From positions 18,611-82,610 of the forward strand of contig CAZUJW010000004.1 in assembly GCA_964620655.1 (NCBI GenBank): DNA of 64,000 nucleotides, given 5' to 3'. Shown here piece by piece: positions 1 through 64,000 of the stretch. The position numbers were made by a program, and so were the translations under genes. Under the pieces are notes generated by a model. The model saw nothing but the letters and a program-made list of their open reading frames with translations. It ran no database searches and was not told where the DNA came from. This DNA is from an uncultured Christensenella sp. GTDB lineage: Bacteria > Bacillota > Clostridia > Christensenellales > DTU072. Numbering within the stretch: position 1 is the first letter of the stretch; the number at the start of each line of letters is the position of its first letter.

Positions 1-3000
1 ATAGCGTTAAGAGCTTCGAATGCCGACGGGTCGAGAATAGCGTAAGCTATAAGGTCGGTAAGGTGAATGCCGAGAGCTTCCATCGTGGCAATACCCGTCG
101 AATCGAACACCATAGTAAGCACGAAGTGAACAAGACCCGCGCTCATCTTCGCAAGCGCGCTGTGCATTGCCTGATAGTACGCGCCCTCGTCGACGTAAAT
201 CTTATTGAAGACGTCGCTATCGTCTTCGTTGTAACGGCCTTTATAGCGATCTACGAAAGCCTTCTTCAATTCGGCTTCGCCCTTGTTTATAATATCGGAC
301 TCGCTGTACTGATCAAGACGGAAGTCGGCGTCGGTAGTCGTACCGCCGAGCGAAATATCCTGCGCGCTTATGGTTTGTCCGGGAGCTATGCCCGTCACGC
401 CCATCATACCGAGAATGATATTTTCCACTCCCGCGAGTATATCGTTAATCCTGCCGGAATTGAGCCATGCTTCGATATAGGTATACGTGTTGTATCTGTC
501 GGTAGCGTTGCTGCCTTCGTAAATAAGATTGCTGACGTCGTCCTGATAGCTGTGGTCGTGGTCCTGAACGCCGTTGTCGCCGTCGTCGTGGACTTCGCCG
601 TCGAGCTTGTCGGCGCCGAGTCTTATTCTTACGCGGCTGAGAAGCTGTCCTATATCGGAGATATTCTCGTCTTCGCTTATGCCCGCCACGTCTTCCGACC
701 AGTGCTTTTCTCTGTAAATAGGATTGAGAGTGACGTAGTAGCTTGCCACCTGACCGTTGTAGGTGTCCAGAACTTTCATATTGCCGAAGGTGTCGGTAGC
801 GTCGCCGTTAGCGTCGGCTGCGAGATTAAGGTTCTGATAAATTTCGCTACGGAATTTTATAATGTACGAACTTGCGCCGATATTTTCGAGAGCGAGTTCT
901 TCACCTGTAAAGGAGAAGTTGCCTTCGCTGTCTACCGCCACCGAGAAGTCGTCGGGAGTAAGGTCGTAGTAATCCACTACGCCCGAAGTGTGTCCGCCCA
1001 CGCTTACCCAGATCTGATAAGTGCCGGGCTCGGGAACTACCCATTCGGAGCTGCCCCTTTCTTTCGGAACGAGTATCTTACCCACTATCGTGGTGGTAGT
1101 AACGTCGGTGCGTTCGAATATCATATCGACTTCGATGCTCATACCGCTACTGCCTTTGGATATAAGGGCGTTAAGCTGATTATTAAGTCCCTCGTCGGTG
1201 ATTGTCGTCGAATCGCCGTTAAGTCTGAATCCGACTAAGTTGTAGCCCGACAGGTTTGCGGTGAATTTGTTCGCAAGAGTGGACAGGTGATTATTTTCGT
1301 AATACTCCCTTATGGAGTCGTAAACCTTTACGGTCATTTCGTAAGAACCCACTCCGTTTCCGTCGGAAAGAACGCTCGATACGGTAAGCCCCGTGCCGCC
1401 GTTGTAGACAAGGCTCGCTCCGCCGAACGGTACTAAGTCTTCGCCGTCTTTATAGTAAGTCTTGCCCGTAAAGGTCACATCCTTGGGGACTTCGCCGGTC
1501 TTGGCTGCGTCTACCAAAGTTACGTTACGGACTACCGCGGTGTTGGTTTCTTTCGGTAAAATCCAAATCTCTCTTTCATAGAAGGAAGAGCATCCGTCTT
1601 TCGACACGCTTATCGCGGTTCTGTCGCCGAGATTGTAGTACACGCCGTCGATAAGCTCGTAGTGCTTGCCGTCATAGTCTATGTACTGCTCCGTATACGT
1701 GCCGTCGGAAGCAATCTTATTGTTGTCTTTGAGCCAGTTTTCAAGCTTGTAGATATTGTACTCGCCGTAAATATGTTCGGTGACGGGGAGATTGGTGAAG
1801 TAATAGTATCCGTCTGCGTCGGTGGTCCTTGTCTGGTAATCGCCGGTGCCGTTGCTGACGGTGACGGTGGCTCCGCTTACGGGATTGCCGTCGGTGTCGG
1901 TGACTCTGCCGTAGAATCTTCCCGTGCCGTTTTCGGCGTTTTCCGACGCAAACATGCTGTCGGGGAAGAGTACCAAGCCCATAATGCTTGACAAGTTAAG
2001 ACCCTTACTTTCCACACCGTCGTTACTTCCGTTCAGGAAGGAGCTTAAATCGAGCGTTATATAAATCTTGATGGTGAGCGACATACCTATCGACAAGAAA
2101 ATCTGATGGTGGTCGATATGCGCGCTTATATTGCCCTGCTTATACGACGGGGTGGATATATCGGCGTTAATTACGTTGGTGACCGACTTGTACGCCAAAA
2201 TTTTGCCCCTTGCGTACTGGTTACGGGTGAATACCGGTTTGTTCTTCGTGTTGGTGACGGAATTTAACAATCCGCTGCCGCCCGTGAAGTACTGGTACCA
2301 CTTCTTAACGTTAACGAGATTATAAATCTTGTTGACGATGTTAAGAACTTTCATTATTCCGCTTAATGCGGCGGCGTCGTTACCTAAATATCCGTCGTCG
2401 ATGTCGGCATAGGTGTACGGACCGGTAGAATCTACTTTCGGGTACTTCGCAAACAAGTCTTTTCTCGACCAGTAATCGGTTCTGTGTTCGAGATAAATGG
2501 TAAGGTCGTCTATAAAGATACCGTCGAGAAGGCTGTTTACGAGAGCGGTGGTGTTAAGGTCAAGACCGCTGCCGTTAAGGCTTACGCCCGTAAGTCCGCC
2601 GTAAGAAGATACGTCGGGCAAATCGAACATTTCGGTAAAGGACTTGTCCTTGCCGCCGGCGAGTTCTCCCACGCCTTCGTTAAAGGCAAACGTAAGTCCG
2701 CCCGTAGGTACGGATAAGGCTACCTTGTTGCCGTACGAGTCTATCGCCAAATTGAAGTTAATATTACTTAATCCGTCGTAGGTGTTAAGAACAAGTTCCA
2801 TACGCTTGAAGTCGGGTACGGAAAGGTTCTTTCCGGGCATAACCATACCGATTATCAATCCGAGCGTAGCCGCATTCGGATTTATCTTTATTTCGGTATT
2901 GGTAAGAATGAGATTTACGATAGGCTTGCCGACCACGTTGCTGCCGCTTGTTCCGCTTATAGAAGAACCGCTATTGCTGTCGTAGATACCGAAGTGAGCG

Positions 3001-6000
3001 AGAGTCTTGGCTTTCAACTGTTCTTTTTCGGAATCGGTGATACCGTATTTTACGTTGACGTAGGCGGAGCAGTAGGAATCCACCGTGCCTTCGACAAAAG
3101 ATCTCTTTCTTGCGGTCACGTTGGTTTCGCTGTTTCCGTCCGTATCGTAGTGGCTGCCTTTCATTTCAAGGAAGTCAAGGTTTGCAGCCGTCATACCGCC
3201 GACAATGGCGTTAAGAATTTCGGGCGTGGCTCCCGCGAAAGAACTTATCATTGCCGATAAGAAGTTTTCCACCGCTTTTACCATATCTTTTTCGGTGGCG
3301 AACAGAACCGCGTTTATAGTATCGGCTTTCTTTTCGGCGTAATCGGAAGCTATCTTCGCTTTAAGCGATGTGCTCATCTTGTCGATGCTCGTAAGATTTT
3401 CTTCCTCGAGTACGTCGTAAATAAACTGCATCTGATTTACGCCGAAACCTTTGTATGTCTTGCCCGAAGCCACGCTGTCGGATATAGCGTCGGCTACCTG
3501 AGCGGAAGTCATTCCGCTAAACGTACTCTGTGCGGAAGTGATAAGGGCGCTTATTGCATTAGCTACTCTCGTCTTTTCTCCGTAGTAGAGATAATCGGTG
3601 GCGGCGGAGCTTATTATATATTCCGCTATGCTCTTTCCGCCTAAGATATAGTCGTACAGAGCCGTGTTTTGTTCGGCTGTGAGTCCCGACAGAACACTAA
3701 TCTTGTTCTCGGTCATAGCGTTTGCTATCACGCCTATCTGCTTAGCGGTGTATCCGCTGTTAAGAGTACTCGAAGCCACGTTCTGCATAGCGGAGTCGAA
3801 ATCGGTCAACGCCGAGCCTTTCGTTTCGGGTTTTATAAAGGTGCTCGATTTAACAGTGCTGCCCTTTTCGCCCTCGTTGAGTTTTTCTGCGTCGAGTATT
3901 CCGCCGACGAGACTTGCCACGTCTATTCCGTCGGTGGTAATCATCGTTTCGAAATCGGTGCCCGAAAGCATACTCATAATCATCGCCGCAAGGTCGATAC
4001 CGCTTATGCTCGCTCTGAAAAGTCCGAGAGTGCCTAAGTCGGCGTAAACCACTCCGTCGATGTAATAAAGACCTATCATGACTTCGTCGTTATAGGTTAT
4101 TTCCAACTTCAACACGGACTTAGCAAAATCGGTAAGGTCTACGCCTAAGTCGAGACCGACGCTGAAAGTCATCGTGGTATCCTGCAAGTCGAACAAAATA
4201 GTGTCGGCTTGGAGACCGAGTATCTTTTCGAGCATGTCTTCGAAACCGGAAATAACTTCGCTCTTGTCGTCCGAACCGGGGTTTTTGGTCTGCAACGTAA
4301 GGTCGAGATTAAGACCTATATGCAAGTTCTTCAATCGGTCTATCGAAGTGTAATCGTCCTTGTCGTCGTCGCTTACGATAGTCATATCGGTCACTTCGCC
4401 GAGTTTTGCTCTCGGTTTCATGTGAGAGTAACTCTTATCGAAGTTGTAACGAATGGAGAACTGCTTGTTTTCGTCCAACACAAACTGAATACCGTTTACC
4501 TTATCCGCGTCGTCGCGACCTATCTTAACGTAGCTGAACGTCGGGATATTGAGTAAAGCGTCGGGAAGAATTCCGCCGAGCAAGTCGTTAAGGTTGCCCA
4601 CCAAAGTAAGGAGCAACGCGCCGGTTATAGCAATGCTTGCTTCTTCGTCGGAGTAGATAAGCATAAGCATGTTCTGCCCGAATTCCATATCCGCTATATC
4701 CTGATATCTCTGAGCGCGTTTTTCCGCGTCGGTAATATCGTTGCCGACGTTGCCGTCAGCCTGTTGCGGAATAATTTCCTGTTCGTCGTTACTTAGTCCG
4801 GTTTCTATCTTTTTAAGGATGTCTTTGACGAGTTTGCCTAAGTTTACGTTGCTTAACGAAATCTTCGGCAAGCCGAGACCCGAAAGGTCGAGATAAACAG
4901 TGCCGTCATCTTCCGTCCCTACGTATTTTATGGAGAGTATTCTCTGAACCAACGAGCCGTTGCCGTCGCCGTGCGCTACTTCCAGCTCGAACCTAAGTTT
5001 ACTTATATCCGAGAAATCTATGTAGGAACGTAACGCGAACAGTATCTCTACGTCGAGCGCGTCGCCGCTCTTAATATTGAAGCCGAGTCCGTTAATAAGA
5101 GAAGCGGTAAGTCCCGAAAGATCGAGAGCGGTGTTGAAATCGTCGTTTATGTGGAACGAACTGTTGACTTCGGTCACCCAGACGTAGTTCTCTAAAGGTT
5201 CGTATCCCGTCGAGAACTTTTCGGAAATGTTTTCGCCGAAGAAGTTTTCTTTCTGTCCGAGTCTTATGTCTATATCCGACAAACCGAAACCGAAGTCAAT
5301 TTTAGAAGTGTTGACCACGTTGCCGTTTTCGTCATAAACGGGAGCGTCGAGAGGAATAGTCAGGAACAACGTGTTGTTGATGTTGTCGAGTTCCAACTGA
5401 ATGTTGCCGAGTTCTGCGAATTCGAATCCGAACAGAGCCTGCAAGAAGGCGTTTACTATCGTGGTGGCAAGACGAATACCTATCGTGCCTTTACCGAAAG
5501 TAAGACCTTCTATTACGTCGCTCCAATCCATGTCGTCTACAAGAGCGTCGAGAGAAGCGGCGTTCTGCGCGGCGGCGTTACTCATATCGATATCGTAACG
5601 AGAATCGCTGTCGAGGAGATAGAAGAAGATGTTGACAAAGTTGATGTTAAACAGGTTATAACCCATTTGCGGCGTGAGAAGCAGTTTGTCGTGCAAGCCG
5701 TCTCCGCAATCAACGTAAATCTTCGGATCGAGAGTTCCCGTGCCTTCGCCGTCATGGTTAAGGAGTCCGCCGACGAAGTAGATATTGAATATGTTGACGT
5801 TGTCGCCGTTATATCCGCTTACGTAGAAGTCGAACGCCGTCTGTTCGAGGTCGATATCGAGACCTATGTCGAGACGAATTCTTCCGCTGGCGTTCTTCAA
5901 TATTTTGAGCTGGAAGAAGGTTTCTATTTCCTGAACGCTGAACAAGTCGCTCCAGTCAAGTATGGATTTAAGCACGTTGCTTTCAAGATAGATGCTAAAA

Positions 6001-9000
6001 CTTACCGTGGTACGCGCGCCGATTACCGAAGCGAGTATTTCGCTGAGGGTAGCGGACGTGTCTACGTTAAGTCCGAGCGCGAAGAAGTCTTCGAAGAAAC
6101 CGTCTTTATACAGTTCGTCTATCGAGCCGTACAGACTGTCGTACTTAGCCCTGTCGAGACTTACCACGGTGTTTCTTAACAAAGCGAGTTCCGCGTCGTA
6201 ACCTATCTTGTCGCTGCCTTCTTCGGCGTTCTTTCTTATGCTAAAACTCAGACCTAAGTCGTCGCCGTATTCTATGGCGAGTTCTCCTTCGGTAAAGGCG
6301 AGATTAACCAAATCTTCGAGGTCGCTGCTCAACGTTTCTTCCTTAAAGATTACTTTGACGAGTTCTGCTAAGATATCTACGGTAAGAATAAGAGCGGTTT
6401 CTTTCGAACCTATACGGAGCAATACTTCAAGTACGTCGGCAATGCTGCTGTCGGCGTTGTTTACGACGGAATAGAGCTGTTCGAACGGGTTAAGCATATT
6501 TTCCGCTTCTTCGCGGCTTACTCCGTGGTATGCGCTCATTACGGCGGAATTCAACGCTCTTATCGTAGCGGCGGAAGAGCCGCTCGTTTCGTCGCTTTCT
6601 TCCGTTCCGCCCGACGGATTTACTATACTGATAATCTTTTCGCCGAGAGCAAAAGGTATCTTTGCGCTGACGTGGCTGTCAAAGAGTTCTACCTGAGCGT
6701 AGATATTCGGTCCGTAGAGCCAGATATGGATAAGGACTTGCTCGAATCTCGTGTTTTCGCCGTTGGTGTCGTGGTCGATAAGGTAATAGGTAAGAGCAAG
6801 CTCGCCTACTATAGAACTGTTTATTCTGTCGGTATCGCCCGAAAGCAACGCTTCGAAGTTAATGCCGAGCTGTCCTTCTATCGTAGCGTACAGGGTATGT
6901 TCCGCAAGGAAGTCTATATCGAGTTCGCTAAGTTTAACGGGCAGGTTAATAAGGTTAAGAAGCGGGTTGATGTCAAGACGACCTTCGTCGAAGTTTATCG
7001 AAAGCGAAGCGTTAAGGTTTACTCTCAGAGTAAGGTCGGAGTATTCGATATATTCCGCTTTCTCGTCGTCGGTAAGAACGTCTTTAATAAGCGATACGCT
7101 CGTACCCGTTTCGTCTTCCTGGTATCTCTTTATGTCGAAGAGTATGCTCGTATCCTTGCCCGAAATACCTAATGACAGCGTGAGATCTGCCAATGCTTCG
7201 GCGGATTTCAACGCATTCTTATAGATTTGATCGAAGCTCTTTATTAAGGTAGAGCTGCCTTCGAGTACCGATACGAGTCCTATTATCGCCTGCGACTGCT
7301 TGTAGGAGAGATATTTTTTAAGTATATCGCTCATTTCGTCGAAAGTAAGGTACTCGGTGACGTCGCTTTCGCCGCTTACGGCGAGAGTTTCTTTAAGGGC
7401 GAGAGCGTTCTTTATTTCTTCGCTTGCTTTGAAAGAATAATACTTGTTCCAGATATAGGAAGTAAGGTATTTTTCGGGTTCGGCAAGGCTAAGGATTGCG
7501 CTTCTCGTTTCTGCGTACGCAGCGGACGTAACTTCGCTTAACGTCTTACCCGACGCGAGATAACTTTCTATTTCGTCGCTGAGAGCTATAAGGGCGAGAG
7601 CTTTTTCCTGCGCGGTGGAAGTCGAGTCTATTCCTTGTCCTTCCACGAAAGATTGAAGAAGCGGGTCGTTTGCTCTAATCGCGGCGGCTATATCGTCATA
7701 ATTTGCCGCGAGAGCGTTTCTGAACGTAACTTCGGTAATGGTAAGGTATACCGCGCTGTTTACGTCCTTAGCGTAACCGTCGAACTTCTGTCTGTAAATT
7801 TTGTTGATACCGCCTATATTGCTGCTGCCCGCCATAAAGATTACGCTGAGCATATCTATATAAGCGTCGCTTACGTCGCTTACGTCGCTTACGTCGTATC
7901 CGTAACCTGAGATAAGGTTCTTCGTTTCGGTGCGTTTAGCGACGGTTTCCGCAGTAGTAAACAGAGCGGAATATTCTTTGGAAAGAGAAGCGAAACTTTC
8001 GTAATACTTAGCGAGCGTAGCCAGCATATTTTCTGTCGCGCCGAACGTGAGGTAATTGTCTCTCACGAACGCGACGAAGGCTTTTCTTATTTCCGTCATC
8101 TTTTTTACGGTATCGTCGTTACCGGTAAGAACGCCGTTTCCTTTAATAACGGTGGCGAGCGTTCTCAACTTGCCGTCGGAAGTAAGCACGCCGTCTTCGG
8201 TAAACTTAGCCGTTTCGTCGGCGAACACGTTAATAAACGAGACGAATCTCGAATATTCGCCGGGGATAACGAAACCGCTGAACGCGCTTGCCGCGGCGGT
8301 AATCGTGTTTACGTTAAGTTCCGAACCGGTGGTGATTTCAAAATATATCTGTTTAAGTAACGCTATCGCTACGGTAGCGTATTCGTCGTACAACGCCGCC
8401 GCTTTCGTTCTGAAATCGCTGTAAATCGTTCCGTTGCGTTCGGAATAGATAAGCTCGGTGAAGTATTCGTAAGCGGTTTCGTAAACCTTATTTTCAAACG
8501 CCGCGCCGTAGCTGTTTAATACCGAGTCGAAATCTGAAACCACGCCTGCGGAGAGTTTACCCGCGACGTAGGACTTGTAAATCTTCTCCATAAGGAGAGC
8601 CTCGTTTTTATCTGTAAGAGTAAGCAAAACTTCCGTTCTGTCCTTTTCGTACAGTCCGACGGTATCTTTGTCGGTCTGCGCCGTAGACGAACCGAGAGCC
8701 GAAACGGCATCTTTCAATTCGTCGAACTTAGCTATATAGTCGTTATACTCTACTTTCGCGTCGGTTCCGCCGAAAAGCGAGGTGATATATCCCTTCGCAA
8801 AAAGCGAATCGAACATATTTTCGGCGGTCTCGTAGTATACGGAATAAATATTGTTTCTGTAACCGACGAGAGTAGCGTCGGAATCGTACCAGGTATCGAG
8901 GCAGAAAGAATACACCTTGGTCAGAAGTGTCTTTATGTCTATCGTGGTTTCGTTATCCTTAAAAAGGTTTTCCCAACCGAGAGCGGCGGTACGATAATCG

Positions 9001-12000
9001 CCTGCGTTCTCTGCGATGGTGTTTCTCGACTGGACGGATATCTTGGTATCGTTTTCCAACACTCTCAAAGTGCTGATTTGTCTGAAATAGAAACCGTATT
9101 CGGTTTCGCCCTGTTTTCTCGTAAGGGCGCCGTATCCGTTCAGATATGTGTACATAACGTAGTTGCCGTCGTCGTATTTTTCGTTATTGACGGACTCTAC
9201 GCCCTCGTTGTATTCGTCAAGGGTAATACCCTCGTCCTGATTATATGCATAAGTGTCGTACTTAAACTTCAACGTATCCTTTCTTATCTGTCTGTCGGCG
9301 GCTACTACGCTGTCCCACATAGGCTTCAACGCTTTCATAGTGGTAGCGGTCGAAGTGTCGGTAGGATAGGTAGGAGCGGTATAGGACACCTTTTCGTAGT
9401 CGGAACCGAGATATTCTTCTATTCCGCCGTCAAGTTCGTCCATAGCCTTTTCGAAATCGCTGTCGGTCTTACCTACGTTTGCGGCGTCGGCGAAGTACTT
9501 ATTGTACGCTTTAAGATAGTTCTTTTCGTATTCGTAAGTGCTTCTTGCGCTTTCCGCTTCGTTAAGGTGACCGTTTACCGATTCGATAAGGGTATCGAAG
9601 TTCGTCTTCGCGTCGCCGAGAAGAGCGTTTTCCGTAGCGGCGGCGTATTTACTTATCGTATGTTCCACCGCGGCGTCAAAGGCGGCAAATACGTCGGATG
9701 CGTACTTATTTTTGTCGTCGTCGGACAATTTGTCGTACATAAGGTCGCTGTACTTCTGTCTGTCGACGATAATTAACGCTTTGCGAGCGGTAGCATAACT
9801 TTCCGCCCACGTCACCGCAACGCTTTCGGCGTATTTTGTGCTGTCGGCGGTGATTTCGTCATAAACTTTCTTCATAATCGACGCTTTCTGCACGTCGGTA
9901 GCGGAACTTTCGAATTCTAACGTAAGTTCGTTTTCGGCGGCGTCGGATACGTCGGTCAATTCCTCGTCGTAATCTTTAAGGGTGGCGTACAGAGCTTCGG
10001 TTTCGCGCTTTAAGTCTTCAAAGTACTCGTTGTAGGAGATAATGTTGACCTTTTCGTAGGTCTTTGCGCTTACTCCTATTACGCTCATGCCGTCTTTGAT
10101 TACGGTGTTTGCGTTGCCGACGATTATTTCGGTAAGCAGGTTCTTTATGGACGGATAAAGGTCTTCGAAAACTTTCGCTCTGAGCATATCGTCCATTTCT
10201 TCTATTCTCGCGGCGGTGGAAGACAGTCTGTACCACGCTTCCCATGCCGAACGTTTAGCGTACTCTTCGTCGGCAATACGCTCGAACAATTTGTTTATAA
10301 ACGCCGCTCTTTCCTTTATTTCGACCACGTTGCGGTCGTTGTCGTAGACGTCGCCTTCAAAGTTAAAGGCGTTCCACGCTTCGGCGGTAAGAACGGAGTA
10401 GTCGCCGCCGTTAAAGGCGGTAATCGTCTGTTCCAATTCTTTTTTGAGACTGTCGGATTCGCAAATCTTAACGAATCTTCCGTATACAGCCGCTACGTAC
10501 TCGTTAAGTCCGAGAGTACGATATTGTTCCGCATAATCGAACGCCGTATTTACCGACGCGTCGCCCGCGTACTTGGTCCTGAACAGAACGAGCGCAAGGT
10601 AGGTCTGATACAAAGGCATACCCTTGCCGTCGACTATTTCGCCGTTGGTTTTTGCTTCGGTAAGATTATCGGTAGTCATTTCGCGAACGGGCATTATCGA
10701 CTTGACAGAGTCGTTAATATCCTTTCTTACGCTCTTGTTTAATTCGGTTTCTTCTTCTTTAAGGGTAGCGTACATATCTTTTACGATACCGAGAGCGGTG
10801 GCTATTTCGCCGTAGCGAGTCGTGCTTTCGCCCTTGTAGGAAGCAAAACCGTCGTAATACGCTTCGCAGGATATTACTCCGTAATTGCCTTCGGATACGG
10901 CTTTGACCATCTCGACGTCTTCCGCAGATAAGGTAGCTCCGATAAGGTAGAGATAACGGGCAAAACTTCTTGCCGTCCTGTAAAATTCGACGAGATACCC
11001 GTCTTTTCCGTAACCGGAGTTAGCGCAGATACTTATTACGTTGCCGATATTGTCGGAGTCGTCGGCGTAAGTTTCCGCCGCTTCGAACAAAAGCTTACTT
11101 TCCGCTCTCGCTTTGAGTTCGGCGTAGATAAGGCTCAGTTTAAGCATATCGTTTTCGATATTTACGTTATAGTTGTCGGCAAAGTAAACCGACGGGTTGA
11201 CTTCGTATCCGTTATTTTCTTCGCTAATTGCATACCCGCTGTTTTTAGCGCCGATTTCTGCCGAAAGGATAACGGCGTTTTCGGGGAGAATACTCTTATA
11301 TTCGAGACTTATAAGGTTATTCCAAGCGTCCGCGCGGAAAGATTTTCCGTCGGCGTAGTCTTCTATCGCAAGCTGTTCGACGGACTGCCCGCGAATTAAC
11401 TCGAACCTGTCGGCATAACGACCGATAAGGGCGGAAAGAAGTTCCGTCTTGTCGGATTCGGTTTCGTCGGGAGAAGCCACAATCTGGTTGGTTATTCTTT
11501 CGACGTCGGATTTTCTCAGTTCGTCTATTGCGTAAGCTCTTATGGTCCTTAACACTTCGGTGGAGTTGCCGGAGAAGAGTTCGCCTATGACGTTAAGGGC
11601 GTCGGAAGAAGAGAATATTATATCGTAAACAAGTTCCGCTTCCTGATATTCGTTAAGTATAACGGTATTCTTGACGCTGTAAGTCTGAATTCCCGTTACT
11701 ATCGCTTCGATAATCGCGATTAAGTCGGCAATATCGTCTTTCGTTACGCCTGTCGAACTTATATCCTCGCTTTCTCCGCGATATTTATACAGACGCATTT
11801 CGTTAATGACGACGGTCTTCAATATGCTTACGTCGTCGGCTACAAGGGCTTCTTCGTAAATGGTGGAGTCTTCTATAAGGTCTTTTCTGTACTTGTCGTA
11901 AGCGTAAGCCTTGAGTTCCTGCTCGGTAGCGGTCTTGTATCTTCCTGCGGCGTAGTTAAACGCGCTTTCCATCATCGCGACCTTGACGTAGTCCCTATCT

Positions 12001-15000
12001 TCGATAGCTTCTGCCAAGAACGTATCCCATGCGTACGCGCGCTGGATAATGTACAGTTCGTCGTACTTAGCGAGATAAATTTTAATTTTGTCGCTGCCCG
12101 AAGTGTACTTAATCTGGTCGGATATATAGGATATCCAAGCGTCTTCCATAGCAAACGTAGAGTTCATGATACCTTTTATTAGGTTCATATAAACGACCGC
12201 TTCGTGACCTACGGAAGATTTCATTTCGTCTATCTTCTCTTTGTGAGTATCATTTTCGTAAAGGTTCCTTAATTCTTCCGCTCCGCTTTCCGTACTTGCT
12301 ACGTACGCGTCGTAAACCGCAACTTTACTACCCGAATAGATGCTAAGCATACTGTCGAGAACGCTCTTTACCGCGTCGTCGGCAGAAGAATAGAAACTGT
12401 CGAAAGCGACGGTTTTTAAGTAGTCGTTATAGAACGCATCGAGTTTTTCGCTGCGTTTAGTCGTATTGTCTATAACCTTGTCGGAGCCGAAATCGTATCC
12501 GTACGCGGCGGCGAGAGAATCGTTGCCGTAAATCTCGCCTATCATATAATCGTAAGTAAGGGTATAGATTTGGTTATCGCTCATCTTCGAGAAGCGTAAA
12601 CGCATCTCCGCATAAACTACGCTTATATCGGGAAGACCGAGAGCAATCCATTCTTTTACCTTGTCGGCTTTGACCGAACCCGAAACGTTGTATAAGTCGT
12701 ACAAAAGACTGTCTTCGAAAAGTTTGTTCCAAGCGTCGTCGGGGTAGATAAGGTCGTCTTTCCTGTCGGAGTACCAGTTGTTTATTGCGGCTTCCATACT
12801 CTTAGGTACGGCTACGACGCTTTCCGACACGTTGTAGGCTTTGCTCGGCAGTCCTATAGTGATAAGGACAGTCATACTCGGAGTAATCGTAATTCCGAGA
12901 TAGGGGTCCAGAACGCTGTCCACCATCGTTTCCACGTTGGTGATAAGTTCTTTCATGTCCACGCCCATAAGCTGTTTAAGGATACCGAATATAGCTCCGT
13001 TGACGAGTTCTACGGTAAGACCTTTAACGACGTCGCCGATAATATTGACGGTTCCGTTGACTTTATTGTTAACGTCGGCAAACAAAGAAGTGTTTTTAGA
13101 AAAGAGCTGTTCGTACTCCTTTATGTTTTTGTAAGTGTTTTTTGCGTCGTCGGAAGCGTCCGAACCGGTAAGAGTCTTTATCATATCCATAAGTCCGGAT
13201 ATCTTGACTTTGCCTAAGTAGAAGTTTTCACTGTTACTTATTCCTTCGGCGTCGATATAGACGTCGCCCCTTATGTATGCGAGACTAAGTACGGGACTCT
13301 CGTTATCGGATCTTTCTTCGGGGGCTTTGGTATAAATACTTATCCTTGCCTGTAAGTCGTCTATTATGTTCTTTATATTTACGGTAAGATCAACCTTGAC
13401 GTAAAGTTTGGACTCGAGCGATTCGAGGAACTCTATAACGGGGTCTATCGCAGTGTCTATGCCGAGAGTAGCCCCCAAGTCGAAGTAACCGTTTTCTTTA
13501 AGAACCTGCAACAGTCCGCCCAACTTGTAGATACCTTTTTCGTCGGTGACGTTGATTATTATTTCGGTGGAGAAATAAACGGTATCGAGACGGTCGAGTT
13601 GGATATATTCCGCACTGTCGGATACCTGAATGTCAAGTCCGCTAAAACCTACGTAAAGTCCCTTTATGGACATTCCGAGTCCTAATGTCGGATTAAGTTC
13701 GGTGCTGCCGGTGACGAGATTTTCGCCGAGAGCGAGATTAAATCCTATATCGAACGTATTCACACCGTCTTCGACTTTCATACCCTTGACGTAGAGCTGA
13801 ATAGCCGCATCGGGGAACATATCGAAACCTCCGAAACCGAATACTTTAAGCATGCTCGCTATGGCGGCTTTCTTTATGATAAGGTATAATCCCGAAGAGT
13901 TTATTTCGGCGTCCACGCCCACCTTAACAGCTCCGATAGCGGCGTTAAGAGCGTCGAACGTTGCGAACATCGCCGCCGACTGTGCGTCGGTGCCGTCGCC
14001 GAAAATAAGGTTGCCGACGTCGGCGAGATACAACTTGTCGCTGTTAAGTTCGGACAGGTCGATATAAAGGTTGCCGCCGAAATAGGTTATTACCGCCCAT
14101 TCCTTATTTTGATCGGTAGCTACTTTTTCGCCCACTCTGAATATACGGAAAGCTATGCGGAACGAAGAACCGGATATAAGGTGGTCGAGATAGTTGTTGT
14201 CTTCGCCGTTGCCTAAATCGAGACTTGCTTCGATGTCTACCGCGACGGTTATTTTCTGTTTGTTGGCTATGTACAGAGCTATGTCCATCACGAGTCCGCC
14301 GAGATAATTGTTCATTATCGTGTTGACGGGGTCTTGATAAAGATTGGTTCCGTTGGTTACGCCGGCTTCGATTTCGAGAAGAACGGTGGTCTTCAACGCA
14401 ATTTTCGGCAACATTCCGTCCACTTCTGCAAAGTCGATAGGGTCGCCGTTTTCGTCGCGTTTAAGGACTTCGTCTTCGTCGAATTCTATCATCTTGTCCT
14501 GAGCGAAACTCAGTTCCATATTCCTTATGGCAAGTTCCAGTCCTATGCCCCTGCCGGTGCTGACGCCGTTTTCGTTGATGCTGTCGAAGTTAAGACTTAC
14601 GGCTATTACGTTTCTGTCGCCGTCGTCATAATTCTGCAAAACGTCGCTGTCCTTGCCGTAATTAGCCACGCTGAATATGTCGAGAGCAACTTCGGGCGAG
14701 CCGACTTTGCTTATCATGCTCTTGACGTCGCCCATACCGAGGAATGTAAGTAAGGTATAGATAGCGTTGGCGGCGAGCTGAACGCTCATTCCGTACTTAG
14801 CGAGATTTACGTCCACTTCGGGGTTGCTGTTGCCGTCGTCGACGGCAAGCACGTCTGCTATCATAGCAGCCATAATGACTTTCGCTATCGAGCCGCCGTT
14901 GTGAACGTCGTAAGCTACGGCGTATGAAGCGTTAGCGTTACCCAACAGTTTCTTAATCTGTTCGAGAGCGTTCTTGATGTACAGACGCTGAATATTGAAT

Positions 15001-18000
15001 CTTCCTGCGTCTACGTACACGAAGTCGTACTTCGTACCGTCGTCTTCGCTCCCCGCTCCGAATACCAATTGCAATACCGTTTCTTTTCTATTGCCGCTGT
15101 CGTCGAGAGAATATACGGTAAGGGATATATCGGTGTCGCTCAAATCCTTGTTTACAAGTCGGAACATATTTACTCTCGCTTCGAGAGAAATTCTGAAATA
15201 GTCGCCTACCGTGCTGAGAATACTGAGTACGGGGGCTATCTGCAAGGTCTGTCCGTTTATATTAAGGTTAAGTCCGAGTTGCGTAAGAAGCGAATTTACG
15301 AGTTCGGTAAAGTCGTACTGCACGTCGTCTTCCATGTTAAGCCCGAATTCGACGTCGAGTTTTGCGTAAACGTAACCGAAGTTTTCGTCGAGAAGGGAGA
15401 ATTCTCCGTTGGTTTTTTGGAGATTTTCGTCGTTGACTACTTCCGTGACTTCTTCCTGTCCCGTGATTTCGTCGTAGTCGTTATAAACGTACTGCAATCT
15501 CGTTCTTGACAGGTCGCTGTCGGCTATCTTTATACCCGCCTTTACAAAATCGACTTTAAGGTACAAATTGGCTATCTCCGCGCTGACGTCCGCGATAGAA
15601 CCGTCGTACAAGAAACCTATCGTAAGCACGCCTTCCTTGTTTGCCGCGTCTACTATAAGCTGCGGGATTTCGGAATACGACTTGTCGTAGTAGTCTTCCA
15701 AAGTAAGTTGATATTGTTCGGTTATTTCGGTCTTGTACCAGGTCACCGTGCCGTCTTCGGCGGTAGTGGCTCTTATCGTAAACTTGTTGCCGTCTTCGGT
15801 GGTGGCAAGAATACGCTCCGCGTCGGCGTTAAGATACTTCCATGCGGCGTATCTGTATTCGAGGTAAGTAAGAAAGTTCCTTGCGTTCCTTACGTAATTA
15901 TTTACGGCGGCGGTGTAATATCCGTCGGCGGTGTCGGCGTCTATCGCCTTATTGCTTACGAGATACTTCCAAGCCATCGCCTTATAGGTATAGCTTACCG
16001 CGTCGGCGTAACGACTGTATCTGCCGTCGGAAATTACAAACACGTTGTTTTCTCTTATGAAGTCTTCTTCCGAACCGTTGAGAGTCTGATTACCCGTAGT
16101 CTTCAAACCGAAATCGTTATAGGCGTAAGAGTTGACGTAACGGAGAGCCGAAAGTAAGTTTTCGTACTCGTTGTTTATCATACTGCGGATAGCTTTCCAC
16201 GCTTCGGAACCCGCCGTAAGTTTGCTGCCGCCGCTTTCGGTGTACTTCGTGTTGTAAATACCCTTGTATACGTCGTTATCGGCGGTGCTCCAATTGAATC
16301 TGCCGACGAAGTATTCGTACGCAAAACGTTCTATATTAGCCTGTTTTGCCGATTCGGATATGCCCGACATCGTAGCTACCGTTTCCTCCGCCTGCGCATA
16401 TGCGGTACTCAAAGCGTCGAGTTTTACGTTCATGGCGTTGGCGTAGCTGTCAAGCGCTATGCCGGAAACGTAATAATCGGTGTATTCTTTTGCGAACGCC
16501 GACATAAACTCGCCTTCCGCGTCGCTGTCTTCGAGAGCGTCCTGTAACGCCTCGATATCTGCGTTTATAAGCGCTGCCAGCTTATCCCAAGCGGCGGGAC
16601 AGACTTCTGCGTCGGCAGAACTGCCGTTTAAGAGTCCGTTATATATTTCCATCGCCTTGACGGTATAGTAATCGCCCAACGTACCGCTGTCGAGAAGAGC
16701 TTCCCATGCGTTGGCTTTTCTTCCGTCGTTTTCGGTGCTTGTCTCGCCGTCTACCCATTCGTTGGCGATGAGAATATCGTTCATCCTCGACAAAATCGCT
16801 TTCTTGTCCAGAATTTCTTCTTCTTTGTCGCCGGCGTACAACGCTTCGAGATAATTTCCTAAACTACGGGAGAAACGGCTCTTTTCGTCGTTGAAAGCTT
16901 CGTTAAGAAGTTTTATGAGAACGTTCGCCGCGGCGGACACGGTAAGACCGTAGGTATTGCCCACTATTCCGTGAATAAAGTCGCTTAACGCTTCTCCGTC
17001 GGCGTATAAAGCGGGAGCGTTGCTAAATCCGCTTAATCCGTTATTACCATTCATTGCGGCGAGAAGTTCGTTCATTCTCGCTTCGGTAATAAACAGGTCG
17101 GACGGTATCTTGTCCAAGTCTTCCTTGTTAGCTTCCGCGGTGGACTTCATCCATATAATGTATCTTACGAAGTCGTAAATTTCGGTACTCTTCTCGAACG
17201 CGCCTTTCGTGAATTCGGAATCTATTTCCTTTTCGTCGGCGTTGGAAGAAGTACCGCCCGTTTCGGAACCCGTATCGCTCGTATCGGAACCCGAATTGCC
17301 GAACAATTCGCCTATTCTCTTGATGAGAGCGTTGGCGGTGGATTCGAAGTCGGCTACCTTTATTCTTCCTATATGGAAAGCGGACATATCTATATAAAGG
17401 GACAGATATTCGCTAAGTCCGTCGGCGGAAGTTTCTTTAATAAGGTATATACCCAGAACAAGGTCTTCTTTTATGTAACCTTTATTTGCGCTGTCCTCCC
17501 GGCGGTTTACTATTTCGAGGAACATTTCCACGCCGGAAGAACTCAATACTTTAAGCAAATCTATCTTGCCGTCGTCGCCGCAAAGAGCCTTTTTAGCTTC
17601 TTTCTGCACGTCGGTAAGGGTGGACTCGTCGGCGGTAAGCAAGGTCATCAGCATAGAAAGCTGAGCAATGTTGGCTTTCGCTTCGAGATAGAAGGATAAG
17701 TCTGCACCCACGGTTTCGAGAGACTTCAATATTACGTCTACGGCAAAACTTTCGTCCTTTAACAGTCCCCTTAACAAGTCCCCGAAGTTTATCGACGTGA
17801 TATCGTCGGGAGAAGTGGAGGTGTCTTCGCCTTTCGCTCCGAGAGCCAACGAGCCTTCGAAGAAAATCTTGAAGTCGGTGGTCCATTCTTTATCGATTAC
17901 CGTGTAGGCGTCTTCGTTAATTACGAGTTCCATTCCGTCGGTAAGCGTAAAGTCGGGGTAGTTTATGGCTATGGACAGGTTAAACAAATTCTCCAAATCG

Positions 18001-21000
18001 ATATTCAATTCGACTAAGTCTTCGCCGAATGCGCTGAGATACAAGTTGGGGGTGTACTTATTAAAGTAGTTTTCGATATCCACGCCGAGAGCCGCCGTAA
18101 GAGCGTAGATGGCTCCGCCGGTAATTTTGAGCATAAGAAGGTCTTTGCCCTGTTCGGTGTTTACGGTAAGAAGAATTTCTCTCGCTATCGCGCCGGTAAG
18201 GTCCTGAACCGCCGCGTTGGAGGCGGCGTTGCTGCTGCCTCTGCCGGTAATTTTGCCCAGGTCTAAGCCGAAACCTTTCGCCAGAGCGATAAGAATCTGA
18301 CTTACGTTGTTTAATTTGATTTTTTCCACGCCTAAGAAGCCGAGATTTATATAAACGTCGGCTACGCCTTCGGCGTCGAGAATAACGTAAAGAGAAAGGG
18401 CGTTGCCCAAATAGAAGTCGCCGCAGAGACCGTACAACTTGTTCCAGCAAGCGGTGAACTGTTCGGTTTCGGTAACGTATTTACCCGAAGAACGTATTTC
18501 GGTCTGAATATCGAGCATAAGACGATAGCAAAGGTAATCGTCCAGAACTTGCGTTTCGTCGGTATAAAGGTTGCCGTCGGAGTCGTAACCGTCGCCGGGA
18601 ACGGAATCTTTAAGCTTGCTTACGAGCTGTCGCCATGCGGCGTCCTTTTCTCCGCCGTAATCTTTGAGCAATTCGGAAAGCATGCCTCTGCGGTCAGCCA
18701 GCTTTTCGTAAAGTTTGTAGTTCTTTTCCGAAGTAAGGTTAAGGAACAGTTCCACGTTCTTTAAGTCCTTAACGGTGGTAAGGTTTACGTTGGCGTTAAC
18801 GGAGAAGTAGGTAGCCTGCTTGAAGATATCGCCGTCGGCTATGTCTATCTGACCGCCCACGCCCCAGTCACGACCGTCCAACCAATAGTTGGCGAACATC
18901 TTAATGGCGTAGTCGAAATTAAAGTTGCGATACACGTCGGTCATCGCAAAGGACGTAAGACCTCCCCATTGCAAACCTACGGTAGTAAACTTTTCTACTT
19001 CTTCGTAATCTTTGTTTTTGTCTTCATCGGTAATTATATCTTCTTCGAAACTTGCGTTGATATTACCGATAGTCACGCCGATTTCGGTGGCGTGGTTGCC
19101 TTCTTCCGTTACGTTGCCTTCGGCGTCGAGATAAATATTCGCGCTTACGTCGACGTTGCCCTTGAACCCTACGAGAACTTCGAGACCGAAGTCGAGTTCC
19201 GACAAGGCTTCGGTAAGGTCGATGCCGAATATTCTTATCACGCTTATAAGCGTGGCTTTCGTGACCGCAATACCGAGGCTGCCGTCTCTGAACATAAGAT
19301 TAAGATAAGTGGCTAAATCTTCGCCGCTTTCTCCGTCTGCATAGGAAGCTCCGTCGGCAGAGTATGAAGCGGAACTATCCGACTTATCCAACCCGAGGAA
19401 CTTGTCTATCGCGTCGTTAAGCGAGGACATAAAGGAGGAATCGAATATATCCATAACGCCGTTTATTACCGCGGTGACGTCTTTCAGAACCACGTTGCCG
19501 ATATTGAAGATGTTGGTGGAAACGTAAACGTCGCCCGAGAACTGCGTTTCTCCTACGGGAACTTCACTTCCGTCGTAGAAGAGAGTAAGCACGGTTTCGT
19601 CGTGAATTTGTCCGTCGGCTTCGGAATAATTGTGACGGATAAGTTCTATTTTAAGAACGCTGCTGTAAATACTTGCGAACTCCAACCAGGCGTCTATTTT
19701 GAATTCGAGGCTGTCGTCCATTTCGCCCATAAACTGAGCCATAATGACCATCGCAAGGTCGTTAAGGTCGACTATTATGGAGTTGTTGACGAGATAATCC
19801 CACGCCTTAGCGTAATAGTTGTCGTCGCCTTCGACCCAGGTCTTCCATTCTTCGACGTTGTTTTTGTTGGCTTTTATATCCTTAACCGCCGAAGCGTAAC
19901 GGGTAGCCATTTCTTCTTTTTGCGCAGAAGTAAGTTCGGTTCCGTCAAGTCTTCTCCACGCCGCGGCTTTCATTGCGGTGACGGTCATATCCGTGCCGCT
20001 GTTTTCTTCGGCTATTTCCGCATATATTGCGTCAAGGTCGGTCTTCTTGAAATCGGAATTGCTGAACAACGTGCCTATCATATCGGTGATATCGTAGTCG
20101 TTGCTCAATCTCAATCCGGTTTCGCCCGTATCGTTTTTAATATATATAGAACCCGACGCAGAAACGTGTACTGCGTTCGGCACGCCGTCGGTCGTATTTT
20201 CGGGTTTGTATCTGTCGGTGTTTACGCTTATCGAATATTTTTCGCGCTCATCGGGGTCGACGCTCGCTACTAACTCCGTAAGTCCTAAACCGAATTCGTA
20301 CGTTCCGCCGAACGCTACCGATAAATCAAGCTCTATTCCGTCGCTTAAATCGAGTCCGAGTTTTATGTCGTCGAGAGTGACGTACTCGTTTACTTTTTCA
20401 AATCCCAACATGGTAAGTACCGCCGAAATGGTCGCGGCGGAAAGTTCTACCGATACCTTGCCCGAATTGAACAGTATCTGCAATGCGATACGATTAGGAT
20501 TGCTTATATCGGCGTTTTCACTAACGGTAGGCACGCGGACGTCGGAATTAAGGTTGGGCGTGACGGACTTTCTGAATTCTTCTATGGTTTCGCTGTTCGC
20601 GTTCTGCGGTTTGCTTTCTTCTATTGCGTTGAGTTCCGCCTTGAAAGAAGCGTTGTTCCTTATTCTGAAACAGGTGACCGCTTTAAGTTCGGTTTCGGTC
20701 ACTTTGCGGGCGGTATAATCACTCTCAACCTGGTCTTCGACGGCTTTATCCACCCATTCGGGGAGAAGTCTTATATAGTCTTCCGAAGCTCTTATCTGCG
20801 AGTTGGTCTTGCCGCCGTACATTTCGGCGTAGGTCATACCTTTGCCGGTATCGGTGGTTTCGTCGGTCTTCAAGAAGTCTATAAGGGCAAGGTCCTGCTG
20901 ACGCTGAATAGTTGCGTAGCTGTCTACCTTTATTACCGCTCTTAAATAGTTCTTTATTTCCGCTACGGTGTTGGCGTACTCGGTTCTCAAAAGGGTATCG

Positions 21001-24000
21001 AGCTGATCGCTTTTTCCTTTCTTGTTGTAGACGCTGTCGTATTTAGCCGCATAGTCGGCGAGCATCGTTTTATATGCGGAATTGGACTTGCTTGCGAGCA
21101 AGTCGTTAAGGTCGACGTAACGGGTTCTTTCTTCCTGGTTTCTGTCGTCGGTTTCCCATTGGTCGAGACGCATTTTTTCTTCTTCTTCCGCCACGCTTAT
21201 CCTTAACGGAGTTTTGTCGGTGGTTATGTACGGAGAAAGGGTCACGTAAATTTCACCCGTCGCGTTTCTTATCGTAATTACGCCGTTATTTTCGATTTCG
21301 TAAGTTTTGTCACTTTCTTTCAACGAAATATCGCAGGAAGAGTCGGTGTAATTGAAGTTTTCGGAGAATTCTTTGGCAAAGTACAGATAAATATATCCGT
21401 CGTCGTTAAGGAGATATTTATAAGAGCTCGTCGGGTAGCGGCTCGCATAACCGTGTCGTGTATAGAAGGTGTCGAAGAAGTAATTAAGGACGGTTTCTTT
21501 CATAACGTAATCCATAAAATCACGTTTGCTGTTGTACGCGTCTTTGGAATTAATTCTCGTGTCGCTCGTCTTATTGTAAGCGTTGTTCCACAGCAAGGCT
21601 ATCGCGCCTACGTAAGTACCTTCGAGGTCGCTTACCGCTACGGTGTTAATGCCGAAATAGCTGAAATCGACGTAGCCTTTATTGTCGTCTACGTATACGC
21701 CCGCTATTACGGTGTATCCGAGTCCTTTGCTTGTTATATATCCGCTTGCGTCGGGAGCCGACTTATCGAAAATTACCACGCCGACGTTACTTTCGAAAAT
21801 GTTGTTGACGTTTATATTGCCCTTGACGGCGATACCTATGTCGAGTCCCGTGTTGTAGAAGTAATCGTTGTCGATTTTAAGAGCTAAGCTCTTAATGAGT
21901 ACGTCGAGGAAGTCTTCGCTGTTTTCGGCGGAACCCATTATTTCTCTCAGCATCTTGCCTATCGTAACGTTGAGTTTTTCGGGGCTAAGTTCGGCAGAAC
22001 CCGCCTCGAATTTAATTCCCAACTCGACGTTTACGGAAATAACGAGTTCTTGCACCCATTCGGACAGAGAGGTATAGGTAGCGGAGCTGTGACCACCGAT
22101 AAAGTCGAGGTCAGAACCTTTCTTCATCGAGATACTTTCGATAAGGTCGAGTCCGACGTAGAAAGCGTCTTTCTTGCCCGTATCGCTGTCCACTATTCCT
22201 ATGTAAGCGGTGATATAATCTTTGTCCACGAAGTGGGGTACGATTTTGCTTATGTCTATATCCCAATCGGTAAGGTTGCCGTTTTCGTCGTAGATAAGGA
22301 GTTTTCCTTCCTCGTTATACTTATAAGAGAATACCTTTTTCTCTTTCTCGCCTTCGTTGTAGTAGACGTATTCGTAAAGCGGATTACCGTTCGCGTCGTA
22401 CGCTATCTGCGTGCCGAGATGCAAGAAAAGATTGCCGTTTACCTTCGGTAAATCGCCCGTTATGTCGAGAGACATAAGAGCCACCACCGCACTTAATACT
22501 TCGGCGTTTACGATAACACCGAGTCTTCCGTCTTTGACGGAAAGTTCTTCCACAGCTTGTTCGATAAGTCCCATCATATCGAGAGAATCTCCGCCGGCAG
22601 AGTCGCCGTCGGCGTTAAGGACCACGGTATCCGCCAGCATATAGAGAAGAGTCCTTTGCATGGCTTCTTTGTCAAAGCCTTTTCCGAATTCGACGGTGCC
22701 GTCGGCGTTAAGGCTTAAATTGAAGTCGGCGTTGGCGCCGATTATGGAGCCTATTCCCGAGAAGTCCAATTTTATTCCTTCCAGCATCTTGGCTATACCC
22801 ACGTCGGGAATGGACAGTTTGGGAATTTTGCCGTCGATTATCTTCGTAACTCCGAGTTTGTCGTGGAGCTGAGTCATCATATCGGCTTCTTCGTCGACTC
22901 TCGGGTTTATGTACAGGGTATCGTCGGTACCCGAATAGTAAATTGTAAGGAAGGGGAAGCCCTTAACTCTTTCTCCGTTCTCCAACAGATACAGGTCTAT
23001 AATAAGACCGAGTTCGGACAGTCTTAAAAGATTTACGCCGGCTTTGATTTCGTATCCTATATGAAGTTCGCTACCGGTTTCTATACCGAGTCCTACAAGA
23101 ACGTTCTGAACGAACGCTCCCACCAAAGCGGAAAGGTCGATTTCCGTATCGGCGTTGCTGCCTATCTTAAAGTCGCCCGTAATGGTAGCTCCGTATTCGA
23201 GAGCGCCCGCCATGGACCTGTATTCGCCCCTTAACGCTTCCGCTCTGTCCGCTCCGTCGCTCGGAACGTCGCCGTGGCTGTCGCAACCTACCGCGTCCAT
23301 ATCGAACGCGGGGGACTTGAAGTAGCTTATTCCCGTGGTGTAGGTACCGTCCTCGTTGGTCTTGCCGAAACCTACGTGGACGTTCATATTTTCGGTAACG
23401 TCGAGATTAACCCTTATCGAGTCGAACACGTCGGCAAGGTCTAACGATAATCCCATGCCGTAGATACCGAGATTCATTCCCGGCATAAACATACCGACGA
23501 GAGTGTTTATTCCCGCGTTGTCGAACTTCAAGCCGAATACTTTCGATTCGTCGTCGGGGAAGGTGAAGCATTTAAGATTACCTTGTTCGTCGGTTTGCAA
23601 CAGTAGTTGCAACAGTTTCATAACGTCAAAACCGCCCGTCGTATCTCCGTCGGCGTTGCTCGAACGAGTACCGCTCGTCGTTCCCGCATAGTACGGGTCG
23701 AAATATTTCATTATTCCGCCGAGAAGCCCCGGTACTTCGGGAGTTCCCGCAAGGATTTGCGTAATGTTAAGAGACGGCATACGCAGCTGCGGCATAAGAG
23801 CCTTGCCGTTACTGGTAAGGTTGCTCGCGTCGATATACAGAGTATTGAACATTACCGAACTGCCTTCCTGCAAGGACATGTCGGGCACGAGATATAGGGA
23901 TATTACTTCCGCTCCGCAATACTTTATGGTCGCCTGCGCTTTGTTGTTGGCGTTGTTAAATAAGTCGAGACTTGCGGCGAGTTTTACGTCGAAGTCGTAA

Positions 24001-25337
24001 TGGGAATTACCCGAAATATGCAAAGGAATGCCGCCTACCGCTCCCAAATCGAGGAAACCGCCCAAAAGGCTGTCTATCGTCAGCTCTTCGTCCTTTTCTG
24101 CGTCTACTCCGAGATTAAGGTTAAGTTCGAGATTGGTGAAACTCGCTTCTTCGTAAGTGCTGTTTTTGCCCGACGCGCCGAAGTTGTAACCGGCAAGGTT
24201 CATCTTGACTTCGTCGCTGTCGCTCGTGTTCAGTTTGAACGGGTTAATCGTAAGATTAAGGTCGTATTCTTTGGTTGCGCTCTGTACGTCTATCGCAAAG
24301 CCCGTAAACTTATAATCTTTTTTAGTAGTGCTGTCGGCTTGCTTTACGTCGGCAAGTTCGGTAATGGCTTTGAATTCCACGGTCATGGACGGCCATTGTT
24401 TATTTACTATGTCTTCCAAACCGAACCCCAGGAACGCTCTCAACAGGGGATCGAGATTGGGTAAGTCCATATCGAGAAGACCCGCTATGCCTTCCCACGT
24501 GAGGTCGAGAGAGAAGAAATTACCGATTTGTATCTTCTTCTTCATAATCATACCGAACAGGAAGTCGGCTTGGAAATATTGATTTATGTATTGATACTTC
24601 GGCAAATCGCCGTCTTTTTCCGCACTGTAAACGACGGTAGACGCGTCGTCGAACAACATACCCCAAATCAAGGGCAAAAGGGAAGCTACCGTTTCCGCGC
24701 CGGCAATATCGAGCGACGCTCCGAAAAGATTACCGACGAGCGGAACTATATCGAGATTATTGTCGGTGAGAATTTTAAGCAAAGCTCCGCCTATCTGACT
24801 CAAATTGAGCTGTTCGGCGTAATATTTTTTGCCGCCTATATCGACGTAAGTGGTCGAGTCGTAATAATAGAAGCCCGCCTTGACTTCGTCGCTTCTTATA
24901 TCGGTCACTTCGACGAACAACGCGCTCTGAGCGTTATCTTCTAAGTTTATGGCGGCTTTTACCACAATGTTATATTCGACGGCGGTCACCGTATCGTCGG
25001 TGTACTTTTCGTCGACTTTTGCGTAGGTATTGAAGGAGAAAGCTATACCGAAGTCTACATTGAGCCATTTGGGGTCGGCGGCGTAGGTAGTGCCGAGGTT
25101 CTTAACCGAAGTCTTTATGTATTCGCGAGCGTCTTTATTGACGACGTTGACGACCTTTTGTTCGCTCTTGCCGGGATCGATTACGTCCCCGCCGTTATTA
25201 TCCGAGTCGTCGGGTCTTTCCGAACACGCCGCAATGCTGAATACCAATGCGAGTATCAGCAGCAACATCAACGCATAACTGAAAAAAGATTTCTTTTTTC
25301 CGCTTTGCGCTATGGATTCTTGATTTTTCGGTCTCAT
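1..25337 (-). CDS. Giant predicted lipoprotein, 5' end complete, 3' end cut by the window edge (at least 8,445 codons)
   Basis: The minus-strand ATG at 25337-25335 is immediately preceded by an in-frame TAA (25340-25338) and by GGAGAAGAA (complement of 25341-25349). My translation of the start is MRPKNQESIAQSGKKKSFFSYALMLLLILALVFSIAACSERPDDSDNNGGDVIDPGK. That is a basic n-region, a hydrophobic core and a lipobox (SIAAC). Spot translations at 25337-24841, 10361-10405, 7861-7900, 1785-1920 and 1-60 all fall in the same frame (first codon base at coordinate = 2 mod 3). The supplied track lists no minus-strand ORF in this frame anywhere in 1-25337; the five minus ORFs listed there are in the other two frames. 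That is what is expected if the frame never meets a stop before the window edge and so was never closed or reported. Plus-strand ORFs over this span are antisense shadows. Confidence 0.85.
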   Translation of the reverse strand, partial: MRPKNQESIAQSGKKKSFFSYALMLLLILALVFSIAACSERPDDSDNNGGDVIDPGKSEQKVVNVVNKDAREYIKTSVKNLGTTYAADPKWLNVDFGIAFSFNTYAKVDEKYTDDTVTAVEYNIVVKAAINLEDNAQSALFVEVTDIRSDEVKAGFYYYDSTTYVDIGGKKYYAEQLNLSQIGGALLKILTDNNLDIVPLVGNLFGASLDIAGAETVASLLPLIWGMLFDDASTVVYSAEKDGDLPKYQYINQYFQADFLFGMIMKKKIQIGNFFSLDLTWEGIAGLLDMDLPNLDPLLRAFLGFGLEDIVNKQWPSMTVEFKAITELADVKQADSTTKKDYKFTGFAIDVQSATKEYDLNLTINPFKLNTSDSDEVKMNLAGYNFGASGKNSTYEEASFTNLELNLNLGVDAEKDEELTIDSLLGGFLDLGAVGGIPLHISGNSHYDFDVKLAASLDLFNNANNKAQATIKYCGAEVISLYLVPDMSLQEGSSVMFNTLYIDASNLTSNGKALMPQLRMPSLNITQILAGTPEVPGLLGGIMKYFDPYYAGTTSGTRSSNADGDTTGGFDVMKLLQLLLQTDEQGNLKCFTFPDDESKVFGLKFDNAGINTLVGMFMPGMNLGIYGMGLSLDLADVFDSIRVNLDVTENMNVHVGFGKTNEDGTYTTGISYFKSPAFDMDAVGCDSHGDVPSDGADRAEALRGEYRSMAGALEYGATITGDFKIGSNADTEIDLSALVGAFVQNVLVGLGIETGSELHIGYEIKAGVNLLRLSELGLIIDLYLLENGERVKGFPFLTIYYSGTDDTLYINPRVDEEADMMTQLHDKLGVTKIIDGKIPKLSIPDVGIAKMLEGIKLDFSGIGSIIGANADFNLSLNADGTVEFGKGFDKEAMQRTLLYMLADTVVLNADGDSAGGDSLDMMGLIEQAVEELSVKDGRLGVIVNAEVLSAVVALMSLDITGDLPKVNGNLFLHLGTQIAYDANGNPLYEYVYYNEGEKEKKVFSYKYNEEGKLLIYDENGNLTDWDIDISKIVPHFVDKDYITAYIGIVDSDTGKKDAFYVGLDLIESISMKKGSDLDFIGGHSSATYTSLSEWVQELVISVNVELGIKFEAGSAELSPEKLNVTIGKMLREIMGSAENSEDFLDVLIKSLALKIDNDYFYNTGLDIGIAVKGNINVNNIFESNVGVVIFDKSAPDASGYITSKGLGYTVIAGVYVDDNKGYVDFSYFGINTVAVSDLEGTYVGAIALLWNNAYNKTSDTRINSKDAYNSKRDFMDYVMKETVLNYFFDTFYTRHGYASRYPTSSYKYLLNDDGYIYLYFAKEFSENFNYTDSSCDISLKESDKTYEIENNGVITIRNATGEIYVTLSPYITTDKTPLRISVAEEEEKMRLDQWETDDRNQEERTRYVDLNDLLASKSNSAYKTMLADYAAKYDSVYNKKGKSDQLDTLLRTEYANTVAEIKNYLRAVIKVDSYATIQRQQDLALIDFLKTDETTDTGKGMTYAEMYGGKTNSQIRASEDYIRLLPEWVDKAVEDQVESDYTARKVTETELKAVTCFRIRNNASFKAELNAIEESKPQNANSETIEEFRKSVTPNLNSDVRVPTVSENADISNPNRIALQILFNSGKVSVELSAATISAVLTMLGFEKVNEYVTLDDIKLGLDLSDGIELDLSVAFGGTYEFGLGLTELVASVDPDEREKYSISVNTDRYKPENTTDGVPNAVHVSASGSIYIKNDTGETGLRLSNDYDITDMIGTLFSNSDFKKTDLDAIYAEIAEENSGTDMTVTAMKAAAWRRLDGTELTSAQKEEMATRYASAVKDIKANKNNVEEWKTWVEGDDNYYAKAWDYLVNNSIIVDLNDLAMVIMAQFMGEMDDSLEFKIDAWLEFASIYSSVLKIELIRHNYSEADGQIHDETVLTLFYDGSEVPVGETQFSGDVYVSTNIFNIGNVVLKDVTAVINGVMDIFDSSFMSSLNDAIDKFLGLDKSDSSASYSADGASYADGESGEDLATYLNLMFRDGSLGIAVTKATLISVIRIFGIDLTEALSELDFGLEVLVGFKGNVDVSANIYLDAEGNVTEEGNHATEIGVTIGNINASFEEDIITDEDKNKDYEEVEKFTTVGLQWGGLTSFAMTDVYRNFNFDYAIKMFANYWLDGRDWGVGGQIDIADGDIFKQATYFSVNANVNLTTVKDLKNVELFLNLTSEKNYKLYEKLADRRGMLSELLKDYGGEKDAAWRQLVSKLKDSVPGDGYDSDGNLYTDETQVLDDYLCYRLMLDIQTEIRSSGKYVTETEQFTACWNKLYGLCGDFYLGNALSLYVILDAEGVADVYINLGFLGVEKIKLNNVSQILIALAKGFGLDLGKITGRGSSNAASNAAVQDLTGAIAREILLTVNTEQGKDLLMLKITGGAIYALTAALGVDIENYFNKYTPNLYLSAFGEDLVELNIDLENLFNLSIAINYPDFTLTDGMELVINEDAYTVIDKEWTTDFKIFFEGSLALGAKGEDTSTSPDDITSINFGDLLRGLLKDESFAVDVILKSLETVGADLSFYLEAKANIAQLSMLMTLLTADESTLTDVQKEAKKALCGDDGKIDLLKVLSSSGVEMFLEIVNRREDSANKGYIKEDLVLGIYLIKETSADGLSEYLSLYIDMSAFHIGRIKVADFESTANALIKRIGELFGNSGSDTSDTGSETGGTSSNADEKEIDSEFTKGAFEKSTEIYDFVRYIIWMKSTAEANKEDLDKIPSDLFITEARMNELLAAMNGNNGLSGFSNAPALYADGEALSDFIHGIVGNTYGLTVSAAANVLIKLLNEAFNDEKSRFSRSLGNYLEALYAGDKEEEILDKKAILSRMNDILIANEWVDGETSTENDGRKANAWEALLDSGTLGDYYTVKAMEIYNGLLNGSSADAEVCPAAWDKLAALINADIEALQDALEDSDAEGEFMSAFAKEYTDYYVSGIALDSYANAMNVKLDALSTAYAQAEETVATMSGISESAKQANIERFAYEYFVGRFNWSTADNDVYKGIYNTKYTESGGSKLTAGSEAWKAIRSMINNEYENLLSALRYVNSYAYNDFGLKTTGNQTLNGSEEDFIRENNVFVISDGRYSRYADAVSYTYKAMAWKYLVSNKAIDADTADGYYTAAVNNYVRNARNFLTYLEYRYAAWKYLNADAERILATTEDGNKFTIRATTAEDGTVTWYKTEITEQYQLTLEDYYDKSYSEIPQLIVDAANKEGVLTIGFLYDGSIADVSAEIANLYLKVDFVKAGIKIADSDLSRTRLQYVYNDYDEITGQEEVTEVVNDENLQKTNGEFSLLDENFGYVYAKLDVEFGLNMEDDVQYDFTELVNSLLTQLGLNLNINGQTLQIAPVLSILSTVGDYFRISLEARVNMFRLVNKDLSDTDISLTVYSLDDSGNRKETVLQLVFGAGSEDDGTKYDFVYVDAGRFNIQRLYIKNALEQIKKLLGNANASYAVAYDVHNGGSIAKVIMAAMIADVLAVDDGNSNPEVDVNLAKYGMSVQLAANAIYTLLTFLGMGDVKSMISKVGSPEVALDIFSVANYGKDSDVLQNYDDGDRNVIAVSLNFDSINENGVSTGRGIGLELAIRNMELSFAQDKMIEFDEDEVLKRDENGDPIDFAEVDGMLPKIALKTTVLLEIEAGVTNGTNLYQDPVNTIMNNYLGGLVMDIALYIANKQKITVAVDIEASLDLGNGEDNNYLDHLISGSSFRIAFRIFRVGEKVATDQNKEWAVITYFGGNLYIDLSELNSDKLYLADVGNLIFGDGTDAQSAAMFATFDALNAAIGAVKVGVDAEINSSGLYLIIKKAAIASMLKVFGFGGFDMFPDAAIQLYVKGMKVEDGVNTFDIGFNLALGENLVTGSTELNPTLGLGMSIKGLYVGFSGLDIQVSDSAEYIQLDRLDTVYFSTEIIINVTDEKGIYKLGGLLQVLKENGYFDLGATLGIDTAIDPVIEFLESLESKLYVKVDLTVNIKNIIDDLQARISIYTKAPEERSDNESPVLSLAYIRGDVYIDAEGISNSENFYLGKVKISGLMDMIKTLTGSDASDDAKNTYKNIKEYEQLFSKNTSLFADVNNKVNGTVNIIGDVVKGLTVELVNGAIFGILKQLMGVDMKELITNVETMVDSVLDPYLGITITPSMTVLITIGLPSKAYNVSESVVAVPKSMEAAINNWYSDRKDDLIYPDDAWNKLFEDSLLYDLYNVSGSVKADKVKEWIALGLPDISVVYAEMRLRFSKMSDNQIYTLTYDYMIGEIYGNDSLAAAYGYDFGSDKVIDNTTKRSEKLDAFYNDYLKTVAFDSFYSSADDAVKSVLDSMLSIYSGSKVAVYDAYVASTESGAEELRNLYENDTHKEKIDEMKSSVGHEAVVYMNLIKGIMNSTFAMEDAWISYISDQIKYTSGSDKIKIYLAKYDELYIIQRAYAWDTFLAEAIEDRDYVKVAMMESAFNYAAGRYKTATEQELKAYAYDKYRKDLIEDSTIYEEALVADDVSILKTVVINEMRLYKYRGESEDISSTGVTKDDIADLIAIIEAIVTGIQTYSVKNTVILNEYQEAELVYDIIFSSSDALNVIGELFSGNSTEVLRTIRAYAIDELRKSDVERITNQIVASPDETESDKTELLSALIGRYADRFELIRGQSVEQLAIEDYADGKSFRADAWNNLISLEYKSILPENAVILSAEIGAKNSGYAISEENNGYEVNPSVYFADNYNVNIENDMLKLSLIYAELKARAESKLLFEAAETYADDSDNIGNVISICANSGYGKDGYLVEFYRTARSFARYLYLIGATLSAEDVEMVKAVSEGNYGVISCEAYYDGFASYKGESTTRYGEIATALGIVKDMYATLKEEETELNKSVRKDINDSVKSIMPVREMTTDNLTEAKTNGEIVDGKGMPLYQTYLALVLFRTKYAGDASVNTAFDYAEQYRTLGLNEYVAAVYGRFVKICESDSLKKELEQTITAFNGGDYSVLTAEAWNAFNFEGDVYDNDRNVVEIKERAAFINKLFERIADEEYAKRSAWEAWYRLSSTAARIEEMDDMLRAKVFEDLYPSIKNLLTEIIVGNANTVIKDGMSVIGVSAKTYEKVNIISYNEYFEDLKRETEALYATLKDYDEELTDVSDAAENELTLEFESSATDVQKASIMKKVYDEITADSTKYAESVAVTWAESYATARKALIIVDRQKYSDLMYDKLSDDDKNKYASDVFAAFDAAVEHTISKYAAATENALLGDAKTNFDTLIESVNGHLNEAESARSTYEYEKNYLKAYNKYFADAANVGKTDSDFEKAMDELDGGIEEYLGSDYEKVSYTAPTYPTDTSTATTMKALKPMWDSVVAADRQIRKDTLKFKYDTYAYNQDEGITLDEYNEGVESVNNEKYDDGNYVMYTYLNGYGALTRKQGETEYGFYFRQISTLRVLENDTKISVQSRNTIAENAGDYRTAALGWENLFKDNETTIDIKTLLTKVYSFCLDTWYDSDATLVGYRNNIYSVYYETAENMFDSLFAKGYITSLFGGTDAKVEYNDYIAKFDELKDAVSALGSSTAQTDKDTVGLYEKDRTEVLLTLTDKNEALLMEKIYKSYVAGKLSAGVVSDFDSVLNSYGAAFENKVYETAYEYFTELIYSERNGTIYSDFRTKAAALYDEYATVAIALLKQIYFEITTGSELNVNTITAAASAFSGFVIPGEYSRFVSFINVFADETAKFTEDGVLTSDGKLRTLATVIKGNGVLTGNDDTVKKMTEIRKAFVAFVRDNYLTFGATENMLATLAKYYESFASLSKEYSALFTTAETVAKRTETKNLISGYGYDVSDVSDVSDAYIDMLSVIFMAGSSNIGGINKIYRQKFDGYAKDVNSAVYLTITEVTFRNALAANYDDIAAAIRANDPLLQSFVEGQGIDSTSTAQEKALALIALSDEIESYLASGKTLSEVTSAAYAETRSAILSLAEPEKYLTSYIWNKYYSFKASEEIKNALALKETLAVSGESDVTEYLTFDEMSDILKKYLSYKQSQAIIGLVSVLEGSSTLIKSFDQIYKNALKSAEALADLTLSLGISGKDTSILFDIKRYQEDETGTSVSLIKDVLTDDEKAEYIEYSDLTLRVNLNASLSINFDEGRLDINPLLNLINLPVKLSELDIDFLAEHTLYATIEGQLGINFEALLSGDTDRINSSIVGELALTYYLIDHDTNGENTRFEQVLIHIWLYGPNIYAQVELFDSHVSAKIPFALGEKIISIVNPSGGTEESDETSGSSAATIRALNSAVMSAYHGVSREEAENMLNPFEQLYSVVNNADSSIADVLEVLLRIGSKETALILTVDILAELVKVIFKEETLSSDLEDLVNLAFTEGELAIEYGDDLGLSFSIRKNAEEGSDKIGYDAELALLRNTVVSLDRAKYDSLYGSIDELYKDGFFEDFFALGLNVDTSATLSEILASVIGARTTVSFSIYLESNVLKSILDWSDLFSVQEIETFFQLKILKNASGRIRLDIGLDIDLEQTAFDFYVSGYNGDNVNIFNIYFVGGLLNHDGEGTGTLDPKIYVDCGDGLHDKLLLTPQMGYNLFNINFVNIFFYLLDSDSRYDIDMSNAAAQNAASLDALVDDMDWSDVIEGLTFGKGTIGIRLATTIVNAFLQALFGFEFAELGNIQLELDNINNTLFLTIPLDAPVYDENGNVVNTSKIDFGFGLSDIDIRLGQKENFFGENISEKFSTGYEPLENYVWVTEVNSSFHINDDFNTALDLSGLTASLINGLGFNIKSGDALDVEILFALRSYIDFSDISKLRFELEVAHGDGNGSLVQRILSIKYVGTEDDGTVYLDLSGLGLPKISLSNVNLGKLVKDILKKIETGLSNDEQEIIPQQADGNVGNDITDAEKRAQRYQDIADMEFGQNMLMLIYSDEEASIAITGALLLTLVGNLNDLLGGILPDALLNIPTFSYVKIGRDDADKVNGIQFVLDENKQFSIRYNFDKSYSHMKPRAKLGEVTDMTIVSDDDKDDYTSIDRLKNLHIGLNLDLTLQTKNPGSDDKSEVISGFEDMLEKILGLQADTILFDLQDTTMTFSVGLDLGVDLTDFAKSVLKLEITYNDEVMIGLYYIDGVVYADLGTLGLFRASISGIDLAAMIMSMLSGTDFETMITTDGIDVASLVGGILDAEKLNEGEKGSTVKSSTFIKPETKGSALTDFDSAMQNVASSTLNSGYTAKQIGVIANAMTENKISVLSGLTAEQNTALYDYILGGKSIAEYIISSAATDYLYYGEKTRVANAISALITSAQSTFSGMTSAQVADAISDSVASGKTYKGFGVNQMQFIYDVLEEENLTSIDKMSTSLKAKIASDYAEKKADTINAVLFATEKDMVKAVENFLSAMISSFAGATPEILNAIVGGMTAANLDFLEMKGSHYDTDGNSETNVTARKRSFVEGTVDSYCSAYVNVKYGITDSEKEQLKAKTLAHFGIYDSNSGSSISGTSGSNVVGKPIVNLILTNTEIKINPNAATLGLIIGMVMPGKNLSVPDFKRMELVLNTYDGLSNINFNLAIDSYGNKVALSVPTGGLTFAFNEGVGELAGGKDKSFTEMFDLPDVSSYGGLTGVSLNGSGLDLNTTALVNSLLDGIFIDDLTIYLEHRTDYWSRKDLFAKYPKVDSTGPYTYADIDDGYLGNDAAALSGIMKVLNIVNKIYNLVNVKKWYQYFTGGSGLLNSVTNTKNKPVFTRNQYARGKILAYKSVTNVINADISTPSYKQGNISAHIDHHQIFLSIGMSLTIKIYITLDLSSFLNGSNDGVESKGLNLSSIMGLVLFPDSMFASENAENGTGRFYGRVTDTDGNPVSGATVTVSNGTGDYQTRTTDADGYYYFTNLPVTEHIYGEYNIYKLENWLKDNNKIASDGTYTEQYIDYDGKHYELIDGVYYNLGDRTAISVSKDGCSSFYEREIWILPKETNTAVVRNVTLVDAAKTGEVPKDVTFTGKTYYKDGEDLVPFGGASLVYNGGTGLTVSSVLSDGNGVGSYEMTVKVYDSIREYYENNHLSTLANKFTANLSGYNLVGFRLNGDSTTITDEGLNNQLNALISKGSSGMSIEVDMIFERTDVTTTTIVGKILVPKERGSSEWVVPEPGTYQIWVSVGGHTSGVVDYYDLTPDDFSVAVDSEGNFSFTGEELALENIGASSYIIKFRSEIYQNLNLAADANGDATDTFGNMKVLDTYNGQVASYYVTLNPIYREKHWSEDVAGISEDENISDIGQLLSRVRIRLGADKLDGEVHDDGDNGVQDHDHSYQDDVSNLIYEGSNATDRYNTYTYIEAWLNSGRINDILAGVENIILGMMGVTGIAPGQTISAQDISLGGTTTDADFRLDQYSESDIINKGEAELKKAFVDRYKGRYNEDDSDVFNKIYVDEGAYYQAMHSALAKMSAGLVHFVLTMVFDSTGIATMEALGIHLTDLIAYAILDPSAFEALNA
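1785..1910 (-). other. Carboxypeptidase-regulatory-like / Cna-B-like beta-sandwich segment within the giant CDS
   Basis: Hand translation gives GRVTDTDGNPVSGATVTVSNGTGDYQTRTTDADGYYYFTNLP. This matches the classic G-x-V-x-D-x-x-G-x-P-x-x-G-A-x-V ... T-D-x-x-G-x-Y-x-F-x-x-L pattern of CarboxypepD_reg/Cna-B type domains. A second similar start, GKILVPKERGSSEWVVPEPGTYQIWV, lies at about 1020-1090. Confidence 0.6.
7865..7896 (-). repeat. In-frame 9-bp tandem repeat (3.5 copies) inside the giant CDS, encoding (DVS)n
   Basis: The plus strand reads cgtcgctta x3 followed by cgtcg. The minus-frame translation is Y-DVS-DVS-DVS-DA. Confidence 0.9.
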
Positions 25338-25400
25338 TTATTCTTCTCCGTTTGGCTTTTTTGTTAAAGGGCGCACTTCACCCTTTTTCTACGCAGTTTA

Positions 25401-25429
25401 ATTATAACGCGTATCGCAATGCGTGTCAA
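25401..25429 (-). promoter_or_regulatory. Consensus sigma-A/sigma-70 promoter for the giant gene
   Basis: Read on the minus strand: TTGACA (25429-25424), 17-nt spacer (25423-25407), TATAAT (25406-25401). Both hexamers are perfect and the spacing is optimal. The element lies about 64 nt upstream of the ATG at 25337. Confidence 0.7.
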
Positions 25430-25693
25430 TAGGCAAAATTTTCTTTTATATAAATATATATAAACCGTGAGCGACGCATGACCGGGCAAGAACGAAAGAC
25501 CTTGCGTCGCGACTTTTTACGCTATCGAAAAAGCGGATAAATTCCCTTGCGCGAATTTACGATTTTTGCAGAAAAACGACAAAAATAATCTTGCCCGTTT
25601 TTGTCGGATTTTGCCGAAAAACGTCGACTCGACAAACCTGCCGCGATGGGAACGCTGTTCACAAATTCTTTTCCGCCGGAATAATATTGTCTC

Positions 25694-25984
25694 GTGAAAA
25701 AAACGTACTTTATCGAAGGCGAATTCATTACCGTAAAAAATATCCCCGATTCCGAATTTTCCGTCAGGCTCGACAATCTCGGCATAACGGAAGGGTGTCA
25801 CATATATATTAAAAAAGTAAGTTCGCGCGGCGGTCCTTTGATTATTTCGGCAAGGCGTACGCTCTATGCCGTACGACAGGAAAATTTAGCGTCGGTGGCG
25901 ACGACGGTAAAAAATGAAAATAGCTTTGATAGGAAACCCAAACTGCGGCAAAACGACTCTCTTCAACAGGATTACGGGAAGTAA
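25694..25984 (+). CDS. feoA: FeoA-family ferrous iron transport protein (GTG start); the 3' end overlaps feoB by 71 nt
   Basis: The ORF-track translation MKKTYFIEGEFITVKNIPDSEFSVRLDNLGITEGCHIYIKKVSSRGGPLIISARRTLYAVRQENLASV has the size and pattern of the FeoA SH3-like domain. It sits directly upstream of feoB. The last ~29 residues look like a non-FeoA tail. Confidence 0.65.
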   Translation: MKKTYFIEGEFITVKNIPDSEFSVRLDNLGITEGCHIYIKKVSSRGGPLIISARRTLYAVRQENLASVATTVKNENSFDRKPKLRQNDSLQQDYGK

Positions 25985-27617
25985 AAACCCCGTCGGGAAC
26001 CGCGCGGGAGTCACCGTGTCCGTCGCCGAAAAGACGGTAGGTAACGACGTTTTCGCAGACCTTCCGGGGATATATTCCCTTAATAAAGCCGTCAACGAAG
26101 AAAGTATATCCGCGTCCTACCTCGACGGAAAAGTCGACCTTATCCTTAACGTAATCGACGTAAGGTATCTTTCCCGCTCTCTTTATCTTACTTCACAACT
26201 TCTCACTCTCGGTATTCCCGTCGTGGTTTTACTCAATATGTCGGAGAAAATAGAGAAAAGCGGGGGCAATATAGACGATAAAAAACTATCGTCGATTTTA
26301 GGCTGTCCCGTAAAAATCTTGCGAAAAAACGAGAAAGATTTTTCGTCGGTTTTTCGCCTTTCCGACGTAAAAACGTACGCGTGTTTTTCGGGTACCGCCG
26401 CCGAAAAATACGCGCGGTTCGACGAGATAGAAAAGGAAGCGGTTTCTTTAGGAAAACCATCGACGATTTCCGATAAAATCGACTCGTTACTCCTTAACGA
26501 CTACCTGTCGATACCGTTGTTTTTTCTCGTGATGAGCGGCGTTTTGTTACTCTCCGCAGGGCTGTTCGGCAACGTATTAGGCGGCAAAATAAGCTATCTT
26601 TTTTCTCTCCTTTCCGACAAGTTTTCCGCCCGTTTCGACGGGGTCGTTACGCCGTTTTTACTATCGCTTATCGCCGACGGAATATTCGAAGGAATAGCCG
26701 GGGTAGTGTCCTTTATCCCCATGATATTAAGTCTTTTTTTCTTCCTGTCCTTACTCGAAAACTGCGGATATTTATCCCGCGCCGCGGTATCTTTCGACAG
26801 TCTTCTTTCTTCGGTAGGACTTACGGGAAGAAGCGCGATTACCTTTATCTTAGCATGCGGTTGCACCGCGCCCGCCGCCGCTTCGGCAAGGACTTTAACC
26901 GACGACAACGAACGTAACAGATGTCTTAAAAATCTGCACTTTTTTCCGTGCAGCGCGAAACTCCCCGTACTAAGCTGTCTTCTTTCTCTTTTTTCCGAAA
27001 AAGGTTATCTCCTTTCTCCGCTGTTTTACCTTGCGGGGATATTTATAGCCCTTTTCTTTTGCAAAAAGGCCTCTTCGCCTAAAACCGATATTTTTCTTCT
27101 CGAAATTCCCCCTTTGCAAAAACCCGATTTTGCGGAAATTTTCGGTTCGGTTTACAGAAAATCCCGTTCTTTCCTTTTTAAGGTCTGCACCGTAGTTTTT
27201 TTATCGTCGATAGTGGTCTGGCTTACGATAAATTTCGATTTTTCTTTCCGCGCCTGCACAGCGGAAAACAGTATTCTCGCCGTAACGTGCGACCGCCTTA
27301 AATTCCTTTTCCTGCCGTTGGGGCTTGCCGACTGGCGGATAATTGCGTCGTTTTTTGCCGGGTTTGCGGGCAAAGAAACCGTCGTAGGGGTACTTAACGT
27401 AGTCTGTAACGGCGATATATCGGCGGCGTTTACCCCCTTTTCTTCCTTTAATTACGCCCTGTTTTTGTTCCTTTCGCCCCCTTGCGCGACCGCTCTGTCG
27501 GCGTTAAGAACCGAACTCGGAACAAAAAAATTTGCGGCGGTTTTCTTTCGACAGATTTTATTCGCTTACGCCGTATGTTCCGCTCTGAACCTTTTATATA
27601 TGCTTTTCTCCGTTTAG
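25914..27617 (+). CDS. feoB: Ferrous iron transporter FeoB
   Basis: The N-terminal G-domain MKIALIGNPNCGKTTLFNRITG (G1 motif GNPNxGKT) is followed by a polytopic hydrophobic C-terminal region. The ORF is 567 aa. Confidence 0.9.
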   Translation: MKIALIGNPNCGKTTLFNRITGSKNPVGNRAGVTVSVAEKTVGNDVFADLPGIYSLNKAVNEESISASYLDGKVDLILNVIDVRYLSRSLYLTSQLLTLGIPVVVLLNMSEKIEKSGGNIDDKKLSSILGCPVKILRKNEKDFSSVFRLSDVKTYACFSGTAAEKYARFDEIEKEAVSLGKPSTISDKIDSLLLNDYLSIPLFFLVMSGVLLLSAGLFGNVLGGKISYLFSLLSDKFSARFDGVVTPFLLSLIADGIFEGIAGVVSFIPMILSLFFFLSLLENCGYLSRAAVSFDSLLSSVGLTGRSAITFILACGCTAPAAASARTLTDDNERNRCLKNLHFFPCSAKLPVLSCLLSLFSEKGYLLSPLFYLAGIFIALFFCKKASSPKTDIFLLEIPPLQKPDFAEIFGSVYRKSRSFLFKVCTVVFLSSIVVWLTINFDFSFRACTAENSILAVTCDRLKFLFLPLGLADWRIIASFFAGFAGKETVVGVLNVVCNGDISAAFTPFSSFNYALFLFLSPPCATALSALRTELGTKKFAAVFFRQILFAYAVCSALNLLYMLFSV

Positions 27618-27632
27618 AAAACGGTTCTGCGG

Positions 27633-27661
27633 TTGATTTTTTTGCAATTTTTATATACAAT
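27633..27661 (+). promoter_or_regulatory. Candidate promoter for fhs
   Basis: TTGATT (27633-27638), 17-nt spacer, TACAAT (27656-27661). It lies about 30 nt upstream of the fhs ATG, with GGGAGA at 27681-27686. Confidence 0.5.
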
Positions 27662-27691
27662 GTTTTTATCACTTTCTTTCGGGAGAAAATC

Positions 27692-29335
27692 ATGCAAACG
27701 GATATAGAAATTGCTCGCGAAACCAAACTCATACCCATAAAGGCAGTCGCCGAAAAACTCGGACTTACCGAAGACGATTACGATTGTTACGGAAAGTACA
27801 AGGCGAAAATTAAAGTTAAACCAAAAAAACGCTCTTCTCACCTTATTCTCGTGACGGCGATGAATCCCACGCCTTTCGGCGAAGGGAAAACGACGGTAAG
27901 TATAGGACTTGCCGACGCGTTGAGTCTTCTCGGTAAAAAAACCTGCCTTGCTTTACGCGAACCGTCCTTAGGTCCGGTGTTCGGCATAAAAGGGGGAGCC
28001 TGCGGCGGCGGATACGCTCAGATAGCTCCGATGGAAGATATAAATCTTCATTTTAACGGCGATTTTCATGCGATAACTTACGCCAATGACCTCTTGTCCG
28101 CCCTTATCGACAACCACATTGCGCAAGGGAACGAACTTAATATAGACAAGGTGGTCTGGAAACGGTGTATCGACCTTAACGACAGAGCGTTAAGAAACGT
28201 GGAAGTAGGTCTTGGGGGAGAAAAAAACGGCGTTCCGAGGGAAGACGGTTTTACCATAACCGCGGCGAGCGAAGTCATGGCTATCCTTTGCCTTGCCACC
28301 GACTTAAAAGACCTTAAACGCCGCTTAGGCAATATCCTTATAGGTTACGACAAGTCGGGAAAAGAACTTTTCGCAAAGGACTTGGGGGCGGAAGAAAGTA
28401 TGACCATACTACTTAAAGACGCAATTTATCCCAATCTCGTTCAGACTCTCGAAGGTACTCCCGCGATAGTCCACGGCGGACCGTTCGCAAACATAGCCCA
28501 CGGTTGCAACACCGTTACGGCTACTACCGTCGCTATGGCGACAGCCGATTACGTCGTCACCGAAGCGGGTTTCGGCGCGGAACTCGGAGCGGAAAAGTTC
28601 TTCGATATTAAGTGCAGAAAAACAAAATTAAGCCCGGAAGCCACCGTTCTCGTAATTACTTTACGGAGCATAAAACACAACGCTTACGTTCCGTCCGACA
28701 AAATCACAGAACCGAATAAGGAAGCGATAATTAAAGGTTTCGGCAACGTAAAGCGACATATAAGTAACCTAAAACACGTTTTTAACCAAAACGTCGTCGT
28801 CGCCTTAAATCGTTTCCCGACAGACACGGAAGAAGAAATATCGTTAGTTAAAACCCTGTGCGAAAAAGAAAACGTAGCCTTTGCCGTAAGCAAAGGTTTT
28901 TCTAAAGGCGGCAAGGGAAACTTATCTCTCGCGGAAGCCGTACTCGGCGCGTTAAAAAAGACCGACCTTACATTAGCCTACTCCAACGACGTTACCGTAA
29001 AGGAAAAAATCGAAGCGGTAGCGAAGAGAGTTTACGGTGCGAAAGGGGTTACTTATTCCGAGCAAGCGGAAAAGGTTTTGTCTTCCCTTGACGGTAAGTA
29101 TGCCGGTTTTCCGGTGTGCATAGCGAAGACTCAATACTCATTCGGCGGCGACCCGACTCTTCTCGGCGCGCCCGAAGATTTTTATCTCGACGTAAAAGAC
29201 GTGCTTATAAGGAGCGGAGCGGAGTTTTTGGTAGTCGTGTGCGGCAGTATCCTTTTGATGCCGGGGTTAAGCAAAGTCCCGTGCGCGTTAAGAATGACTA
29301 TTTCCGACGACGGAACGATAAACGGTTTAATGTAA
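27692..29335 (+). CDS. fhs: Formate-tetrahydrofolate ligase
   Basis: The translation from ATG 27692 begins MQTDIEIARETKLIPIKAVAEKLGL and contains the nucleotide-binding PTPFGEGKTT motif. Length is 547 aa. GGGAGA lies 5 nt upstream. The longer ORF-track start at 27482 overlaps feoB and adds a non-homologous leader. Confidence 0.92.
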   Translation: MQTDIEIARETKLIPIKAVAEKLGLTEDDYDCYGKYKAKIKVKPKKRSSHLILVTAMNPTPFGEGKTTVSIGLADALSLLGKKTCLALREPSLGPVFGIKGGACGGGYAQIAPMEDINLHFNGDFHAITYANDLLSALIDNHIAQGNELNIDKVVWKRCIDLNDRALRNVEVGLGGEKNGVPREDGFTITAASEVMAILCLATDLKDLKRRLGNILIGYDKSGKELFAKDLGAEESMTILLKDAIYPNLVQTLEGTPAIVHGGPFANIAHGCNTVTATTVAMATADYVVTEAGFGAELGAEKFFDIKCRKTKLSPEATVLVITLRSIKHNAYVPSDKITEPNKEAIIKGFGNVKRHISNLKHVFNQNVVVALNRFPTDTEEEISLVKTLCEKENVAFAVSKGFSKGGKGNLSLAEAVLGALKKTDLTLAYSNDVTVKEKIEAVAKRVYGAKGVTYSEQAEKVLSSLDGKYAGFPVCIAKTQYSFGGDPTLLGAPEDFYLDVKDVLIRSGAEFLVVVCGSILLMPGLSKVPCALRMTISDDGTINGLM

Positions 29336-29336
29336 A

Positions 29337-30051
29337 ATGACGGATAAAGAAAGATTAAAATCTGCGATAGAAAACGGCGAATACGTCGTGTTTTTCGGCG
29401 GGGCGGGAGTGTCCACGGCAAGCGGTATCCCCGATTTCCGCGGGGCGAACGGAATTTTTACCGCGGGCAGGCGTTTTTCCGCCGAACAGATAGTAAGTTC
29501 GGGCTTTTTCTACGCTCACCCGAAAGAATTTTACGATTTTTTACAAGTCGAAAATGCTGTATCCGAACGCTTTGCCGAACAAAGCGCACCTCAAACTTGC
29601 CGAACTCGAACGTAAAGGCAAAGTCAAGGCGATAATAACCCAAAATATCGACGGACTACACCAAAAAGCGGGCAGTAAAAACGTAATAGAACTGCACGGA
29701 AGCGCACTGCGAAATTACTGTCAACGCTGCGGAAAAAGTTTCGACCTTAACTATATAGTCGACAGCGACGGAGTACCCCGTTGCGATAAGTGCGGAGAAA
29801 TTATAAAACCCGACGTCGTTCTTTACGGCGAGCAGCTCGACGAAACGGCACTCGAAAGGGCGTGGGAAGAAGTGGAAAAGTGCGACGTTCTCATAGTGGG
29901 CGGCACGAGTCTTTCGGTTTACCCCGCCGCTTCGTTCGTGTACGCCTTTAACGGAAAAACCTTAGTCGTCATTAACAAAACTCCCACGGGAGCGGACGAG
30001 CGGGCGTCTTTCGTTATTCGCGACGACATAGCCGAAGCGTTCGATTTTTAG
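29337..30051 (+). pseudogene. cobB: Sir2-family NAD-dependent protein deacylase, split by a +1 frameshift in a T6 run (or a homopolymer sequencing error)
   Basis: ORF 29337-29615 carries GAGVSTASGIPDFRG. ORF 29554-30051 carries ITQNIDGLHQKAG, the Zn-ribbon cysteines (CQRCG ... CDKCG) and VIGTSLSVYPA-like GGTSLSVYPAA. Removing one T from T6 (29537-29542) joins them as ...HPKEFYDFYKSKMLYPNALPNKAH..., the expected Sir2 sequence, giving about 237 aa. Confidence 0.8.
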
Positions 30052-30130
30052 CCGAAATTCAGAATTCCCGTCGTACGAATTTATAATAAATATTCGACCG
30101 TGCGTCGATTATCTCGGTTTATAGAAAAAG

Positions 30131-30159
30131 TTGACATATTCTTTTATATATTATATAAT
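30131..30159 (+). promoter_or_regulatory. Consensus sigma-A promoter upstream of greA-lysS
   Basis: TTGACA (30131-30136), 17-nt spacer, TATAAT (30154-30159). GGAGG at 30235-30239 precedes the greA ATG. Confidence 0.7.
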
Positions 30160-30245
30160 TTTACAGTTAGACGGACGCGTAACGAGCGTTTATCGACAAA
30201 GATTTAACACAAACGGCGGACGACCGCCGATATCGGAGGCAATAT

Positions 30246-30716
30246 ATGGCAGGAATTACCATCACAAAATCCAAATACGAAGAACTCGTAAACAAACTTT
30301 CTTATCTCGAAAACGAGAAGACCAAAGAAATATCCGACGCTCTTAACGTAGCGAGAGGCTTCGGCGATTTGAGCGAAAACGCGGAATATTCCGCCGCAAA
30401 AGACGCGCAGAACGCCAACGAAGCGGAAATCGCACGTCTTAAAGACACCATAAATCAGGCTATCGTTATTGACGAAAACGCCATTTCCACTCACAGCGTA
30501 TCCATCGGTACGAAAGTAAAAGTTCTCGACGTAGCAGAAAACGAAGAAATCGAATACAACATCGTATCCACGCTGGAAGTAAATTCCCGCGAAAACAAAA
30601 TAAGCGATAAGAGTCCTATCGGAAAAGCTCTCATAGGTCACGGCAAGGGAGAAACGGTAGTAGCCGCCACCCCGTGCGGAAACCTTTCCTTCAAAATTCT
30701 CGAAATATCCAAGTAA
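30246..30716 (+). CDS. greA: Transcription elongation factor GreA
   Basis: 156 aa. The N-terminal coiled-coil contains ARGFGDLSENAEYSAAKDAQ (Gre acidic-tip motif) and is followed by a C-terminal FKBP-like domain. Confidence 0.92.
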   Translation: MAGITITKSKYEELVNKLSYLENEKTKEISDALNVARGFGDLSENAEYSAAKDAQNANEAEIARLKDTINQAIVIDENAISTHSVSIGTKVKVLDVAENEEIEYNIVSTLEVNSRENKISDKSPIGKALIGHGKGETVVAATPCGNLSFKILEISK

Positions 30717-30728
30717 TCAGGAGAAATT

Positions 30729-32225
30729 ATGGCAGAAAACGTACAAAACAATCCGCAGACGCAAGAACTCGACCTTACCGAAGTAGTAGCAGTAAGACAT
30801 AAAAAGCTCGACGAACTGAGATTAAGCGGCAAAGACCCTTTCGAGATTACTAAATTTAACGTTGACGCAAAAGCGGCGGATATAGTAAACGATTACGCAA
30901 AATACGAAGGAAAGACCGTAACTATCGCGGGCAGAATGGTTTCACGCAGAATTATGGGTAAAGCAAGTTTTGCGCACCTTCTCGACTGCGGAACCACTAT
31001 TCAGTTCTATTGCAAACGCGACGAAATGGGCGAAGAAGAATACGCCGAGTTCAAAAAATGGGATTTAGGCGACATTCTCGGAATAGAAGGCGAAGTCTTC
31101 ACCACTCACACCGGCGAAGTCAGCGTAAAGGTTCATAAGGCTACTTTATTAAGCAAGTCCCTTTTACCCTTGCCCGAAAAGTACCACGGACTTAAAGACA
31201 CCGACCTTCGTTATCGTCAGCGTTACGTCGACCTTATCGCAAACCCCGAAGTTATGGACACCTTCAAAAAACGCAGTAAAATAATAAGCTGCATACGCCG
31301 TTTCCTTGACGAAAAGGGCTTTATCGAAGTGGAAACGCCTATTCTTAACAGTATTCCGTCGGGTGCAAGCGCAAGACCTTTCATTACCCACCACAATACT
31401 CTCGATATCGATATGTATCTGCGTATCGCGCCCGAACTTTACCTTAAACGTCTTATCGTAGGCGGTTTCGACAAAGTTTACGAAATAGGCAGACTTTTCC
31501 GTAACGAAGGTATGGACGTAAAGCACAACCCGGAATTTACCACGATAGAATTGTACCAGGCTTACGCCGACTACAACGATATGATGGATATAACCGAAGA
31601 CATGTACAAGTACTGCGCGAAAGAAGTTCTCGGAACTACTACCGTAAACTTCCAGGGCACCACGCTGGAACTCGGCGGAAAATGGCCCCGTCTTACTATG
31701 GTGGAAGCTGTCAGAAAATATACGGGTATCGACTTCGATACGATGGAAATGCCCGAAATTCTCGAAAAAGCGACGACTATCGGCGTAGAACTCGACAAAA
31801 ACGTAAGCTGGGGCAAAGCTCTTTACGAAGTGTTCGACCAAAAAATAGAAGAACACCTCGTTCAGCCCACCTTTATTATAGACTACCCCGTAGAAGTAAG
31901 TCCTTTGGCAAAACGCAAACCCTCCGACAAGCGTCTTACCGAAAGGTTTGAATTCTTTATGATTGCTTGCGAAATGGGCAACGCTTTCTCGGAGCTCAAC
32001 GATCCCATCGATCAACGCGGTCGTTTCGAACAGCAGGCTAAGGAAAGAGCGAACGGCGACGACGAAGCGCAGATGACCGACGACGATTTCGTCACCGCTC
32101 TGGAATACGGACTCCCCCCGACGGGCGGACTCGGTATCGGTATCGACAGAATGGTAATGCTCCTCACCGACAACTATTCCATAAGAGACGTGCTTCTCTT
32201 CCCGACGATGAAACCGAAAAAATAA
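30729..32225 (+). CDS. lysS: Lysine-tRNA ligase (class II)
   Basis: 498 aa. It has an OB-fold N-domain and class II motifs (FRNEG, ...[14 protein letters not shown]). It starts 12 nt after greA. Confidence 0.95.
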
Positions 32226-32244
32226 TTTACGAAGCAGAAAACGG

Positions 32245-32276
32245 GCTTCTGCGAAATTCGCGGAAGCTTGTTTTTT
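32245..32276 (+). terminator. Rho-independent terminator after lysS
   Basis: The stem is gcttctgcg (32245-32253) paired with cgcggaagc (32259-32267): 9 bp with one G-U pair. The loop is aaatt, and ttgtttttt follows. Confidence 0.7.
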
Positions 32277-32336
32277 AAGAGAATAATAAAGATAAAATAA
32301 ACCCGATCTTAAAAAATCGGGTTGCGAGATAAAAAG

Positions 32337-32954
32337 ATGAAAGGTAAGTTTATTACGTTCGAAGGTTGCGAAGGGGTAGGTAAGTCCACCCAATTGCGAC
32401 TAATTAAAGAATATCTGGAAAAGACCAATCAGGACGTCGTGTTCACGAGAGAACCCGGCGGCACGCCCTTAGCCGAAAAGATAAGGGATATTATCCTTAC
32501 GGAAAATATGTGCGCGGAAACCGAAGCGGAACTTTTCGCCGCGGCTCGTTGCGACCATATCCGTAACCTTATTCTGCCCGCCCTTAACGACGGCAAGACG
32601 GTAATATGCGACAGGTTTGTGGACTCGTCGTTAGCGTACCAAGGTTACGGCAGAAATTTAGGATACGAAAGGGTGAAGGAAATTAACTTTTTCGCCTTCG
32701 AAAACTGTATGCCCGACGCGGTGGTTTTTCTCGATATGAACCCGCTCGAAAGTTGGCGAAGAAAAAAAGGCACCGTTATAGACAACGACAGGTTGGAAAG
32801 GGAAAAGGACGCTTTTCATCTGAAAGTTTACGAAGGGTTCAAAGAAATCAGGGAAAAAAGCGATAATTATCTGTCTATTATTCCCGACGTTGACAAGCAA
32901 GCCACTTTACAAAAAATTATTGAAGGGCTGAAAATAAGGGGGCTTATAAAATAA
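32337..32954 (+). CDS. tmk: Thymidylate kinase
   Basis: From ATG 32337 the translation begins MKGKFITFEGCEGVGKSTQ (P-loop) and also contains DRFVDSSLAYQG. The TTG at 32322 in the track is a less likely start. Confidence 0.9.
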   Translation: MKGKFITFEGCEGVGKSTQLRLIKEYLEKTNQDVVFTREPGGTPLAEKIRDIILTENMCAETEAELFAAARCDHIRNLILPALNDGKTVICDRFVDSSLAYQGYGRNLGYERVKEINFFAFENCMPDAVVFLDMNPLESWRRKKGTVIDNDRLEREKDAFHLKVYEGFKEIREKSDNYLSIIPDVDKQATLQKIIEGLKIRGLIK

Positions 32955-33919
32955 TGGCGGACATAGACGCTCTCATTTTAAGAAGAAACGCTTTCAAATC
33001 TTTCGCTTCCGACACAAAGTCCGAGTTAGGACACGCATATTTGTTGGTTTGCGAAGACGGACTTGCGAGAGAACGGCTTCTTACTCTGATGGCTAAAAGC
33101 GTTTTTTGTCCGAGCATATGCGGCGAGTGCGCGACTTGTAAAGGGATAGAAGACCGTTCCTACCTTGACGTGACTTTTTTCGACGGCGCAGACATGAAAG
33201 TACCCGACGTAACCGACCTTACGGAAACGGCTATGATAAAACCCGTCGTAGGCGACAGAAAGATTTATCTTATCGACAACGCCGACAAATTAAGTCCGCA
33301 GGCTCAGAATAAGATGTTAAAAACCTACGAAGAACCGCCCGCATACCTTACGATTATCCTTGCGTGTTCGTCGGAAAACGGTATCCTTACCACGATAAAA
33401 AGCCGCGCGAAAAAGCTGTATTTCGATAGTTTTACCGCGCGGGAAATAATAGATTATCTCACCGAAGACGGAGCGGACGCGAGAGAAGCGGACGTAGCCG
33501 CCGCCGTCAGCAACGGCAGTCTCGAACGTGCGGAAAAGTTCCTTCATTCGGAAACTTTCGCCGCTTTGTACGACGGTTGTTTTACGGTAATGAGCGAGCT
33601 TACTGCGAGCAATAAAGTCCCCGAACTCGTGTTCAGAGAAGAATTTAATAAAGAAAACGTACAGATATCTTTCGATATAATGGAAATAATCCTGTGCGAC
33701 GTAATGAAAATAAAATCGGGCAGCGGCTTGCCGTTACTTAACGACGGTCGCGAATACGACATTAAAAAAATCGCCGAAAAATACACGGCGCAAAGCGCGG
33801 CTATGGCTCTCGCCGCAATAAACGAGGGCAGAAAACTACTTAACAGCAATCTTTCTTCCGTCAGCGCGGCGGAAAGCGTACTGTTCAAAATTTTGGAGGC
33901 TAAATACAAATGGCAATAG
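32954..33919 (+). CDS. holB: DNA polymerase III delta-prime subunit
   Basis: 321 aa. It has a clamp-loader AAA+ pattern (HAYLLVCEDG in place of the P-loop, a CGECATC zinc module, and an IDNADKL Walker-B-like motif followed by QNKMLKTYEEPP). It sits in the conserved tmk-holB-yaaT order. Confidence 0.85.
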   Translation: MADIDALILRRNAFKSFASDTKSELGHAYLLVCEDGLARERLLTLMAKSVFCPSICGECATCKGIEDRSYLDVTFFDGADMKVPDVTDLTETAMIKPVVGDRKIYLIDNADKLSPQAQNKMLKTYEEPPAYLTIILACSSENGILTTIKSRAKKLYFDSFTAREIIDYLTEDGADAREADVAAAVSNGSLERAEKFLHSETFAALYDGCFTVMSELTASNKVPELVFREEFNKENVQISFDIMEIILCDVMKIKSGSGLPLLNDGREYDIKKIAEKYTAQSAAMALAAINEGRKLLNSNLSSVSAAESVLFKILEAKYKWQ

Positions 33920-34767
33920 TTGTGGGCGTAAAGTTCAAAAACTCGGGCAAAACCTACTATTTCGACCCTAATAATATAGCGTTTAAGGACGGTGACGGCG
34001 TAATTTGCGAAACCGCCCGCGGCGTGGAATACGGCGTAATATCCGCCGCAAACAAGGAAGTAGGCGAAAAAGAAATCGTAGCTCCGTTAAAACCAGTCAC
34101 GAGAAAAGCTACCGCCGAAGACGAAAAAAGGCAGAAAGAAAATCTCGGTAAACGCGAATACCTTATGAAAACCACGATGGAAAAGGTCGCGAAAAACAAG
34201 CTCGAAATGAAAATCGTTGACGCGGAATACACTTTCGACAGACAGAAAATAATAATCTATTTTACCGCCGAAGGAAGAGTAGACTTCCGCGAACTCGTCA
34301 AAGAGCTTGCGGGCGTATTCCACGTAAGAATAGAATTGCGACAGATATACGAACGGGACGACATAAAAATGCGCGGAGCTCTCGCCGCTTGCGGCAGACC
34401 CTGTTGCTGCACGACCTTTTTACAGGATTTCGAAAAAGTGTCCATAAAGATGGCGAAAGTACAAGGGCTGAGCCTTAATCCGCAAAAAATAAGCGGTTGC
34501 TGCGGAAAACTTATGTGCTGTCTCAAATACGAAAATCCTTACTATCAGGAAGTATTCAAGAAGATGCCCAAAATAAATTCCGTCGCCACCACTCCCGACG
34601 GTAAAGGCGTAGTTACGGGACACGATATGCTCCGGCAGGAAGTTAACGTAAAAATAACCGACAGCGACGGCACGCAAGAAGTAAGGACTTATCCTTTGGA
34701 TAAAATAAACTCCGCCTGCAAACAAAACGCCGACGAACTTACCGACGACCCCGAGGATAACGAATAA
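33910..34767 (+). CDS. ricT: PSP1-domain protein YaaT/RicT
   Basis: The translation begins MAIVVGVKFKNSGKTYYFDP and contains VICETARGVEYG and the Cys-rich CGRPCCC...CCGKLMCCLKYE segment typical of YaaT. It lies immediately after holB. Confidence 0.88.
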   Translation: MAIVVGVKFKNSGKTYYFDPNNIAFKDGDGVICETARGVEYGVISAANKEVGEKEIVAPLKPVTRKATAEDEKRQKENLGKREYLMKTTMEKVAKNKLEMKIVDAEYTFDRQKIIIYFTAEGRVDFRELVKELAGVFHVRIELRQIYERDDIKMRGALAACGRPCCCTTFLQDFEKVSIKMAKVQGLSLNPQKISGCCGKLMCCLKYENPYYQEVFKKMPKINSVATTPDGKGVVTGHDMLRQEVNVKITDSDGTQEVRTYPLDKINSACKQNADELTDDPEDNE

Positions 34768-35720
34768 TGAAAAAGAAAACGGCAGTCTTAATACTACTCT
34801 TAACAGCGTGCTGTATTATGCTCGCCGCTTGTTCTTCCCCCACCGTTAAAGAACCTACCGCAGAAGAAACACTTCTTACGCTTTTAGCGAATTTCGAAGA
34901 AACGAGCTGTTATAGCGTGAGCGGAAAAATAACGAAAAATAACGAAAATCCGACCGCAGTTTCTTTCGTAGCCGACCGTGAAAACAAGAAAATAGAGCTT
35001 GTTTCCGACGGAAAAACCTACGACTATTACGCGACGTATCTTATGGAAACCACGGACAAAACCGTCATAACGAAAATAAACACCACCTATGCTGAAACTT
35101 TACGGACGCTCGCTCCGTTCGTCCTTAATTCCTTTACTTACGACAAAAACTATCGCGGCGAAGTCTACAAGACCGACGGAAAAATAATCGTGACTTTCTT
35201 AAATAAAGGCGTTAAAAAATCTTTCGACTCGTCCCTGAATATCGACGGCGGCGTACTTACGATAGGCTATAAAGACGGCGTGATTACCGATTCCATTCTT
35301 ACGACAAGCCTTACCGAAAACGGAGTTACGGTACCCTTTTACGCAAGATACGAATACCAAACAGCCAACAGCGAAGATATAGGAAGCGTTCCTTTCGTCA
35401 CTCCGACCGACAGCCTTAATTACGCTTCGTACGCAATGAGTATCCTTAGCGAACGGTACGTCGGCAAGACTTTAAGAACGGTCGCAGGCAAAAAGGATAC
35501 GGGCGTATCCTTAAAGTCCGTTCCCGTAACGGCGGCTACAGTGTCGTCTGTCACAGCAATAACAAACGAAAATTATATTACCGTGGTAATAACTTACTCG
35601 GAAAAACAGATTATCCCCGGCTTATCTTCTTCCGTCGAATCTTTCAGAATTACGTTCGACGAAAACTACGTCGTAAACGGAATAGACATAAACGAAGGGA
35701 TACGATTTAATTTAGAATAA
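34767..35720 (+). CDS. Hypothetical lipoprotein
   Basis: The N-terminus MKKKTAVLILLLTACCIMLAACSS is a signal peptide plus lipobox. I recognise no family motif. Confidence 0.75.
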   Translation: MKKKTAVLILLLTACCIMLAACSSPTVKEPTAEETLLTLLANFEETSCYSVSGKITKNNENPTAVSFVADRENKKIELVSDGKTYDYYATYLMETTDKTVITKINTTYAETLRTLAPFVLNSFTYDKNYRGEVYKTDGKIIVTFLNKGVKKSFDSSLNIDGGVLTIGYKDGVITDSILTTSLTENGVTVPFYARYEYQTANSEDIGSVPFVTPTDSLNYASYAMSILSERYVGKTLRTVAGKKDTGVSLKSVPVTAATVSSVTAITNENYITVVITYSEKQIIPGLSSSVESFRITFDENYVVNGIDINEGIRFNLE

Positions 35721-35732
35721 AATACGCAAAAA

Positions 35733-36149
35733 ATGAAAAGTTATCGTAAAGTATTAACCGTAAATTTGCCGAAAAGACGCGCTTTTCTCAACATAACTTT
35801 CGACGTCGCGACAGCTGTAAAAGAGTCGGGGATAAAAGAAGGTTTCGTTCTCGTCAACGCCATGAACATAACTTCGAGCGTGTTTATCAACGACAACGAA
35901 TCGGGACTACTGTCCGACTTCGAGAAGTGGCTTGAAAAACTCGCCCCCGAAAAACCCTACTCCCGCTACGCCCACAACGGATACGAAGATAACGCCGACG
36001 CACACCTGAAGCGTACTGTTATGGGCAGAGAAGTAGTCGTGGCAATAACCGACGGCAAACTCGACTTCGGCACGTGGGAACAGATATTCTACGGCGAATT
36101 CGACGGAATGAGAAATAAACGGATTCTTATAAAGATTATAGGAGAATAA
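35733..36149 (+). CDS. yjbQ: YjbQ/UPF0047 family protein (secondary thiamine-phosphate synthase-like)
   Basis: 138 aa. It contains [54 protein letters not shown], a characteristic YjbQ signature. Confidence 0.85.
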
Positions 36150-36365
36150 GGTTTAGCCTGTAAACGACGGATTTGCCACGGCGAAACCGCAAGGAGTGAA
36201 AATTAGCCGCGCCGACGGCTTGGCAATCGACTCCGTACGGTGGATTTTTTGCAGCCTTACGCCGTAATAAGAGGCTTTGCATAAACGCGGCGAGAAGAGT
36301 GGAGTGCCGAGTGTATGGTAGACGCCGGTTTCATAACCCTTTCCGCCACGATTTACATATTTTTA

Positions 36366-36395
36366 TTGACAGAGCGGAAAGATTACCGCTACAAT
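36366..36395 (+). promoter_or_regulatory. Candidate promoter for the surface-protein genes
   Basis: TTGACA (36366-36371), 18-nt spacer, TACAAT (36390-36395). AAGGAG at 36417-36422 precedes ATG 36428. Confidence 0.55.
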
Positions 36396-36427
36396 CTTAC
36401 TATAAGGAATACGCACAAGGAGTAAAT

Positions 36428-39400
36428 ATGAAAAAAGCGAAATCGATATTATTGTCGGCGATATTTTTGCCGATAGTCGCAGCGGCTTTGTTTTTGACTG
36501 CTTGCAGCAGCAGCGGCAGCAGCGACGGCAGCAGCAAAACCGTGACCCTGTTCTTCAATACGTCGGGCGGCAGCGAAGTAGCGACGATGGTTCTTTCCGA
36601 AAAAGACTCGCTACAGACGACGCAACCGACAAAAGAAGGGTATACCTTTGCAGGTTGGTATCTTGACGAAGAATACAGCGTACCGCTTACTCTCGGAGCA
36701 ATCGACTTCACGTCTTCTTCCGTCTCGGCTTATGCCAAATGGGATAAAAAGTCATATACCGTGACTTTCGATTCGCAGGGCGGAAGTGTGGTTGGTCCTC
36801 AGACCGTATTGTACGGAGACCACGCTACGGAAGCGGTTGCCACGAAAAACGGCTTTGACTTAGGCGGTTGGTTTACCGATGCGAATTGCTCGTCAAAATA
36901 CGATTTCGAAAGCATTGTCGTTTCCGACCTTATTTTGTATGCCAAATGGCTCCCGAAAAAAGCCATCGTCAATTACGTAACCAACGGCGGCGACAGCATA
37001 GACTCGGCAGAATATTCTATCGGCGATATGATAAAACTTCCCTCCGCGACAAGAGAGAATTACGATTTGGAAGGATGGTACGAAGAAGAAGAGCTTGTCG
37101 CCAAGGCGGGGAACGCGGGGACGCAAGTGAAGCTCGAAGCGGGCGAAACGACGTACTACGCTAAATGGACTCCGCATAAGTTTACGATAAATTTCGATTC
37201 GAACGGAGGTTCGGATGTCCAACAACAGACTTACGACTACGGCGATGCCGTTTCTCTCCCGAAAAACGTAACCAAGGACAATTACGAGTTTGTCGCCTGG
37301 TGTACCGACAAAGAGTGTCAAAACGAAGTCGACTTCTCGGTAGAATTTTCAAAAGAAACGTATCTCTATGCCAAATACGCCGCAAAAAAACATACTTTTT
37401 CGTTTGACGTTATGGGCGGAAACGAAGAGATCTCCCCTTATACCGCAAGGTGGGACGACGTCGATTTGCCGTCGCCCACAAAAACGGGTTGTACCTTCGT
37501 CGGGTGGTATTGCGCCGATGCCGACAATGTATACGCTGCCGAATTTGACAAAGAGCAGTACGCCGCCGACAAGGGAGCTGCGGGAGACCTTACCCTTTAC
37601 GCAAAATGGGACGCCAACGAGTATACCGTGTCCTTCCATACGTTCTCTTCCGCAAAAGTCGACAGTATTACAGGAAAATACGGAGACGTTATTCAAAAAC
37701 CCGCCGATCCGATAGACGACGGCAGTATCTTTGCCGGTTGGTACACAACGCCGATGCGTTACGACGAAGATAAGTACACTTTTGACGAAAACCCCACTAT
37801 ACCGGAAAACGGGCTGGAACTCTACGCGAAGTGGGATTTGAAGACGTGGACGATAACGTTAAAGTACAAAAAAATCAACGCTTCCGGAAACGAAGTAGAA
37901 TCGGGCGATATTAACGACGTGAGTTGCACAAGCAATTATAGCTCGTTCTGGTTGGATAATTTCGACACCCAATTTAATTCCGGCGTCGGAAAAACATTCA
38001 TCGAGAATTTAGGAGATTACAATTCGATACGAATCTTAGACGAAGCCGACAAGGAAATCGGCGACGTATGTCTTTTTGCCGACGAAACAATATTCATGGG
38101 CGCTGCATCCCTGCCGACAACGTTCGGCGATTACGATTATACGTTGACGCTCGTTTGTAGTCCATCGGAAAAGACGGTGACTATCAATCTCGATGAAGAA
38201 GGGAATGACAAGTTGGTTTATAAATTGAAAATCGATACAAACATCGGCGACTTTCTGTACTCGGACGAAGTCAAAGACGCTATCGAACGCAAGGTGGGAA
38301 AAGAACTATACGCCTACGCATATGAAGGAATAATTCCTCTGCGTACACAGCTGGGCGAGATACAAGGGGACGTTACGGTCGAAGCCGTTTACTATAAAGT
38401 AACGTTGACGCTACGCGTTTCTAACGTAATGCACGTTCAGGACGAAAGAGACGACAGCCCGGGCGAAGTATCCTACTCCACGGAGACGGTCGTTTTGTCC
38501 CGCGATAGTATCAATCCGACTGCTCTCGCCGCGCGTTTTAACGACGTATATTACCAAAATCACAAAAACGCCGATTTTAAGGGAGTGTTTATAACGGGCA
38601 CGGAGACGATGATAATCGATGAGAACGGAAATCTCTGCGATAGCGGGTTTTTTGACATTCTCCCCGATGAAATAGAGGCGGATTGCGCTTACGGATATGA
38701 AAATATCGATTACGAAGAGTTCGGATCGGGCTATATCGTCACGAAGATAGGCGACTTCGATAAATACTATACTCATTTGGTGTTAGACGAATACCGCGGG
38801 CAACCTATTGTAGGAATCGCCGCCAATGCGGCAAGCTCAAGCGTAAAAACGGACTATACGATATATGCGCCCAACGTCGTATTTATCGGAGACAGTGCAT
38901 TCCGGGGCAGCTTTATTAAGGCTTTTTTGTATGGGAAAAAGGTATCGAAAATCGGAGCGCACGCTTTTGACGGTTCGCGTTTGGAAACAGGCGTATTCGA
39001 AGGCACAAATCTCGTAATAGGAACCAACGCTTTTGCCAACTGTACAAAACTCAAAGAACTGACGTTAAGTCAAGTTTCCGAACTCGGCGCCGTACCTTTC
39101 GTAGGGTGTTCCGAATTGACAACGGTACACGCCGACAAAAACGCTCCTCTCAAAAAAATCTGTGCGAGCGCCTTCCAGGATTGTAAAAAACTCGTCACTT
39201 GCGACCTGCTTACGATAAGCGGTTTGGAGACGGTCGGCAATTATGCCTTCAAAGGTTGTTCTGCGATGACGACGGAGGTTACCGTCGCTCTGAAAGAAAT
39301 AGGAATAAGAGCGTTTGAAGGATGCGAGAAAATAACGAAAGTCGCGTTGACAGCTTCGCTCAAAAAACTCGGTATGGGAGCATTTGCAAGCTGTACCGGT

Positions 39401-39583
39401 TTACAGACGGTTTCTATGGTGGCTGTCGCAAACCAAGCCGTCGACGCAGCGATATTCATAGGCAGCGGAACCGGCTTTACTATAGATATACTCGACGCGG
39501 GCAATTATATAAAAAAATGGAACAAAGATTGGAACTTTTCGGGAAGCGCGGCTTCCGTCAAATATTCCACACGGACGAAATAG
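36428..39583 (+). CDS. Surface lipoprotein with six Listeria-Bacteroides (InlB B-repeat/Flg_new) repeats and C-terminal BspA-type leucine-rich repeats
   Basis: The start MKKAKSILLSAIFLPIVAAALFLTACSS contains a lipobox. Six units carry the G[YF]xFxGW[YF] ... YAKW pattern (GYTFAGWY, GFDLGGWF, NYDLEGWY, NYEFVAWC, GCTFVGWY, GSIFAGWY) at about 36540-37850. The C-terminal IGDSAFRGS, IGAHAFDGS, IGTNAFANCTKL, ICASAFQDCKKL, VGNYAFKGCSAM, IGIRAFEGCEKI and LGMGAFASCTGL are LRR_5/BspA-type repeats at about 38860-39450. The track start at 36299 adds a non-secretory leader. Confidence 0.88.
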   Translation: MKKAKSILLSAIFLPIVAAALFLTACSSSGSSDGSSKTVTLFFNTSGGSEVATMVLSEKDSLQTTQPTKEGYTFAGWYLDEEYSVPLTLGAIDFTSSSVSAYAKWDKKSYTVTFDSQGGSVVGPQTVLYGDHATEAVATKNGFDLGGWFTDANCSSKYDFESIVVSDLILYAKWLPKKAIVNYVTNGGDSIDSAEYSIGDMIKLPSATRENYDLEGWYEEEELVAKAGNAGTQVKLEAGETTYYAKWTPHKFTINFDSNGGSDVQQQTYDYGDAVSLPKNVTKDNYEFVAWCTDKECQNEVDFSVEFSKETYLYAKYAAKKHTFSFDVMGGNEEISPYTARWDDVDLPSPTKTGCTFVGWYCADADNVYAAEFDKEQYAADKGAAGDLTLYAKWDANEYTVSFHTFSSAKVDSITGKYGDVIQKPADPIDDGSIFAGWYTTPMRYDEDKYTFDENPTIPENGLELYAKWDLKTWTITLKYKKINASGNEVESGDINDVSCTSNYSSFWLDNFDTQFNSGVGKTFIENLGDYNSIRILDEADKEIGDVCLFADETIFMGAASLPTTFGDYDYTLTLVCSPSEKTVTINLDEEGNDKLVYKLKIDTNIGDFLYSDEVKDAIERKVGKELYAYAYEGIIPLRTQLGEIQGDVTVEAVYYKVTLTLRVSNVMHVQDERDDSPGEVSYSTETVVLSRDSINPTALAARFNDVYYQNHKNADFKGVFITGTETMIIDENGNLCDSGFFDILPDEIEADCAYGYENIDYEEFGSGYIVTKIGDFDKYYTHLVLDEYRGQPIVGIAANAASSSVKTDYTIYAPNVVFIGDSAFRGSFIKAFLYGKKVSKIGAHAFDGSRLETGVFEGTNLVIGTNAFANCTKLKELTLSQVSELGAVPFVGCSELTTVHADKNAPLKKICASAFQDCKKLVTCDLLTISGLETVGNYAFKGCSAMTTEVTVALKEIGIRAFEGCEKITKVALTASLKKLGMGAFASCTGLQTVSMVAVANQAVDAAIFIGSGTGFTIDILDAGNYIKKWNKDWNFSGSAASVKYSTRTK

Positions 39584-39593
39584 GAGAATAGCC

Positions 39594-42500
39594 ATGAAAA
39601 AACATAGAAAAACAAGAAACGCATTACTGAGTATCGTTTTGATTGTCACGATTCTCGCACCGGCGGCCTTGACGATAGCCGGCTGTACTTCCGACAGTAA
39701 AGACGTATGGAAAGAATACTCCGAGGACAAAGAAAACAACTGTCTCTATGCGAAGTTGGGGGAAGACGCAGTACAAAAGAACGGCTCCACAGTGACCGTC
39801 ACGATAGGGCTTTCGGAATCTCTCGGCATAACTTTCGATAAAAAAATCACGACTTCGGACGTAATATTCGACAATTGCTCCGACGTTACGGTGACGGCTG
39901 TTCAGTGTCCGGACGACTACACCCTGACAATAACCGCCGAAGAAAAAACCGATTACGGAGAATATTACGTCGTAGTCAGCAAAGAACGCAATTCGGCTAA
40001 ACAATTTATTAACTTCTATTGGTTTTTGAGACCGACGACCGCAAGTTATTCCATCGTCTCTTCCGTAGAAACGGTAGGCTATCACGATAGCTCGTTCGAC
40101 GTCGTGTTGACCGCCCAAAACTTCACTTTCGACGAGAATATTTCGACGAGCGATATTTATTTCGGGGGAGTTTTCAAAGACAAGACCGTTTCTTCGCTTA
40201 CGAGAGTGGACGACAAGACGATTAAGTTGAGCGTAGACGGAAAAAATATCGTCGACAGATGCGATTTGGGCAATACCGGGTTTATTTACGTCGACGGAAC
40301 CGAACAATACAGTCTGTCCGGGCAAGAGGATTTGAGCGTGGAAATAGGGGTAGAAATACCGTCTATCGACGTCGTGAACTACGAAATAGGCGAAGGAATC
40401 ATTACATATTACGTCGAGACAAGTTATTGCGAATTTTTGCCGACGTTCGATTTTGCGGGGGTTGACGCGATAATCGCATACGATACCGGTACTCGCGCTC
40501 TCAGCAAAGAAGAAGAAACGATGTTCGACGCTTTCGGTGCGAACGGAATAGACGAAGAAAATTCCGCAGTAACTTCTTCCACCACCGCGAAAATAGTGGT
40601 TGATTTGCAAGAATATTCCGTAGCCGAACTGAAAGATATTCTGGATTACAGCTACTTTAAGTTCAGCACCGCCAACACTTCCGTAAAAGACGACGCGGCG
40701 GATTTGTATTTTTCTTCGTCCATGGCGATAAACGATCCGTCTATCGAAGTCGAATACGTATCCGTGTCCGAATCCAAGACAAACGCCGGCTATTACGCCG
40801 TCAATATGAGAATTAACGTGCTTAACGGTACTTTCGGCAGCGATACGGCGTTGACGACGGCGTATTTTGAAGGAGAATCGGGCGTAAAGGTTTTGAAAAA
40901 AACCAAAACGTACATGGACGTATGTCTGGTAGCCAAAGCCGAAGAAGGTACCGACGGCGATATCGACATTAAAGGAAGTTTGGTAATAAGCGACGTCATT
41001 AACGACTGGAAAGAAAAAATATCCGCTACGGCTTACGTCAATCTCTGCACCAACAACGTGTACGTCTCCGAGATAGAAAATTTCGGCGCCGCAGCCTCTG
41101 CCGCTACCGCCGTAAACGTTGTTTTTAACGCTCCCGGAAAAGCCGTCCTGCTCGCTTCGGACGAAAGCGGCGTAGTTGAAGAGTTGCTCGAAGTAGCAAC
41201 CGATCCTTCCGCTTGGGAAAAGGTAAAAACCTTCTTCTCCGACGTTGCGTTGCCGACGGTGGAAGGCAAACTCGACAGTCTTAACTCCTTTATCAAAGAG
41301 AATATAGGTTATGGCGAGATAGTCAAGAGTTTGTTGAGTTTCGCCGCGAAAAAAGCCGCCGAAGCCACCGAAGACGAGACTATAATAAATCTTGTCTACG
41401 ACTTGACGAGCGATATGTCTTACAGATTGGAAAAAATCCAAAAGACGCTCGACGAAATAAATCAAAAAGTGGACAATCTGCAAAAGTCCATAGACAAAAT
41501 GGCGGAGACGCAAGAGATAAGATCTTATTTGGAGTCTCTCAAAAAGTATTTGCTTGTCCTTAACGATTTGAATTATCTCACTTCGGGAAGCAGCGCGCTT
41601 GCTTCCACCTGGAATAAGATTCTTGCAAAAGAAGCGGAATGTTCCACTAAGGACGCATTGAAGGAAATGAGAGAAACCGCTGAATATAAAAAGCTCATAA
41701 GCGATTTTAATTTCTTAATTCAGACCAACAACATAGAAAGAGAACTTAACAAACTGTTTAACTATATTACCGGAGATTCCATGATAGAAGCTATACAGTC
41801 TATTTCGACCACGTTGACGAATTACATTCCGTATATCTACAATTGGAATTACGAAGCCTTCGCATTGAGAGAAAGCATCTGGATGAAGACGATTTCTACC
41901 ATTTCCTTATCCAGTAAGATGTTGCTTTATTATTACAAACTGAACGATCATACGAGCAGCATTTACGTCCTGTCCGAAAAGACGAACAGCGTAATTAAGT
42001 TCTTTTATTCCGACGACGACTCGTCCTATCCGACCGGTATTCTCGCCGATTTGGACAGAGAACAGTTTATTTGCGAAAAAGGCGTAGTGAAGAGCTATAT
42101 CAACAATAAGTTCTATTCCACGACCTTAAAGAGATTTTCCACCGAGGGCACCGACCAGAGAGCTCTCGCCGACAACTATTATACGACGCCGAAATACATA
42201 AACGGTTGTCCGACGGACGGAGCATTCACCGAAAAAGAATTCTTGAAGATGGAGGCTCGCGCAAAAACTATGGGATACGTCGGAATTTTGGACGAACTTC
42301 AAAAAGGTAACATCTTCAAAGCCGAAAACGGAACCTTCACTAATTCTTCCTCCAAACACTTCATTGAGCCAACTAGTCACACCTCCAGCGGCGTGGAAAA
42401 ATTGAGCGACGCGGAAAAAGCCAATATAAGAGCAAAAGTCGGATTCTTCGTATGCTCGGTGGCCTTGAAAGACCGTTTCCGCGCTCCTAAATATACTCCG

Positions 42501-42680
42501 TTCTGGCCGGAAAAGGAATATTTAGCCAACGTTATGTACAGCGGCGGCGAGACGGAAGACGTATATTTGAAAAATACGCGTATAGCCTACCTTGAATGGC
42601 ATGGTCGCGGGCTTAAGGCGTATCATAGTACCCACAACAGCGACACCGTGTACGCCTTCATCCTTGCATGGGAACAGTAA
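39594..42680 (+). CDS. Large orphan lipoprotein (1,028 aa): beta-sandwich-like N-terminal half, helical/coiled-coil middle, unassigned C-terminal domain
   Basis: GGAGAA lies 7 nt upstream of the ATG. The N-terminus MKKHRKTRNALLSIVLIVTILAPAALTIAGCTS contains a lipobox. The opposite-strand 629-aa ORF (39624-41513) is Arg/Phe/Val-rich antisense noise. Confidence 0.85.
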   Translation: MKKHRKTRNALLSIVLIVTILAPAALTIAGCTSDSKDVWKEYSEDKENNCLYAKLGEDAVQKNGSTVTVTIGLSESLGITFDKKITTSDVIFDNCSDVTVTAVQCPDDYTLTITAEEKTDYGEYYVVVSKERNSAKQFINFYWFLRPTTASYSIVSSVETVGYHDSSFDVVLTAQNFTFDENISTSDIYFGGVFKDKTVSSLTRVDDKTIKLSVDGKNIVDRCDLGNTGFIYVDGTEQYSLSGQEDLSVEIGVEIPSIDVVNYEIGEGIITYYVETSYCEFLPTFDFAGVDAIIAYDTGTRALSKEEETMFDAFGANGIDEENSAVTSSTTAKIVVDLQEYSVAELKDILDYSYFKFSTANTSVKDDAADLYFSSSMAINDPSIEVEYVSVSESKTNAGYYAVNMRINVLNGTFGSDTALTTAYFEGESGVKVLKKTKTYMDVCLVAKAEEGTDGDIDIKGSLVISDVINDWKEKISATAYVNLCTNNVYVSEIENFGAAASAATAVNVVFNAPGKAVLLASDESGVVEELLEVATDPSAWEKVKTFFSDVALPTVEGKLDSLNSFIKENIGYGEIVKSLLSFAAKKAAEATEDETIINLVYDLTSDMSYRLEKIQKTLDEINQKVDNLQKSIDKMAETQEIRSYLESLKKYLLVLNDLNYLTSGSSALASTWNKILAKEAECSTKDALKEMRETAEYKKLISDFNFLIQTNNIERELNKLFNYITGDSMIEAIQSISTTLTNYIPYIYNWNYEAFALRESIWMKTISTISLSSKMLLYYYKLNDHTSSIYVLSEKTNSVIKFFYSDDDSSYPTGILADLDREQFICEKGVVKSYINNKFYSTTLKRFSTEGTDQRALADNYYTTPKYINGCPTDGAFTEKEFLKMEARAKTMGYVGILDELQKGNIFKAENGTFTNSSSKHFIEPTSHTSSGVEKLSDAEKANIRAKVGFFVCSVALKDRFRAPKYTPFWPEKEYLANVMYSGGETEDVYLKNTRIAYLEWHGRGLKAYHSTHNSDTVYAFILAWEQ

Positions 42681-42731
42681 GCTGACAATAAAACGAATTT
42701 CGGCTAACGCCGAGCTAATTTACAGCAAGAT

Positions 42732-42766
42732 AAAGCAAAGTTCCGCCGTCGGCGGAACTTTGCTTT
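42732..42766 (+). terminator. Strong hairpin after the 1,028-aa lipoprotein gene (probable terminator)
   Basis: aaagcaaagttccgcc (42732-42747) pairs perfectly with ggcggaactttgcttt (42751-42766), a 16-bp stem. The T-tract is only partly present and is embedded in the 3' arm. Confidence 0.5.
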
Positions 42767-42821
42767 ATCGGGTTGTCATACCGCTAAAATTCTGCTTTTT
42801 ATATTCAAATTACAAAACCTA

Positions 42822-42850
42822 TTGAAAACCGTTAAATTTTTTAGTAAAAT
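42822..42850 (+). promoter_or_regulatory. Candidate promoter for the lipase gene
   Basis: TTGAAA (42822-42827), 17-nt spacer, TAAAAT (42845-42850). Confidence 0.45.
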
Positions 42851-42879
42851 TATTATATTATCGTTCGGGAGCAAAAAAG

Positions 42880-44256
42880 ATGAAAACTTCTACCGTATTA
42901 AAAAATATCGTGAAATCCGTTATTGTTATATTACTTATCGCAGTTTTGGGTTGCGTCACTTATTCGCTGATTTTCGGCAATGCGAAAAAACCTTGGGACG
43001 GCGTAAGTCTGCAATCCCACGAGAAAGGGGCGGTGTACGACTACAAATACTATAAAAGCCAGGTTAAGCACGATAAGGCTATGATACTTATACCGGGACT
43101 TATGGCGAGTTCTTTCTACAATGCGGAAACGGAAGAACCTATGTGGAGCGTAGCCGGTTTCGGCCATCTCGCAACCACGATGATATTAAAAGAGACTCTC
43201 GAAGAACGCAGCGAATACTTTGACTTCGTGGTAAACAGTCTTAAATGCGACGAAAACAACGTGCCGCTACTTAAAGAAAGAATAGCTACTATGAACGACG
43301 ACGAAAAGTACGCGACTTTCGGCGGAATGAAATACATTTACGATATGGTTTATCCTATCTACGGCGACCGTTACGACGTGGTGGTGTGGCAGTACGACTG
43401 GCGTCAGCACAACATGGGCAGTGCGGAAGAACTCGAAAAATTCATTAACTACAACGGTTGGAAAGAAGTTATGTTTTTCACCCACTCGATGGGCGGAATC
43501 GTCACCGCAAACTACCTTTCCCGCAGTGCGGAAAACAGAGCTAAAACAAAACTGTTTATGCCGTTTGGGTGTCCGTTCTTCGGGTCTATGGACGCCATAA
43601 ACAACCTTTTTGAAGAGGAGAATCCATCGGGGCTTATAGCCGATTTGTTCAAGAATGTCGGTTCTTACGCTAACCGCGATTTCGCTCTTACCGACGTAGC
43701 GAGAACCCTTGCGAGTATCTACGAACTTCTCAATTCGCCCGCTTTCGACTCCGCCTGGTACTTCGATAGCGACAGTCCTTACTACATAGGCGTAAACGGC
43801 TCTATCGGCAACGGCGAAAAGTATCTTAACAACGCCGAAATTTACGAGCTCGTATGTTCTTTCGACTGGGCTAGACGTGCCGACGGAAGTCTTATGCCTG
43901 CGGTAAACAACCTGCCCGCCTATTGGGCAAACCTTTACGTCGACGACGGAAAGGGCGGCAAAATCTTTGTAGCCGACGCAGTGCCGACCGAATTTATCGT
44001 AGGTATCGACGTGGACACCACGATAGCAGTCGAGATAAACGAAGACGGAAAGATAGTGAATAAAATTAAGTCCGCCTACGGCGACGGAACGGTGCCCGCT
44101 TACAGCGCGTCTGCGGGACACTCGCTCGACGACCCGAGAGTACACTTGGTCCGCGGAGTGGAACACGGACCTTTGGCTAACAATAACTTCCAGGCGACCG
44201 CCGATAAGTCGGGGCTTCAATACCTGCTCGGAATTCTGGAACAGTATATTAAATAA
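42880..44256 (+). CDS. Membrane-anchored LCAT-like (lecithin:cholesterol acyltransferase family) lipase/acyltransferase
   Basis: An N-terminal TM helix (VIVILLIAVLGCVTYSLIF) is followed by ILIPGLMAS, the nucleophile elbow FFTHSMGGIV (GxSxG-type HSMGG), a late YGDGTVPAYSA (Asp of the triad in the LCAT family) and VRGVEHGPL (His). Length is 458 aa. Confidence 0.7.
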   Translation: MKTSTVLKNIVKSVIVILLIAVLGCVTYSLIFGNAKKPWDGVSLQSHEKGAVYDYKYYKSQVKHDKAMILIPGLMASSFYNAETEEPMWSVAGFGHLATTMILKETLEERSEYFDFVVNSLKCDENNVPLLKERIATMNDDEKYATFGGMKYIYDMVYPIYGDRYDVVVWQYDWRQHNMGSAEELEKFINYNGWKEVMFFTHSMGGIVTANYLSRSAENRAKTKLFMPFGCPFFGSMDAINNLFEEENPSGLIADLFKNVGSYANRDFALTDVARTLASIYELLNSPAFDSAWYFDSDSPYYIGVNGSIGNGEKYLNNAEIYELVCSFDWARRADGSLMPAVNNLPAYWANLYVDDGKGGKIFVADAVPTEFIVGIDVDTTIAVEINEDGKIVNKIKSAYGDGTVPAYSASAGHSLDDPRVHLVRGVEHGPLANNNFQATADKSGLQYLLGILEQYIK

Positions 44257-44284
44257 CGAAAACTTTCTTTTTTAACTAAAATAT

Positions 44285-44315
44285 GTCTCTCGGAAACGGG
44301 AGACTTTCTTTTTTT
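44285..44315 (+). terminator. Rho-independent terminator after the lipase gene
   Basis: gtctctc (44285-44291) pairs with gggagac (44298-44304): 7 bp including one G-U pair. The loop is ggaaac, and tttcttttttt follows. Confidence 0.7.
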
Positions 44316-44366
44316 CGCAAAAAAATTACGGAGAAAAGGACGATAAAAATATTTGATGATTACGTA

Positions 44367-44395
44367 TTGAAATCCGCATAAACATTTGATATAAT
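44367..44395 (+). promoter_or_regulatory. Near-consensus promoter with extended -10 for the MBG-repeat gene pair
   Basis: TTGAAA (44367-44372), 17-nt spacer ending in TGa, TATAAT (44390-44395). AAGGAGAG at 44411-44418 precedes the TTG start at 44427. Confidence 0.6.
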
Positions 44396-44426
44396 ATAAT
44401 TACTTTTATAAAGGAGAGTTCTTGAC

Positions 44427-46013
44427 TTGAAAAAAGCAGTAATTCCGACGATTTTTTTAGTAGCCGCGGTTGCGCTGTGTCTTTTAGTCATTTTTTGTTC
44501 GACGGCGACTTCTTTCGCCGTTGCTTCGGATAAAGTTTCGTTCGTTTTCGACGAAACCGACGCCGTCGTTTTATTCGACGGTAAATCCGCCGCTATATAT
44601 TTCAAAAACTACCCCGACGTAAACTACGAATACAAATTTACTTTCAAAAATACCGCAGGCGAAACCTTTCCGTATCCGACGAAAAATCAATACGCCGTTC
44701 CCGCCGACGGGGAATACGAAACGGTGACGGTGACCGTCAAGCGTAAATCCGACGACGTTTACGAAGATTTTGAAACCGTTCTTTCGGAAACTTCGCCAAA
44801 CACCGACGTATCTCCCGCGCAAATCCCGGCGGGACAGAAAGTAACCTACGACGGAAGCGAATATTCTTACGATAACGTAACTTTTTATCAAGGTAGCGAC
44901 GAAGTCGTGCCCCTTAACGCAGGGCAATATATAGCCGAAATAAACTGCGGCAGTCCCTTCCGGATAGCCTTTACGGTGGAACAAGCCGCCGTCACGGCTA
45001 CATGCAGGAATTTATCCTACCGCTACGGCGAAACTCCCGCCGACAATGCCGAAATTCTTATAATCGGACAAGTCTCGGACGAAGATGCGGAAAATATAAA
45101 GAAAGACGTGACCGTAACTTTGCCTTACGGCGAAACGCCCCTTACCCCCGCCGACTACAAAATAACCGTAGCTTACGACGGCGAACCGTCGGATAACTAC
45201 GTCGTGAACACGAAAAACGGGACTTTGACGGTTCTTAAATGTGTTTTCCCCGCCGACGACTTTACCTTCGACGGCGAAAGCATTCTTTACGACGGCAAAG
45301 CTCACACTCTGTCTCCTGTCAAATACGACGAAGAAAAGTGGACGGGCGTGGAAATAAGCTATTCCGTCGACTCCGTAACCGACGAGGGCAAGTATGAAAT
45401 ATCCGCCACCGTAAAAAAGGAATATTACGAAGACTTGACTCTTACGGCTACTCTTCTCATAAAATCGACCTCTATAGAAAGTAACAATTTAGCCGATGCG
45501 GTGTCGATAAGCGGTTCGAAAAACGGTTTTGATCCGACGCTCGAGATAAGTCTGACCAAGACAGAAAACAACGTCATCTCCCAAAAAGCCGCCAAATTCC
45601 TTACGTCGGACAATTCTTATACCGAGATCGTCAAAGCCATATACAAAATCACCGCTATGGACGGGGCATACGAAACGACGCTCGTCGACGAAACCTGTCA
45701 GATATCGATTAAAGCCGACGGCATTTCGTCCGACGACGGAGTAAGGATATTTATTTACAGATACGATGACGATACCCTTACCGAAACCGAATACACTTTC
45801 GACAGTGGCGTCTTTACGATAGAAGGCAGTCCTTCAGACAGATACGTCTTCGTCTGCAAATCGGCGGTAACCGTCGACAACAGAGCCGTCGTTATTAACG
45901 CCGTCCTCGTCGGGATAGCTATAATAATAGTGCTTATAGTAATAATCAATGCCTTTACAGGAAGCGGAAAAGACAAGAAGCGTTGGCGTAAAAAACACAG
46001 CAGGTGGGTTTAA
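44427..46013 (+). CDS. Surface protein with MBG(YGX-type)-like repeats, N-terminal signal peptide and C-terminal TM anchor
   Basis: The gene uses a TTG start. The signal peptide is MKKAVIPTIFLVAAVALCLLVIFCSTATSFA. Repeat units include YRYGETP...ADYKITVAYDGEPSDNYVVNTKNGTLTVLK. The C-terminal helix AVVINAVLVGIAIIIVLIVIINAF is followed by a basic tail, KDKKRWRKKHSRWV. Confidence 0.75.
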   Translation: MKKAVIPTIFLVAAVALCLLVIFCSTATSFAVASDKVSFVFDETDAVVLFDGKSAAIYFKNYPDVNYEYKFTFKNTAGETFPYPTKNQYAVPADGEYETVTVTVKRKSDDVYEDFETVLSETSPNTDVSPAQIPAGQKVTYDGSEYSYDNVTFYQGSDEVVPLNAGQYIAEINCGSPFRIAFTVEQAAVTATCRNLSYRYGETPADNAEILIIGQVSDEDAENIKKDVTVTLPYGETPLTPADYKITVAYDGEPSDNYVVNTKNGTLTVLKCVFPADDFTFDGESILYDGKAHTLSPVKYDEEKWTGVEISYSVDSVTDEGKYEISATVKKEYYEDLTLTATLLIKSTSIESNNLADAVSISGSKNGFDPTLEISLTKTENNVISQKAAKFLTSDNSYTEIVKAIYKITAMDGAYETTLVDETCQISIKADGISSDDGVRIFIYRYDDDTLTETEYTFDSGVFTIEGSPSDRYVFVCKSAVTVDNRAVVINAVLVGIAIIIVLIVIINAFTGSGKDKKRWRKKHSRWV

Positions 46014-47812
46014 TGGAAGGGATAAAAGTAAGTTTACCAAAAATTTTGTTACCGCTGATCGCAATTACCTTTGCGATACTTTTTATTTTTGCGATTACCC
46101 CCGCCTTTTCGACGAGTTACGCCTACGGAGCAATCGGAGTATTTAAGGAAACTTACGAAACGGAAATTACGAAAACTTACGACGGGAATCCCGTTGAGAT
46201 AGATATAAAAGGTTCTTTATCCGACGGAGTAACTTACGTTTGGTATAAAAAAGGAGATACAGACTCGGTAGCTGCCGAAAGTTCGGTTCTGTCCGTCGTT
46301 TATCCTACCGAAAGCGGCGTATACTACTGCAAGGCTACGAAAGACGGCGTTGAAGAAACTTCTTCCGATATAGCGATAACCGTTAAAAAAGCGACTGCAG
46401 AAGTAAAAATCAACGACGTAACGACGGTTTACGGCGAAAAAGAACAGGCTCTTACTTACGAAAGGACGACTTCTCTTATAGGAAGCGACGCGGACGACGG
46501 CCTTAAAATTACCCTTTTCCGCGAAGCGGGCAAAACGGTCGGCGAATACAAAATTTCGGGCACGTCTTCGAGCGATAACTACGACGTAAAGTTCACGAAC
46601 GGCGTTTATAAAATAACGAAACGCAGGATATACGTCACAGTGGCTTCTCTCGACAGCGTTTATGGCGAACCGCTTAAAGAACTCCGTTTCGAAGCGGAAC
46701 AGGGAGGTGTTTTCGCAGCGGGAGAAAGTATCGACGACCTTAACGTCATTTTAACAAAAGAGAACGGTTCCGACGCAGGAAGGTACGCCATAACCGCAAC
46801 CTACGGCAACGACAACTACGACGTAAAATTCACGGTGGCGACCTACACCATTACGCCGAAAATTCTTAACTTCAGAGTAATCGGCTCGGAAAATCTCGTA
46901 TATAGCGGTTCTACTCCCGAAATAAGCTGCGAAATTGTGGGAGAAGAAGCGGAAGCTTCACACAAAATAATCTTGTCTTACGACAAAGCGGTGAAAAACG
47001 CGGGCGAATACGTAGGTTATGCGAGATTGACCGACAACAACTTCGCTTTCGTCAACGACGGAGAATTCGCTTTTTCCATAGCGAAAGCCCCCCTTAAAAT
47101 AGTCCTTTCCGACGTATCGTACACAAAATCTTCCGACGTGAAATTGAGCGACTGCCTTAATTATTACGGTTTTGTCGGCGACGAAAACGCCGAAAGCCTT
47201 AACGTAAGCCTTCGTGCCGACCTACCCGACATTCCGGGAGAATATTCGATAACTCCTTACGGGGCTACTCTCGATAACTACGAAATAACCTACGTCGCCG
47301 GAACGGTCTCCGTCTACAAAGGAAAACTTATCTCCGATTCGGGTACTCTCGTAGGGACGTTTATGCCCGAATGTTCGCTCAACGTTACCGAAAACGCAAC
47401 CAACGACGTAAACGGATACGATAGAATCGACAGACTGATAGTTCTTGCATACAAAATAGATGCGGAAGGCGGAATTGCGGGCAGTTATACCGGGGAAATA
47501 ACCCTTTCGAAAACGCCGCTTACTTTCGGTTTGCGTGCCTGCATAGTCGATTCCGACGGAGTAAAACACAAATTGGACGGCTTTTCCGTTTCTAACGGAA
47601 AACTTACTTTCGCGGCGGACAGCGAAGGAGTACTCGTACTTTACTACGACCTTCTTCTCCCTGCGATAATCGTACTCGTTATTTTACTCATAATAATAAT
47701 CGTGGTAATAAAGCGTTCTTCCGACGCAAAAAAATACAAAAAAGCGGCGGCTCTTGTGGAAACGGCGAAAAGTTATGCCGACGCGGCAAGGAATAATTTG
47801 CCGAAATACTGA
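46013..47812 (+). CDS. Surface protein with four MBG(YGX-type)-like repeats, signal peptide and C-terminal TM anchor (paralog of the preceding gene)
   Basis: ATG 46013 overlaps the upstream TAA (TAATG). Four units carry a VYGE...GEYKISGTSSSDNYDVKFTNGVYKITK type pattern (also GRYAITATYGNDNYDVKFTVATYTITP, GEYVGYARLTDNNFAFV, GEYSITPYGATLDNYEITYVAGTVSVYK). The C-terminal helix LLLPAIIVLVILLIIIIVVI is followed by KRSSDAKKYKK. Confidence 0.8.
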   Translation: MEGIKVSLPKILLPLIAITFAILFIFAITPAFSTSYAYGAIGVFKETYETEITKTYDGNPVEIDIKGSLSDGVTYVWYKKGDTDSVAAESSVLSVVYPTESGVYYCKATKDGVEETSSDIAITVKKATAEVKINDVTTVYGEKEQALTYERTTSLIGSDADDGLKITLFREAGKTVGEYKISGTSSSDNYDVKFTNGVYKITKRRIYVTVASLDSVYGEPLKELRFEAEQGGVFAAGESIDDLNVILTKENGSDAGRYAITATYGNDNYDVKFTVATYTITPKILNFRVIGSENLVYSGSTPEISCEIVGEEAEASHKIILSYDKAVKNAGEYVGYARLTDNNFAFVNDGEFAFSIAKAPLKIVLSDVSYTKSSDVKLSDCLNYYGFVGDENAESLNVSLRADLPDIPGEYSITPYGATLDNYEITYVAGTVSVYKGKLISDSGTLVGTFMPECSLNVTENATNDVNGYDRIDRLIVLAYKIDAEGGIAGSYTGEITLSKTPLTFGLRACIVDSDGVKHKLDGFSVSNGKLTFAADSEGVLVLYYDLLLPAIIVLVILLIIIIVVIKRSSDAKKYKKAAALVETAKSYADAARNNLPKY

Positions 47813-47847
47813 TTTTTTACCGAAAATATTATAAAAGGAGAGTCGGA

Positions 47848-48399
47848 ATGGAATTTTTTACTCAGTTCGGATTGCTGTTTACGAATATGCCGTGGTACGT
47901 CGCCGTATGTATCGCCTTAGGAATAGTTCTGCTCCTTATCGAAGTTTTCGAACCGGGGTTCGGGATATTCGGAATATCCGGTATAGTTCTGCTTGTCCTT
48001 AGTATAGTCTTACGCGCGGTTATAAGAAAACCCGAAGATAACCCTATCGCGCAGGTCTTTCAGATGCTGTTGCTGTTTCTTATAATAGGCGCGCTTTTAT
48101 TTATTCTTCTCGCTGTCGCGACGAAAAAAAATTGGCTTAGAAAAACGCCCCTTATCCAGTCGGGAACTGCCGTAAACGAAGACTTTTCGGACGGTACGGA
48201 AAACTTTTCCGCTCTCGTCGGGAAAGAAGGCGTCGCCGTCACCGATTTACGCCCGGCGGGCAAAGCCGAGATAGACGGCAAAATATACGACGTGGTCGCC
48301 GATAACTTTTTTATAAACGTGGGCGAAAATATAAAAGTAAATAACGTCGAAGGCTCTAAAATCGGCGTCGAAATAATCAAAAATAAAGGAAAGGAGTAA
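47848..48399 (+). CDS. nfeD: NfeD-family membrane protein
   Basis: Several N-terminal TM helices are followed by a C-terminal OB-fold segment, GKEGVAVTDLRPAGKAEIDGKIYDVVADNFFINVGENIKV. It lies upstream of floA, as in the B. subtilis yqeZ-yqfA operon. AAAGGAGAG RBS. Confidence 0.85.
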   Translation: MEFFTQFGLLFTNMPWYVAVCIALGIVLLLIEVFEPGFGIFGISGIVLLVLSIVLRAVIRKPEDNPIAQVFQMLLLFLIIGALLFILLAVATKKNWLRKTPLIQSGTAVNEDFSDGTENFSALVGKEGVAVTDLRPAGKAEIDGKIYDVVADNFFINVGENIKVNNVEGSKIGVEIIKNKGKE

Positions 48400-48405
48400 C
48401 AAATT

Positions 48406-49404
48406 ATGGTTTCTTTACTTGCTCTTAACGTTCCGCTTCTGGTTTTCGGAATAGTATTCGCGGTTGCTATCGTGGTAGCCTTTTTCGTAATCGTCCCCAT
48501 GTCCACCTGGTTCAGAGCCTTGGTTTCGGGAGCGTACATCTCGATGGGAAAGCTTATCGGTATGCGTCTTCGTAAAATAAAAATCGGAATGATAGTGGAA
48601 GCGTACATCACGGGTAAAAAAGCCGGGCTTAACATAAATATCGGCGAATTGGAAACCCACTATATGGCGAAAGGCGACGTGGTTAAGGTAGTAAACGCCC
48701 TTATTTCCGCCCACAGCGCGAATATAGAACTTTCTACCCGTACGGCTATGGCTATCGACCTTGCCGGACGCGACGTGCTTAATGCGGTAAAAGTAAGCGT
48801 AAACCCGAAAGTAATCGAAACGCCGGTAATAGCGGCTATTGCAAAAGACGGTATAGAACTTCGCTGTAAGGCGAGAGTAACCGTCCGCGCTAACATTTCT
48901 CGTCTTATCGGCGGTGCGGGAGAAGAAACGATAATAGCGAGAGTAGGCGAAGGTATAGTGACCACCGTCGGCAGTGCCATAACACACAAAGACGTATTGG
49001 AAAACCCCGACCGCATATCCAAAACGGTTTTACAAAAAGGTCTCGACAGCGGAACGGCGTTCGAGATACTCAGTATAGACATAGCCGACGTGGACGTAGG
49101 CAGAAATATAGGCGCTCAGCTTCAGATGGACCAGGCGGAAGCCGACAAGCGTATCGCTCAAGCCAAAGCCGAAGAAAGAAGAGCTATGGCTGTGGCTACC
49201 GAGCAGGAAATGAAGGCAAAGACTCAGGAAATGAGAGCCGTCGTAATAGAAGCGGAAGCGGAAGTCCCTAAGGCTATGGCGGAAGCTTTACGCAACGGAA
49301 AATTGGGCGTAATGGACTATTACAACATGCAGAATTTGCAAGCCGACACCAATATGCGTAACGCCATAAGCGGAACGGATAAGGCTGTTTCCGACAAAAA
49401 ATAA
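48406..49404 (+). CDS. floA: Flotillin-like protein FloA
   Basis: 332 aa. An N-terminal hairpin helix is followed by the SPFH-like core ([71 protein letters not shown]), characteristic of the FloA/YqfA family. Confidence 0.92.
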
Positions 49405-49664
49405 TGGCTGCCGTAAAAGAAGATAACAAAATAAAGCACGATCACCCCGCTTGTCAAGGCGGAGCGCATCGTCACGAAAAGGTAATTACGGGCGGTTCTG
49501 CCGGCGGAGCCGTCACCGAAGGGTGCATAGACCACTACGAAGACAGAATAGTCTACGAAGAAGAACCTATTACCGTACACGGAGAAGAGTTTTCTCGGCG
49601 GGAGTTAAAAAGATATATCGTCATGGGAGAAATTCTTTCCGCTCCGAAATGTAAAAGAAGGTAA
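49404..49664 (+). CDS. Small hypothetical protein co-transcribed with floA (position equivalent to B. subtilis yqfB)
   Basis: 86 aa. The ATG overlaps the floA stop (TAATG). The C-terminal ELKRYIVMGEILSAPKCKRR resembles the xI(V/I)xxEILxxPxxxR tail seen in small Firmicute proteins. Coding status is supported mainly by the operon position. Confidence 0.5.
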   Translation: MAAVKEDNKIKHDHPACQGGAHRHEKVITGGSAGGAVTEGCIDHYEDRIVYEEEPITVHGEEFSRRELKRYIVMGEILSAPKCKRR

Positions 49665-49666
49665 AA

Positions 49667-51163
49667 ATGAAAAGAAAAGCGGGCGTTTTACTTAACGTAT
49701 CTTCCTTCCCCGGAAAATACGGGATAGGCGGATTTTCGTCCGACGCGGAAAAGGTATTGGACGAATTCGCATCGATGGGAATAAAACTATGGCAGACTCT
49801 CCCCGTGACCGCTCTCGGCGCGGGCAATTCGCCTTACAGCGGAGTGTCGAGTTTTGCCGGCAACTACCTTTATATAGACCCCGAAAGGCTCGACGGACTC
49901 CTTACGGCGGACGAAGCGGCTTCTTTCCGCTACGGCGGAGATATTTACCTAACCGACTACGCTTTCGCTTCCGCAAAAAAACGTGAAGCGTTGGAACTTG
50001 CGTATCTCAGGATAGGACTTAAAGAAAGAGAAGGTATGGAAAAGTGCCTCGAAGACAACGCCTATTGGCTGCCCGACTACGCCGTATATATGACTCTCAA
50101 AGAAAAAAACGGCGGAGCTATGTGGTTCGACTGGGCGGACGAAGAGAAGTTCTATTCCGAAAAACTTTGCAAAAAGGTGAAAAAGGAAATGTCGGAAAGG
50201 TACTATTTTTACGTTTTCGAGCAGTACGTTTTCTTCTCGCAGTGGAAAAAAATTCACGATTACGTCGCAGGATACGGAATAGAAGTTTTCGGCGATTTGC
50301 CTATTTACGTAAACTACGACAGTTCCGACGTGTGGGCGCATACCGACTTATTCTTACTCGACAAGGAATTGCGGCGTAAAAAAGTGGCGGGAGTACCCCC
50401 CGATTATTTCGCAAAAGACGGTCAGCTGTGGGGCAATCCCCTTTACGACTACCAAAAAATGGCTCTCACGGGCTACAAGTGGTGGGTGGAAAGATTAAGT
50501 CACGCCCTTAAGCTTTACGACGTGGTAAGGATAGACCACTTCCGCGGACTGTACGAATACTGGGCGGTGGACGCCGACGAAACCACCGCAAAAAACGGCA
50601 AGTGGGAGAAAGGTCCCGATTTAGCTATCTTCAAAGAACTGAAAAAGAAGATAAAAAATCCGCAGATAGTAGCCGAAGACCTCGGAATAATCGACGACAA
50701 TATAAGAGATTTTCTTAAAAGAAGCGGTTTTTACGGCATGAGAGTGTTCCAGTTCGGATTCGACGGCGACGTCAACAACAAGCACCTCCCCCACGAATAT
50801 ATCCCCGAATGCGTGGCGTATACCGGTACGCACGACAACGACACTACCTTAGGGTGGTTACTTAGTCTTGACGAAAACACGAGAAAACAGGTGTTCGATT
50901 ACGTCGACTGCGACGACGGATACGGTTGGGCGAGCGGAGCGGGGTATTGCCGCGCGACCAAAGCGGTGATAAGGAGCGTACTTAGTAGCTGCGCCGATAT
51001 TGCGATAATACCAATGCAGGACTTATGCGGTTACGGGTCGGACACGAGAATGAACGTCCCCGGAAAAGCCGAAGACTGCTGGCGGTATCGTACCAACTTC
51101 GGAGCGATTAACGGAATAGACCGCGACTTCTTGCGGAAAATGATAAGGATATACGGACGTTGA
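49667..51163 (+). CDS. malQ: 4-alpha-glucanotransferase (amylomaltase, GH77)
   Basis: 498 aa. It contains GVLLNVSSFPGKYGIGGF, VRIDHFRGL, VAEDLG and YTGTHDNDT, which are GH77 signature blocks. Confidence 0.92.
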   Translation: MKRKAGVLLNVSSFPGKYGIGGFSSDAEKVLDEFASMGIKLWQTLPVTALGAGNSPYSGVSSFAGNYLYIDPERLDGLLTADEAASFRYGGDIYLTDYAFASAKKREALELAYLRIGLKEREGMEKCLEDNAYWLPDYAVYMTLKEKNGGAMWFDWADEEKFYSEKLCKKVKKEMSERYYFYVFEQYVFFSQWKKIHDYVAGYGIEVFGDLPIYVNYDSSDVWAHTDLFLLDKELRRKKVAGVPPDYFAKDGQLWGNPLYDYQKMALTGYKWWVERLSHALKLYDVVRIDHFRGLYEYWAVDADETTAKNGKWEKGPDLAIFKELKKKIKNPQIVAEDLGIIDDNIRDFLKRSGFYGMRVFQFGFDGDVNNKHLPHEYIPECVAYTGTHDNDTTLGWLLSLDENTRKQVFDYVDCDDGYGWASGAGYCRATKAVIRSVLSSCADIAIIPMQDLCGYGSDTRMNVPGKAEDCWRYRTNFGAINGIDRDFLRKMIRIYGR

Positions 51164-51648
51164 CGATAGTTTTTTTCACCGAAAACTCCGTAAAAAGCGA
51201 TGATTTTATCATTGCCGCTTACGAAAAGTATTGTAGTATCACGGGAAAGAAAATCTTCCACGCGACGGTGGACAGAACCGAACCTAAACCCCGAATTATC
51301 GGCGACGGCGGCGAAAAATTAGCGGAATTTTCTCTCTCGCACAGCGGAAAATACGTCGTTTGCGCTATGAGCGAAAAGCCGGTGGGAGTAGATATACAAC
51401 TTAAAAAAGAAACCCGTATCGAAGATATATCGGAAAGGCTTTTCAATAAAAAAATCACCGATAAAGACGACTTTTTCGACGAATTCAGTAAAGGGGAAGC
51501 CACGACGAAACTTTACGGAATACCCTTAGCCGACGGGTTACGGATACGCGAAGGGGAAACTTTCCGCATTTTCGACGGATACTCTTTCGCCCTGTGCGGC
51601 GGAGATAAACCGATTACGTTTAACGAGATAAAATATGAACAAACCTAA
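51160..51648 (+). CDS. 4'-phosphopantetheinyl transferase-like protein (short, Sfp-type C-terminal half)
   Basis: FSLSHSGKYVVCAMSEKPVGVDIQ matches the PPTase xSxSHSGxxxxCAxxxxPVGIDIE block. FDEFSKGEATTKLYGIPLADGL resembles the (W)xxKEAxxKxxGxGL block. Length is only 162 aa. The TTG start overlaps the malQ stop. Confidence 0.55.
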   Translation: MTIVFFTENSVKSDDFIIAAYEKYCSITGKKIFHATVDRTEPKPRIIGDGGEKLAEFSLSHSGKYVVCAMSEKPVGVDIQLKKETRIEDISERLFNKKITDKDDFFDEFSKGEATTKLYGIPLADGLRIREGETFRIFDGYSFALCGGDKPITFNEIKYEQT

Positions 51649-52234
51649 CTACGACAAACTTATGCGAGAGATTATCGACGGACTTACCGACAAGCCCGCT
51701 CTTTTCTTGCACAGTTGCTGCGCGCCGTGTTCTACCAAGTGTCTCGAAGACCTTTATCCTTATTTTAATATAACGGTGGTCTACTACAACCCGAATATAG
51801 ATACCGAAAACGAGTACTTGTTACGCCTTGCCGAACAAAAGCGGTACATAAAAGAAGTCTACGGCGACAGCGTAAAAATTATAGACTACGGTCACAGAAA
51901 GGAAGATTTCGACGAAATCGCAAAAGGCAAAGAAAATTTGCCCGAAGGGGGCGCAAGGTGTTTCGAGTGCTACCGCCTGCGCCTTGATAAAGCGGCGAAA
52001 GAATGTAAAAAAGACGACTATTTTGCCACGACTTTGACGGTTTCGCCCTTAAAAAACGCCGATAAAATAAACGAAACAGGCTTCGAACTTGCGAAAACTT
52101 ACGGCGTAAACTATCTCCCCACCGACTTCAAAAAACGGGAAGGATATAAGCGGAGCGTAGTTCTTTCCGCCGAACACGGGTTATACCGCCAGAACTATTG
52201 CGGTTGCGAGTTTTCCAAAAGAAACCCGTCTTGA
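51635..52234 (+). CDS. queH: Epoxyqueuosine reductase QueH (DUF208)
   Basis: It contains LFLHSCCAPCST, VYYNPNI, CFECYRLRL, TTLTVSP and YRQNYCGC, which are QueH cysteine motifs. Length is 199 aa. Confidence 0.9.
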   Translation: MNKPNYDKLMREIIDGLTDKPALFLHSCCAPCSTKCLEDLYPYFNITVVYYNPNIDTENEYLLRLAEQKRYIKEVYGDSVKIIDYGHRKEDFDEIAKGKENLPEGGARCFECYRLRLDKAAKECKKDDYFATTLTVSPLKNADKINETGFELAKTYGVNYLPTDFKKREGYKRSVVLSAEHGLYRQNYCGCEFSKRNPS

Positions 52235-52293
52235 ACGATTGGTATATTTATGTTAATATATAAATAGACAATTACACTCCACGGAGGAACGAT

Positions 52294-54633
52294 ATGACAC
52301 TTAACAAAAACCTTATTGCGGAATTCAATTCCGCCGCCGACGAAAGAAGCAGCATAGTCGAAGACGGATACAGAATAACCGTTCTTACCGAAAGGCTCAT
52401 AAGGCTCGAACGGGGCAGAAACAGGCATTTTTGCGACGGAGCCACGCAGTCTGTGTGGTTCAGAAACTTCCCCTACGTCCCGTACACGGTCGAAGACCTG
52501 GGCGGTTCTTACGTAATACGCACTGCGATAAGCGAGTTCGTTTTTTTGAAAAAAAGCCGAGTTTTCGTAAAAATAGCCGTTGACGGACAGGAGCTTTCCA
52601 CTTTCGACAAAGGAAACTTAAAAGGAACCTGCCGTACCGTGGATATGCGTAACGGCGCGGTAGCTCTTTGCGACGGGGTTATTTCCCGCACGGGGGTAGC
52701 GTACCTTTCAGATAAGAGTATGGCTCTCGGCACCGACGGCAAGGTAAAGGAAAGAACCGTCGATTCCGACGTGTACGTTTTTGCGTACGGTCACGATTAC
52801 CGCGCGGCTTTACGCGATTTTTACTGTCTTTGCGGCAAAGTACCCATGATGCCCCGTTACGTTTTGGGCAACTGGTGGAGTCGCTACCGCGCTTACACGC
52901 AGGAAGAGTACATTTCGGTAATAGACAAGTTCGCCGAAAAAAATGTTCCTCTTTCGGTAGCTACCGTGGATATGGATTGGCATTGGGTAAATATAGACAA
53001 AAAGTTCGGAGAAAAGTTCCCGAACAAATATTTTTGGCTCAGTTCCGGCTGGACGGGTTACAGCTGGAATACAGACCTTTTCCCCGACTATAAAGAGTTT
53101 CTTAAAGACCTTCACGAGAAAAATTTACGCGTCACTCTCAACTTGCACCCGGCAAGCGGCGTAAGGTGGTTCGAAGATAGTTACGAAGCTATGGCGAAAG
53201 CCGTCGGCATCGACCCGAAAACGAAACAAACGGTAAAATTCGACCTGTCCGACGACAATTTTATAAACGCCTACTTCGATATACTGCATCACGGTTACGA
53301 AAAGGACGGCGTTAATTTCTGGTGGATAGACTGGCAACAGGGCAAAAAGAGTACCGTAAAGGGCTTGGACCCTCTTTGGGCTTTGAACCACTTACATTAT
53401 CTCGACAATTGCCGCGACGGCAAAAGGGGAGTTATACTTAGTCGCTTTGCGGGAGCGGGAAGTCACCGCTATCCGTTGGGTTTTTCGGGCGACAGCGTGG
53501 CTACCTGGAAGAGTCTTAACTTCCAGCCCTACATGACTTCCACCGCCGGCAACATCGGCTACGGGTGGTGGAGCCACGATATAGGGGGGCATACTTTCGG
53601 AATATACGACGACGAACTGTATCTCCGTTGGTGTCAATTGGGCGTGTTCAGCCCCGTCAACCGTCTTCACAGCACGGCGCACGACTTACAGGGGAAAGAA
53701 CCGTGGCGGCACTGCGAAACGGTGGAAAAAATTACCGAAGACTTCTTACGCCTGCGACACAGATTGGTACCGTATATCTACACCGCTATGAAGAACGCTT
53801 CCGACTACGGAACTTCGTTATGCGAACCGCCTTATTACAATTACCCCGAATGCGACGGAGCGTACAAAATAAAGAACGAATATTTCTTCGGGTCCGAGCT
53901 TTTGGTCTGCCCCGTCACGAGCAAGAGATTAAAATCGCTCAACATGTCAAGAACCGACGTTTGGGTGCCCGAAGGAAGATATACGGATTTCTTTACAGGC
54001 AGAATATACAACGGCGGACGGATAATATCCATGTTCAGAGATTTGGAAAATATACCCGTTCTTTGTAAGGAAGGAGCTATTATTCCTTTATCCGACGACG
54101 GCGTAAATAACGGTTGCGACAATCCGACTAAGTTTGAAGTCCTTATTTATCGCGGCAACAACGCTTACTCTTTATACGAAGACGACGGCGAAAGCAACGA
54201 TTACTTGGACGGCGAATACGCCTACACCGATTTTACCGTGTCGGAAGAAAACGGCAAAATCACCTTTACCGTTTCCGAACCCCGTTACGGCAAAGAGAAC
54301 GGAAAGTTCGCTCTTCCCGAAAACAGAACCTACCGCCTTACTTTCAAAGATATATCGGGCGGCGAAGTTAAAATAAACGGCGTACTATGCGACGGAGAAA
54401 TTATCATAAAAAGCGGCGACTCGGTAGAAATAACCGGCTACGAAGTCGCGAAAAATCCCGAACCGTTCGACGAAGCGAAGAGAATACTAAGTAGGGTTCA
54501 GGGCAATACCTTAATGAGAATGATAAAGTATTCCGGTATGGGCAAGATTGCCGACGAAACTATCTATCTCGACAAGATAAGAAAGCGGTTCGGCAAAAAC
54601 GTTTATCTCGCGGCAAAAGAAGTTTCCGAATAG
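52294..54633 (+). CDS. Glycoside hydrolase family 31 protein (alpha-xylosidase/alpha-glucosidase-like)
   Basis: 779 aa. It has a TIM-barrel block VATVDMDWHW, the DGVNFWWIDWQQG (nucleophile region) and RYPLGFSGD motifs, and the C-terminal beta-sandwich motif YSLYEDDGESNDY typical of GH31/DUF5110. Confidence 0.85.
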   Translation: MTLNKNLIAEFNSAADERSSIVEDGYRITVLTERLIRLERGRNRHFCDGATQSVWFRNFPYVPYTVEDLGGSYVIRTAISEFVFLKKSRVFVKIAVDGQELSTFDKGNLKGTCRTVDMRNGAVALCDGVISRTGVAYLSDKSMALGTDGKVKERTVDSDVYVFAYGHDYRAALRDFYCLCGKVPMMPRYVLGNWWSRYRAYTQEEYISVIDKFAEKNVPLSVATVDMDWHWVNIDKKFGEKFPNKYFWLSSGWTGYSWNTDLFPDYKEFLKDLHEKNLRVTLNLHPASGVRWFEDSYEAMAKAVGIDPKTKQTVKFDLSDDNFINAYFDILHHGYEKDGVNFWWIDWQQGKKSTVKGLDPLWALNHLHYLDNCRDGKRGVILSRFAGAGSHRYPLGFSGDSVATWKSLNFQPYMTSTAGNIGYGWWSHDIGGHTFGIYDDELYLRWCQLGVFSPVNRLHSTAHDLQGKEPWRHCETVEKITEDFLRLRHRLVPYIYTAMKNASDYGTSLCEPPYYNYPECDGAYKIKNEYFFGSELLVCPVTSKRLKSLNMSRTDVWVPEGRYTDFFTGRIYNGGRIISMFRDLENIPVLCKEGAIIPLSDDGVNNGCDNPTKFEVLIYRGNNAYSLYEDDGESNDYLDGEYAYTDFTVSEENGKITFTVSEPRYGKENGKFALPENRTYRLTFKDISGGEVKINGVLCDGEIIIKSGDSVEITGYEVAKNPEPFDEAKRILSRVQGNTLMRMIKYSGMGKIADETIYLDKIRKRFGKNVYLAAKEVSE

Positions 54634-54731
54634 GAGTTTTCCGCAAAATAAAGCCGAAAACGGCGGTCGGGAAGTAATCTTAAATTAGGCTTTAAGGTTT
54701 TCCGATAAAAATGTGAATTGTTCATTTATTA

Positions 54732-54760
54732 TTGCATAAAGTAATATAATGTGATAAAAT
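54732..54760 (+). promoter_or_regulatory. Candidate promoter for the alcohol dehydrogenase gene
   Basis: TTGCAT (54732-54737), 17-nt spacer, TAAAAT (54755-54760). Confidence 0.4.
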
Positions 54761-54800
54761 AACAATAATTTTAGTGAATTCGTAAACTATGGAGGTTTAT

Positions 54801-56024
54801 ATGAACGTATTTTTCAAAGCGTATTGCAGAGTGTATCAATTCGTGATGAAGTGTGCTATGCCTTTGCTGCGCATGCGCGAACCCGAAAGAGTTCAGGGAC
54901 TTGACAAACTTGCCGAACTTATCGAAAAACAGGGCAAAAAGTCCGTACTCATCGTTACCGACGACGTACTCCACAACAAACTTCACCTCATCGACGGTCT
55001 CAAAGAAGATTTGGCTAACCGCGGCGTTAAGGTAAGCGTGTACGACAAGACCGTACCCAACCCCACTATCGACAACATTAACGAAGCGTACGAAGTATAT
55101 AAAGAAAACGACTGCGAAGGCATCGTGGCTTTCGGCGGCGGTTCTCCCATGGACTGCGCTAAGGGCGTGGCTTGCAGAGTAGCCAACCCGAACAAGACCA
55201 TTCCGCAAATGAAAGGCGTGCTTAAAGTCGGACACGGAAAACGTTTCCCCGACGTATACGCCGTACCTACCACCAGCGGAACGGGCAGCGAAGCCACTTT
55301 GGCTGCGGTAATCAGTAATTCCGAAACCAAAGAAAAATACCCTATCGAAGATCCCGTCATCATACCGAGATACGCCGTGCTCGATCCCAATCTTACCGTA
55401 GGACTCCCGCCCCATATCACTTCTACTACCGGTATGGACGCTCTTACTCATGCGGTTGAATCTTACATAGGCTCGGAAAACACCGATCTTACTATAGACA
55501 GAGCGATTAGGGCTACCAAGCTCATCTTCACCTGGCTCGAAAAAGCGTATAACGACGGACACGACCTTAAAGCCCGCGCTTATATGCAGGACGCTTCCTA
55601 TATGGCGGGCGTTGCGTTTACCCGCGCTTACGTCGGCAACGTGCACGCTATGGCTCACGCTCTCGGCGGTTTTTACCACACTCCCCACGGCTTAGCCAAC
55701 GCGGTAATTCTTCCTTACATACTCGACTTCTACGGAGAAAAGGCTGCGGTTAAACTCGCCGAACTTGCCGACTGCGTAGGAATTAAAGGCGCAAGCGCTT
55801 CCGAAAAGGCTAAGAAGTTCGTTCAGGAAATCAAGGATATGAACGCAAGAATGAACATCCCTACCTATATCGACGGAATAAAGGAAGAAGATATCCCCGT
55901 AATGGCGGAAAGAGCTTACAAGGAAGCAAACCCGCTCTACCCCGTACCAGTGATTATGTCCAAACAAGACTTTATCGACATGTATCACAAGATTATGAAG
56001 CCCGTCGAAAACGCCGCCGAATAA
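54801..56024 (+). CDS. Iron-containing (group III) alcohol dehydrogenase
   Basis: It contains GGGSPMDCAKG, PTTSGTGSE, and the metal-binding DALTHAVE and HAMAHALGGFYHTPHG motifs. GGAGG at 54791-54795 favours ATG 54801 over the track start at 54789. Confidence 0.9.
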   Translation: MNVFFKAYCRVYQFVMKCAMPLLRMREPERVQGLDKLAELIEKQGKKSVLIVTDDVLHNKLHLIDGLKEDLANRGVKVSVYDKTVPNPTIDNINEAYEVYKENDCEGIVAFGGGSPMDCAKGVACRVANPNKTIPQMKGVLKVGHGKRFPDVYAVPTTSGTGSEATLAAVISNSETKEKYPIEDPVIIPRYAVLDPNLTVGLPPHITSTTGMDALTHAVESYIGSENTDLTIDRAIRATKLIFTWLEKAYNDGHDLKARAYMQDASYMAGVAFTRAYVGNVHAMAHALGGFYHTPHGLANAVILPYILDFYGEKAAVKLAELADCVGIKGASASEKAKKFVQEIKDMNARMNIPTYIDGIKEEDIPVMAERAYKEANPLYPVPVIMSKQDFIDMYHKIMKPVENAAE

Positions 56025-56052
56025 TCGCTTATACCGAAAAGCGGAAAAAAGA

Positions 56053-56077
56053 GGGGCGCATAATTGCGTCCCTTTTT
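56053..56077 (+). terminator. Rho-independent terminator after adh
   Basis: ggggcgca (56053-56060) pairs with tgcgtccc (56065-56072): 8 bp with one G-U pair. The loop is taat, and ttttt follows. Confidence 0.65.
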
Positions 56078-56087
56078 ATAAATAATA

Positions 56088-57062
56088 ATGAAAAAAAAGG
56101 AGAAAGTCTCGTTTTTTATAACCCTCATCGTTACGGTAATTTTGCTTGCCGTAACCTTTTCCGCCGCGGTAATCGGTTCTCTTACCGAACGCAGCGCGTT
56201 AAGCGTGATGGGCGAAGCGGGACTTGACGTATTTATGGCAGGACACACTTACGTTTCACCCGAGAAGACCGATAAGAAAATCGAAAAACGCCGTAGAAAA
56301 AACGCCGATTATTCCGTCCCCGACATTTGCAAAACGATGTACTCTTTCGAAACGGAAAAATTCGACGGCAACGAAGTATGCTACTTCGGCGAAGAAACCG
56401 AAAAGAAAATAATCTACTTCCACGGCGGCTCTTTTATGTGGCAACCGCTTTTGGTTCACTTCGCTTACTGCGAACGCCTGAGTAAAGAACTTGACATACA
56501 GGTAATTATGCCGATTTATCCCAAAGCTCCCGAATATAAATACGATTACGTTCTGGAATGGCTGTACGACTACTACGTTACTCTCGGCGGCGAATTCTAC
56601 TTCATAGGCGACTCGGCGGGCGGCGGCATACTCCTTTCCTTTTCTCAGTTTTTAGCCGACAGGAACGTAAGCGGCGCAAAAAAACTGATAGCGATTTCAC
56701 CCGTACTCGATATCGCCTTAACCAACCCCGAAATAGACGAATACGCTCCTCTCGACCCGATGCTTAACAAAGCCGACCTTGCCCGCAAAATGGCGACTTA
56801 TTCGGGCGACTGCGACGTAAAAAGCCCCTACGTCAGCCCCTTGTACTGCGACTACTCGAAGTTAGGGAAAGTCACGATAATTACGGGTACGCACGACATT
56901 CTATACCCCGATACCAAACTTCTCGACGAAAAACTCACTTCCGAAAATATAACGCACAACTATTGGGTGTACAAGTACCAAACCCACGTCTTCGCCATCT
57001 ACCCTATGCCCGAAAGAACGGTAGTGCTTAACAGAATAAAAGAAATAATTTTCAACGAGTAG
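56088..57062 (+). CDS. Alpha/beta hydrolase fold-3 esterase/lipase with N-terminal TM/signal anchor
   Basis: It has the oxyanion-hole motif IYFHGGSF and the nucleophile elbow IGDSAGGG (GDSAGG, hormone-sensitive-lipase-like family). The N-terminal hydrophobic segment is FFITLIVTVILLAVTFSAAVIG. Confidence 0.85.
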   Translation: MKKKEKVSFFITLIVTVILLAVTFSAAVIGSLTERSALSVMGEAGLDVFMAGHTYVSPEKTDKKIEKRRRKNADYSVPDICKTMYSFETEKFDGNEVCYFGEETEKKIIYFHGGSFMWQPLLVHFAYCERLSKELDIQVIMPIYPKAPEYKYDYVLEWLYDYYVTLGGEFYFIGDSAGGGILLSFSQFLADRNVSGAKKLIAISPVLDIALTNPEIDEYAPLDPMLNKADLARKMATYSGDCDVKSPYVSPLYCDYSKLGKVTIITGTHDILYPDTKLLDEKLTSENITHNYWVYKYQTHVFAIYPMPERTVVLNRIKEIIFNE

Positions 57063-57071
57063 GGTAAAATA

Positions 57072-57282
57072 AGTGAAGTTGCGTGTTTACACGCAGTGAA
57101 GTTCACCTTACGGTGAGTGAAGTTGCGAGCCTGCTCGCAGTGAAGTTTGCAATTATCATTGCAAGTTAAGGATAAGAATAGCAGATACAAATAGTGAAGT
57201 TCGGCTATTGCCGAGTGAAGTTGCCGCTTTGCGACAGTGAAGTTTACCTTACGGTAAGTGAAGTTTGCGACTGATAGTCGCA
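57072..57282 (+). repeat. Array of 8 units: constant 9-mer AGTGAAGTT followed by a variable 12-17-nt palindrome (two blocks of four)
   Basis: The 9-mer occurs at 57072, 57095, 57116, 57139, 57193, 57214, 57236 and 57257 (period 21-23 bp). The intervening palindromes are gcgtg-ttta-cacgc, cacc-ttac-ggtg, gcgag-cctg-ctcgc, tgcaat-tatc-attgca, cggc-tatt-gccg, gccgc-tttg-cgac (imperfect), tacc-ttac-ggta and tgcgact-gat-agtcgca. Confidence 0.9.
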
Positions 57283-57373
57283 AGATATTGATAAATATAA
57301 GATAATAGACATACGCATTTGCGTACGATTATTTATAAAAATATATCGTAATTGAGTAGTAAAAATCATAAAA

Positions 57374-57408
57374 AGTCGTTAGACGCAAACTAACGACTTT
57401 ATTTTTTT
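57374..57408. terminator. Bidirectional rho-independent terminator between the convergent esterase and radC genes
   Basis: agtcgttag (57374-57382) pairs with ctaacgact (57390-57398), a perfect 9-bp stem with loop acgcaaa. It is followed by ttattttttt on the plus strand and preceded by aaaa (giving ttttatgattttt on the minus strand). Confidence 0.75.
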
Positions 57409-57422
57409 GTTTATCCGCAACT

Positions 57423-57511
57423 TGCGACGGTAGTCGCAAACTTCACACGGCGTAGCCGTACTTCACTATCGCATTGCGATAACTTCACTTTTGCGTAGCA
57501 AAAACTTCACT
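57423..57511 (-). repeat. Opposed array of 4 units of the same 9-mer (as AACTTCAC[T/A] on the plus strand), each preceded by a variable palindrome
   Basis: Each unit is a palindrome followed by the 9-mer:
- tgcgac-ggt-agtcgca (57423-57438), then aacttcaca (57439-57447).
- acggc-gta-gccgt, then tacttcact (57459-57467).
- atcgca-t-tgcgat, then aacttcact (57481-57489).
- tttgc-gta-gcaaa, then aacttcact (57503-57511).
The innermost hairpin is nearly identical to the innermost hairpin of the forward array. Confidence 0.85.
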
Positions 57512-57513
57512 AC

Positions 57514-58257
57514 CTAAAACGGATACTTCTTATCCTTATCGTGTTTATACATAGGGTACACCGACTGTTCGCCGGTAGAAAGGCGACAGCGTAAAAAGTA
57601 GCTGTATGCGTAATCTCTGCTTATTATAACGTGGTCGATAAGTTTAACTCCGATAGAGTGAAGCAAAGTACCCGCCATATCGGTGCCGTCGGTATCGGCT
57701 ACGCTCGGAGCAACGAGTTTCGACGGGTGGTTATGGGCAAGAATGACTTTCTTGGCGTTGTTTCTTAATACTGTCGCCACCAAATCTTTCGTGGGAAGAG
57801 CGATAGAATCGGGCGTACCGTAGGCAAGCGTGTCGCAACTTATTAGTTCGTTTTTCTCGTTGAGACTTATCGCGACGAGTTTTTCGGTAAGGTCGTCGGC
57901 GAATAAATCCCTCAGGTAGGACAAAATATTATTCGGTCCCAAAATCTTTTTGTCGGAGAGTTCGGTTTTAAAAACGGAATCGTAAATTTCGCCGTAAGAT
58001 TTTAATAAAAGAGCGGCGTTTTTAGTCACGTTCCTGACTTGCATAAGTTCTTTCACGTCGGCGAGAAAAACGTTTTTTAACGTGCCGAACTTCGCCAGCA
58101 ACTCGTACGCTATCGGTTTGGTATCCTTATACGGAATCCCGTAAAACAATAAAAACTCCAACACCTGATAGGGCGGGAGATAACGCAAACCGTTATGTTC
58201 CACCACGTAGCGGACTCTTTCTCGATGTCCGCTATGCGAAGAAACGTTAGTTTCCAT
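57514..58257 (-). CDS. radC: RadC-family JAB-domain protein
   Basis: From ATG 58257 the translation begins METNVSSHSGHRERVR. It has HhH-like LLAKFGTLKNVFLADVKELMQV and the JAB motif ILAHNHPSKLVAPSVADTD (HNHPSx...PSxxD). The track start at 58383 would overlap the upstream gene; ATG 58257 lies 4 nt after its stop. Confidence 0.85.
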   Translation of the reverse strand: METNVSSHSGHRERVRYVVEHNGLRYLPPYQVLEFLLFYGIPYKDTKPIAYELLAKFGTLKNVFLADVKELMQVRNVTKNAALLLKSYGEIYDSVFKTELSDKKILGPNNILSYLRDLFADDLTEKLVAISLNEKNELISCDTLAYGTPDSIALPTKDLVATVLRNNAKKVILAHNHPSKLVAPSVADTDGTDMAGTLLHSIGVKLIDHVIISRDYAYSYFLRCRLSTGEQSVYPMYKHDKDKKYPF

Positions 58258-58261
58258 AGGC

Positions 58262-61177
58262 TTATAACACCACCACTCCGTATTCGGCTGCGGGAGCGAC
58301 GAGATAACCGGTCTTACCGTAAACCACGGCGAATCTCGTGGTTTGTTCTCCCGTAACCAATTCCATAATAAAGTTAAGAGCACAGTTTATTGCGGTAGCA
58401 ACCACGTCCGCGTCCACGTCGGCAAGAGCTACTTCCTTATCCTTTTTAAGGTCGTAAAAAGCGATTTCTATTCCGTCGGGGCGAGCTTCGAGTTGCGTTC
58501 CCGCTACGGCAAGCACGTCGTTTATCACGGGAATAACGACGTCGAACAATTCTCCGTCGGTAATCTTTTTAAGTTTATCCATCTTAGCGGTAAGCACTTC
58601 GCATTCGGAAGTCTTTTCGTAAGCAAGGTCTTTCGCGGCTTCCGACACGGCAAGGCGCGTGGCGGCTTTGTCGTACGCCTTTTCGGCAGCGTCGACTTCG
58701 GCTCTCAGTTCCGAATGGTCGTCCTTCTCGAAGTCGTCGGCTTTGTATCCGTCGAGAGCGGCTATCTGAACGTCGAGAGCATTAAGATCGGTGTGGAACT
58801 TTTCTATCTCGTCCGCGTATTCGGCACGGGTCTCTTCGTCCAACACGCTTTCTTCGTCGGTTTCTTCGACTTCTTCTATTACGATAGCGTCTATTCTCTC
58901 TTTAAGTTCGTCTGCGGAAGTTATACAACGATTAAATTCGGCTTGTTTCTCTTCGACTTCCTTTCTTAATTCGTCGGCTTCTTTTTCCGCTTCGGCTCTC
59001 GCTACGTCGGACTTCTTTATTTCCGCCATGACGTCGGCGAAGATTTCGGCGGTAACGTTGACGTACATGTCGGCGTTGCCGTTGTCGGAAGAGAAGGTAT
59101 TGTCGCCGAGAACGGTATCTCCGCTGATTTTTGCGATGAGTTCGTCTTCTATTCTCTCTTTTTCTATAATGTCGTCGAGACAGTTAAGAGCCTGTTTGCC
59201 GTCGAGTTCGGGCCGAATGGCTTCGTCGTAGGCTTTCTGCATGATTCCCAACTTGTCTTCTTCTTCGGCGAGAGTCTTCTTGTCTTCTTCTGTGGTAGCG
59301 GCTATATTTGCGAGTTCTTCTTTAAGGAAAGCTATGTGTTCTTTCACGGCTTCTTCGTCGCCGCCGAGAAGTATAAATCCCCTGAACTTTCTTTCGAGAT
59401 CGGCTACCGTCTTGACTCCGTAGGACGAAAGAAGAGCGGTAAGTTCTTTCCTTTCTTCCTTTACCTTTTCGCTTAGTTCGTTGACGGCGTTTATCATAGT
59501 CGCGTTGCGTTCGGTAAGCTGACTTAATCTTACGTCGATTTTATGAAGTTTTTCCGTGCTTTCAGCTAAAACGTCGTTACTTTCTTTTGCGTCGGCTTCG
59601 ATATTCTTAACGCCGTCTTTTACTTTGTTCATTTCTTCGGTGAAAGAGTTCTTATCGTAAATTCTGCCGTTGCAAACGGGGCAGATACCGCCGATTTCGG
59701 CGTTTTTAACGGTGGCGTCGAAAGCGAGTTTCGCCTTTTCGTCGATTATGCAAACGTTAAGGTAGTCGGCTTTCGCTTTTACTCTTCTTATATATTCTTC
59801 ATGAGCTGTTTTAGCCTTTTTGAGAGCGTTGATATCTTCGAGAAGGGTTTTTCTTTCTTTAAGCAAGTCGCGGATTTTTTCTTCGTTGTCGGCGGCTTCC
59901 TTTTCCAACGCGTGCGCTTTTATTTTCGCTTCGTGCAAGGAAAGTCCTTCTTCTTTGTTTTTTACGGCGTTTTCGTCGGTTTCCGCCGGCAGCAACGCTT
60001 CGTTTACGGCGATTTCTCCGCGTATTTTTTCTGCGAGAGCTTCGTTTTGTTCTATCTTTACGTTAAGGTCGGCTATTCTTAACTTGGAATTGTCGATCGA
60101 ATTTTCGAACGCTACGCCTTCTCTTATGGCACGGCGTTTGCGGTAGGACAGGTGGTTCTTTTTAAGTTCTTCCGTAGCGGAATCCGCATCCTTGTCTTCT
60201 GAAAGGGTGGCTACCACGCCTTCGGTCTTCTTTACTACGGCTGCGGTAAGTTCTTTATCGTCGAGATTGGCGTATAGGATATCGCCGAAACTGTCTCTTA
60301 ACCCTGCTGCCCTTTCGGCGTGCGAAGCGGCTTCTTCGGTCTTTTCGTTCACTTTAAGTTCGACAGCGGAGATTTCTTCATGCAACTTTTCGAGTTCCGC
60401 CACCTTGTCGTCCAACTGAACGTGCAACGCTTCTTTTTCTTCAGCGGCTTTACGGGCTTCTGCGTTTTTTTCCTTTCTTAAACGCAAAGCGTCGTCTTTT
60501 GCGATAATTTCTTCTTTTTCTTTAATGCCTTCTTCGTTTTTAAGAAGATTTTCTTTGCGTGCGGCGAGGCTGTTCTTTAAGGCTAAAACGAGTTCTTTTT
60601 CTTCTGCGGACCGTTTCAGAAGGTCCACCTTGTCGAGTTTTTCCTGCAAAGCGTCAAGTTTCGCTTTCTTTTCGGCGGCGACAGCTATGTAGGAGTCGTC
60701 TACAAGCTCGTCGTACGCTTCCACTTTGGACACGCATAAAGAATGGTCTTTGTAATAAATTTCCCAACGTTTTTCGAGTTCTTCCCCGTCGAAACCGAGT
60801 TCGGACAGGTATTTCTTAACGAAAGAAGAAACGTCTTCTATAAATTCCGCTCCGTTTACGGGGGCGGCGTTTTCTTTCCACTGTTTGCGTTTAAGTCCGG
60901 CTATCTTCGCTATGACTTCCGCACCGTCTTTTTCGCCCGACAATTCTCCGTCTTTATAGACGACCGTATCCGACGAAAAGTCGCGTATTATCTCGTATAA
61001 AGAACCGTCGTATTCGGCTGTCAGAGTTATTTTCCCCGAAAACAAGGCTTCGTTGCCGAAAAGGGCGTATTCGAGAAATTTTATTGCGTCGGCGGGAGAA
61101 TCGACCGAACCGGTAGTAAAATCGTATTCGGCTGTTACGTTTTCGACGTCGTTAACTGCAAGGGTGAGAAGTTTCAT
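58262..61177 (-). CDS. Rad50/SbcC-like long coiled-coil protein with CxxC zinc-hook motif but no recognisable Walker A/B or signature motif
   Basis: GGAGGA lies 5 nt upstream of ATG 61177. Length is 971 aa. The N-terminus MKLLTLAVNDVENVTAEYDFTTGSVDSPADAIKFLEYALFG has the SbcC/Rad50 head pattern, but the GxxGxGK[ST] loop is replaced. About 750 aa are E/K/A/L-rich heptad-like sequence. The central IGGICPVCNGRIYD matches the Rad50/SbcC hook (CPxCG). The C-terminus lacks the LSGGE and hhhhDE motifs. Confidence 0.7.
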   Translation of the reverse strand: MKLLTLAVNDVENVTAEYDFTTGSVDSPADAIKFLEYALFGNEALFSGKITLTAEYDGSLYEIIRDFSSDTVVYKDGELSGEKDGAEVIAKIAGLKRKQWKENAAPVNGAEFIEDVSSFVKKYLSELGFDGEELEKRWEIYYKDHSLCVSKVEAYDELVDDSYIAVAAEKKAKLDALQEKLDKVDLLKRSAEEKELVLALKNSLAARKENLLKNEEGIKEKEEIIAKDDALRLRKEKNAEARKAAEEKEALHVQLDDKVAELEKLHEEISAVELKVNEKTEEAASHAERAAGLRDSFGDILYANLDDKELTAAVVKKTEGVVATLSEDKDADSATEELKKNHLSYRKRRAIREGVAFENSIDNSKLRIADLNVKIEQNEALAEKIRGEIAVNEALLPAETDENAVKNKEEGLSLHEAKIKAHALEKEAADNEEKIRDLLKERKTLLEDINALKKAKTAHEEYIRRVKAKADYLNVCIIDEKAKLAFDATVKNAEIGGICPVCNGRIYDKNSFTEEMNKVKDGVKNIEADAKESNDVLAESTEKLHKIDVRLSQLTERNATMINAVNELSEKVKEERKELTALLSSYGVKTVADLERKFRGFILLGGDEEAVKEHIAFLKEELANIAATTEEDKKTLAEEEDKLGIMQKAYDEAIRPELDGKQALNCLDDIIEKERIEDELIAKISGDTVLGDNTFSSDNGNADMYVNVTAEIFADVMAEIKKSDVARAEAEKEADELRKEVEEKQAEFNRCITSADELKERIDAIVIEEVEETDEESVLDEETRAEYADEIEKFHTDLNALDVQIAALDGYKADDFEKDDHSELRAEVDAAEKAYDKAATRLAVSEAAKDLAYEKTSECEVLTAKMDKLKKITDGELFDVVIPVINDVLAVAGTQLEARPDGIEIAFYDLKKDKEVALADVDADVVATAINCALNFIMELVTGEQTTRFAVVYGKTGYLVAPAAEYGVVVL

Positions 61178-61277
61178 TTAGTCCTCCGTTGTGTTTTGTG
61201 TAAGGTTTTCGGCGATATACCATATCTTGTGGATAATAAATTTGTCTCACAAACCATTAGCGCAAATTCTATCCTTG

Positions 61278-61286
61278 TGATATAAT
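61278..61286 (+). promoter_or_regulatory. Extended -10 element (TGaTATAAT) upstream of the dnaB-like gene
   Basis: tgatataat lies at 61278-61286. No good -35 is present, which is typical for extended -10 promoters. Confidence 0.4.
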
Positions 61287-61327
61287 ATGTTTCGCACGCA
61301 AGGGTATACAAATACACATTATTATTT

Positions 61328-61357
61328 ATTATACAACAAACGTCGCATACTTTGCAA
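61328..61357 (-). promoter_or_regulatory. Candidate promoter for the coiled-coil/radC operon
   Basis: Read on the minus strand: TTGCAA (61357-61352), 18-nt spacer, TATAAT (61333-61328). Confidence 0.4.
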
Positions 61358-61384
61358 TATCAAAGGAAATATTTTTATCTTATT

Positions 61385-62827
61385 ATGGCATTTTTAAGTC
61401 TTGGCAGCGATTATCTTAAAGCGGGTTACACGCAGGTGGACAACGTTTTTTTGTTGTCGTACCTTCCGTACGCCGACGCGTTGGACGTGAAGATTTATCT
61501 TTTAGGACTCGTTATGGCGAGCGACGCTTCGGAAGAAAACAGCCTCGAAAAGATGGCTATCGCGCTCCACGTCGACGAAGAAAGGATAGCCGAAGGCTTT
61601 CGCTACTGGGAAGAAAAAGGTTTGGTTTCCCTTACGAAAACCGCTCCCTTCTCGGTAAAATATCTCTCGGTAAAGACCCCGCTTAAACCCGTAGTGAAAA
61701 TAAACGGCGAAAAGTACAAGGTTTTTGCCGACGAAGTGGCGAGACTTTTCCCCGAAAGGATAATGTCGCCCAACGAATACAACGCCTATTTCGAGCTTAT
61801 GCACGATTACAAGGTGGAGACCAACGCCATGCTTCTGATAATGCAATACTGCAAGGATCTCGGCGGCGGAAGATTTTCCACCCCGTACATACTCGCGGTA
61901 GCCACCGACTGGGCGAAAAACGGTCTTACCACCGAAAAAAAGGTGACCGCACACATAGAAGAACTCGAAAATAATTCCGAAGACGTAAGACAGATATTCT
62001 CTGCGCTCGGCATAAAAAGAGCCGCCGACCTTACCGACCGTCAGTTGTATCTTAAATGGACGAAGAAAAAGAACTTCCCGTTAGACTCGATACTCGCCGC
62101 CGCGAAATCTCTTAAAAAACGCGGTGGAACGGAAAAACTCGACGAACTTATGGAAGAACTCGAAAAGGCGGGAGCCTTCAACGCCGCCGCCGTCGCCGAT
62201 TATATTAAAGAAAAGGAAAGCGTTCACGCCCTTGCAAAGGACCTTGCGAAAACTCTCGGTTCTTACTACGGAAGTACCGACGCAATAGTGGACAGCTACG
62301 TAAGACCGTGGCTAAACGTCGGTTTCGACGAAGAAGGGTTAAAGAAACTCGCCAAGTTCTGTTTCTTACGCAATATCCGCTCTTTCGACGGGCTGTCGCA
62401 GACCGTGGACAAGTTTTATCGCAACGGCGTGCTGTCGTCTTCCGCGATAGACGCTTTCGTCGAAAAACAGTTGAAAATCGACGAAGACGTAAAAGAAGTT
62501 TTCGACAAATGCAACAACTACGGCGTGGTAAGTAACCGCGACCGTGAATGTTACCGCGCATGGAACGAATGGGGCTTCGACAAAGAAGCCATCCTTACCG
62601 CGGCGGAAAGCTGTTCGGAAGAAATTTATCCCATGCAGGCTATTAACAGAACCCTTGCTTCTCTCCGCACCGACAATATTTTCTCCGCCGAGAAGATTAA
62701 GGAAAAATTATCCGAAAAACAAGTTAAATCGAATAAAAAAGGCAAAACCGACGATTATATGAAGCACGTTTACAGCGACGAACAACTCAAAAACGTGCTG
62801 GTCGATTTTGACGACTGGGAGAACTGA
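61385..62827 (+). CDS. DnaD-domain replication initiation / helicase-loading protein (Bacillus DnaB-type, not the helicase)
   Basis: From ATG 61385 the translation begins MAFLSLGSDYLKAGYTQVDNVFLLSYLPYADALDVKIYLLGL (winged-helix N-domain). Two DnaD-like repeats follow (YFELMHDYKVETNAMLLIMQYC, WAKNG). It is translationally coupled to the dnaI-like gene (TGATG). The TTG at 61352 in the track has no RBS. Confidence 0.75.
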   Translation: MAFLSLGSDYLKAGYTQVDNVFLLSYLPYADALDVKIYLLGLVMASDASEENSLEKMAIALHVDEERIAEGFRYWEEKGLVSLTKTAPFSVKYLSVKTPLKPVVKINGEKYKVFADEVARLFPERIMSPNEYNAYFELMHDYKVETNAMLLIMQYCKDLGGGRFSTPYILAVATDWAKNGLTTEKKVTAHIEELENNSEDVRQIFSALGIKRAADLTDRQLYLKWTKKKNFPLDSILAAAKSLKKRGGTEKLDELMEELEKAGAFNAAAVADYIKEKESVHALAKDLAKTLGSYYGSTDAIVDSYVRPWLNVGFDEEGLKKLAKFCFLRNIRSFDGLSQTVDKFYRNGVLSSSAIDAFVEKQLKIDEDVKEVFDKCNNYGVVSNRDRECYRAWNEWGFDKEAILTAAESCSEEIYPMQAINRTLASLRTDNIFSAEKIKEKLSEKQVKSNKKGKTDDYMKHVYSDEQLKNVLVDFDDWEN

Positions 62828-63747
62828 TGTTAGATACGCGCAGAGCAAAACTTCTCATAGAGAGAAGGAAAAGGGAAGCGGAAACCGCTTACGAGAACAA
62901 ATTGGAAAAGCTGAAAAAAGACGAAGATTTTTCGGAAGCCTTTTTTCGTGCGTCTTTCCTTAAATTCGAGATAGCGAAAAGAAAAGTTTTTGGTATGGAC
63001 GGCGTGGAAGACCTCGAGAAAGAGTATTTAGAAAAGCTCGCTTTCGTCGAAAACCGTCTTAAATCGGTGGGGATAGAAGAATTAGACTGCCCCGATTATC
63101 ATTGCAAAATATGCCGCGACACGGGTTTTGTCGACGGCAGGGATTGTGTCTGCCTTGAACGGACGAGAGTGGAAATAAACCTTAACGATTACAAGTTTTT
63201 ACGGAATATTCCCGACTCGCTGAAAGGGGTGAACTACGATTTTTACGGTGACAAAAAAGGCGACTATTTGAAGTACGCCAAGTTTATAAACAACCGATTC
63301 TTAAAAGGCGACCTTAATTTCTGCACCGTTCTGGGCAAGCCCGGTTCGGGGAAAACCTATCTTGCGCAAGTCGTCGCAAAAGAAGCCTTACTTAGCGGCA
63401 AGTCCATAAAAATACTCAATTCCGTACGGCTCAACCGAGAACTGCTCGCGTACCATTGCGCGCCGCTCGAATCGAAAGCTTCTATGTGGGACGAGATAGC
63501 GGGGTACGATTTTCTTATTATCGACGATCTCGGCGTGGAAGCTACTATAAACAACGTGACTTTGCAGTACCTGTACGAACTTCTCACCGAAAGAACCGAA
63601 TTGAAAACTCTTATTACCGGCAACCTTACTTTGCGTGCGTTGGAAGAAAAATACGGTCAGAGAATTTTCAGCCGTTTGAGCGACAAAACGAAAAGCGCGG
63701 TAATAGTGTTCGACGGCGACGATTACAGACTCAACGGAAACCAATAA
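62827..63747 (+). CDS. dnaI: Primosomal helicase loader DnaI (DnaC/IstB-like AAA+)
   Basis: It has an N-terminal zinc module CPDYHCKICRDTGFVDGRDCVC, Walker A GKPGSGKTYLA and Walker B FLIIDDLG. Length is 306 aa. Confidence 0.85.
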   Translation: MLDTRRAKLLIERRKREAETAYENKLEKLKKDEDFSEAFFRASFLKFEIAKRKVFGMDGVEDLEKEYLEKLAFVENRLKSVGIEELDCPDYHCKICRDTGFVDGRDCVCLERTRVEINLNDYKFLRNIPDSLKGVNYDFYGDKKGDYLKYAKFINNRFLKGDLNFCTVLGKPGSGKTYLAQVVAKEALLSGKSIKILNSVRLNRELLAYHCAPLESKASMWDEIAGYDFLIIDDLGVEATINNVTLQYLYELLTERTELKTLITGNLTLRALEEKYGQRIFSRLSDKTKSAVIVFDGDDYRLNGNQ

Positions 63748-63777
63748 ACGGTTAATTTTAAGTATATAATTCTTATC

Positions 63778-63991
63778 GTGAATTCCCAAAGTAAATTCCA
63801 CAATAGAATTTGAAATAGAATTTAGTCCGGGGAAACACGCTCTCAGACTTTTTTGCATACTCTTTTTCCGTTCTTATCCCTGCTCTTAGCCTTTTTTGTT
63901 TCTTTCTACATTTTTTCCATACTAAATTCAACTCATTTCTCATACTAAATTCCATCGTTTTTCTACTGTGGAATTTACTTTGGGAATTCAC
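63778..63991. repeat. 214-bp element bounded by perfect 25-bp inverted repeats (MITE-like or invertible segment)
   Basis: gtgaattcccaaagtaaattccaca (63778-63802) is the exact reverse complement of tgtggaatttactttgggaattcac (63967-63991). The 164-bp interior carries the direct repeat catactaaattc (63918-63929 and 63941-63952) and further GAATTTAGT-like copies. Confidence 0.85.
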
Positions 63992-64000
63992 CCACAAAAA

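Follow-up and report, generated by a model that had tools for sequence, protein, structure and literature searches.

The 64-kb window, which is the whole stretch of DNA that was analysed, contained a giant gene on the minus strand at its left end. The gene, its upstream signals and the parts of its product were located as follows.

25401..25429, minus strand: sigma-70-type promoter, TTGACA-17 nt-TATAAT, with 12/12 matches (motif match).
25341..25349, minus strand: ribosome-binding site GGAGAAGAA, followed by an in-frame TAA and then the ATG at 25337 (upstream sequence).
3..25337, minus strand: open frame, codons 1-8445 of 11,640 (mechanical translation), running off the left window edge with ~9.6 kb missing.
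25224..25337, minus strand: lipoprotein signal peptide, aa 1-38, with the lipobox IAAC and Cys38 as the predicted lipidated mature N-terminus (translation and homologue alignment).
23028..25223, minus strand: N-terminal segment and modules 1-2, aa 39-770, the part modelled with AlphaFold2 (predicted structure).
12723..24995, minus strand: module array part 1, aa 115-4205, with 11 module matches (module profile).
7299..12722, minus strand: lineage-specific insertion, aa 4206-6013, ~1.8 kaa, non-repetitive, helix-like and A/E/K/Y/L-rich (alignments).
2481..7298, minus strand: module array part 2, aa 6014-7619, with 6 module matches and an insertion at aa ~7177-7431 (module profile).
3..2480, minus strand: start of the distal non-module region, aa 7620-8445 (alignment to relatives).
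1779..1913, minus strand: CarboxypepD_reg, a prealbumin-like beta-sandwich, aa 7809-7853 (Pfam, 41.4 bits against a cut-off of 32.3).
1155..1475, minus strand: diverged second copy of the beta-sandwich region, aa 7955-8061, which aligns to aa 7807-7926 at 96% (profile comparison).

A preliminary description of this DNA had proposed a single stop-free frame of at least 8,445 codons and asked for its mechanical translation. When the reverse complement was translated from 25337 to 3, no stop was present in the 8,445 codons. The frame also ran past the window as proposed, since a product of 11,640 residues was called on an identical contig; this ENA contig matched the window at 100% identity across 21.7 kb and contained the whole product. 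The gene start at 25337, with a consensus promoter of its own, was borne out by the sigma-70 match, the ribosome-binding site and the lipobox signal peptide. The whole product had a mass of ~1.29 MDa and carried a net charge of about -730, and Asp and Glu made up 14-18% of the residues along its entire length. Cysteine, described earlier as almost absent, was counted 18 times in 8,445 residues (0.21%). The description of the giant gene as the sole minus-strand gene was correct within 1-25.4 kb but not window-wide, as other minus-strand genes were located at 57.5-61.2 kb. Other large ORFs of unknown kind in the 64-kb window were not related to the giant protein. The gene is real, expressed-looking and monocistronic with a length of 34.9 kb, and the window contains its first 73%.

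Orthologues were found in two genomes of Christensenellales type, 'Christensenella sp. UBA6420' and the rumen genome RUG11213, with 87-90% identity over 4,133 codons. Both orthologues ran 3,190-3,194 codons further and ended at the same stop after ...FYVYTI[IL]RIN, which was followed on the 3' side by a hairpin-T terminator and then a convergent glycosylase-like gene. The C-terminal 3,190 residues used in the analysis were taken from the 87%-identical orthologue and not from the source organism. The gene was present in a single copy, and its comparison with the orthologues gave a dN/dS of 0.12-0.15, with purifying selection along the length. The stop-free frame, the identical contig, the orthologues with the same end and the dN/dS value together indicate a genuine gene, not a chimeric one. 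Chimeric assembly was further ruled out by independent assemblies with collinear orthologues and relatives. An artefact, either an assembly chimera or a decayed pseudogene open by chance, is thus extremely improbable and effectively already refuted: metagenome scaffolds of the family can be chimeric, as in scaffold L002, but the 8,445 stop-free codons, the identical independent contig, the same gene end in two more genomes, the dN/dS value and the recurrence of complete relatives across many assemblies all stand against it.

The N-terminus of the giant protein, MRPKNQESIAQSGKKKSFFSYALMLLLILALVFSIAAC followed by SERP, was composed of a basic n-region, a hydrophobic h-region and the lipobox I-A-A-C38. 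This arrangement (MRPKNQESIAQSGKKK-SFFSYALMLLLILALVFS-IAAC38) agreed with the signal of bacterial lipoproteins, the Lgt/Lsp substrates, in which the lipobox is [LVI][ASTVI][GAS]C. Residues Ala36, Ala37, Cys38, and Ser39 were invariant among close homologues, and the lipobox cysteine was present in all distant relatives that were read. The earlier proposal of an N-terminally lipidated giant protein was therefore supported by a predicted Sec/Lsp-type signal peptide with a conserved lipobox. Because the lipobox is conserved, an acylated Cys38 would tether the mature protein to the outer face of the cytoplasmic membrane. A second anchor was not apparent in the whole protein, where strongly hydrophobic stretches were limited to the signal peptide and one Gly-rich segment. 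Neither LPXTG nor a hydrophobic C-terminal tail was present in the orthologues read, which ended with DDFTFYVYTILRIN before the stop (the gene end lies outside the window), and on these C-termini the protein does not belong to the sortase-anchored (LPXTG) adhesins. Wall-binding domains of the SLH, CWB, and LysM types were not detected by Pfam in the giant protein.

The family evidence was based on an exhaustive HMMER search, in which a profile search of 1.84 billion representative proteins gave 54 relatives at E<=1e-3; a word-index homologue search gave only 1-4 proteins per query, profiles included. Six of the 54 relatives were complete (7,125-7,879 aa), all with a lipobox, and were collinear with the giant protein from residue ~15 to ~11,600, with 22-36% identity. 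These complete relatives were found again at the same length in up to 19 independent assemblies. The giant protein and the six collinear members shared the same order, which consisted of the lipobox, tandem ~300-residue modules, CarboxypepD_reg and a conserved distal part of ~3 kaa. The C-terminal 1,400-1,900 residues were collinear across the family with ~24% identity, and the length ranged from 7.1 to 11.6 kaa between lineages through large insertions. A candidate short family form, P0002 (1,696 residues), was rejected; its homology ended at residue 1643 of its ORF, past which scaffold L002 continued antisense to a MATE transporter gene.

Searches of PDB sequences and NCBIfam with the giant protein gave nothing, and Pfam gave nothing beyond one 45-residue CarboxypepD_reg match, in agreement with the earlier statement that no family was recognisable by sequence. 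No characterised giant surface-protein family matched over most of the length. A description of the family was not found in the literature on giant lipoproteins, Christensenellales, or LolA-like tandem arrays, and no described family covers the giant protein, which had been put forward as probably undescribed. On sequence comparison, the giant protein belongs to a small family of 7-12 kaa lipoproteins, so far undescribed, in which it is the largest. The family is rare and patchy and is confined, among the proteins searched, to uncultured gut-, rumen- or digester-type, Christensenellales-like Clostridia. Its members appear to form a new family of extended surface proteins and are not entirely unprecedented.

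The N-terminal two thirds of the protein contained, at the profile level, at least 17 very diverged alpha/beta modules of ~300 residues, arranged head-to-tail. Identity between module copies was 15-21%, and only two approaches brought out the array, namely an iterated module HMM and the comparison of family-alignment tiles profile against profile, in which matches had 90-98% probability. The all-against-all hhalign comparison covered ~1,000 of the 2,850 pairs, and the distal region and the insertions were compared separately. Family members had 13-17 module matches each, and the relatives carried 13-16 uninterrupted copies. In the giant protein, part 1 of the array was broken by two lineage-specific insertions (aa ~1186-1546 and ~2835-3235). 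The 1.8-kaa insertion between the two parts was missing from the 7-8 kaa relatives and was present in the two orthologues from aa ~4310 onward. Part 2 was the stretch best conserved with the relatives, with up to 36% identity.

At the DNA level, no tandem or dispersed repeats of note were found in 1-25500. The earlier observation that adhesin-type DNA repeats were lacking was therefore correct, but it did not hold as an absence of repeat architecture, given the module copies seen at the profile level. When 200-residue tiles were compared with the whole protein by BLASTP, weak similarity was seen in no more than three stretches of ~100 residues, and an HMM seeded on these stretches did not grow. 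A regular expression for the recurring YY.G.LY.DL was tried as a module finder and rejected as too crude. The module profile had no match in PDB sequences.

From aa 7620, the distal region was collinear with the distal 3,000-3,500 residues of the relatives. Its CarboxypepD_reg domain (PF13620) scored above the Pfam cut-off and covered 0.4% of the protein, and the relative P0023 had three copies. The NCBI name of another relative, P0012, was taken from this domain and describes almost nothing of the protein. In three relatives, and only in relatives, a Big_4 Ig-like domain reached or exceeded the Pfam cut-off; an iterated HMM for Big_4-like domains found only 1-2 per protein, the copies being too diverged. 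A Gly-rich hydrophobic stretch (aa 8443-8500) started at the window edge and was much less hydrophobic in the relatives. Tandem repeats of the Ig, Rib, cadherin, FIVAR, and Flg_new families were not found by Pfam in the 11.6 kaa, while the same search, as a positive control, detected Flg_new and LRR_5 in another gene of the window. NRPS/PKS megasynthases form the other class of giant proteins that is common in bacteria (PMC11573180). Condensation, adenylation, KS, AT, and PP-binding domains were absent from the whole protein at E<=0.1, and one PP-binding trace on 1 of 14 modules (E 0.1) was at chance level. The giant protein is not a megasynthase, because it has no such domains and has a signal peptide.

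The structure of aa 39-770 was predicted by AlphaFold2 using 39 sequences, with a pLDDT of 79.3 and a pTM of 0.66. A model of residues 1-1200 from 4 sequences had a pLDDT of 36 and was discarded. With moderate confidence, the module was modelled as long twisted antiparallel beta strands with helix caps, in which the strands were 15-20 residues long, and two consecutive modules were predicted to form one fairly rigid body. When the model was compared with the PDB by Foldseek, all matches at probability >=0.5 belonged to the LolA/LprG/LppX superfamily or to ApoB, namely LolA-superfamily NE2245, LprG, Borrelia LolA, P. gingivalis LolA3, LppX, and the beta-barrel and beta-alpha1 regions of ApoB-100. 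The matches to LprG, LolA, and LppX had probabilities of 0.72-0.94, but the E values were 5.7e-4 to 1e-2, with TM of 0.2-0.33 and r.m.s.d. above 10 Å; over the fold matches as a whole, TM was 0.1-0.33. The open half-barrels of LolA, LprG, and LppX may be the nearest solved folds, which the modules resemble weakly. These proteins have an open antiparallel sheet under helices, as the modules may have, and LprG and LppX are also N-terminally lipidated. However, the LolA/LprG/LppX proteins (LppX_LprAFG) are single domains of 180-240 residues, whereas the giant protein has its modules in tandem; the strands of the modules are much longer, and no sequence or profile similarity was found. The Pfam families LolA, LolA_like, LppX_LprAFG, and their relatives gave no match at E<=0.1 for the whole protein or at E<=10 for 14 separate modules. 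Foldseek against viral structures gave no match, and crude hydrophobic-moment and propensity profiles were uninformative.

Among the four loci of relatives that were read, 2-4 had the giant gene placed after genes for a transglutaminase-core/Big_2 protein, a ROK kinase, and a PIG-L deacetylase, and in one locus a GH20 hexosaminidase was encoded downstream. A protein of ~285 aa is also among the neighbours in the family loci. Homologues of these conserved neighbours were absent from the 64-kb window. Lipid-metabolism genes linked to the giant gene were found neither here nor in the loci of the relatives.

Giant surface proteins of Gram-positive bacteria include Ebh of Staphylococcus aureus. Others are Giant1-5 of Apilactobacillus kunkeei (PMC12863079). 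The giant protein is like Ebh and Giant1-5 in its megadalton scale, its N-terminal signal peptide, its predicted long stalk of imperfect repeats, and its beta-sandwiches near one end. However, those proteins have Sec/SPI signals and a C-terminal wall-binding (SH3b-like/DUF5776) or membrane anchor, whereas an N-terminal lipid is predicted here. Their stalks are composed of alpha-helical or Ig repeats visible to RADAR or Pfam, in contrast to the new alpha/beta unit and the 1.8 kaa of unique mid-sequence in the giant protein. The giants of Omnitrophota have many transmembrane segments and SecA-DEAD-like domains, and those of gut Clostridia, with 10-30 kaa, have RCC1, Listeria-Bacteroides repeat, YG, dockerin, and LRR domains (bioRxiv 10.1101/2023.11.21.568195). 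The giants of Omnitrophota and other uncultured bacteria are likewise metagenome-only, mostly Pfam-dark, and hidden by assembly fragmentation, but none of the domains or repeats described in the Omnitrophota and gut-Clostridia giants was present in the giant protein.

With middling confidence, the giant protein is taken to act as a lipid-anchored extended fibril or adhesin. The module array would form a semi-rigid stalk, rooted at the membrane by the lipid of Cys38, and would carry the distal beta-sandwich region through and far past the cell wall, over ~100-300 nm by rough domain-size arithmetic. The distal region could then bind glycans, particles, or other cells. We infer the adhesin role from the architecture and by analogy. 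The distal CarboxypepD_reg domain, Big_4 in the relatives, the lack of a second anchor, and the glycan-related neighbours in the relatives are consistent with it. However, the distal region of the giant protein itself gave one Pfam match only, the module fold resembles lipid-binding proteins and not known adhesin stalks, and the glycan-related neighbours are absent from the window.

The resemblance of the modules to lipid carriers suggests a different function, which is considered unlikely. The array of at least 17 LolA/LprG-like half-barrels, each with a hydrophobic cavity, would be tethered to the membrane and would store, relay, or conduct hydrophobic ligands such as lipids and lipoglycans. 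The cargo would move across the thick envelope or from the cell to a partner cell, host surface, or particle, on which the distal beta-sandwich part would dock. Every Foldseek PDB match at probability >=0.5 was a lipid carrier, and the giant protein is a predicted lipoprotein, as are LprG and LppX. In addition, the module consensus was dominated by strands with alternating hydrophobic and charged residues and by amphipathic helices, and the two-module pTM points to a continuous body and not to beads on a string. Against this, the Foldseek E values were marginal and the TM values low, LolA, LppX_LprAFG, AsmA, and TamB matches were absent from the modules even at E<=10, and the module profile had no PDB sequence match. 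Furthermore, no lipid-metabolism genes were linked, and a one-sided hydrophobic sheet is expected of any alpha/beta domain.

In a more specific form, which is quite improbable, the half-barrels would be joined into a continuous lipid-anchored conduit or reservoir of more than 100 nm in a single-membrane bacterium, as an independently evolved counterpart of TamB and VPS13 built from a different fold. The AsmA-like, TamB, and VPS13 proteins are the analogy for this conduit, as they are likewise N-terminally membrane-anchored, with a long series of amphipathic beta strands and with helices. However, they connect the two membranes of a single cell in their action, whereas the Bacillota host is presumed to have one membrane. 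AsmA, AsmA_2, DUF490 (TamB) or related families gave no Pfam match and were not among the top 50 Foldseek PDB matches.

Similarly improbable is a structural component of the envelope, in which the protein would act as a scaffold, sheath, or ruler, S-layer-like or wall-spanning, and would bind cations or wall polymers through its very high negative charge. The net charge of about -733, with acidic residues throughout, the strong constitutive-looking promoter, the single-copy state, and the purifying selection over the whole length fit such a role, and the transglutaminase-core neighbour in the relatives is a possible cross-linker. The absence of SLH, CWB, and LysM-type domains and the rare, patchy occurrence of the family argue against it, and the length variation of 7.1-11.6 kaa is easier to reconcile with a projecting fibre than with a fixed lattice.

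The very long stalks of CdiA, Rhs, and MafB-type systems carry C-terminal toxins. By this precedent, the stalk could be a contact-dependent effector that presents a C-terminal toxin or a membrane-inserting element to neighbours in polymorphic-toxin style, and the Gly-rich hydrophobic stretch (aa 8443-8500) could enter membranes, but this is very unlikely: the C-terminal 1,400-1,900 residues are conserved and not polymorphic, the counterpart of the hydrophobic stretch in the relatives has a much lower hydrophobicity, and no toxin, pretoxin, or immunity-gene signature was found, with the terminator and the convergent glycosylase-like gene located downstream.

With 11,640 residues, the giant protein is among the largest bacterial proteins, and unlike nearly all bacterial proteins of such size it is neither an NRPS/PKS nor a known adhesin-repeat array. 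Domain libraries cover 45 of its residues. The odd ORF has now become a defined family of 54 clusters, with six other complete members, a usable module profile and model, and a neighbourhood conserved in the relatives. Standard ORF tracks and fragmented assemblies systematically overlook such genes. If the modules are truly lipid-binding, they would represent a new solution for long-range lipid transport. About 35 kb of a small genome is kept under purifying selection, which implies a high cost to the cell, and the giant protein likely shapes the attachment or the material exchange of these abundant, poorly known organisms.

Translation of the reverse complement of window positions 3–25337 gave 8,445 codons of the giant gene with no stop, in agreement with the open minus-strand frame from 25337 proposed in the preliminary description. 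In the N-terminus of the product, MRPKNQESIAQSGKKKSFFSYALMLLLILALVFSIAAC-SERPDD, a basic n-region precedes a hydrophobic core, and the lipobox IAAC makes Cys38 the predicted lipidated residue 1 of the mature form. An in-frame TAA and GGAGAAGAA were located immediately 5' of the start, and a perfect TTGACA-17-TATAAT promoter was found at 25429–25401 on the minus strand, which agreed with the separate consensus promoter reported earlier. The G+C content of the gene was similar to that of the remaining window. No tandem or dispersed DNA repeats of any significance were found in the region, and cysteine accounted for 0.21% of the residues in the window part, as expected from the previously noted absence of DNA-level repeats and near-absence of cysteine.

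The window covers 73% of the giant gene. The product of its divergent neighbour, FeoB, was identical in sequence to that of ENA contig ERZ27279216:k141_78204 (74.4 kb), which matched the window with 100% identity over the 21.7 kb fetched. The giant gene lay entirely within this contig and was called as an 11,640-residue product, so the frame does continue past the window edge as suggested. A scan of GTDB species genomes identified two orthologues, from ‘Christensenella sp. UBA6420’ (DJPE01000068.1) and the rumen genome RUG11213 (CACXFJ010000047.1), with 90 and 87% identity, respectively, over window-protein residues ~4310–8445. Both orthologues were open for 3,190–3,194 further codons and provided the true stop, which was common to the two (...DDFTFYVYTI[IL]RIN). 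The stop was followed by a GC-rich hairpin with a T-run and then by a convergent gene, whose product resembled a uracil-DNA-glycosylase-type protein at its C-terminus. The dN/dS of 0.12–0.145 among the three genomes (4,133 codons) excludes pseudogene decay, and the independent recoveries in the orthologues and the identical contig rule out a chimeric assembly, a concern of the preliminary description. On the basis of the promoter, terminator, dN/dS, and repeated recovery, the 11,640-codon gene is real and forms a monocistronic unit under purifying selection. For the protein, computed from the window part joined to the RUG11213 C-terminus, the mass was ~1.29 MDa and the net charge ~−733.

A Pfam search of the 8,445 window residues gave a single 45-residue match (CarboxypepD_reg); the last 3,189 residues of an orthologue gave no significant Pfam match, and NCBIfam and PDB sequence searches with the giant protein gave no match. 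When the N-terminal 1,200 residues were used in a word-index search of 5.8 billion proteins, only three fragments matched. A HMMER profile built from these matches and searched exhaustively against 1.84 billion cluster representatives found 54 proteins at E≤1e-3, including 32 at E≤1e-30. The six complete relatives had 7,125–7,879 residues, all with lipoprotein signal peptides; for some of them, 9–19 independent assemblies gave an identical length. Their sole names were ‘hypothetical protein’ and ‘carboxypeptidase-like regulatory domain-containing protein [Clostridia bacterium]’. By BLASTP and family alignment, the giant protein was collinear with all six from residue ~15 to ~11,600 with 22–36% identity, and its surplus of ~3,800 residues represented lineage-specific insertions.

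The homologue P0002, a ‘complete’ protein of 1,696 aa, was located on the scaffold L002 (ENA ERZ16268063 scaffold_12443, 6320–7330), which at ORF residue 1643 switched to the antisense strand of a gene for a MATE-type transporter. The scaffold is probably chimeric or rearranged, and the length of P0002 is therefore uninformative as evidence of a short form.

Profile–profile comparison of family-alignment tiles revealed a cryptic repeat with 90–98% probability, in which, for example, residues 452–645 matched 763–974 and 6767–6968, and residues 1858–2097 matched 3360–3545 and 3679–3898. An iterated HMM of the ~300-residue module converged at 98 copies in seven proteins. The 7–8 kaa relatives contained 13–16 contiguous tandem modules from residue ~100 to ~4,300–4,500. 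The giant protein was organized as follows (minus strand, residue numbers).

Residues 115–4205 and 6014–7619: 17 modules
About residues 1186–1546, 2835–3235, 4205–6014, and 7177–7431: lineage-specific insertions (BLASTP and family alignment)
Residues 7809–7853 and ~7955–8061: two CarboxypepD_reg-like beta-sandwiches, distal to the array
Residues 8443–8500 (window 3–11 and beyond the left edge, read from the outside locus L005): Gly-rich hydrophobic stretch, LNAIKMLGAIPGVGIVFTILGTVAGALGSILSTI...QLGAIIGELATIFSCLLPIQLG

The modules within the giant protein shared only 15–21% identity, and the array is therefore invisible at the DNA level. The module consensus comprised ~12 strands in which hydrophobic and charged residues alternate. 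Its other elements were the hallmark hairpin ‘VLSVYYVGGDLYIDLSGLGLGKIKIEDV’, a variable loop of acidic character, and ‘AALAALLGLLGLDL’, an amphipathic helix. The insertions did not match the module profile and were non-repetitive, and the composition and sequence of the 1.8-kaa insertion (4206–6013) suggest an alpha-helical character. The strongly hydrophobic stretch was the sole transmembrane-like segment besides the signal peptide, and its counterpart in the relatives was less hydrophobic. The distal region of ~3,100 residues beyond it contained one further internal duplication; the equivalent region in three relatives carried Big_4 Ig-like domains at the Pfam cut-off, and the homologue P0023 carried three CarboxypepD_reg domains. 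No LPXTG motif, C-terminal hydrophobic tail, or wall-binding domain was found in the giant protein, with the C-terminus taken from the orthologues.

A first structural model from only 4 sequences was useless (pLDDT 36). A second model of residues 39–770 (the N-terminal segment and modules 1–2), built with 39 diverse sequences, gave a mean pLDDT of 79.3, with 200 residues above 90, and a pTM of 0.66, which suggests that modules 1–2 form one body, not loose beads. The modelled sheets of long antiparallel strands (up to 15–20 residues) alternated with helix groups. Foldseek matches to the PDB were marginal (best E 5.7e-4, TM 0.1–0.33), and those with a probability of ≥0.5 were all lipid-carrying open-barrel proteins, namely LolA-superfamily NE2245, LprG (0.94), Borrelia LolA, P. 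gingivalis LolA3, LppX, other LolA-like proteins, and the beta-barrel and beta-alpha1 regions of ApoB-100. Viral structures gave no Foldseek match, LolA-type and AsmA-type Pfam families did not match the modules even at E≤10, and the module profile had no match among PDB sequences. Therefore, the modelled likeness to LolA/LprG-type proteins is one of fold class, not evidence of membership. Taken at face value, the Foldseek matches would make the array a chain of lipid-binding half-barrels acting as a relay or conduit; we consider this reading, the main rival to a fibril or adhesin, unlikely.

In the window, the giant gene stands alone; the opposite strand upstream carries FeoB, FTHFS, GreA, LysRS, and further housekeeping genes. 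In the loci of four distant relatives, the giant gene was the last of a same-strand group (L006 4286–9647, L007 2351–7700, L008 1493–7703, and L001 5665–9800) with these upstream neighbours.

Transglutaminase-core/Big_2 protein, ~950–1,085 residues: four of four loci
Protein of ~285 residues with faint DUF6786/DUF4380 matches; the L001 and L006 proteins share 43% identity
ROK-family protein: three of four loci
PIG-L deacetylase: two of four loci

L007 additionally contained a 2,046-aa RCC1/Big_3 protein and a GH20 hexosaminidase downstream, the latter in one of the four loci. None of the relatives' neighbour genes (transglutaminase-core, ~285-residue, ROK, PIG-L, and GH20) was present in the window. 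The gene context of the relatives is suggestive of a connection with amino-sugar glycans, and the neighbouring products may be functional partners in cross-linking or amino-sugar glycan handling.

Elsewhere in the window, a run of surface-protein genes, none related to the giant protein, occupied 36299–47812 on the plus strand.

Lipoprotein of 1,094 aa with six Flg_new repeats and LRR_5
Lipoprotein of 1,028 aa with no Pfam match
LCAT-like lipase/acyltransferase, 458 aa
Protein of 528 aa with no assigned family
MBG_2/Ig protein, 602 aa

A predicted lipoprotein (MLAAC|SS) of 317 aa with no Pfam family, 300 aa as called on the identical contig, lay at 34767–35720 (plus) between PSP1 and a UPF0047/YjbQ gene. 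A 971-aa ORF with no Pfam match (58262–61177, minus) adjoined a RadC-like JAB-domain gene (57514–58383, minus), with an overlap of ~120 nt as listed. The FTHFS ORF (27482–29335, plus) as listed starts at TTG and overlaps the feoB end by ~135 nt; since Pfam matches it only from residue 73 onward and the product called on the identical contig has 586 aa, the real start is probably ~90 nt downstream. The Sir2-family gene at ~29337–30051 (plus) appeared split, with a 165-aa ORF covering only SIR2 profile positions 58–180 (C-terminal) and two overlapping fragments of 92 and 165 aa called on the identical contig, and may be a frameshift or pseudogene.

For the giant protein, we infer a lipid-anchored fibril or adhesin, a reading with about an even chance. 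The protein would be exported by Sec, acylated at Cys38, and retained at the external side of the membrane. A long, fairly rigid stalk, formed by the module array and extended by the insertions in the window lineage, would hold the distal beta-sandwich region at a great distance from the cell, and there this region may bind glycans, particles, or cells. A structural role in the envelope is less likely than the lipid relay, and action as a contact-dependent effector is very improbable; an artefact is effectively excluded.

As a rule, bacterial giants are either NRPS/PKS enzymes or surface proteins of recognisable repeats (PMC11573180). The Clostridia giants in an Omnitrophota study have RCC1, Listeria-Bacteroides, YG, dockerin, or LRR arrays (bioRxiv 10.1101/2023.11.21.568195), and Giant1–5 of A. 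kunkeei have SPI signals, stalks of helical or Ig repeats, and SH3b-like domains at the C-terminus (PMC12863079). The new family shares the very long, extended plan of known giant surface proteins, whereas it differs in its predicted N-terminal lipid anchor, a module unrecognised by domain libraries, and large unique insertions. Literature searches found no published description of this giant-lipoprotein family. Therefore, the protein belongs among the giant surface proteins, but its family is undescribed and its building block new, and there is a modest chance that it has a new kind of function.

Follow-up and report, generated by a model that had tools for sequence, protein, structure and literature searches.

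The window, a stretch of 64,000 nt from an uncultured Christensenella sp., opens with a stop-free minus-strand frame (positions 3-25337) of 8,445 codons, which starts with an ATG at 25337 and encodes a protein of 8,445 aa or more, whose C-terminus lies past the left edge. Read directly from the sequence, the N-terminus is a lipoprotein signal peptide (aa 1-38, ending in LILALVFSIAAC; 25224-25337, minus strand) with the lipobox IAAC and Cys38, and the homologues with an intact N-terminus also carry a lipobox, their signal peptide ending in cysteine. Towards the other end, a CarboxypepD_reg-like beta-sandwich domain (aa 7809-7853; 1779-1913, minus strand; PF13620 at 41.4 bits, the cut-off being 32.3) marks the start of a non-modular C-terminal region, and the corresponding region of the homologue P0004 gave CarboxypepD_reg and Big_4 matches. 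In the alignment, residue 5138 of the 7826 of P0001 pairs with residue 8411 of the window protein and, since the orthologues are collinear, this suggests that some 2,700 further residues follow beyond the left edge; on this comparison the full protein is probably about 11,000 aa long. Among the neighbouring genes there was no conserved one pointing to a pathway. We interpret the region described here as coding for that portion of a giant surface lipoprotein which lies nearest the membrane; it is made of 14 beta-rich modules, each about 260-300 aa long and specific to its position, that arose by ancient duplication.

A first-pass annotation of this DNA had proposed about 12 diverged modules marked by a recurring Y-x-D element. 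The element is genuine, and all 12 quoted strings were found in the minus-strand ORF, although their coordinates were off by up to about 40 nt (TLYIDASNLTSNGK, given as 23829-23840, lies at 23802-23843). Each string lies in strand 4 of one conserved element. The two strand-like strings that had been placed between the motifs are also present, but one is strand 1 of module 12 and the other strand 1 of module 14, so that both are part of the motif's own element. In shuffled-sequence checks the bare pattern Y[IVLA][DN] was modestly enriched, about 1.6-fold (36 occurrences versus 22.4 +/- 4.6, a number reached by 14 of 5,000 shuffles), and the tighter [LVIF]Y[IVL]D was above expectation (10 versus 2.6 +/- 1.6, with none of 2,000 shuffles above 9). 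Twelve of the 36 occurrences share the same module strand and the remaining 24 are what chance would provide. Such figures for the bare tripeptide could speak for mere recurrence by composition in a long protein rich in Asp, Leu, Tyr and Ile, with no true modularity, but this explanation, to which we give practically no weight, is refuted by the leave-one-out profiles, by the finding of 80 homologues, matched 11-14 times each, and by the positional orthology presented below.

Self-BLAST of the protein disclosed pairs down to E 6e-6. In the leave-one-out test, in which profiles of element A, the ~80 aa that surround the motif, were compared with 100 locally shuffled copies of the protein, 8 of the 12 omitted copies outscored every match in the shuffled proteins and 3 more were outscored by a single shuffled match, so that 11 of 12 were supported and one (aa 446-532, in module 2) was weak. 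The element A profile also picked up a copy absent from the seed (aa 1876-1961). A second conserved element (element B), found about 55-130 aa downstream of the motif at nine modules, included one copy (aa 1621-1664) recovered though it was absent from the seed. The family profile raised the count to 14, confirming the modularity first proposed but not the number of copies.

The two modules that had been overlooked, both on the minus strand like all the others, are module 1 (aa 119-445; 24003-24983; family profile E 6.9e-20), with the motif TYVDIGG at aa 162-169 (nt 24831-24854), and module 11 (aa ~6091-6483; 5889-7067; E 2.4e-5), where NIYAQV (aa 6211-6216; nt 6690-6707) stands at the motif position. 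The top match of the former was module 1 of P0001 and P0004, and the latter was clearly best matched by module 11 of P0001, P0004 and P0010 (scores 248, 238 and 187, respectively). The family profile likewise matched module 2 (aa 446-756, motif TLYIDAS; 23070-24002; E 8.8e-21), module 3 (aa 757-1163, TLYINPR; 21849-23069), which also has a positional match to homologues, and module 12 (aa 6484-6761, KIYVDCG; 5055-5888; E 1.6e-10), a repeated leave-one-out match from outside the seed whose first strands are spanned by IRLDIGLDIDLEQTAFDFYV. Module 4 (aa 1164-1874, GYVDFS; 19716-21848) gave two partial profile matches to complementary halves, and an insertion of about 315 aa separates its element A (aa 1164-1245) from its element B (aa 1621-1664). 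Module 5 (aa 1875-2267; 18537-19715) was a profile match from outside the seed, and its motif, DVYVST, reads Y-V-S and not D/N. Profiles and positional matches identified module 6 (aa 2268-2545, DVYINLG; 17703-18536), module 7 (aa 2546-3379, SLYIDMS; 15201-17702) and module 14 (aa 7055-~7730, VVYADLG; 2148-4175), the strand 1 of which is MTFSVGLDLGVDL. For module 8 (aa 3380-3694, FVYVDAG; 14256-15200), module 9 (aa 3695-3974, NLYIDLS; 13416-14255) and module 10 (aa 3975-6090, DVYIDAE; 7068-13415) the profiles of both elements concurred with the positional match, and module 13 (aa 6762-7054, TVYLDLS; 4176-5054), which was modelled singly, was found by profiles.

The spacing of 270-420 aa reported at first holds for adjacent modules, the larger gaps being insertions. 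Besides that in module 4, these are of about 390 aa in module 7, after element B (aa ~2840-3226), of about 300 aa in module 14 (aa 7165-7470) and, as found by comparison with orthologues, of about 1,890 aa in module 10 (aa 4165-6050; 7188-12845, minus strand), where the insertion also follows element B and the last part of the module picks up at about aa 6052. The module 10 insertion is helical-looking, high in Ala, Glu, Tyr and Lys and low in Gly; it is missing from the compact orthologues and partly common to the relative P0011. Homologue alignments are collinear, with insertions confined to module loops, and judging from the sequence the long gaps between motif copies are lineage-specific, helical-looking insertions and no extra modules.

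Identity levels bear out the proposal that a ~300-aa beta-rich module was copied long ago and that the copies have diverged strongly: identity is 13-24% between paralogous modules, against 28-34% for the module 13 orthologues of four aligned relatives. The statement that nothing repeats at the DNA level also held, as there were only short matches of 24-48 nt at 70-80% and no relevant tandem arrays. When compared with three homologues, module i best matched module i in 14 of 14, 14 of 14 and 13 of 14 cases, and the 14-module array must therefore be older than the family. When 1.84 billion (1.84e9) proteins were searched exhaustively with the module profile, there were only 80 matches, many of them lipoproteins of 6,500-7,900 aa, the giant members having 11-14 profile-matched stretches each; exactly 14 modules were present in 12 of the 16 proteins of at least 6,500 aa. 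The window protein is collinear with homologues of 7,100-7,900 aa at 24-31% identity, and these comparisons show that the module count (14) and order have been kept across the family. Relatives turned up in 27 genomes in a genome scan; almost all of these carry the label Christensenella, Christensenellales or Clostridia, which so far places the family almost exclusively in these gut and rumen bacteria. One family member, MFA5448907.1 (P0003) of a Clostridia bacterium, is a full-length homologue of 7,809 aa with a lipobox and 14 modules, collinear with the window protein. It was the only named member seen ("carboxypeptidase-like regulatory domain-containing protein"), a name that covers a small C-terminal domain only and leaves the 14-module region, more than half of the protein, without annotation. 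That the module matched no known family was borne out by Pfam, searched with the whole protein and with 45 separate modules, and by a PDB sequence search with the module, neither of which gave a match to the modules; the module is a new sequence family.

AlphaFold2 models were obtained for module 13 alone (pLDDT 71, about 90 over element A) and for modules 1-3 together (pLDDT 73.9, pTM 0.61). With moderate confidence, each module is predicted to begin with a five-strand antiparallel meander in which the Y-x-D motif is strand 4, followed by a helix and an acidic, disordered loop, then by a strand-plus-helix element and finally by 4-6 more long strands. In the three-module model the order of secondary structures is identical in each module, and the junctions are turns of 3-4 residues with no linkers (strands 384-387 then 391-402; 695-698 then 702-715). 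In the consensus, hydrophobic and polar positions alternate along the strands, which are thus amphipathic. Such alternation, together with the existence of giant Firmicute surface proteins with beta-solenoid domains (Apilactobacillus Giant1-4; PMC12863079), was compatible with the first suggestion of the first-pass annotation, a fibre of strands wound into a long beta-helix. The models, however, gave hairpin-linked strands of 10 to about 20 residues, helices and disordered loops, with no short regular coils, and there was no beta-helix protein among the 50 Foldseek matches listed, making this fold very improbable.

With the three-module model, the highest-probability Foldseek matches were LolA-superfamily proteins, which are open barrels that bind lipids (probability 0.28-0.94 over six independent PDB entries; 4mxt 0.94, 3buu 0.84, 8t5t and 7tpm 0.77, 9tp6 0.69), and there were weaker matches to the ApoB-100 barrel and MTP. 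Since the top fold matches bind lipids, they point to a possible ligand-binding role, not a purely structural one. The modules might thus be open beta-barrels or repeating-beta-groove (RBG)-like units with concave faces binding acyl chains, a groove-like fold having been the other suggestion of the first-pass annotation. Arrayed head to tail and anchored at the membrane, they would act as a conduit through which lipids or lipid-linked polymers are moved, or as a reservoir in which they are held, with an outer layer of the envelope as the destination in these Firmicutes, which atypically stain Gram-negative. We regard this as unlikely, even though the LolA-type matches, the amphipathic strands and the N-terminal membrane anchor would suit it. 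The RBG bridge-like lipid transfer and AsmA-like proteins (VPS13, ATG2, BLTP1-3; TamB, YhdP) are likewise very long, N-terminally anchored and composed of highly diverged repeats detectable by profiles only. Element A plus its sequel, as modelled, fits the published RBG unit of a five-strand meander, a helix and a disordered loop (PMC7613979), and the traits described for RBG proteins (characteristic domain numbers that set the length, domains conserved by position, and loops that make the length vary; PMC7613979) are all three seen in the family of the window protein. Also favourable is that C. minuta is Gram-negative in staining, is given a "Gram-negative cell wall structure" and figures in a table of atypical Gram-negative species without LPS/outer-membrane genes (PMC11448272). 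On the other side, the host lineage is reported to lack outer-membrane genes, and there is no known acceptor membrane. Moreover, the LolA-fold matches are weak (TM-score 0.24-0.33, rmsd 11-16 A), the single-module model had no Foldseek match whatever, and no structure of TamB, VPS13, ATG2 or the other bridge-like and AsmA-like proteins named above was among the 50 matches listed for the three-module model. Pfam AsmA, TamB, Chorein and LolA gave no match even at E <= 1, Chorein_N and related Pfam families gave none either, and hhalign against an enterobacterial LolA alignment gave a probability of 0.04%. An RBG unit is only about half as large as the window module, which has additional strands and helices; anchoring is through a lipobox in place of a transmembrane helix, and the ~3,000-aa beta-sandwich tail is foreign to known bridge proteins. 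As to LolA/LolB, an unclosed antiparallel beta-barrel with a helical lid, the likeness lies in the order of about 5-6 strands, helices and about 5 strands and in the amphipathic strands, but there is no sequence relationship, and 13-15 strands are predicted per module versus 11 in what is a single soluble ~200-aa domain and not 14 covalently linked copies.

We believe that a fixed-length, rigid beta-sheet stalk bearing C-terminal beta-sandwich domains is the best reading, with roughly one chance in two of being correct. The 14 modules would pack as one rigid, elongated superstructure, tethered by the N-terminal lipid to the outside of the cytoplasmic membrane. This superstructure would serve as a stalk or scaffold keeping the ~3,000-aa C-terminal array of beta-sandwich domains (CarboxypepD_reg, Big-like) a fixed distance away from the cell, where they would bind, and the lineage-specific insertions in module loops would decorate it. 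We infer the rod-like packing, as well as the nature of the concave face, from secondary structure and pTM only. Staphylococcus Ebh is another giant repeat-containing surface protein of Firmicutes. A role in binding or aggregation is presumed for such proteins too, and Apilactobacillus kunkeei Giant1-5 (PMC12863079) are similarly thousands of residues long, extracellular, elongated and modular, with Ig-like/beta-sandwich domains. Giant Firmicute surface proteins, however, carry beta-solenoid, helical-bundle or Ig-type repeats of known families, often recent and variable, whereas the window modules are neither homogenised nor repeated at the DNA level, and are fixed at 14 position-specific copies behind a lipid anchor. 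A huge, membrane-tethered protein of rigidly joined beta modules, occurring across 27 genomes of the order, in a lineage whose envelope is reported to be Gram-negative-like although outer-membrane genes are lacking (PMC11448272), could also be a major component of a proteinaceous, S-layer-like sheath of Christensenellales, its modules packing laterally instead of projecting outward. This we find improbable: the Pfam searches disclosed no SLH or other S-layer-related domain, giant single-copy lipoproteins are not known as S-layer formers, and the reading is entirely inferential. With regard to the stalk, adhesin stalks normally vary in repeat number, and it is unusual for them to have modules that are not interchangeable and whose number is strictly conserved; this would suit a machine of defined length no less well.

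The giant minus-strand protein of the window carries a real and ancient array of 14 modules, together with an N-terminal lipobox and a C-terminal beta-sandwich region. No stop codon interrupts the minus strand between 3 and 25337 (8,445 codons); the ORF starts with the ATG at 25337, and the frame leaves the window at its left edge. At its N-terminus (MRPKNQESIAQSGKKKSFFSYALMLLLILALVFSIAAC-SERPDD) the product has a signal peptide of the lipoprotein type, with a lipobox and Cys38. The pattern applied, an N-terminal signal peptide ending in [LVI][ASTVI][GAS]C (bacterial lipoprotein, Lgt/LspA substrate), was found at aa 21-38 (YALMLLLILALVFSIAAC), and by this criterion the product is a predicted bacterial lipoprotein. 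An equivalent lipobox signal peptide is present in the homologues whose N-terminus is kept. The composition is high in Leu, Asp, Ala, Ser, Gly and Ile and low in Cys, Pro and Trp. Pfam showed no match in the first ~7,800 residues, and the only one over the curated cut-off was CarboxypepD_reg at aa 7809-7853 (PF13620, 41.4 bits vs a gathering score of 32.3), which spans less than 1% of the window protein and lies outside the modules. In the alignment with the 7,826-aa homologous protein P0001, residue 8411 falls opposite residue 5138, from which we infer that about 2,700 more residues would follow past the window.

A first-pass annotation of this DNA had proposed 12 diverged modules marked by a Y-x-D element, with no repetition at the DNA level. 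The 12 motif strings and two 'strand-like' strings that it reported were all present, within ~40 nt of their assigned positions, and a DNA repeat search of the window agreed that nothing repeats at that level. The motif Y[IVLA][DN] occurred 36 times, against 22.4 +/- 4.6 in shuffled sequences, of which 14 in 5,000 reached 36 occurrences; the motif is thus more frequent than in shuffles, but the bare pattern is weak evidence. Twelve of the 36 occurrences occupy one structural position of the module, while the other 24 equal the chance expectation, and the repeat signal is carried by the context around the motif. Self-BLAST of 400-aa chunks yielded weak, reciprocal pairs centred on the motifs (for example, aa 7054-7150 with 118-207, E 6e-6; aa 7066-7152 with 6773-6873, E 3e-5). 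An alignment of ~90 residues around 11 motifs depicted four amphipathic strands, the Y-x-D strand, an 'lG..kIkl' strand and a helix, and the HMM built from it found the twelfth copy (aa 1876-1961), which was absent from the seed. When copies were left out one at a time, eight of the 12 scored above all matches from 100 local shuffles of the window protein, three were beaten by one shuffled match each and one was weak. Besides the ~80-aa stretch around the motif (element A), a second conserved element (element B), a strand plus a helix with the pattern 'G-L-x-h-x-h..aI..lL..lG-D', lies ~55-130 residues further downstream than the motif; nine modules were found to contain it, including one (aa 1621-1664) outside the seed.

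To define the family, a profile of the 12 modules was compared with one representative per 50% cluster of ~15 billion proteins. This exhaustive search found 80 proteins at E <= 1e-3, 14 of them at E <= 1e-30, whereas non-exhaustive homologue searches, ill-suited to this composition, retrieved none with aa 3301-4533 and four with the N-terminal alignment. Fifteen of the 80 proteins are 6,500-7,900 aa long; 14 of these 15 carry 11-14 separate profile matches, and 14 start with a signal peptide ending in cysteine. The sole named member is MFA5448907.1, 'carboxypeptidase-like regulatory domain-containing protein [Clostridia bacterium]', so that the only database name of the family rests on a domain of ~45 residues. 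The iterated profile defined a domain family of 465 module instances in 81 proteins, with 15 matches in the window protein. Two of these 15 belong to a single module, module 4, which an insertion divides in two, bringing the count for the window protein to 14. The proposed modules are therefore real, but they number 14 and not 12, the two missed being module 1 (motif TYVDIGG, aa 162-169) and module 11 (NIYAQV at the motif position, aa 6211-6216). Among the 16 proteins of at least 6,500 aa, 14 modules were counted in 12, 15 modules in two, 13 in one (it shows a gap, and one diverged copy may be missed) and eight in one that lacks a signal peptide and is therefore probably partial. A tandem-repeat adhesin with recent, homogenised repeats does not agree with this copy number (14 in 12 of 16), nor with the absence from the window protein of DNA repeats and of any Pfam repeat family. 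Modules of the compact members follow one another directly at a period of 230-320 aa, between residues ~100 and ~4,200, and after them come 3,100-3,700 aa without modules; this C-terminal region holds CarboxypepD_reg and Big_4-like beta-sandwich domains. Eight homologues (P0009, P0014, P0016, P0023, P0026, P0030, P0008 and P0018) form a second, more distant subfamily with 13-15 modules over ~5,300-5,800 aa and shorter C-terminal tails (920-2,560 aa).

The copies had been taken to be ancient and highly diverged, and module-by-module orthology bears this out. In Smith-Waterman comparisons, each module of the window protein best matched the module in the same position in P0001 and P0004 (14 of 14 in both) and in P0010 (13 of 14). 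Accordingly, module 13 shared 28-34% identity with its orthologous counterparts in four aligned relatives, vs 13-22% with every other module of the same alignment. Positional matching and identity together indicate that the 14-module array predates the divergence of these proteins and that each position is distinct, the architecture being older than the family. Fourteen modules were also counted in the distant subfamily (P0009, P0014, P0016 and others), where pairwise orthology is no longer visible. The window protein is collinear with its homologues at 24-31% identity, except for four blocks missing from the compact members, at aa ~1240-1600, 2700-3220, 4165-6050 and 7165-7470 (nt 20658-21602, 15660-16820, 7188-12845 and 2928-3845). 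These blocks are low in Gly and high in Ala, Glu, Tyr and Lys; judged by sequence and a crude propensity scan, they look helical. They sit within module loops, in the stretch from element A to element B or immediately behind B, and not between modules, which explains the large gaps noticed at first between some motif copies. The largest (~1,890 aa) showed no Pfam match and no internal repeats at the BLAST level, and is shared only in part, at 28% identity, with one relative (P0011).

The fold was modelled with AlphaFold2. For module 13 (45 module sequences; pLDDT 71, ~90 over element A) the model comprised five consecutive strands with the motif in strand 4, a 17-residue helix and a low-confidence acidic loop of ~40 residues, followed by the two strands and helix of element B and then by at least three strands. 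The model of modules 1-3 (aa 55-1163, 26 orthologues; pLDDT 73.9, pTM 0.61) repeated this order of elements three times, with 13-15 predicted strands per module, strands of up to 21 residues and junctions of only 3-4 residues (strands 384-387 then 391-402; 695-698 then 702-715). Thus, an antiparallel meander-plus-helix architecture is predicted, with modules joined without linkers, and the models suggest rigidly connected, perhaps continuous, antiparallel sheets. The beta-solenoid that had been offered as a speculation does not agree with the long hairpin strands, helices and disordered loops of the models, and the 50 Foldseek PDB matches listed included no beta-helix protein. Beta-solenoid heads have been described in the Apilactobacillus giant surface proteins Giant1-5 (PMC12863079); these and other giant Firmicute surface proteins differ from the present one in module, anchor and repeat evolution.

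With regard to known families, the module had at first been matched to none, and this held, there being no sequence relative in Pfam or PDB. The PDB search with the module profile gave no match, and Pfam on 45 separate modules yielded scattered single matches only. The modules make up a new sequence family which, as far as genomes were sampled, is confined to Christensenellales and related Clostridia. Neither this domain family nor its architecture had been annotated; both are new, although the protein falls into the broad class of giant surface proteins of bacteria. Foldseek against PDB with the single module 13 model returned noise only (E > 0.3), likely because a module cut from a continuous sheet would not be compact and a third of the model is of low confidence. 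With the three-module model, the highest probabilities corresponded to open barrels of the LolA superfamily (4mxt 0.94, 3buu 0.84, 8t5t and 7tpm 0.77, 9tp6 0.69); the entries of this type, 4mxt and five others among those listed, had TM-scores of at most 0.33 and rmsd of 11-16 A. The lowest E-values belonged to TbpB entries with a probability of only ~0.16, the ApoB-100 barrel and MTP were weak matches, and target-normalised TM-scores did not exceed 0.33 throughout the matches listed. The LolA/LolB fold is an unclosed antiparallel beta-barrel of 11 strands with a helical lid over a hydrophobic cavity, in contrast to the 13-15 strands predicted per module here. LolA-type Pfam families (PF03548 and relatives) gave no match at E <= 1 in the 45 modules or at E <= 0.1 in the whole protein, and hhalign, run with the module alignment against 100 LolA sequences, returned a probability of 0.04%, a weak negative given that the LolA alignment is shallow (Neff ~2).

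We believe that the most economical role of the modules would be to build a rigid, length-defined, membrane-tethered superstructure acting as a stalk or scaffold for display of the C-terminal domains. As a rod, it would be expected to measure about 50-60 nm. If so, it would be a rare example of a length-defined repeat scaffold that is not homogenised. Alternatively, the 14 modules might make up a single unbroken beta-groove with a hydrophobic lining, or a row of LolA-like cavities. Such a structure, anchored at the cytoplasmic membrane and measuring tens of nanometres, would bring lipid or lipid-linked material to an outer envelope layer of unconventional kind, in a Gram-negative-staining Firmicute lineage reportedly devoid of outer-membrane genes. 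The strict conservation of module number and identity would suit such a conduit, as would the Foldseek matches to lipid-carrier folds and a predicted topology reminiscent of the RBG unit. This unit, found in bridge-like lipid transporters, is a five-strand meander plus a sixth element that starts as a helix and continues as a loop (PMC7613979); in the four modelled modules the first half follows the exact RBG order, although the second half fits less cleanly. On the other hand, no RBG structure (VPS13, ATG2 or TamB) was among the 50 Foldseek PDB matches listed, and the Pfam families Chorein_N, AsmA and TamB (DUF490) matched neither the window protein nor the 45 modules. On balance we regard the lipid conduit as unlikely. 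Christensenella minuta stains Gram-negative and is counted among the atypical Gram-negative Bacillota without LPS or outer-membrane genes (PMC11448272), and lipid-binding modules, if such they were, would inform on how the envelope of these Firmicutes is built. Few health-associated gut lineages have been studied as much as Christensenellales, yet their envelope and surface biology is poorly understood; a literature search for this protein family in Christensenella or Christensenellales found nothing relevant. Conserved throughout the order, the family occupies 20-30 kb per genome and has almost no annotation; its module boundaries are now concrete for structural and genetic work.

A scan of one genome per GTDB species with the module 1 alignment disclosed 27 loci, nearly all labelled Christensenella, Christensenellaceae, Christensenellales or Clostridia and many from rumen or gut MAGs, the closest (86% identical) being RUG11213 and Christensenella sp. 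UBA6420. Every locus had a lipobox-initiated ORF, most of which extended to the end of the DNA examined, and module starts were at comparable positions. Neither Christensenella minuta DSM 22607 nor another cultured Christensenellales strain figured among these 27 matches, which came from a scan with a single peptide pattern. Plus-strand ORFs of 170-390 aa within the giant gene (63-1238, 5667-6179, 6525-7172, 9078-9776 and 19602-20718) are most likely spurious, being antisense to a gene conserved in 27 genomes. The neighbour upstream of the giant gene varies between clades. In 13 related genomes (loci L006-L026), a protein of ~267 aa, like a PIG-L/LmbE deacetylase when its 'HxDD' N-terminus was identified by eye, is encoded 245-350 bp upstream on the same strand; in the window and its closest relatives a divergently transcribed feoB stands in its place, so there is no universal partner gene. 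The other neighbours in the window (formate-tetrahydrofolate ligase, LysRS, other surface proteins and a GH31 hydrolase), like FeoB, would be consistent with a Clostridia genome and suggest no pathway. A run of probable surface proteins lies at 36299-47812 (+), including one of 1,094 aa with six Listeria-Bacteroides repeats and BspA-type LRRs, one with MBG and Ig_2 domains (46004-47812, +) and two large ORFs without Pfam match (39594-42680, 1,028 aa; 44427-46013, 528 aa); a further ORF of 971 aa without Pfam match is at 58262-61177 (-). A tRNA scan and Rfam at gathering score found none in the 64-kb window. The AT skew flips sign at ~28 kb, where the coding strand switches.

Follow-up and report, generated by a model that had tools for sequence, protein, structure and literature searches.

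A Gut-1 repeat locus between converging esterase-like and radC genes of an uncultured Christensenella sp., and its likeness to dispersed REP-type repeats

Introduction

Gut-1 is a motif of uncultivated gut bacteria in which purine-rich linkers (four) alternate with three short covarying hairpins. It was described with the rating 'RNA: Y', as non-cis-regulatory and with covariation; no function was given, and the source was named only as 'human gut' (Weinberg et al., 2010, Genome Biol 11:R31, PMC2864571). Rfam has listed it since 2010 as RF01706, with a one-sentence description and no function.

The arrays described below resemble the REP, BIME and REPIN elements of Proteobacteria, which are linked to RAYT transposases, in consisting of short hairpin units that have dozens or more dispersed copies and a lineage-specific sequence, form clusters in alternating or inverted order, and concentrate at gene 3' ends and in the gaps between converging genes. 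REP-type elements are often found in 3' UTR transcripts, and their presence varies among relatives, as it does here. In REPs, however, conservation extends to the palindrome sequence itself, with a 5' GTAG serving for recognition, whereas in Gut-1 the palindrome is free and a 7–9-mer is constant; Gut-1 units are also shorter (16–26 nt). A further parallel is mini-hairpin DNA, d(GCGNAGC) and d(GCGNNAGC), studied by Hirao and colleagues (PMC13037366). As DNA, d(GCGAAGC) and d(GCGAAAGC) have a melting temperature of 76.5 °C, whereas the RNA form r(GCGAAAGC) melts at only 39 °C (PMC13037366). Natural mini-hairpins are single and lie at single-stranded DNA (ssDNA) priming or promoter sites (the G4 origin, ssiA and the N4 early promoters), whereas Gut-1, judging from its sequence, would present them in linker-interleaved arrays.

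CRISPR loci likewise alternate constant and variable elements in a regular array, but have repeats of 23–50 nt, unique non-palindromic spacers and cas genes. Here the constant part is 9 nt and non-palindromic, the variable parts are 7–17-nt palindromes not derived from protospacers, and arrays of 3–8 units stand in both orientations at many loci. No cas-like genes were seen among the examined neighbours of the arrays, and a CRISPR assignment was rejected.

Three Gut-1 copies in one intergenic interval

The window analysed here is a stretch of 64,000 nt. A first-pass annotation had described, between convergent esterase and radC genes, opposed arrays of a 9-mer and palindromes around an AT-rich core with a bidirectional terminator. 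This arrangement is real (12 linkers, 25% GC core), and its parts are as follows.

56088..57062, + strand: alpha/beta-hydrolase (esterase/lipase-like) gene, an open reading frame forming the upstream flank
57072..57163, + strand: array block 1, four AGTGAAGTT+hairpin units (linker search; Rfam Gut-1 match), with hairpins GCGTG-TTTA-CACGC, CACC-TTAC-GGTG, GCGAG-CCTG-CTCGC and TGCAAT-TATC-ATTGCA
57164..57175, + strand: array-end motif AGTTAAGGATAA, identified by eye
57193..57282, + strand: array block 2, four units (linker search; Rfam Gut-1 match), with hairpins CGGC-TATT-GCCG, GCCGC-TTT-GCGAC, TACC-TTAC-GGTA and TGCGAC-TGATA-GTCGCA
57283..57416, no strand: AT-rich core of 134 bp, from composition
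57310-57327: small hairpin inside the AT-rich core
57372..57400, both strands: bidirectional intrinsic terminator AAAGTCGTTAG-ACGCAAA-CTAACGACTTT, scored on each strand
57409..57422, - strand: array-end motif AGTTGCGGATAAAC of the inverted array, from the sequence
57423..57511, - strand: inverted array, four units (linker search; Rfam Gut-1 match), with hairpins TTTGC-TAC-GCAAA, ATCGC-AAT-GCGAT, CGGC-TAC-GCCG and TGCGAC-TACC-GTCGCA
57511-57503, 57489-57481, 57467-57459 (AGTGAAGTA) and 57447-57439 (TGTGAAGTT), - strand: linkers of the inverted array
57514..58257, - strand: radC, 247 aa, PF04002, an open reading frame forming the other flank

The 9-mer AGTGAAGTT occurs 12 times exactly in the window, compared with an expectation of 0.44 and a maximum of 3 in 100 shuffles. 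All eight + strand units reported in the first pass carry it exactly (starts at 57072, 57095, 57116, 57139, 57193, 57214, 57236 and 57257), at spacings of 23/21/23 and then 21/22/21 bp. The four inverted units, spaced by 22/22/20 bp, divide into two with exact linkers (57481–57489 and 57503–57511) and two, TGTGAAGTT and AGTGAAGTA, recovered by a one-mismatch search. Outside the locus the 9-mer is found twice in the window, at 19560 and 40119 on the - strand, and not once as had been counted. Each linker is followed by a palindrome of 11–17 nt (eight on the + strand, four on the - strand); 11 of the 12 window spacers are perfect symmetric palindromes, compared with 0.5% of trials with shuffled spacers, and GCCGC-TTT-GCGAC in block 2 has one C.A mismatch. 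The innermost hairpins, TGCGAC-TGATA-GTCGCA and TGCGAC-GGTA-GTCGCA, had been called nearly identical, and their stem is indeed the same.

The esterase-like protein carries PF07859 (Abhydrolase_3) and PF10340, as precomputed for an identical protein, and its gene's stop codon lies 9 nt ahead of the first linker; on the other side, 2 nt separate the radC stop codon from the first linker of the inverted array. The core has a GC content of 24.6%, compared with 46.7% for the window. The terminator had been placed at 57374–57408 with a 9-bp stem; it is bidirectional as claimed, and its stem measures 11 bp at 57372–57400, with an A-run upstream and a T-run (57402–57408) downstream. This central hairpin combines a GC-containing stem with T-rich tails on both strands. 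Since each array has a stop codon on one side and this common terminator on the other, both would be copied into the esterase and radC 3' UTRs, in the same sense in each convergent transcript, as had been proposed.

Motifs like AGTTAAGGATAA (AGTTAAGG, AGTTGCGG, AGTTGTGG and AGTTATGG) terminate many arrays of the Gut-1 family, as judged by eye (e.g., L024, L033, L048, L016 and L079), and the counterpart of AGTTGCGGATAAAC in L124, a relative with 88% identity, is AGTTGTGGATAAAT. A 94-aa open reading frame (56999–57283, - strand) with a repeated 'NFT' is a non-coding artefact of the 9-mer; it was rejected as coding because the unit periods differ among loci and are not divisible by 3. A single-strand fold of the whole region zips block 2 to the inverted array (z = -10.9). 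The sequence of the region is identical across two independent public assemblies. Two Logan contigs end within the arrays.

All three blocks match the RF01706 model over its full length (model 1–77/77): block 1 at 57071–57151 (35.2 bits, E 3.6e-5), block 2 at 57192–57269 (44.3 bits, E 1.8e-7) and the inverted array at 57435–57512 on the - strand (47.3 bits, E 3.2e-8), with E-values from a 601-nt search. None of the blocks reaches the gathering score of 50 bits, and a run over the whole window at the gathering cutoff gave no match. Relatives with the same linker exceed that score (L085, 53.4 bits; L029, 52.0 and 51.0 bits), and arrays bearing classical linkers score 59–80 bits; the sub-cutoff scores are attributed to the variant linker of the window, AGUGAAGUU in place of RUGAAAU or GUGAUAU, whose core GUGAAGU is one position off the consensus RUGAAAU. 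Each block has four linkers and three internal hairpins, plus a fourth hairpin, and the Gut-1 seed alignment likewise contains tandem copies and opposing arrays with a complementary linker. In searches of the window for other RNA families and tRNAs, nothing except Gut-1 gave a credible E-value.

The locus is three Gut-1 copies, two tandem and one inverted, with a linker variant. The suggestion of a new small repeat family, made on the proviso that the motif did not belong to a family already known, is superseded by the identification with RF01706. The annotation was right that the arrays are not CRISPR, DnaA-box, dif or classical REP sequences. The locus is unusually large for Gut-1 (8+4 units, arms 134 bp apart with the terminator between them); the common form is a compact array pair of about 3–5 units each, without any AT-rich core. 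Its contig is present in metagenome assemblies only, and Gut-1 loci found here come almost all from gut or rumen Clostridia MAGs, with goat, sheep, deer, buffalo and rabbit among the hosts.

Conservation and strand asymmetry of the hairpins

The claim that the palindromes conserve structure and not sequence was formally confirmed across the family. Perfect palindromes make up 198 of 312 distinct spacers, compared with 1.2% of shuffles, and when 26 elements were aligned with plain MAFFT, pairing was seen in 93.9% of cells, compared with 27–44% in slid controls. Compensatory changes in the stems, proposed as a check in the first pass, were recovered in the same 26 elements, where both sides change in 60 cells (13.5 in shuffles; 0/500). 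Covariation thus supports the hairpins, as in the published Gut-1 motif. The linker is invariant, as had been stated, and the exact 9-mer AGTGAAGTT is kept across dozens of species-level genomes; other lineages have GTGAAAT or GTGATAT, and several linker types coexist within one genome. Spacer length ranges from 6 to 23 nt family-wide, mostly 7–17 nt.

The hairpins follow a design rule. Of 196 hairpins (131 triloops, 65 tetraloops), 169 are closed by a C-G pair, and loops of the type C-GNA-G or C-GNNA-G are found in 103 spacers on the strand opposite the linker, compared with 8 on the linker strand. The canonical mini-hairpins GCGNAGC and GCGNNAGC show the same bias among the 312 distinct spacers (45 opposite, 3 on the linker strand), and the commonest 7-nt spacers, read on the opposite strand, are GCGTAGC, GCATAGC, GCAAAGC, ACGAAGT and GCGAAGC. 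The window hairpins are comparatively long, with 4–6-bp stems and mostly tetraloops, and only 5 of the 12 obey the loop rule.

Mismatches and energies were also compared between strands. Single mismatches read on the linker strand comprise 23 A.C and 7 G.T, an excess of A.C that places the wobbles on the opposite strand. The distal X/X' helix of the recurrent composite element described below has 6 G.U on the linker strand, and the wobbles of its second arm fit one transcript through both arms by 8 to 0; the G.U versus A.C test is therefore suggestive, with a conflict between parts of the element. The first hairpin of the composite element pairs equally well with its local and distal partners. 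Nearest-neighbour energies barely separate the strands overall; where they differ, the opposite strand is the stabler (39 vs 6 with DNA parameters, 29 vs 14 with RNA parameters). As read from these sequence patterns, the asymmetry would speak for the opposite DNA strand no less than for a putative RNA–protein landing pad.

Dispersal and genomic placement

A genome scan, also suggested in the first pass, lists at least 117 loci, of which at least 82 have bona fide arrays, mostly at gene 3' ends; the family is dispersed in a way comparable to the REP elements of E. coli. At least 10 assemblies have arrays on two contigs, additional array clusters occur about once per 65 kb, and 17 of 91 clusters lie at contig ends. 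A composite element of 240–390 bp recurs at 78–93% identity in unrelated contexts, with upstream sequence that differs by locus and downstream similarity that stops at varying points. The proteins flanking the arrays are unrelated (67 singletons), and the idea of a gene common to all loci was rejected. Where clusters are paired, the genes enclosed by them are unremarkable, among them one for a helicase-like protein and genes of a phage capsid region. In five loci the element is followed by a gene for a 23S_rRNA_IVP four-helix bundle; these five probably represent one orthologous locus because the proteins are near-identical and at least three share homologous flanking genes.

A + run followed by a - run is seen in 58 of 111 clusters; nearly all of these are convergent, and a - run ahead of a + run is rare. 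The intergenic regions that hold composite elements are converging in 19 cases, co-directional in 12+3 and divergent in 1. For the 119 arrays examined, 69 of 103 genes on the 5' side are oriented towards the array. Canonical terminators lie near 106 arrays in 15 cases upstream and 27 downstream, counts by which a consistent placement of terminators beside arrays was rejected.

Presence varies among close relatives. Syntenic relatives with 65% RadC identity have no arrays: L126 and L127 retain the gene order, with radC–esterase gaps of 2 nt and 32 nt, and the window locus was therefore gained or lost in a lineage-specific manner. In L124, the relative with 88% identity, the array is present and an unrelated palindrome stands in place of hairpin 4.

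A phage or plasmid origin was rejected, since blastn gave no match in plasmid or phage collections. Of 102 viral contigs with two nearby 9-mers only about five have real arrays; the others are ordinary tandem repeats with non-palindromic spacers and serve as a useful negative control. A motif scan for RAYT proteins over all fetched loci and the window returned one RAYT-like open reading frame, in L021, which matches NF047646 below cutoff (E 1e-14) and whose flanking repeat, of 27 nt, is a different one from Gut-1; no mobilising or linker-binding protein was found in the same set.

Proposed function and alternatives

We favour, with a probability of roughly one half, the reading of Gut-1 as a dispersed repeat of REP/BIME type whose hairpin arrays function in single-stranded form and whose 9-mer serves for recognition or pairing. 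Like REPs, its units are dispersed in multiple intergenic copies and paired in inverted orientation; a conserved palindrome with 5' GTAG was not found among the 312 distinct spacers. The unit would be a constant, non-palindromic linker of 7–9 nt (AGTGAAGTT here) followed by a short hairpin of free sequence and fixed design (C-G closing pair, 3–4-nt loop), and it would be active only as a single strand. Extrusion of the hairpins would place the linkers side by side irrespective of hairpin length, after which they may pair with the inverted array or be read by a putative trans-acting factor conserved across species. Elements of this kind may accumulate where they are harmless or useful, at gene 3' ends and beside terminators. 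By analogy with REPs, hairpin arrays in 3' UTRs could act as structured 3'-end barriers or stabilisers, and the design rule suggests the opposite DNA strand, in the form of ssDNA mini-hairpins, as the possible target of primary selection or of propagation.

A dedicated structured RNA is a tentative alternative that we regard as somewhat unlikely. Gut-1 would then be an sRNA, as in the Rfam and Weinberg view, or a 3'-UTR platform in which the linkers of (AGUGAAGUU-hairpin)n titrate or recruit an RNA-binding protein or RNase. The published rating with covariation agrees with it, as does the sense orientation of both window arrays between stop codon and terminator. Composite elements in co-directional contexts are oriented with transcription in 12 cases and against it in 3, and some elements lie between a stop codon and the ribosome-binding site of the following gene and must therefore be in mRNA. 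GUGAAAU, GUGAUAU and AGUGAAGUU are also predicted to self-pair antiparallel only as RNA, via G-U and G.A. Against this, no promoter is evident ahead of the arrays, and many start 0–25 nt past an intrinsic terminator, some past a tRNA and terminator, so that they may be barely transcribed. Many hairpins are of 7–9 nt, with 2–3-bp stems and triloops too weak alone as RNA; the stabilising GNA and GNNA loops and the tolerated wobbles belong to the other strand, and the GNRA and UNCG tetraloops usual in RNA hairpins show no enrichment on the linker strand. The linker types that coexist within a genome would call for several factors or one tolerant one.

A more specific proposal, which we consider unlikely as it stands, is that Gut-1 is not an sRNA but a REPIN-like class not recognised before, with modules that each join a constant linker to a DNA mini-hairpin of free sequence. 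Its functional form would be the ssDNA opposite to the Rfam orientation, where tandem hyperstable GCGNAGC-type mini-hairpins, separated by a 9-nt recognition sequence, would serve a putative single-strand-specific enzyme or binding protein of uncultivated gut Clostridia.

A selfish or neutral repeat without host function, with units multiplied by slippage between 9-mers and palindromes kept perfect by intrastrand template switching without selection, is improbable. It would accommodate the syntenic relatives without arrays, the variation from 3 to 8 units per array, the exchange of an entire hairpin between close relatives, and the 'safe' intergenic sites that avoid divergent promoter regions. 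The exact conservation of the 9-mer across dozens of species-level genomes, the 78–93% identity of composite arm A in unrelated contexts and the strict, strand-asymmetric rule for loop and closing pair argue instead for selection or a specific machinery.

Double-stranded sites for a phased protein (iterons, a parC-type centromere, or opposed Ter-like sites round an AT-rich unwinding core), also raised in the first pass, are highly improbable: a period of 20–23 bp (about two helical turns) and opposed arrays around an AT-rich core are features of this window alone, whereas variable spacers of 6–23 nt keep no helical register family-wide, the compact common form lacks the core, dozens of loci per genome lie in unrelated contexts with no adjacent rep, par or tus-like genes and no match in plasmid or phage collections, and the model gives no reason why the spacers should be palindromic.

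Implications

Gut-1 emerges as the basic module of a REP-like system of dispersed repeats that is widespread in uncultivated gut and rumen Clostridia, with arrays that have a defined composite architecture and are gained or lost between close relatives. Metagenome assemblies break at such arrays, which can also pass for novel loci of a regulatory or CRISPR-like kind. The strand-asymmetric hairpin rule fits DNA mini-hairpins, and an orphan 'sRNA' may thus be recast as a choice between an RNA 3'-end element and an ssDNA element with a dedicated factor.

Architecture of the window locus

The feature at 57072-57511 is real and highly non-random. The constant linker AGTGAAGTT occurs as 12 exact copies in the window against 0.44 expected (maximum of 3 in 100 shuffles), and 10 of these lie within the feature; the first-pass annotation had counted one occurrence elsewhere, where there are two (19560 and 40119). 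All eight plus-strand units, in two blocks of four, carry the exact linker as originally described, and the four inverted units are present on the minus strand, although two of them contain one mismatch. The unit period is 20–23 bp, and the spacers form perfect symmetric palindromes in 11 of 12 cases, a state reached by shuffled spacers in 0.5% of trials. The core (57283-57416) has a GC content of 24.6%, versus 46.7% window-wide, and the bidirectional terminator proposed for it does score on both strands.

56088-57062, plus strand: Abhydrolase_3 esterase flanking the arrays
57372-57400, both strands: hairpin with an 11-bp stem inside the core, scoring as an intrinsic terminator each way
57439-57447, minus strand: linker TGTGAAGTT, from a one-mismatch search
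57459-57467, minus strand: linker AGTGAAGTA, from the same search
57514-58257, minus strand: RadC flanking the arrays

The array-region sequence is base-for-base identical in two independent public assemblies, and two Logan contigs end inside the arrays, as expected for repeated DNA. A spurious 94-aa ORF (56999-57283, minus strand), which stems from the repeated AACTTCACT ('NFT'), spans the plus-strand arrays and could be mis-annotated by a gene caller. Elsewhere in the window, a stop-free frame of at least 8,445 aa (3-25337, minus strand) runs past the left edge; its N-terminus (MRPKNQESIAQSGKKKSFFSYALMLLLILALVFSIAACSE) resembles a signal or lipoprotein peptide, making it a candidate giant surface protein.

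Relationship to the Gut-1 motif

At gathering thresholds Rfam gives no hit in the window, but a permissive scan of the region returned three full-length matches (model 1–77 of 77) to Gut-1 (RF01706), all below its 50-bit cutoff, so that what had been suggested as a new small repeat family is a catalogued motif.

57435-57512, minus strand: Gut-1 match, 47.3 bits, E 3.2e-8
57192-57269, plus strand: Gut-1 match, 44.3 bits, E 1.8e-7
57071-57151, plus strand: Gut-1 match, 35.2 bits, E 3.6e-5

The Gut-1 consensus comprises three hairpins and four RUGAAAU linkers (RF01706), whereas the window linker reads GUGAAGU. Relatives with the window's linker exceed the cutoff (L085, 53.4; L029, 52.0 and 51.0), and metagenome arrays with GTGAAAT or GTGATAT linkers score 59–80 bits. 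Gut-1 was first described by Weinberg et al. (2010; PMC2864571), whose seed alignment already contains copies in tandem as well as arrays that face each other with the complementary linker; the literature collection searched contained no later paper on the motif. Arrays of the same kind with other linkers directly adjoin some AGTGAAGTT arrays, namely hairpin arrays with (C)ATGAATTG in locus L089 (~700-790 and ~3800-3880) and inverse GTGAAAT/ATGAAAT hairpin arrays in L095 (~280-360); a UGA(A/U) core is common to all linker variants.

Dispersal and family anatomy

A search for pairs of neighbouring 9-mers, with each species represented by one genome, yielded at least 117 loci, and at least 82 hold bona fide arrays. 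Nearly all hosts among the matches listed are Clostridia MAGs from gut or rumen (Ca. Scatosoma, Christensenellaceae, Acutalibacteraceae, Oscillospiraceae). In these matches the proteins encoded on the flanks show no relationship (67 singletons), 17 of the 91 clusters lie at the end of a contig, and further independent clusters recur roughly every 65 kb of flanking sequence, the same density as in the window. At least 10 assemblies carry arrays on two contigs, and the genes between paired clusters are ordinary. The element family is thus a dispersed repeat, the question that the genome-wide search proposed at the outset was meant to answer. It is essentially absent from plasmid and phage collections, with only ~5 viral contigs bearing real arrays; in one of these, the predicted viral contig L154 (IMG/VR), composite clusters (3844-4056 and 7847-8059) bracket a block including phage capsid-like ORFs.

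The commonest form is a compact composite in which an array of ~3–5 units is followed directly by an inverted array of ~3–5 units; most pairs are convergent and few are divergent. The first arm, often preceded by a long hairpin, opens with AACTAAGTT and a TGCCC...GGGCA hairpin and closes with GGGCAAACTT, which is also able to pair with the arm's start (97.6% of cells paired); the second arm is often followed by a long bidirectional terminator-like hairpin. The 240–390-bp composite block recurs at 78–93% identity, with upstream sequence differing per locus and downstream similarity stopping at varying points. Arrays commonly end in AGTT followed by AAGG, GCGG, GTGG or ATGG, as in the window. 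The window locus is an expanded version of this composite, with two tandem Gut-1 blocks on one side, one on the other, and a centre grown to 134 bp that holds a canonical terminator.

Conservation of structure and turnover of sequence

Hairpin structure, not sequence, is conserved. Among the loci listed, 198 of 312 distinct spacers form a perfect palindrome, a number that rises to 244 when one mismatch is allowed (1.2% and 9% for shuffled spacers). When 26 composite elements are aligned with plain MAFFT, 93.9% of cells in the four local hairpins are paired versus 27–44% with slid partners, and both sides have changed in 60 cells versus 13.5 in shuffles (0/500), bearing out the claim that the palindromes keep their self-complementarity as they diverge.

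The arrays are missing from the relatives L126 and L127 (RadC identity 65%), where gene order is kept (971-aa protein and RadC, then, encoded on the other strand, esterase, Fe-ADH and GH31) and the radC–esterase gap is only 2 and 32 nt, respectively. In L124, an 88% relative, the radC-side array is present: the first hairpin is unchanged, the second and third differ, and hairpin 4 is an unrelated palindrome (CAAAACC-GTT-GGTTTTG versus TGCGAC-TACC-GTCGCA in the window) followed by the same end motif. The arrays at this locus have therefore been gained or lost in a lineage-specific way, and their hairpins turn over fast. Upstream of radC, the window encodes a 971-aa protein (58265-61177, minus strand) with no Pfam match at E <= 0.001; its synteny with radC is conserved in relatives, at 970–984 aa in L123, L126 and L127.

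Genomic placement and predicted transcription

Composites lie between converging genes in 19 cases, between co-directional genes in 15 (12 with transcription, 3 against) and between diverging genes in only one; across 119 arrays, 69 of 103 genes on the 5' side are oriented towards the array. Some elements follow a stop codon and precede the ribosome-binding site of the next gene and must therefore be in mRNA, while others begin directly 3' of an intrinsic terminator or of a tRNA plus terminator; no consistent position of canonical terminators relative to arrays was found. Since no terminator separates either stop codon from its array in the window, transcription presumably passes through both arrays in the linker sense and ends at the terminator they share.

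Five loci (L025, L029 (697), L071, L081, L096) encode a 117–121-aa four-helix-bundle protein (PF05635 23S_rRNA_IVP, E 5e-24) that starts 20–30 nt 3' of the composite, leaving no room for a promoter (in L071 the locus ends within the gene). Homologous flanking genes in at least three of the five, and near-identical proteins in all of them, make a single orthologous locus probable. Stable-RNA genes also repeatedly adjoin Gut-1 arrays:

L254 11163-11357, and likewise L045 and L010: array directly after a tRNA and terminator
L284 1668-2016: array 200 nt before a tRNA
L103 3880-4071: array 60 nt before 6S RNA

Strand asymmetry and interpretation

Of 196 perfect hairpins, 169 close with a C-G pair, 131 have triloops and 65 tetraloops, and all but 7 have stems of 2–6 bp; classical Gut-1 arrays follow the same closing rule (48/52). 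Linker-sense loops are T-N-Y (TTC, TTT, TAC, TGC...), so the opposite strand reads GAA, AAA, GTA, GCA and so on. C-GNA-G or C-GNNA-G occurs in 103 spacers on the opposite strand versus 8 on the linker strand, and the canonical GCGNAGC/GCGNNAGC in 45 versus 3. On the opposite strand the commonest 7-nt spacers read GCGTAGC, GCATAGC, GCAAAGC, ACGAAGT and GCGAAGC. Motifs of the GCGNAGC type are the 'mini-hairpin DNA' motifs, known from promoters and priming sites in ssDNA; d(GCGAAGC) and d(GCGAAAGC) melt at 76.5 °C, and r(GCGAAAGC) at only 39 °C (PMC13037366). According to another study, mini-hairpin stability depends on the closing pair (PMC3201870). Single stem mismatches in the linker sense are 23 A.C versus 7 G.T, placing the wobbles on the opposite strand, toward which nearest-neighbour energies lean weakly. 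Counter to this signal, the distal helix of the composite (X/X') has 6 G.U on the linker strand, and second-arm wobbles (8 to 0) fit one transcript through both arms. The evidence on which strand acts, and on RNA versus DNA, is thus conflicting.

The design of the units is intelligible only if the hairpins extrude from one strand of nucleic acid, which would bring the linkers side by side, to pair with the inverted array or be read by a factor. In the predicted fold of the strand across the whole window region, block 2 zips to the inverted array (z = -10.9), and compact elements adopt the same predicted fold. Dozens of species share the exact 9-mer although their hairpins have drifted, a pattern implying either a factor that reads the linker in trans or a mechanism that copies it; no candidate was found near the arrays. 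We favor, at a probability of about 0.5, a REP-like single-strand element that in the window would be transcribed into both 3' UTRs. As a working model, the nearest parallel is REP/BIME/REPIN, whose hairpin repeats are likewise dispersed, specific to a lineage, paired in inverted orientation and located at gene 3' ends; the parallel may extend to propagation at the DNA level with side effects at the RNA level. Membership of the REP family was rejected because the palindrome sequence is free and GTAG is absent, in agreement with the initial view that this is not a classical REP/BIME. The sole RAYT-like ORF found (L021 ~4533-5079, minus strand; 178 aa; NCBIfam NF047646, REP-associated tyrosine transposase, E 1.1e-14, below cutoff; Pfam Y1_Tnp only E 0.087) lies between tandem arrays, inverted relative to each other, of a 27-nt repeat, GTCCTCGACGGTCCGTTTGTAACCGGC, unrelated to Gut-1 units, and looks like a separate REP/RAYT system in a genome also carrying Gut-1 arrays.

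A dedicated RNA, either an sRNA or a protein-binding platform, is a possible but less probable reading, with which the elements that must lie in mRNA sit more easily than the opposite-strand mini-hairpin motifs. A selfish repeat without function is unlikely; the absence from syntenic relatives and the replacement of a whole hairpin would fit it, the conserved 9-mer and the strand-asymmetric loop and closing-pair rule would not. Phased duplex sites (iteron, centromere or Ter), raised initially from the regular period in the window, are very improbable, as the variable linker-to-linker spacing in the family excludes binding in phase along a duplex. The value of the feature lies in the nature of the whole family rather than in the uniqueness of the window locus.
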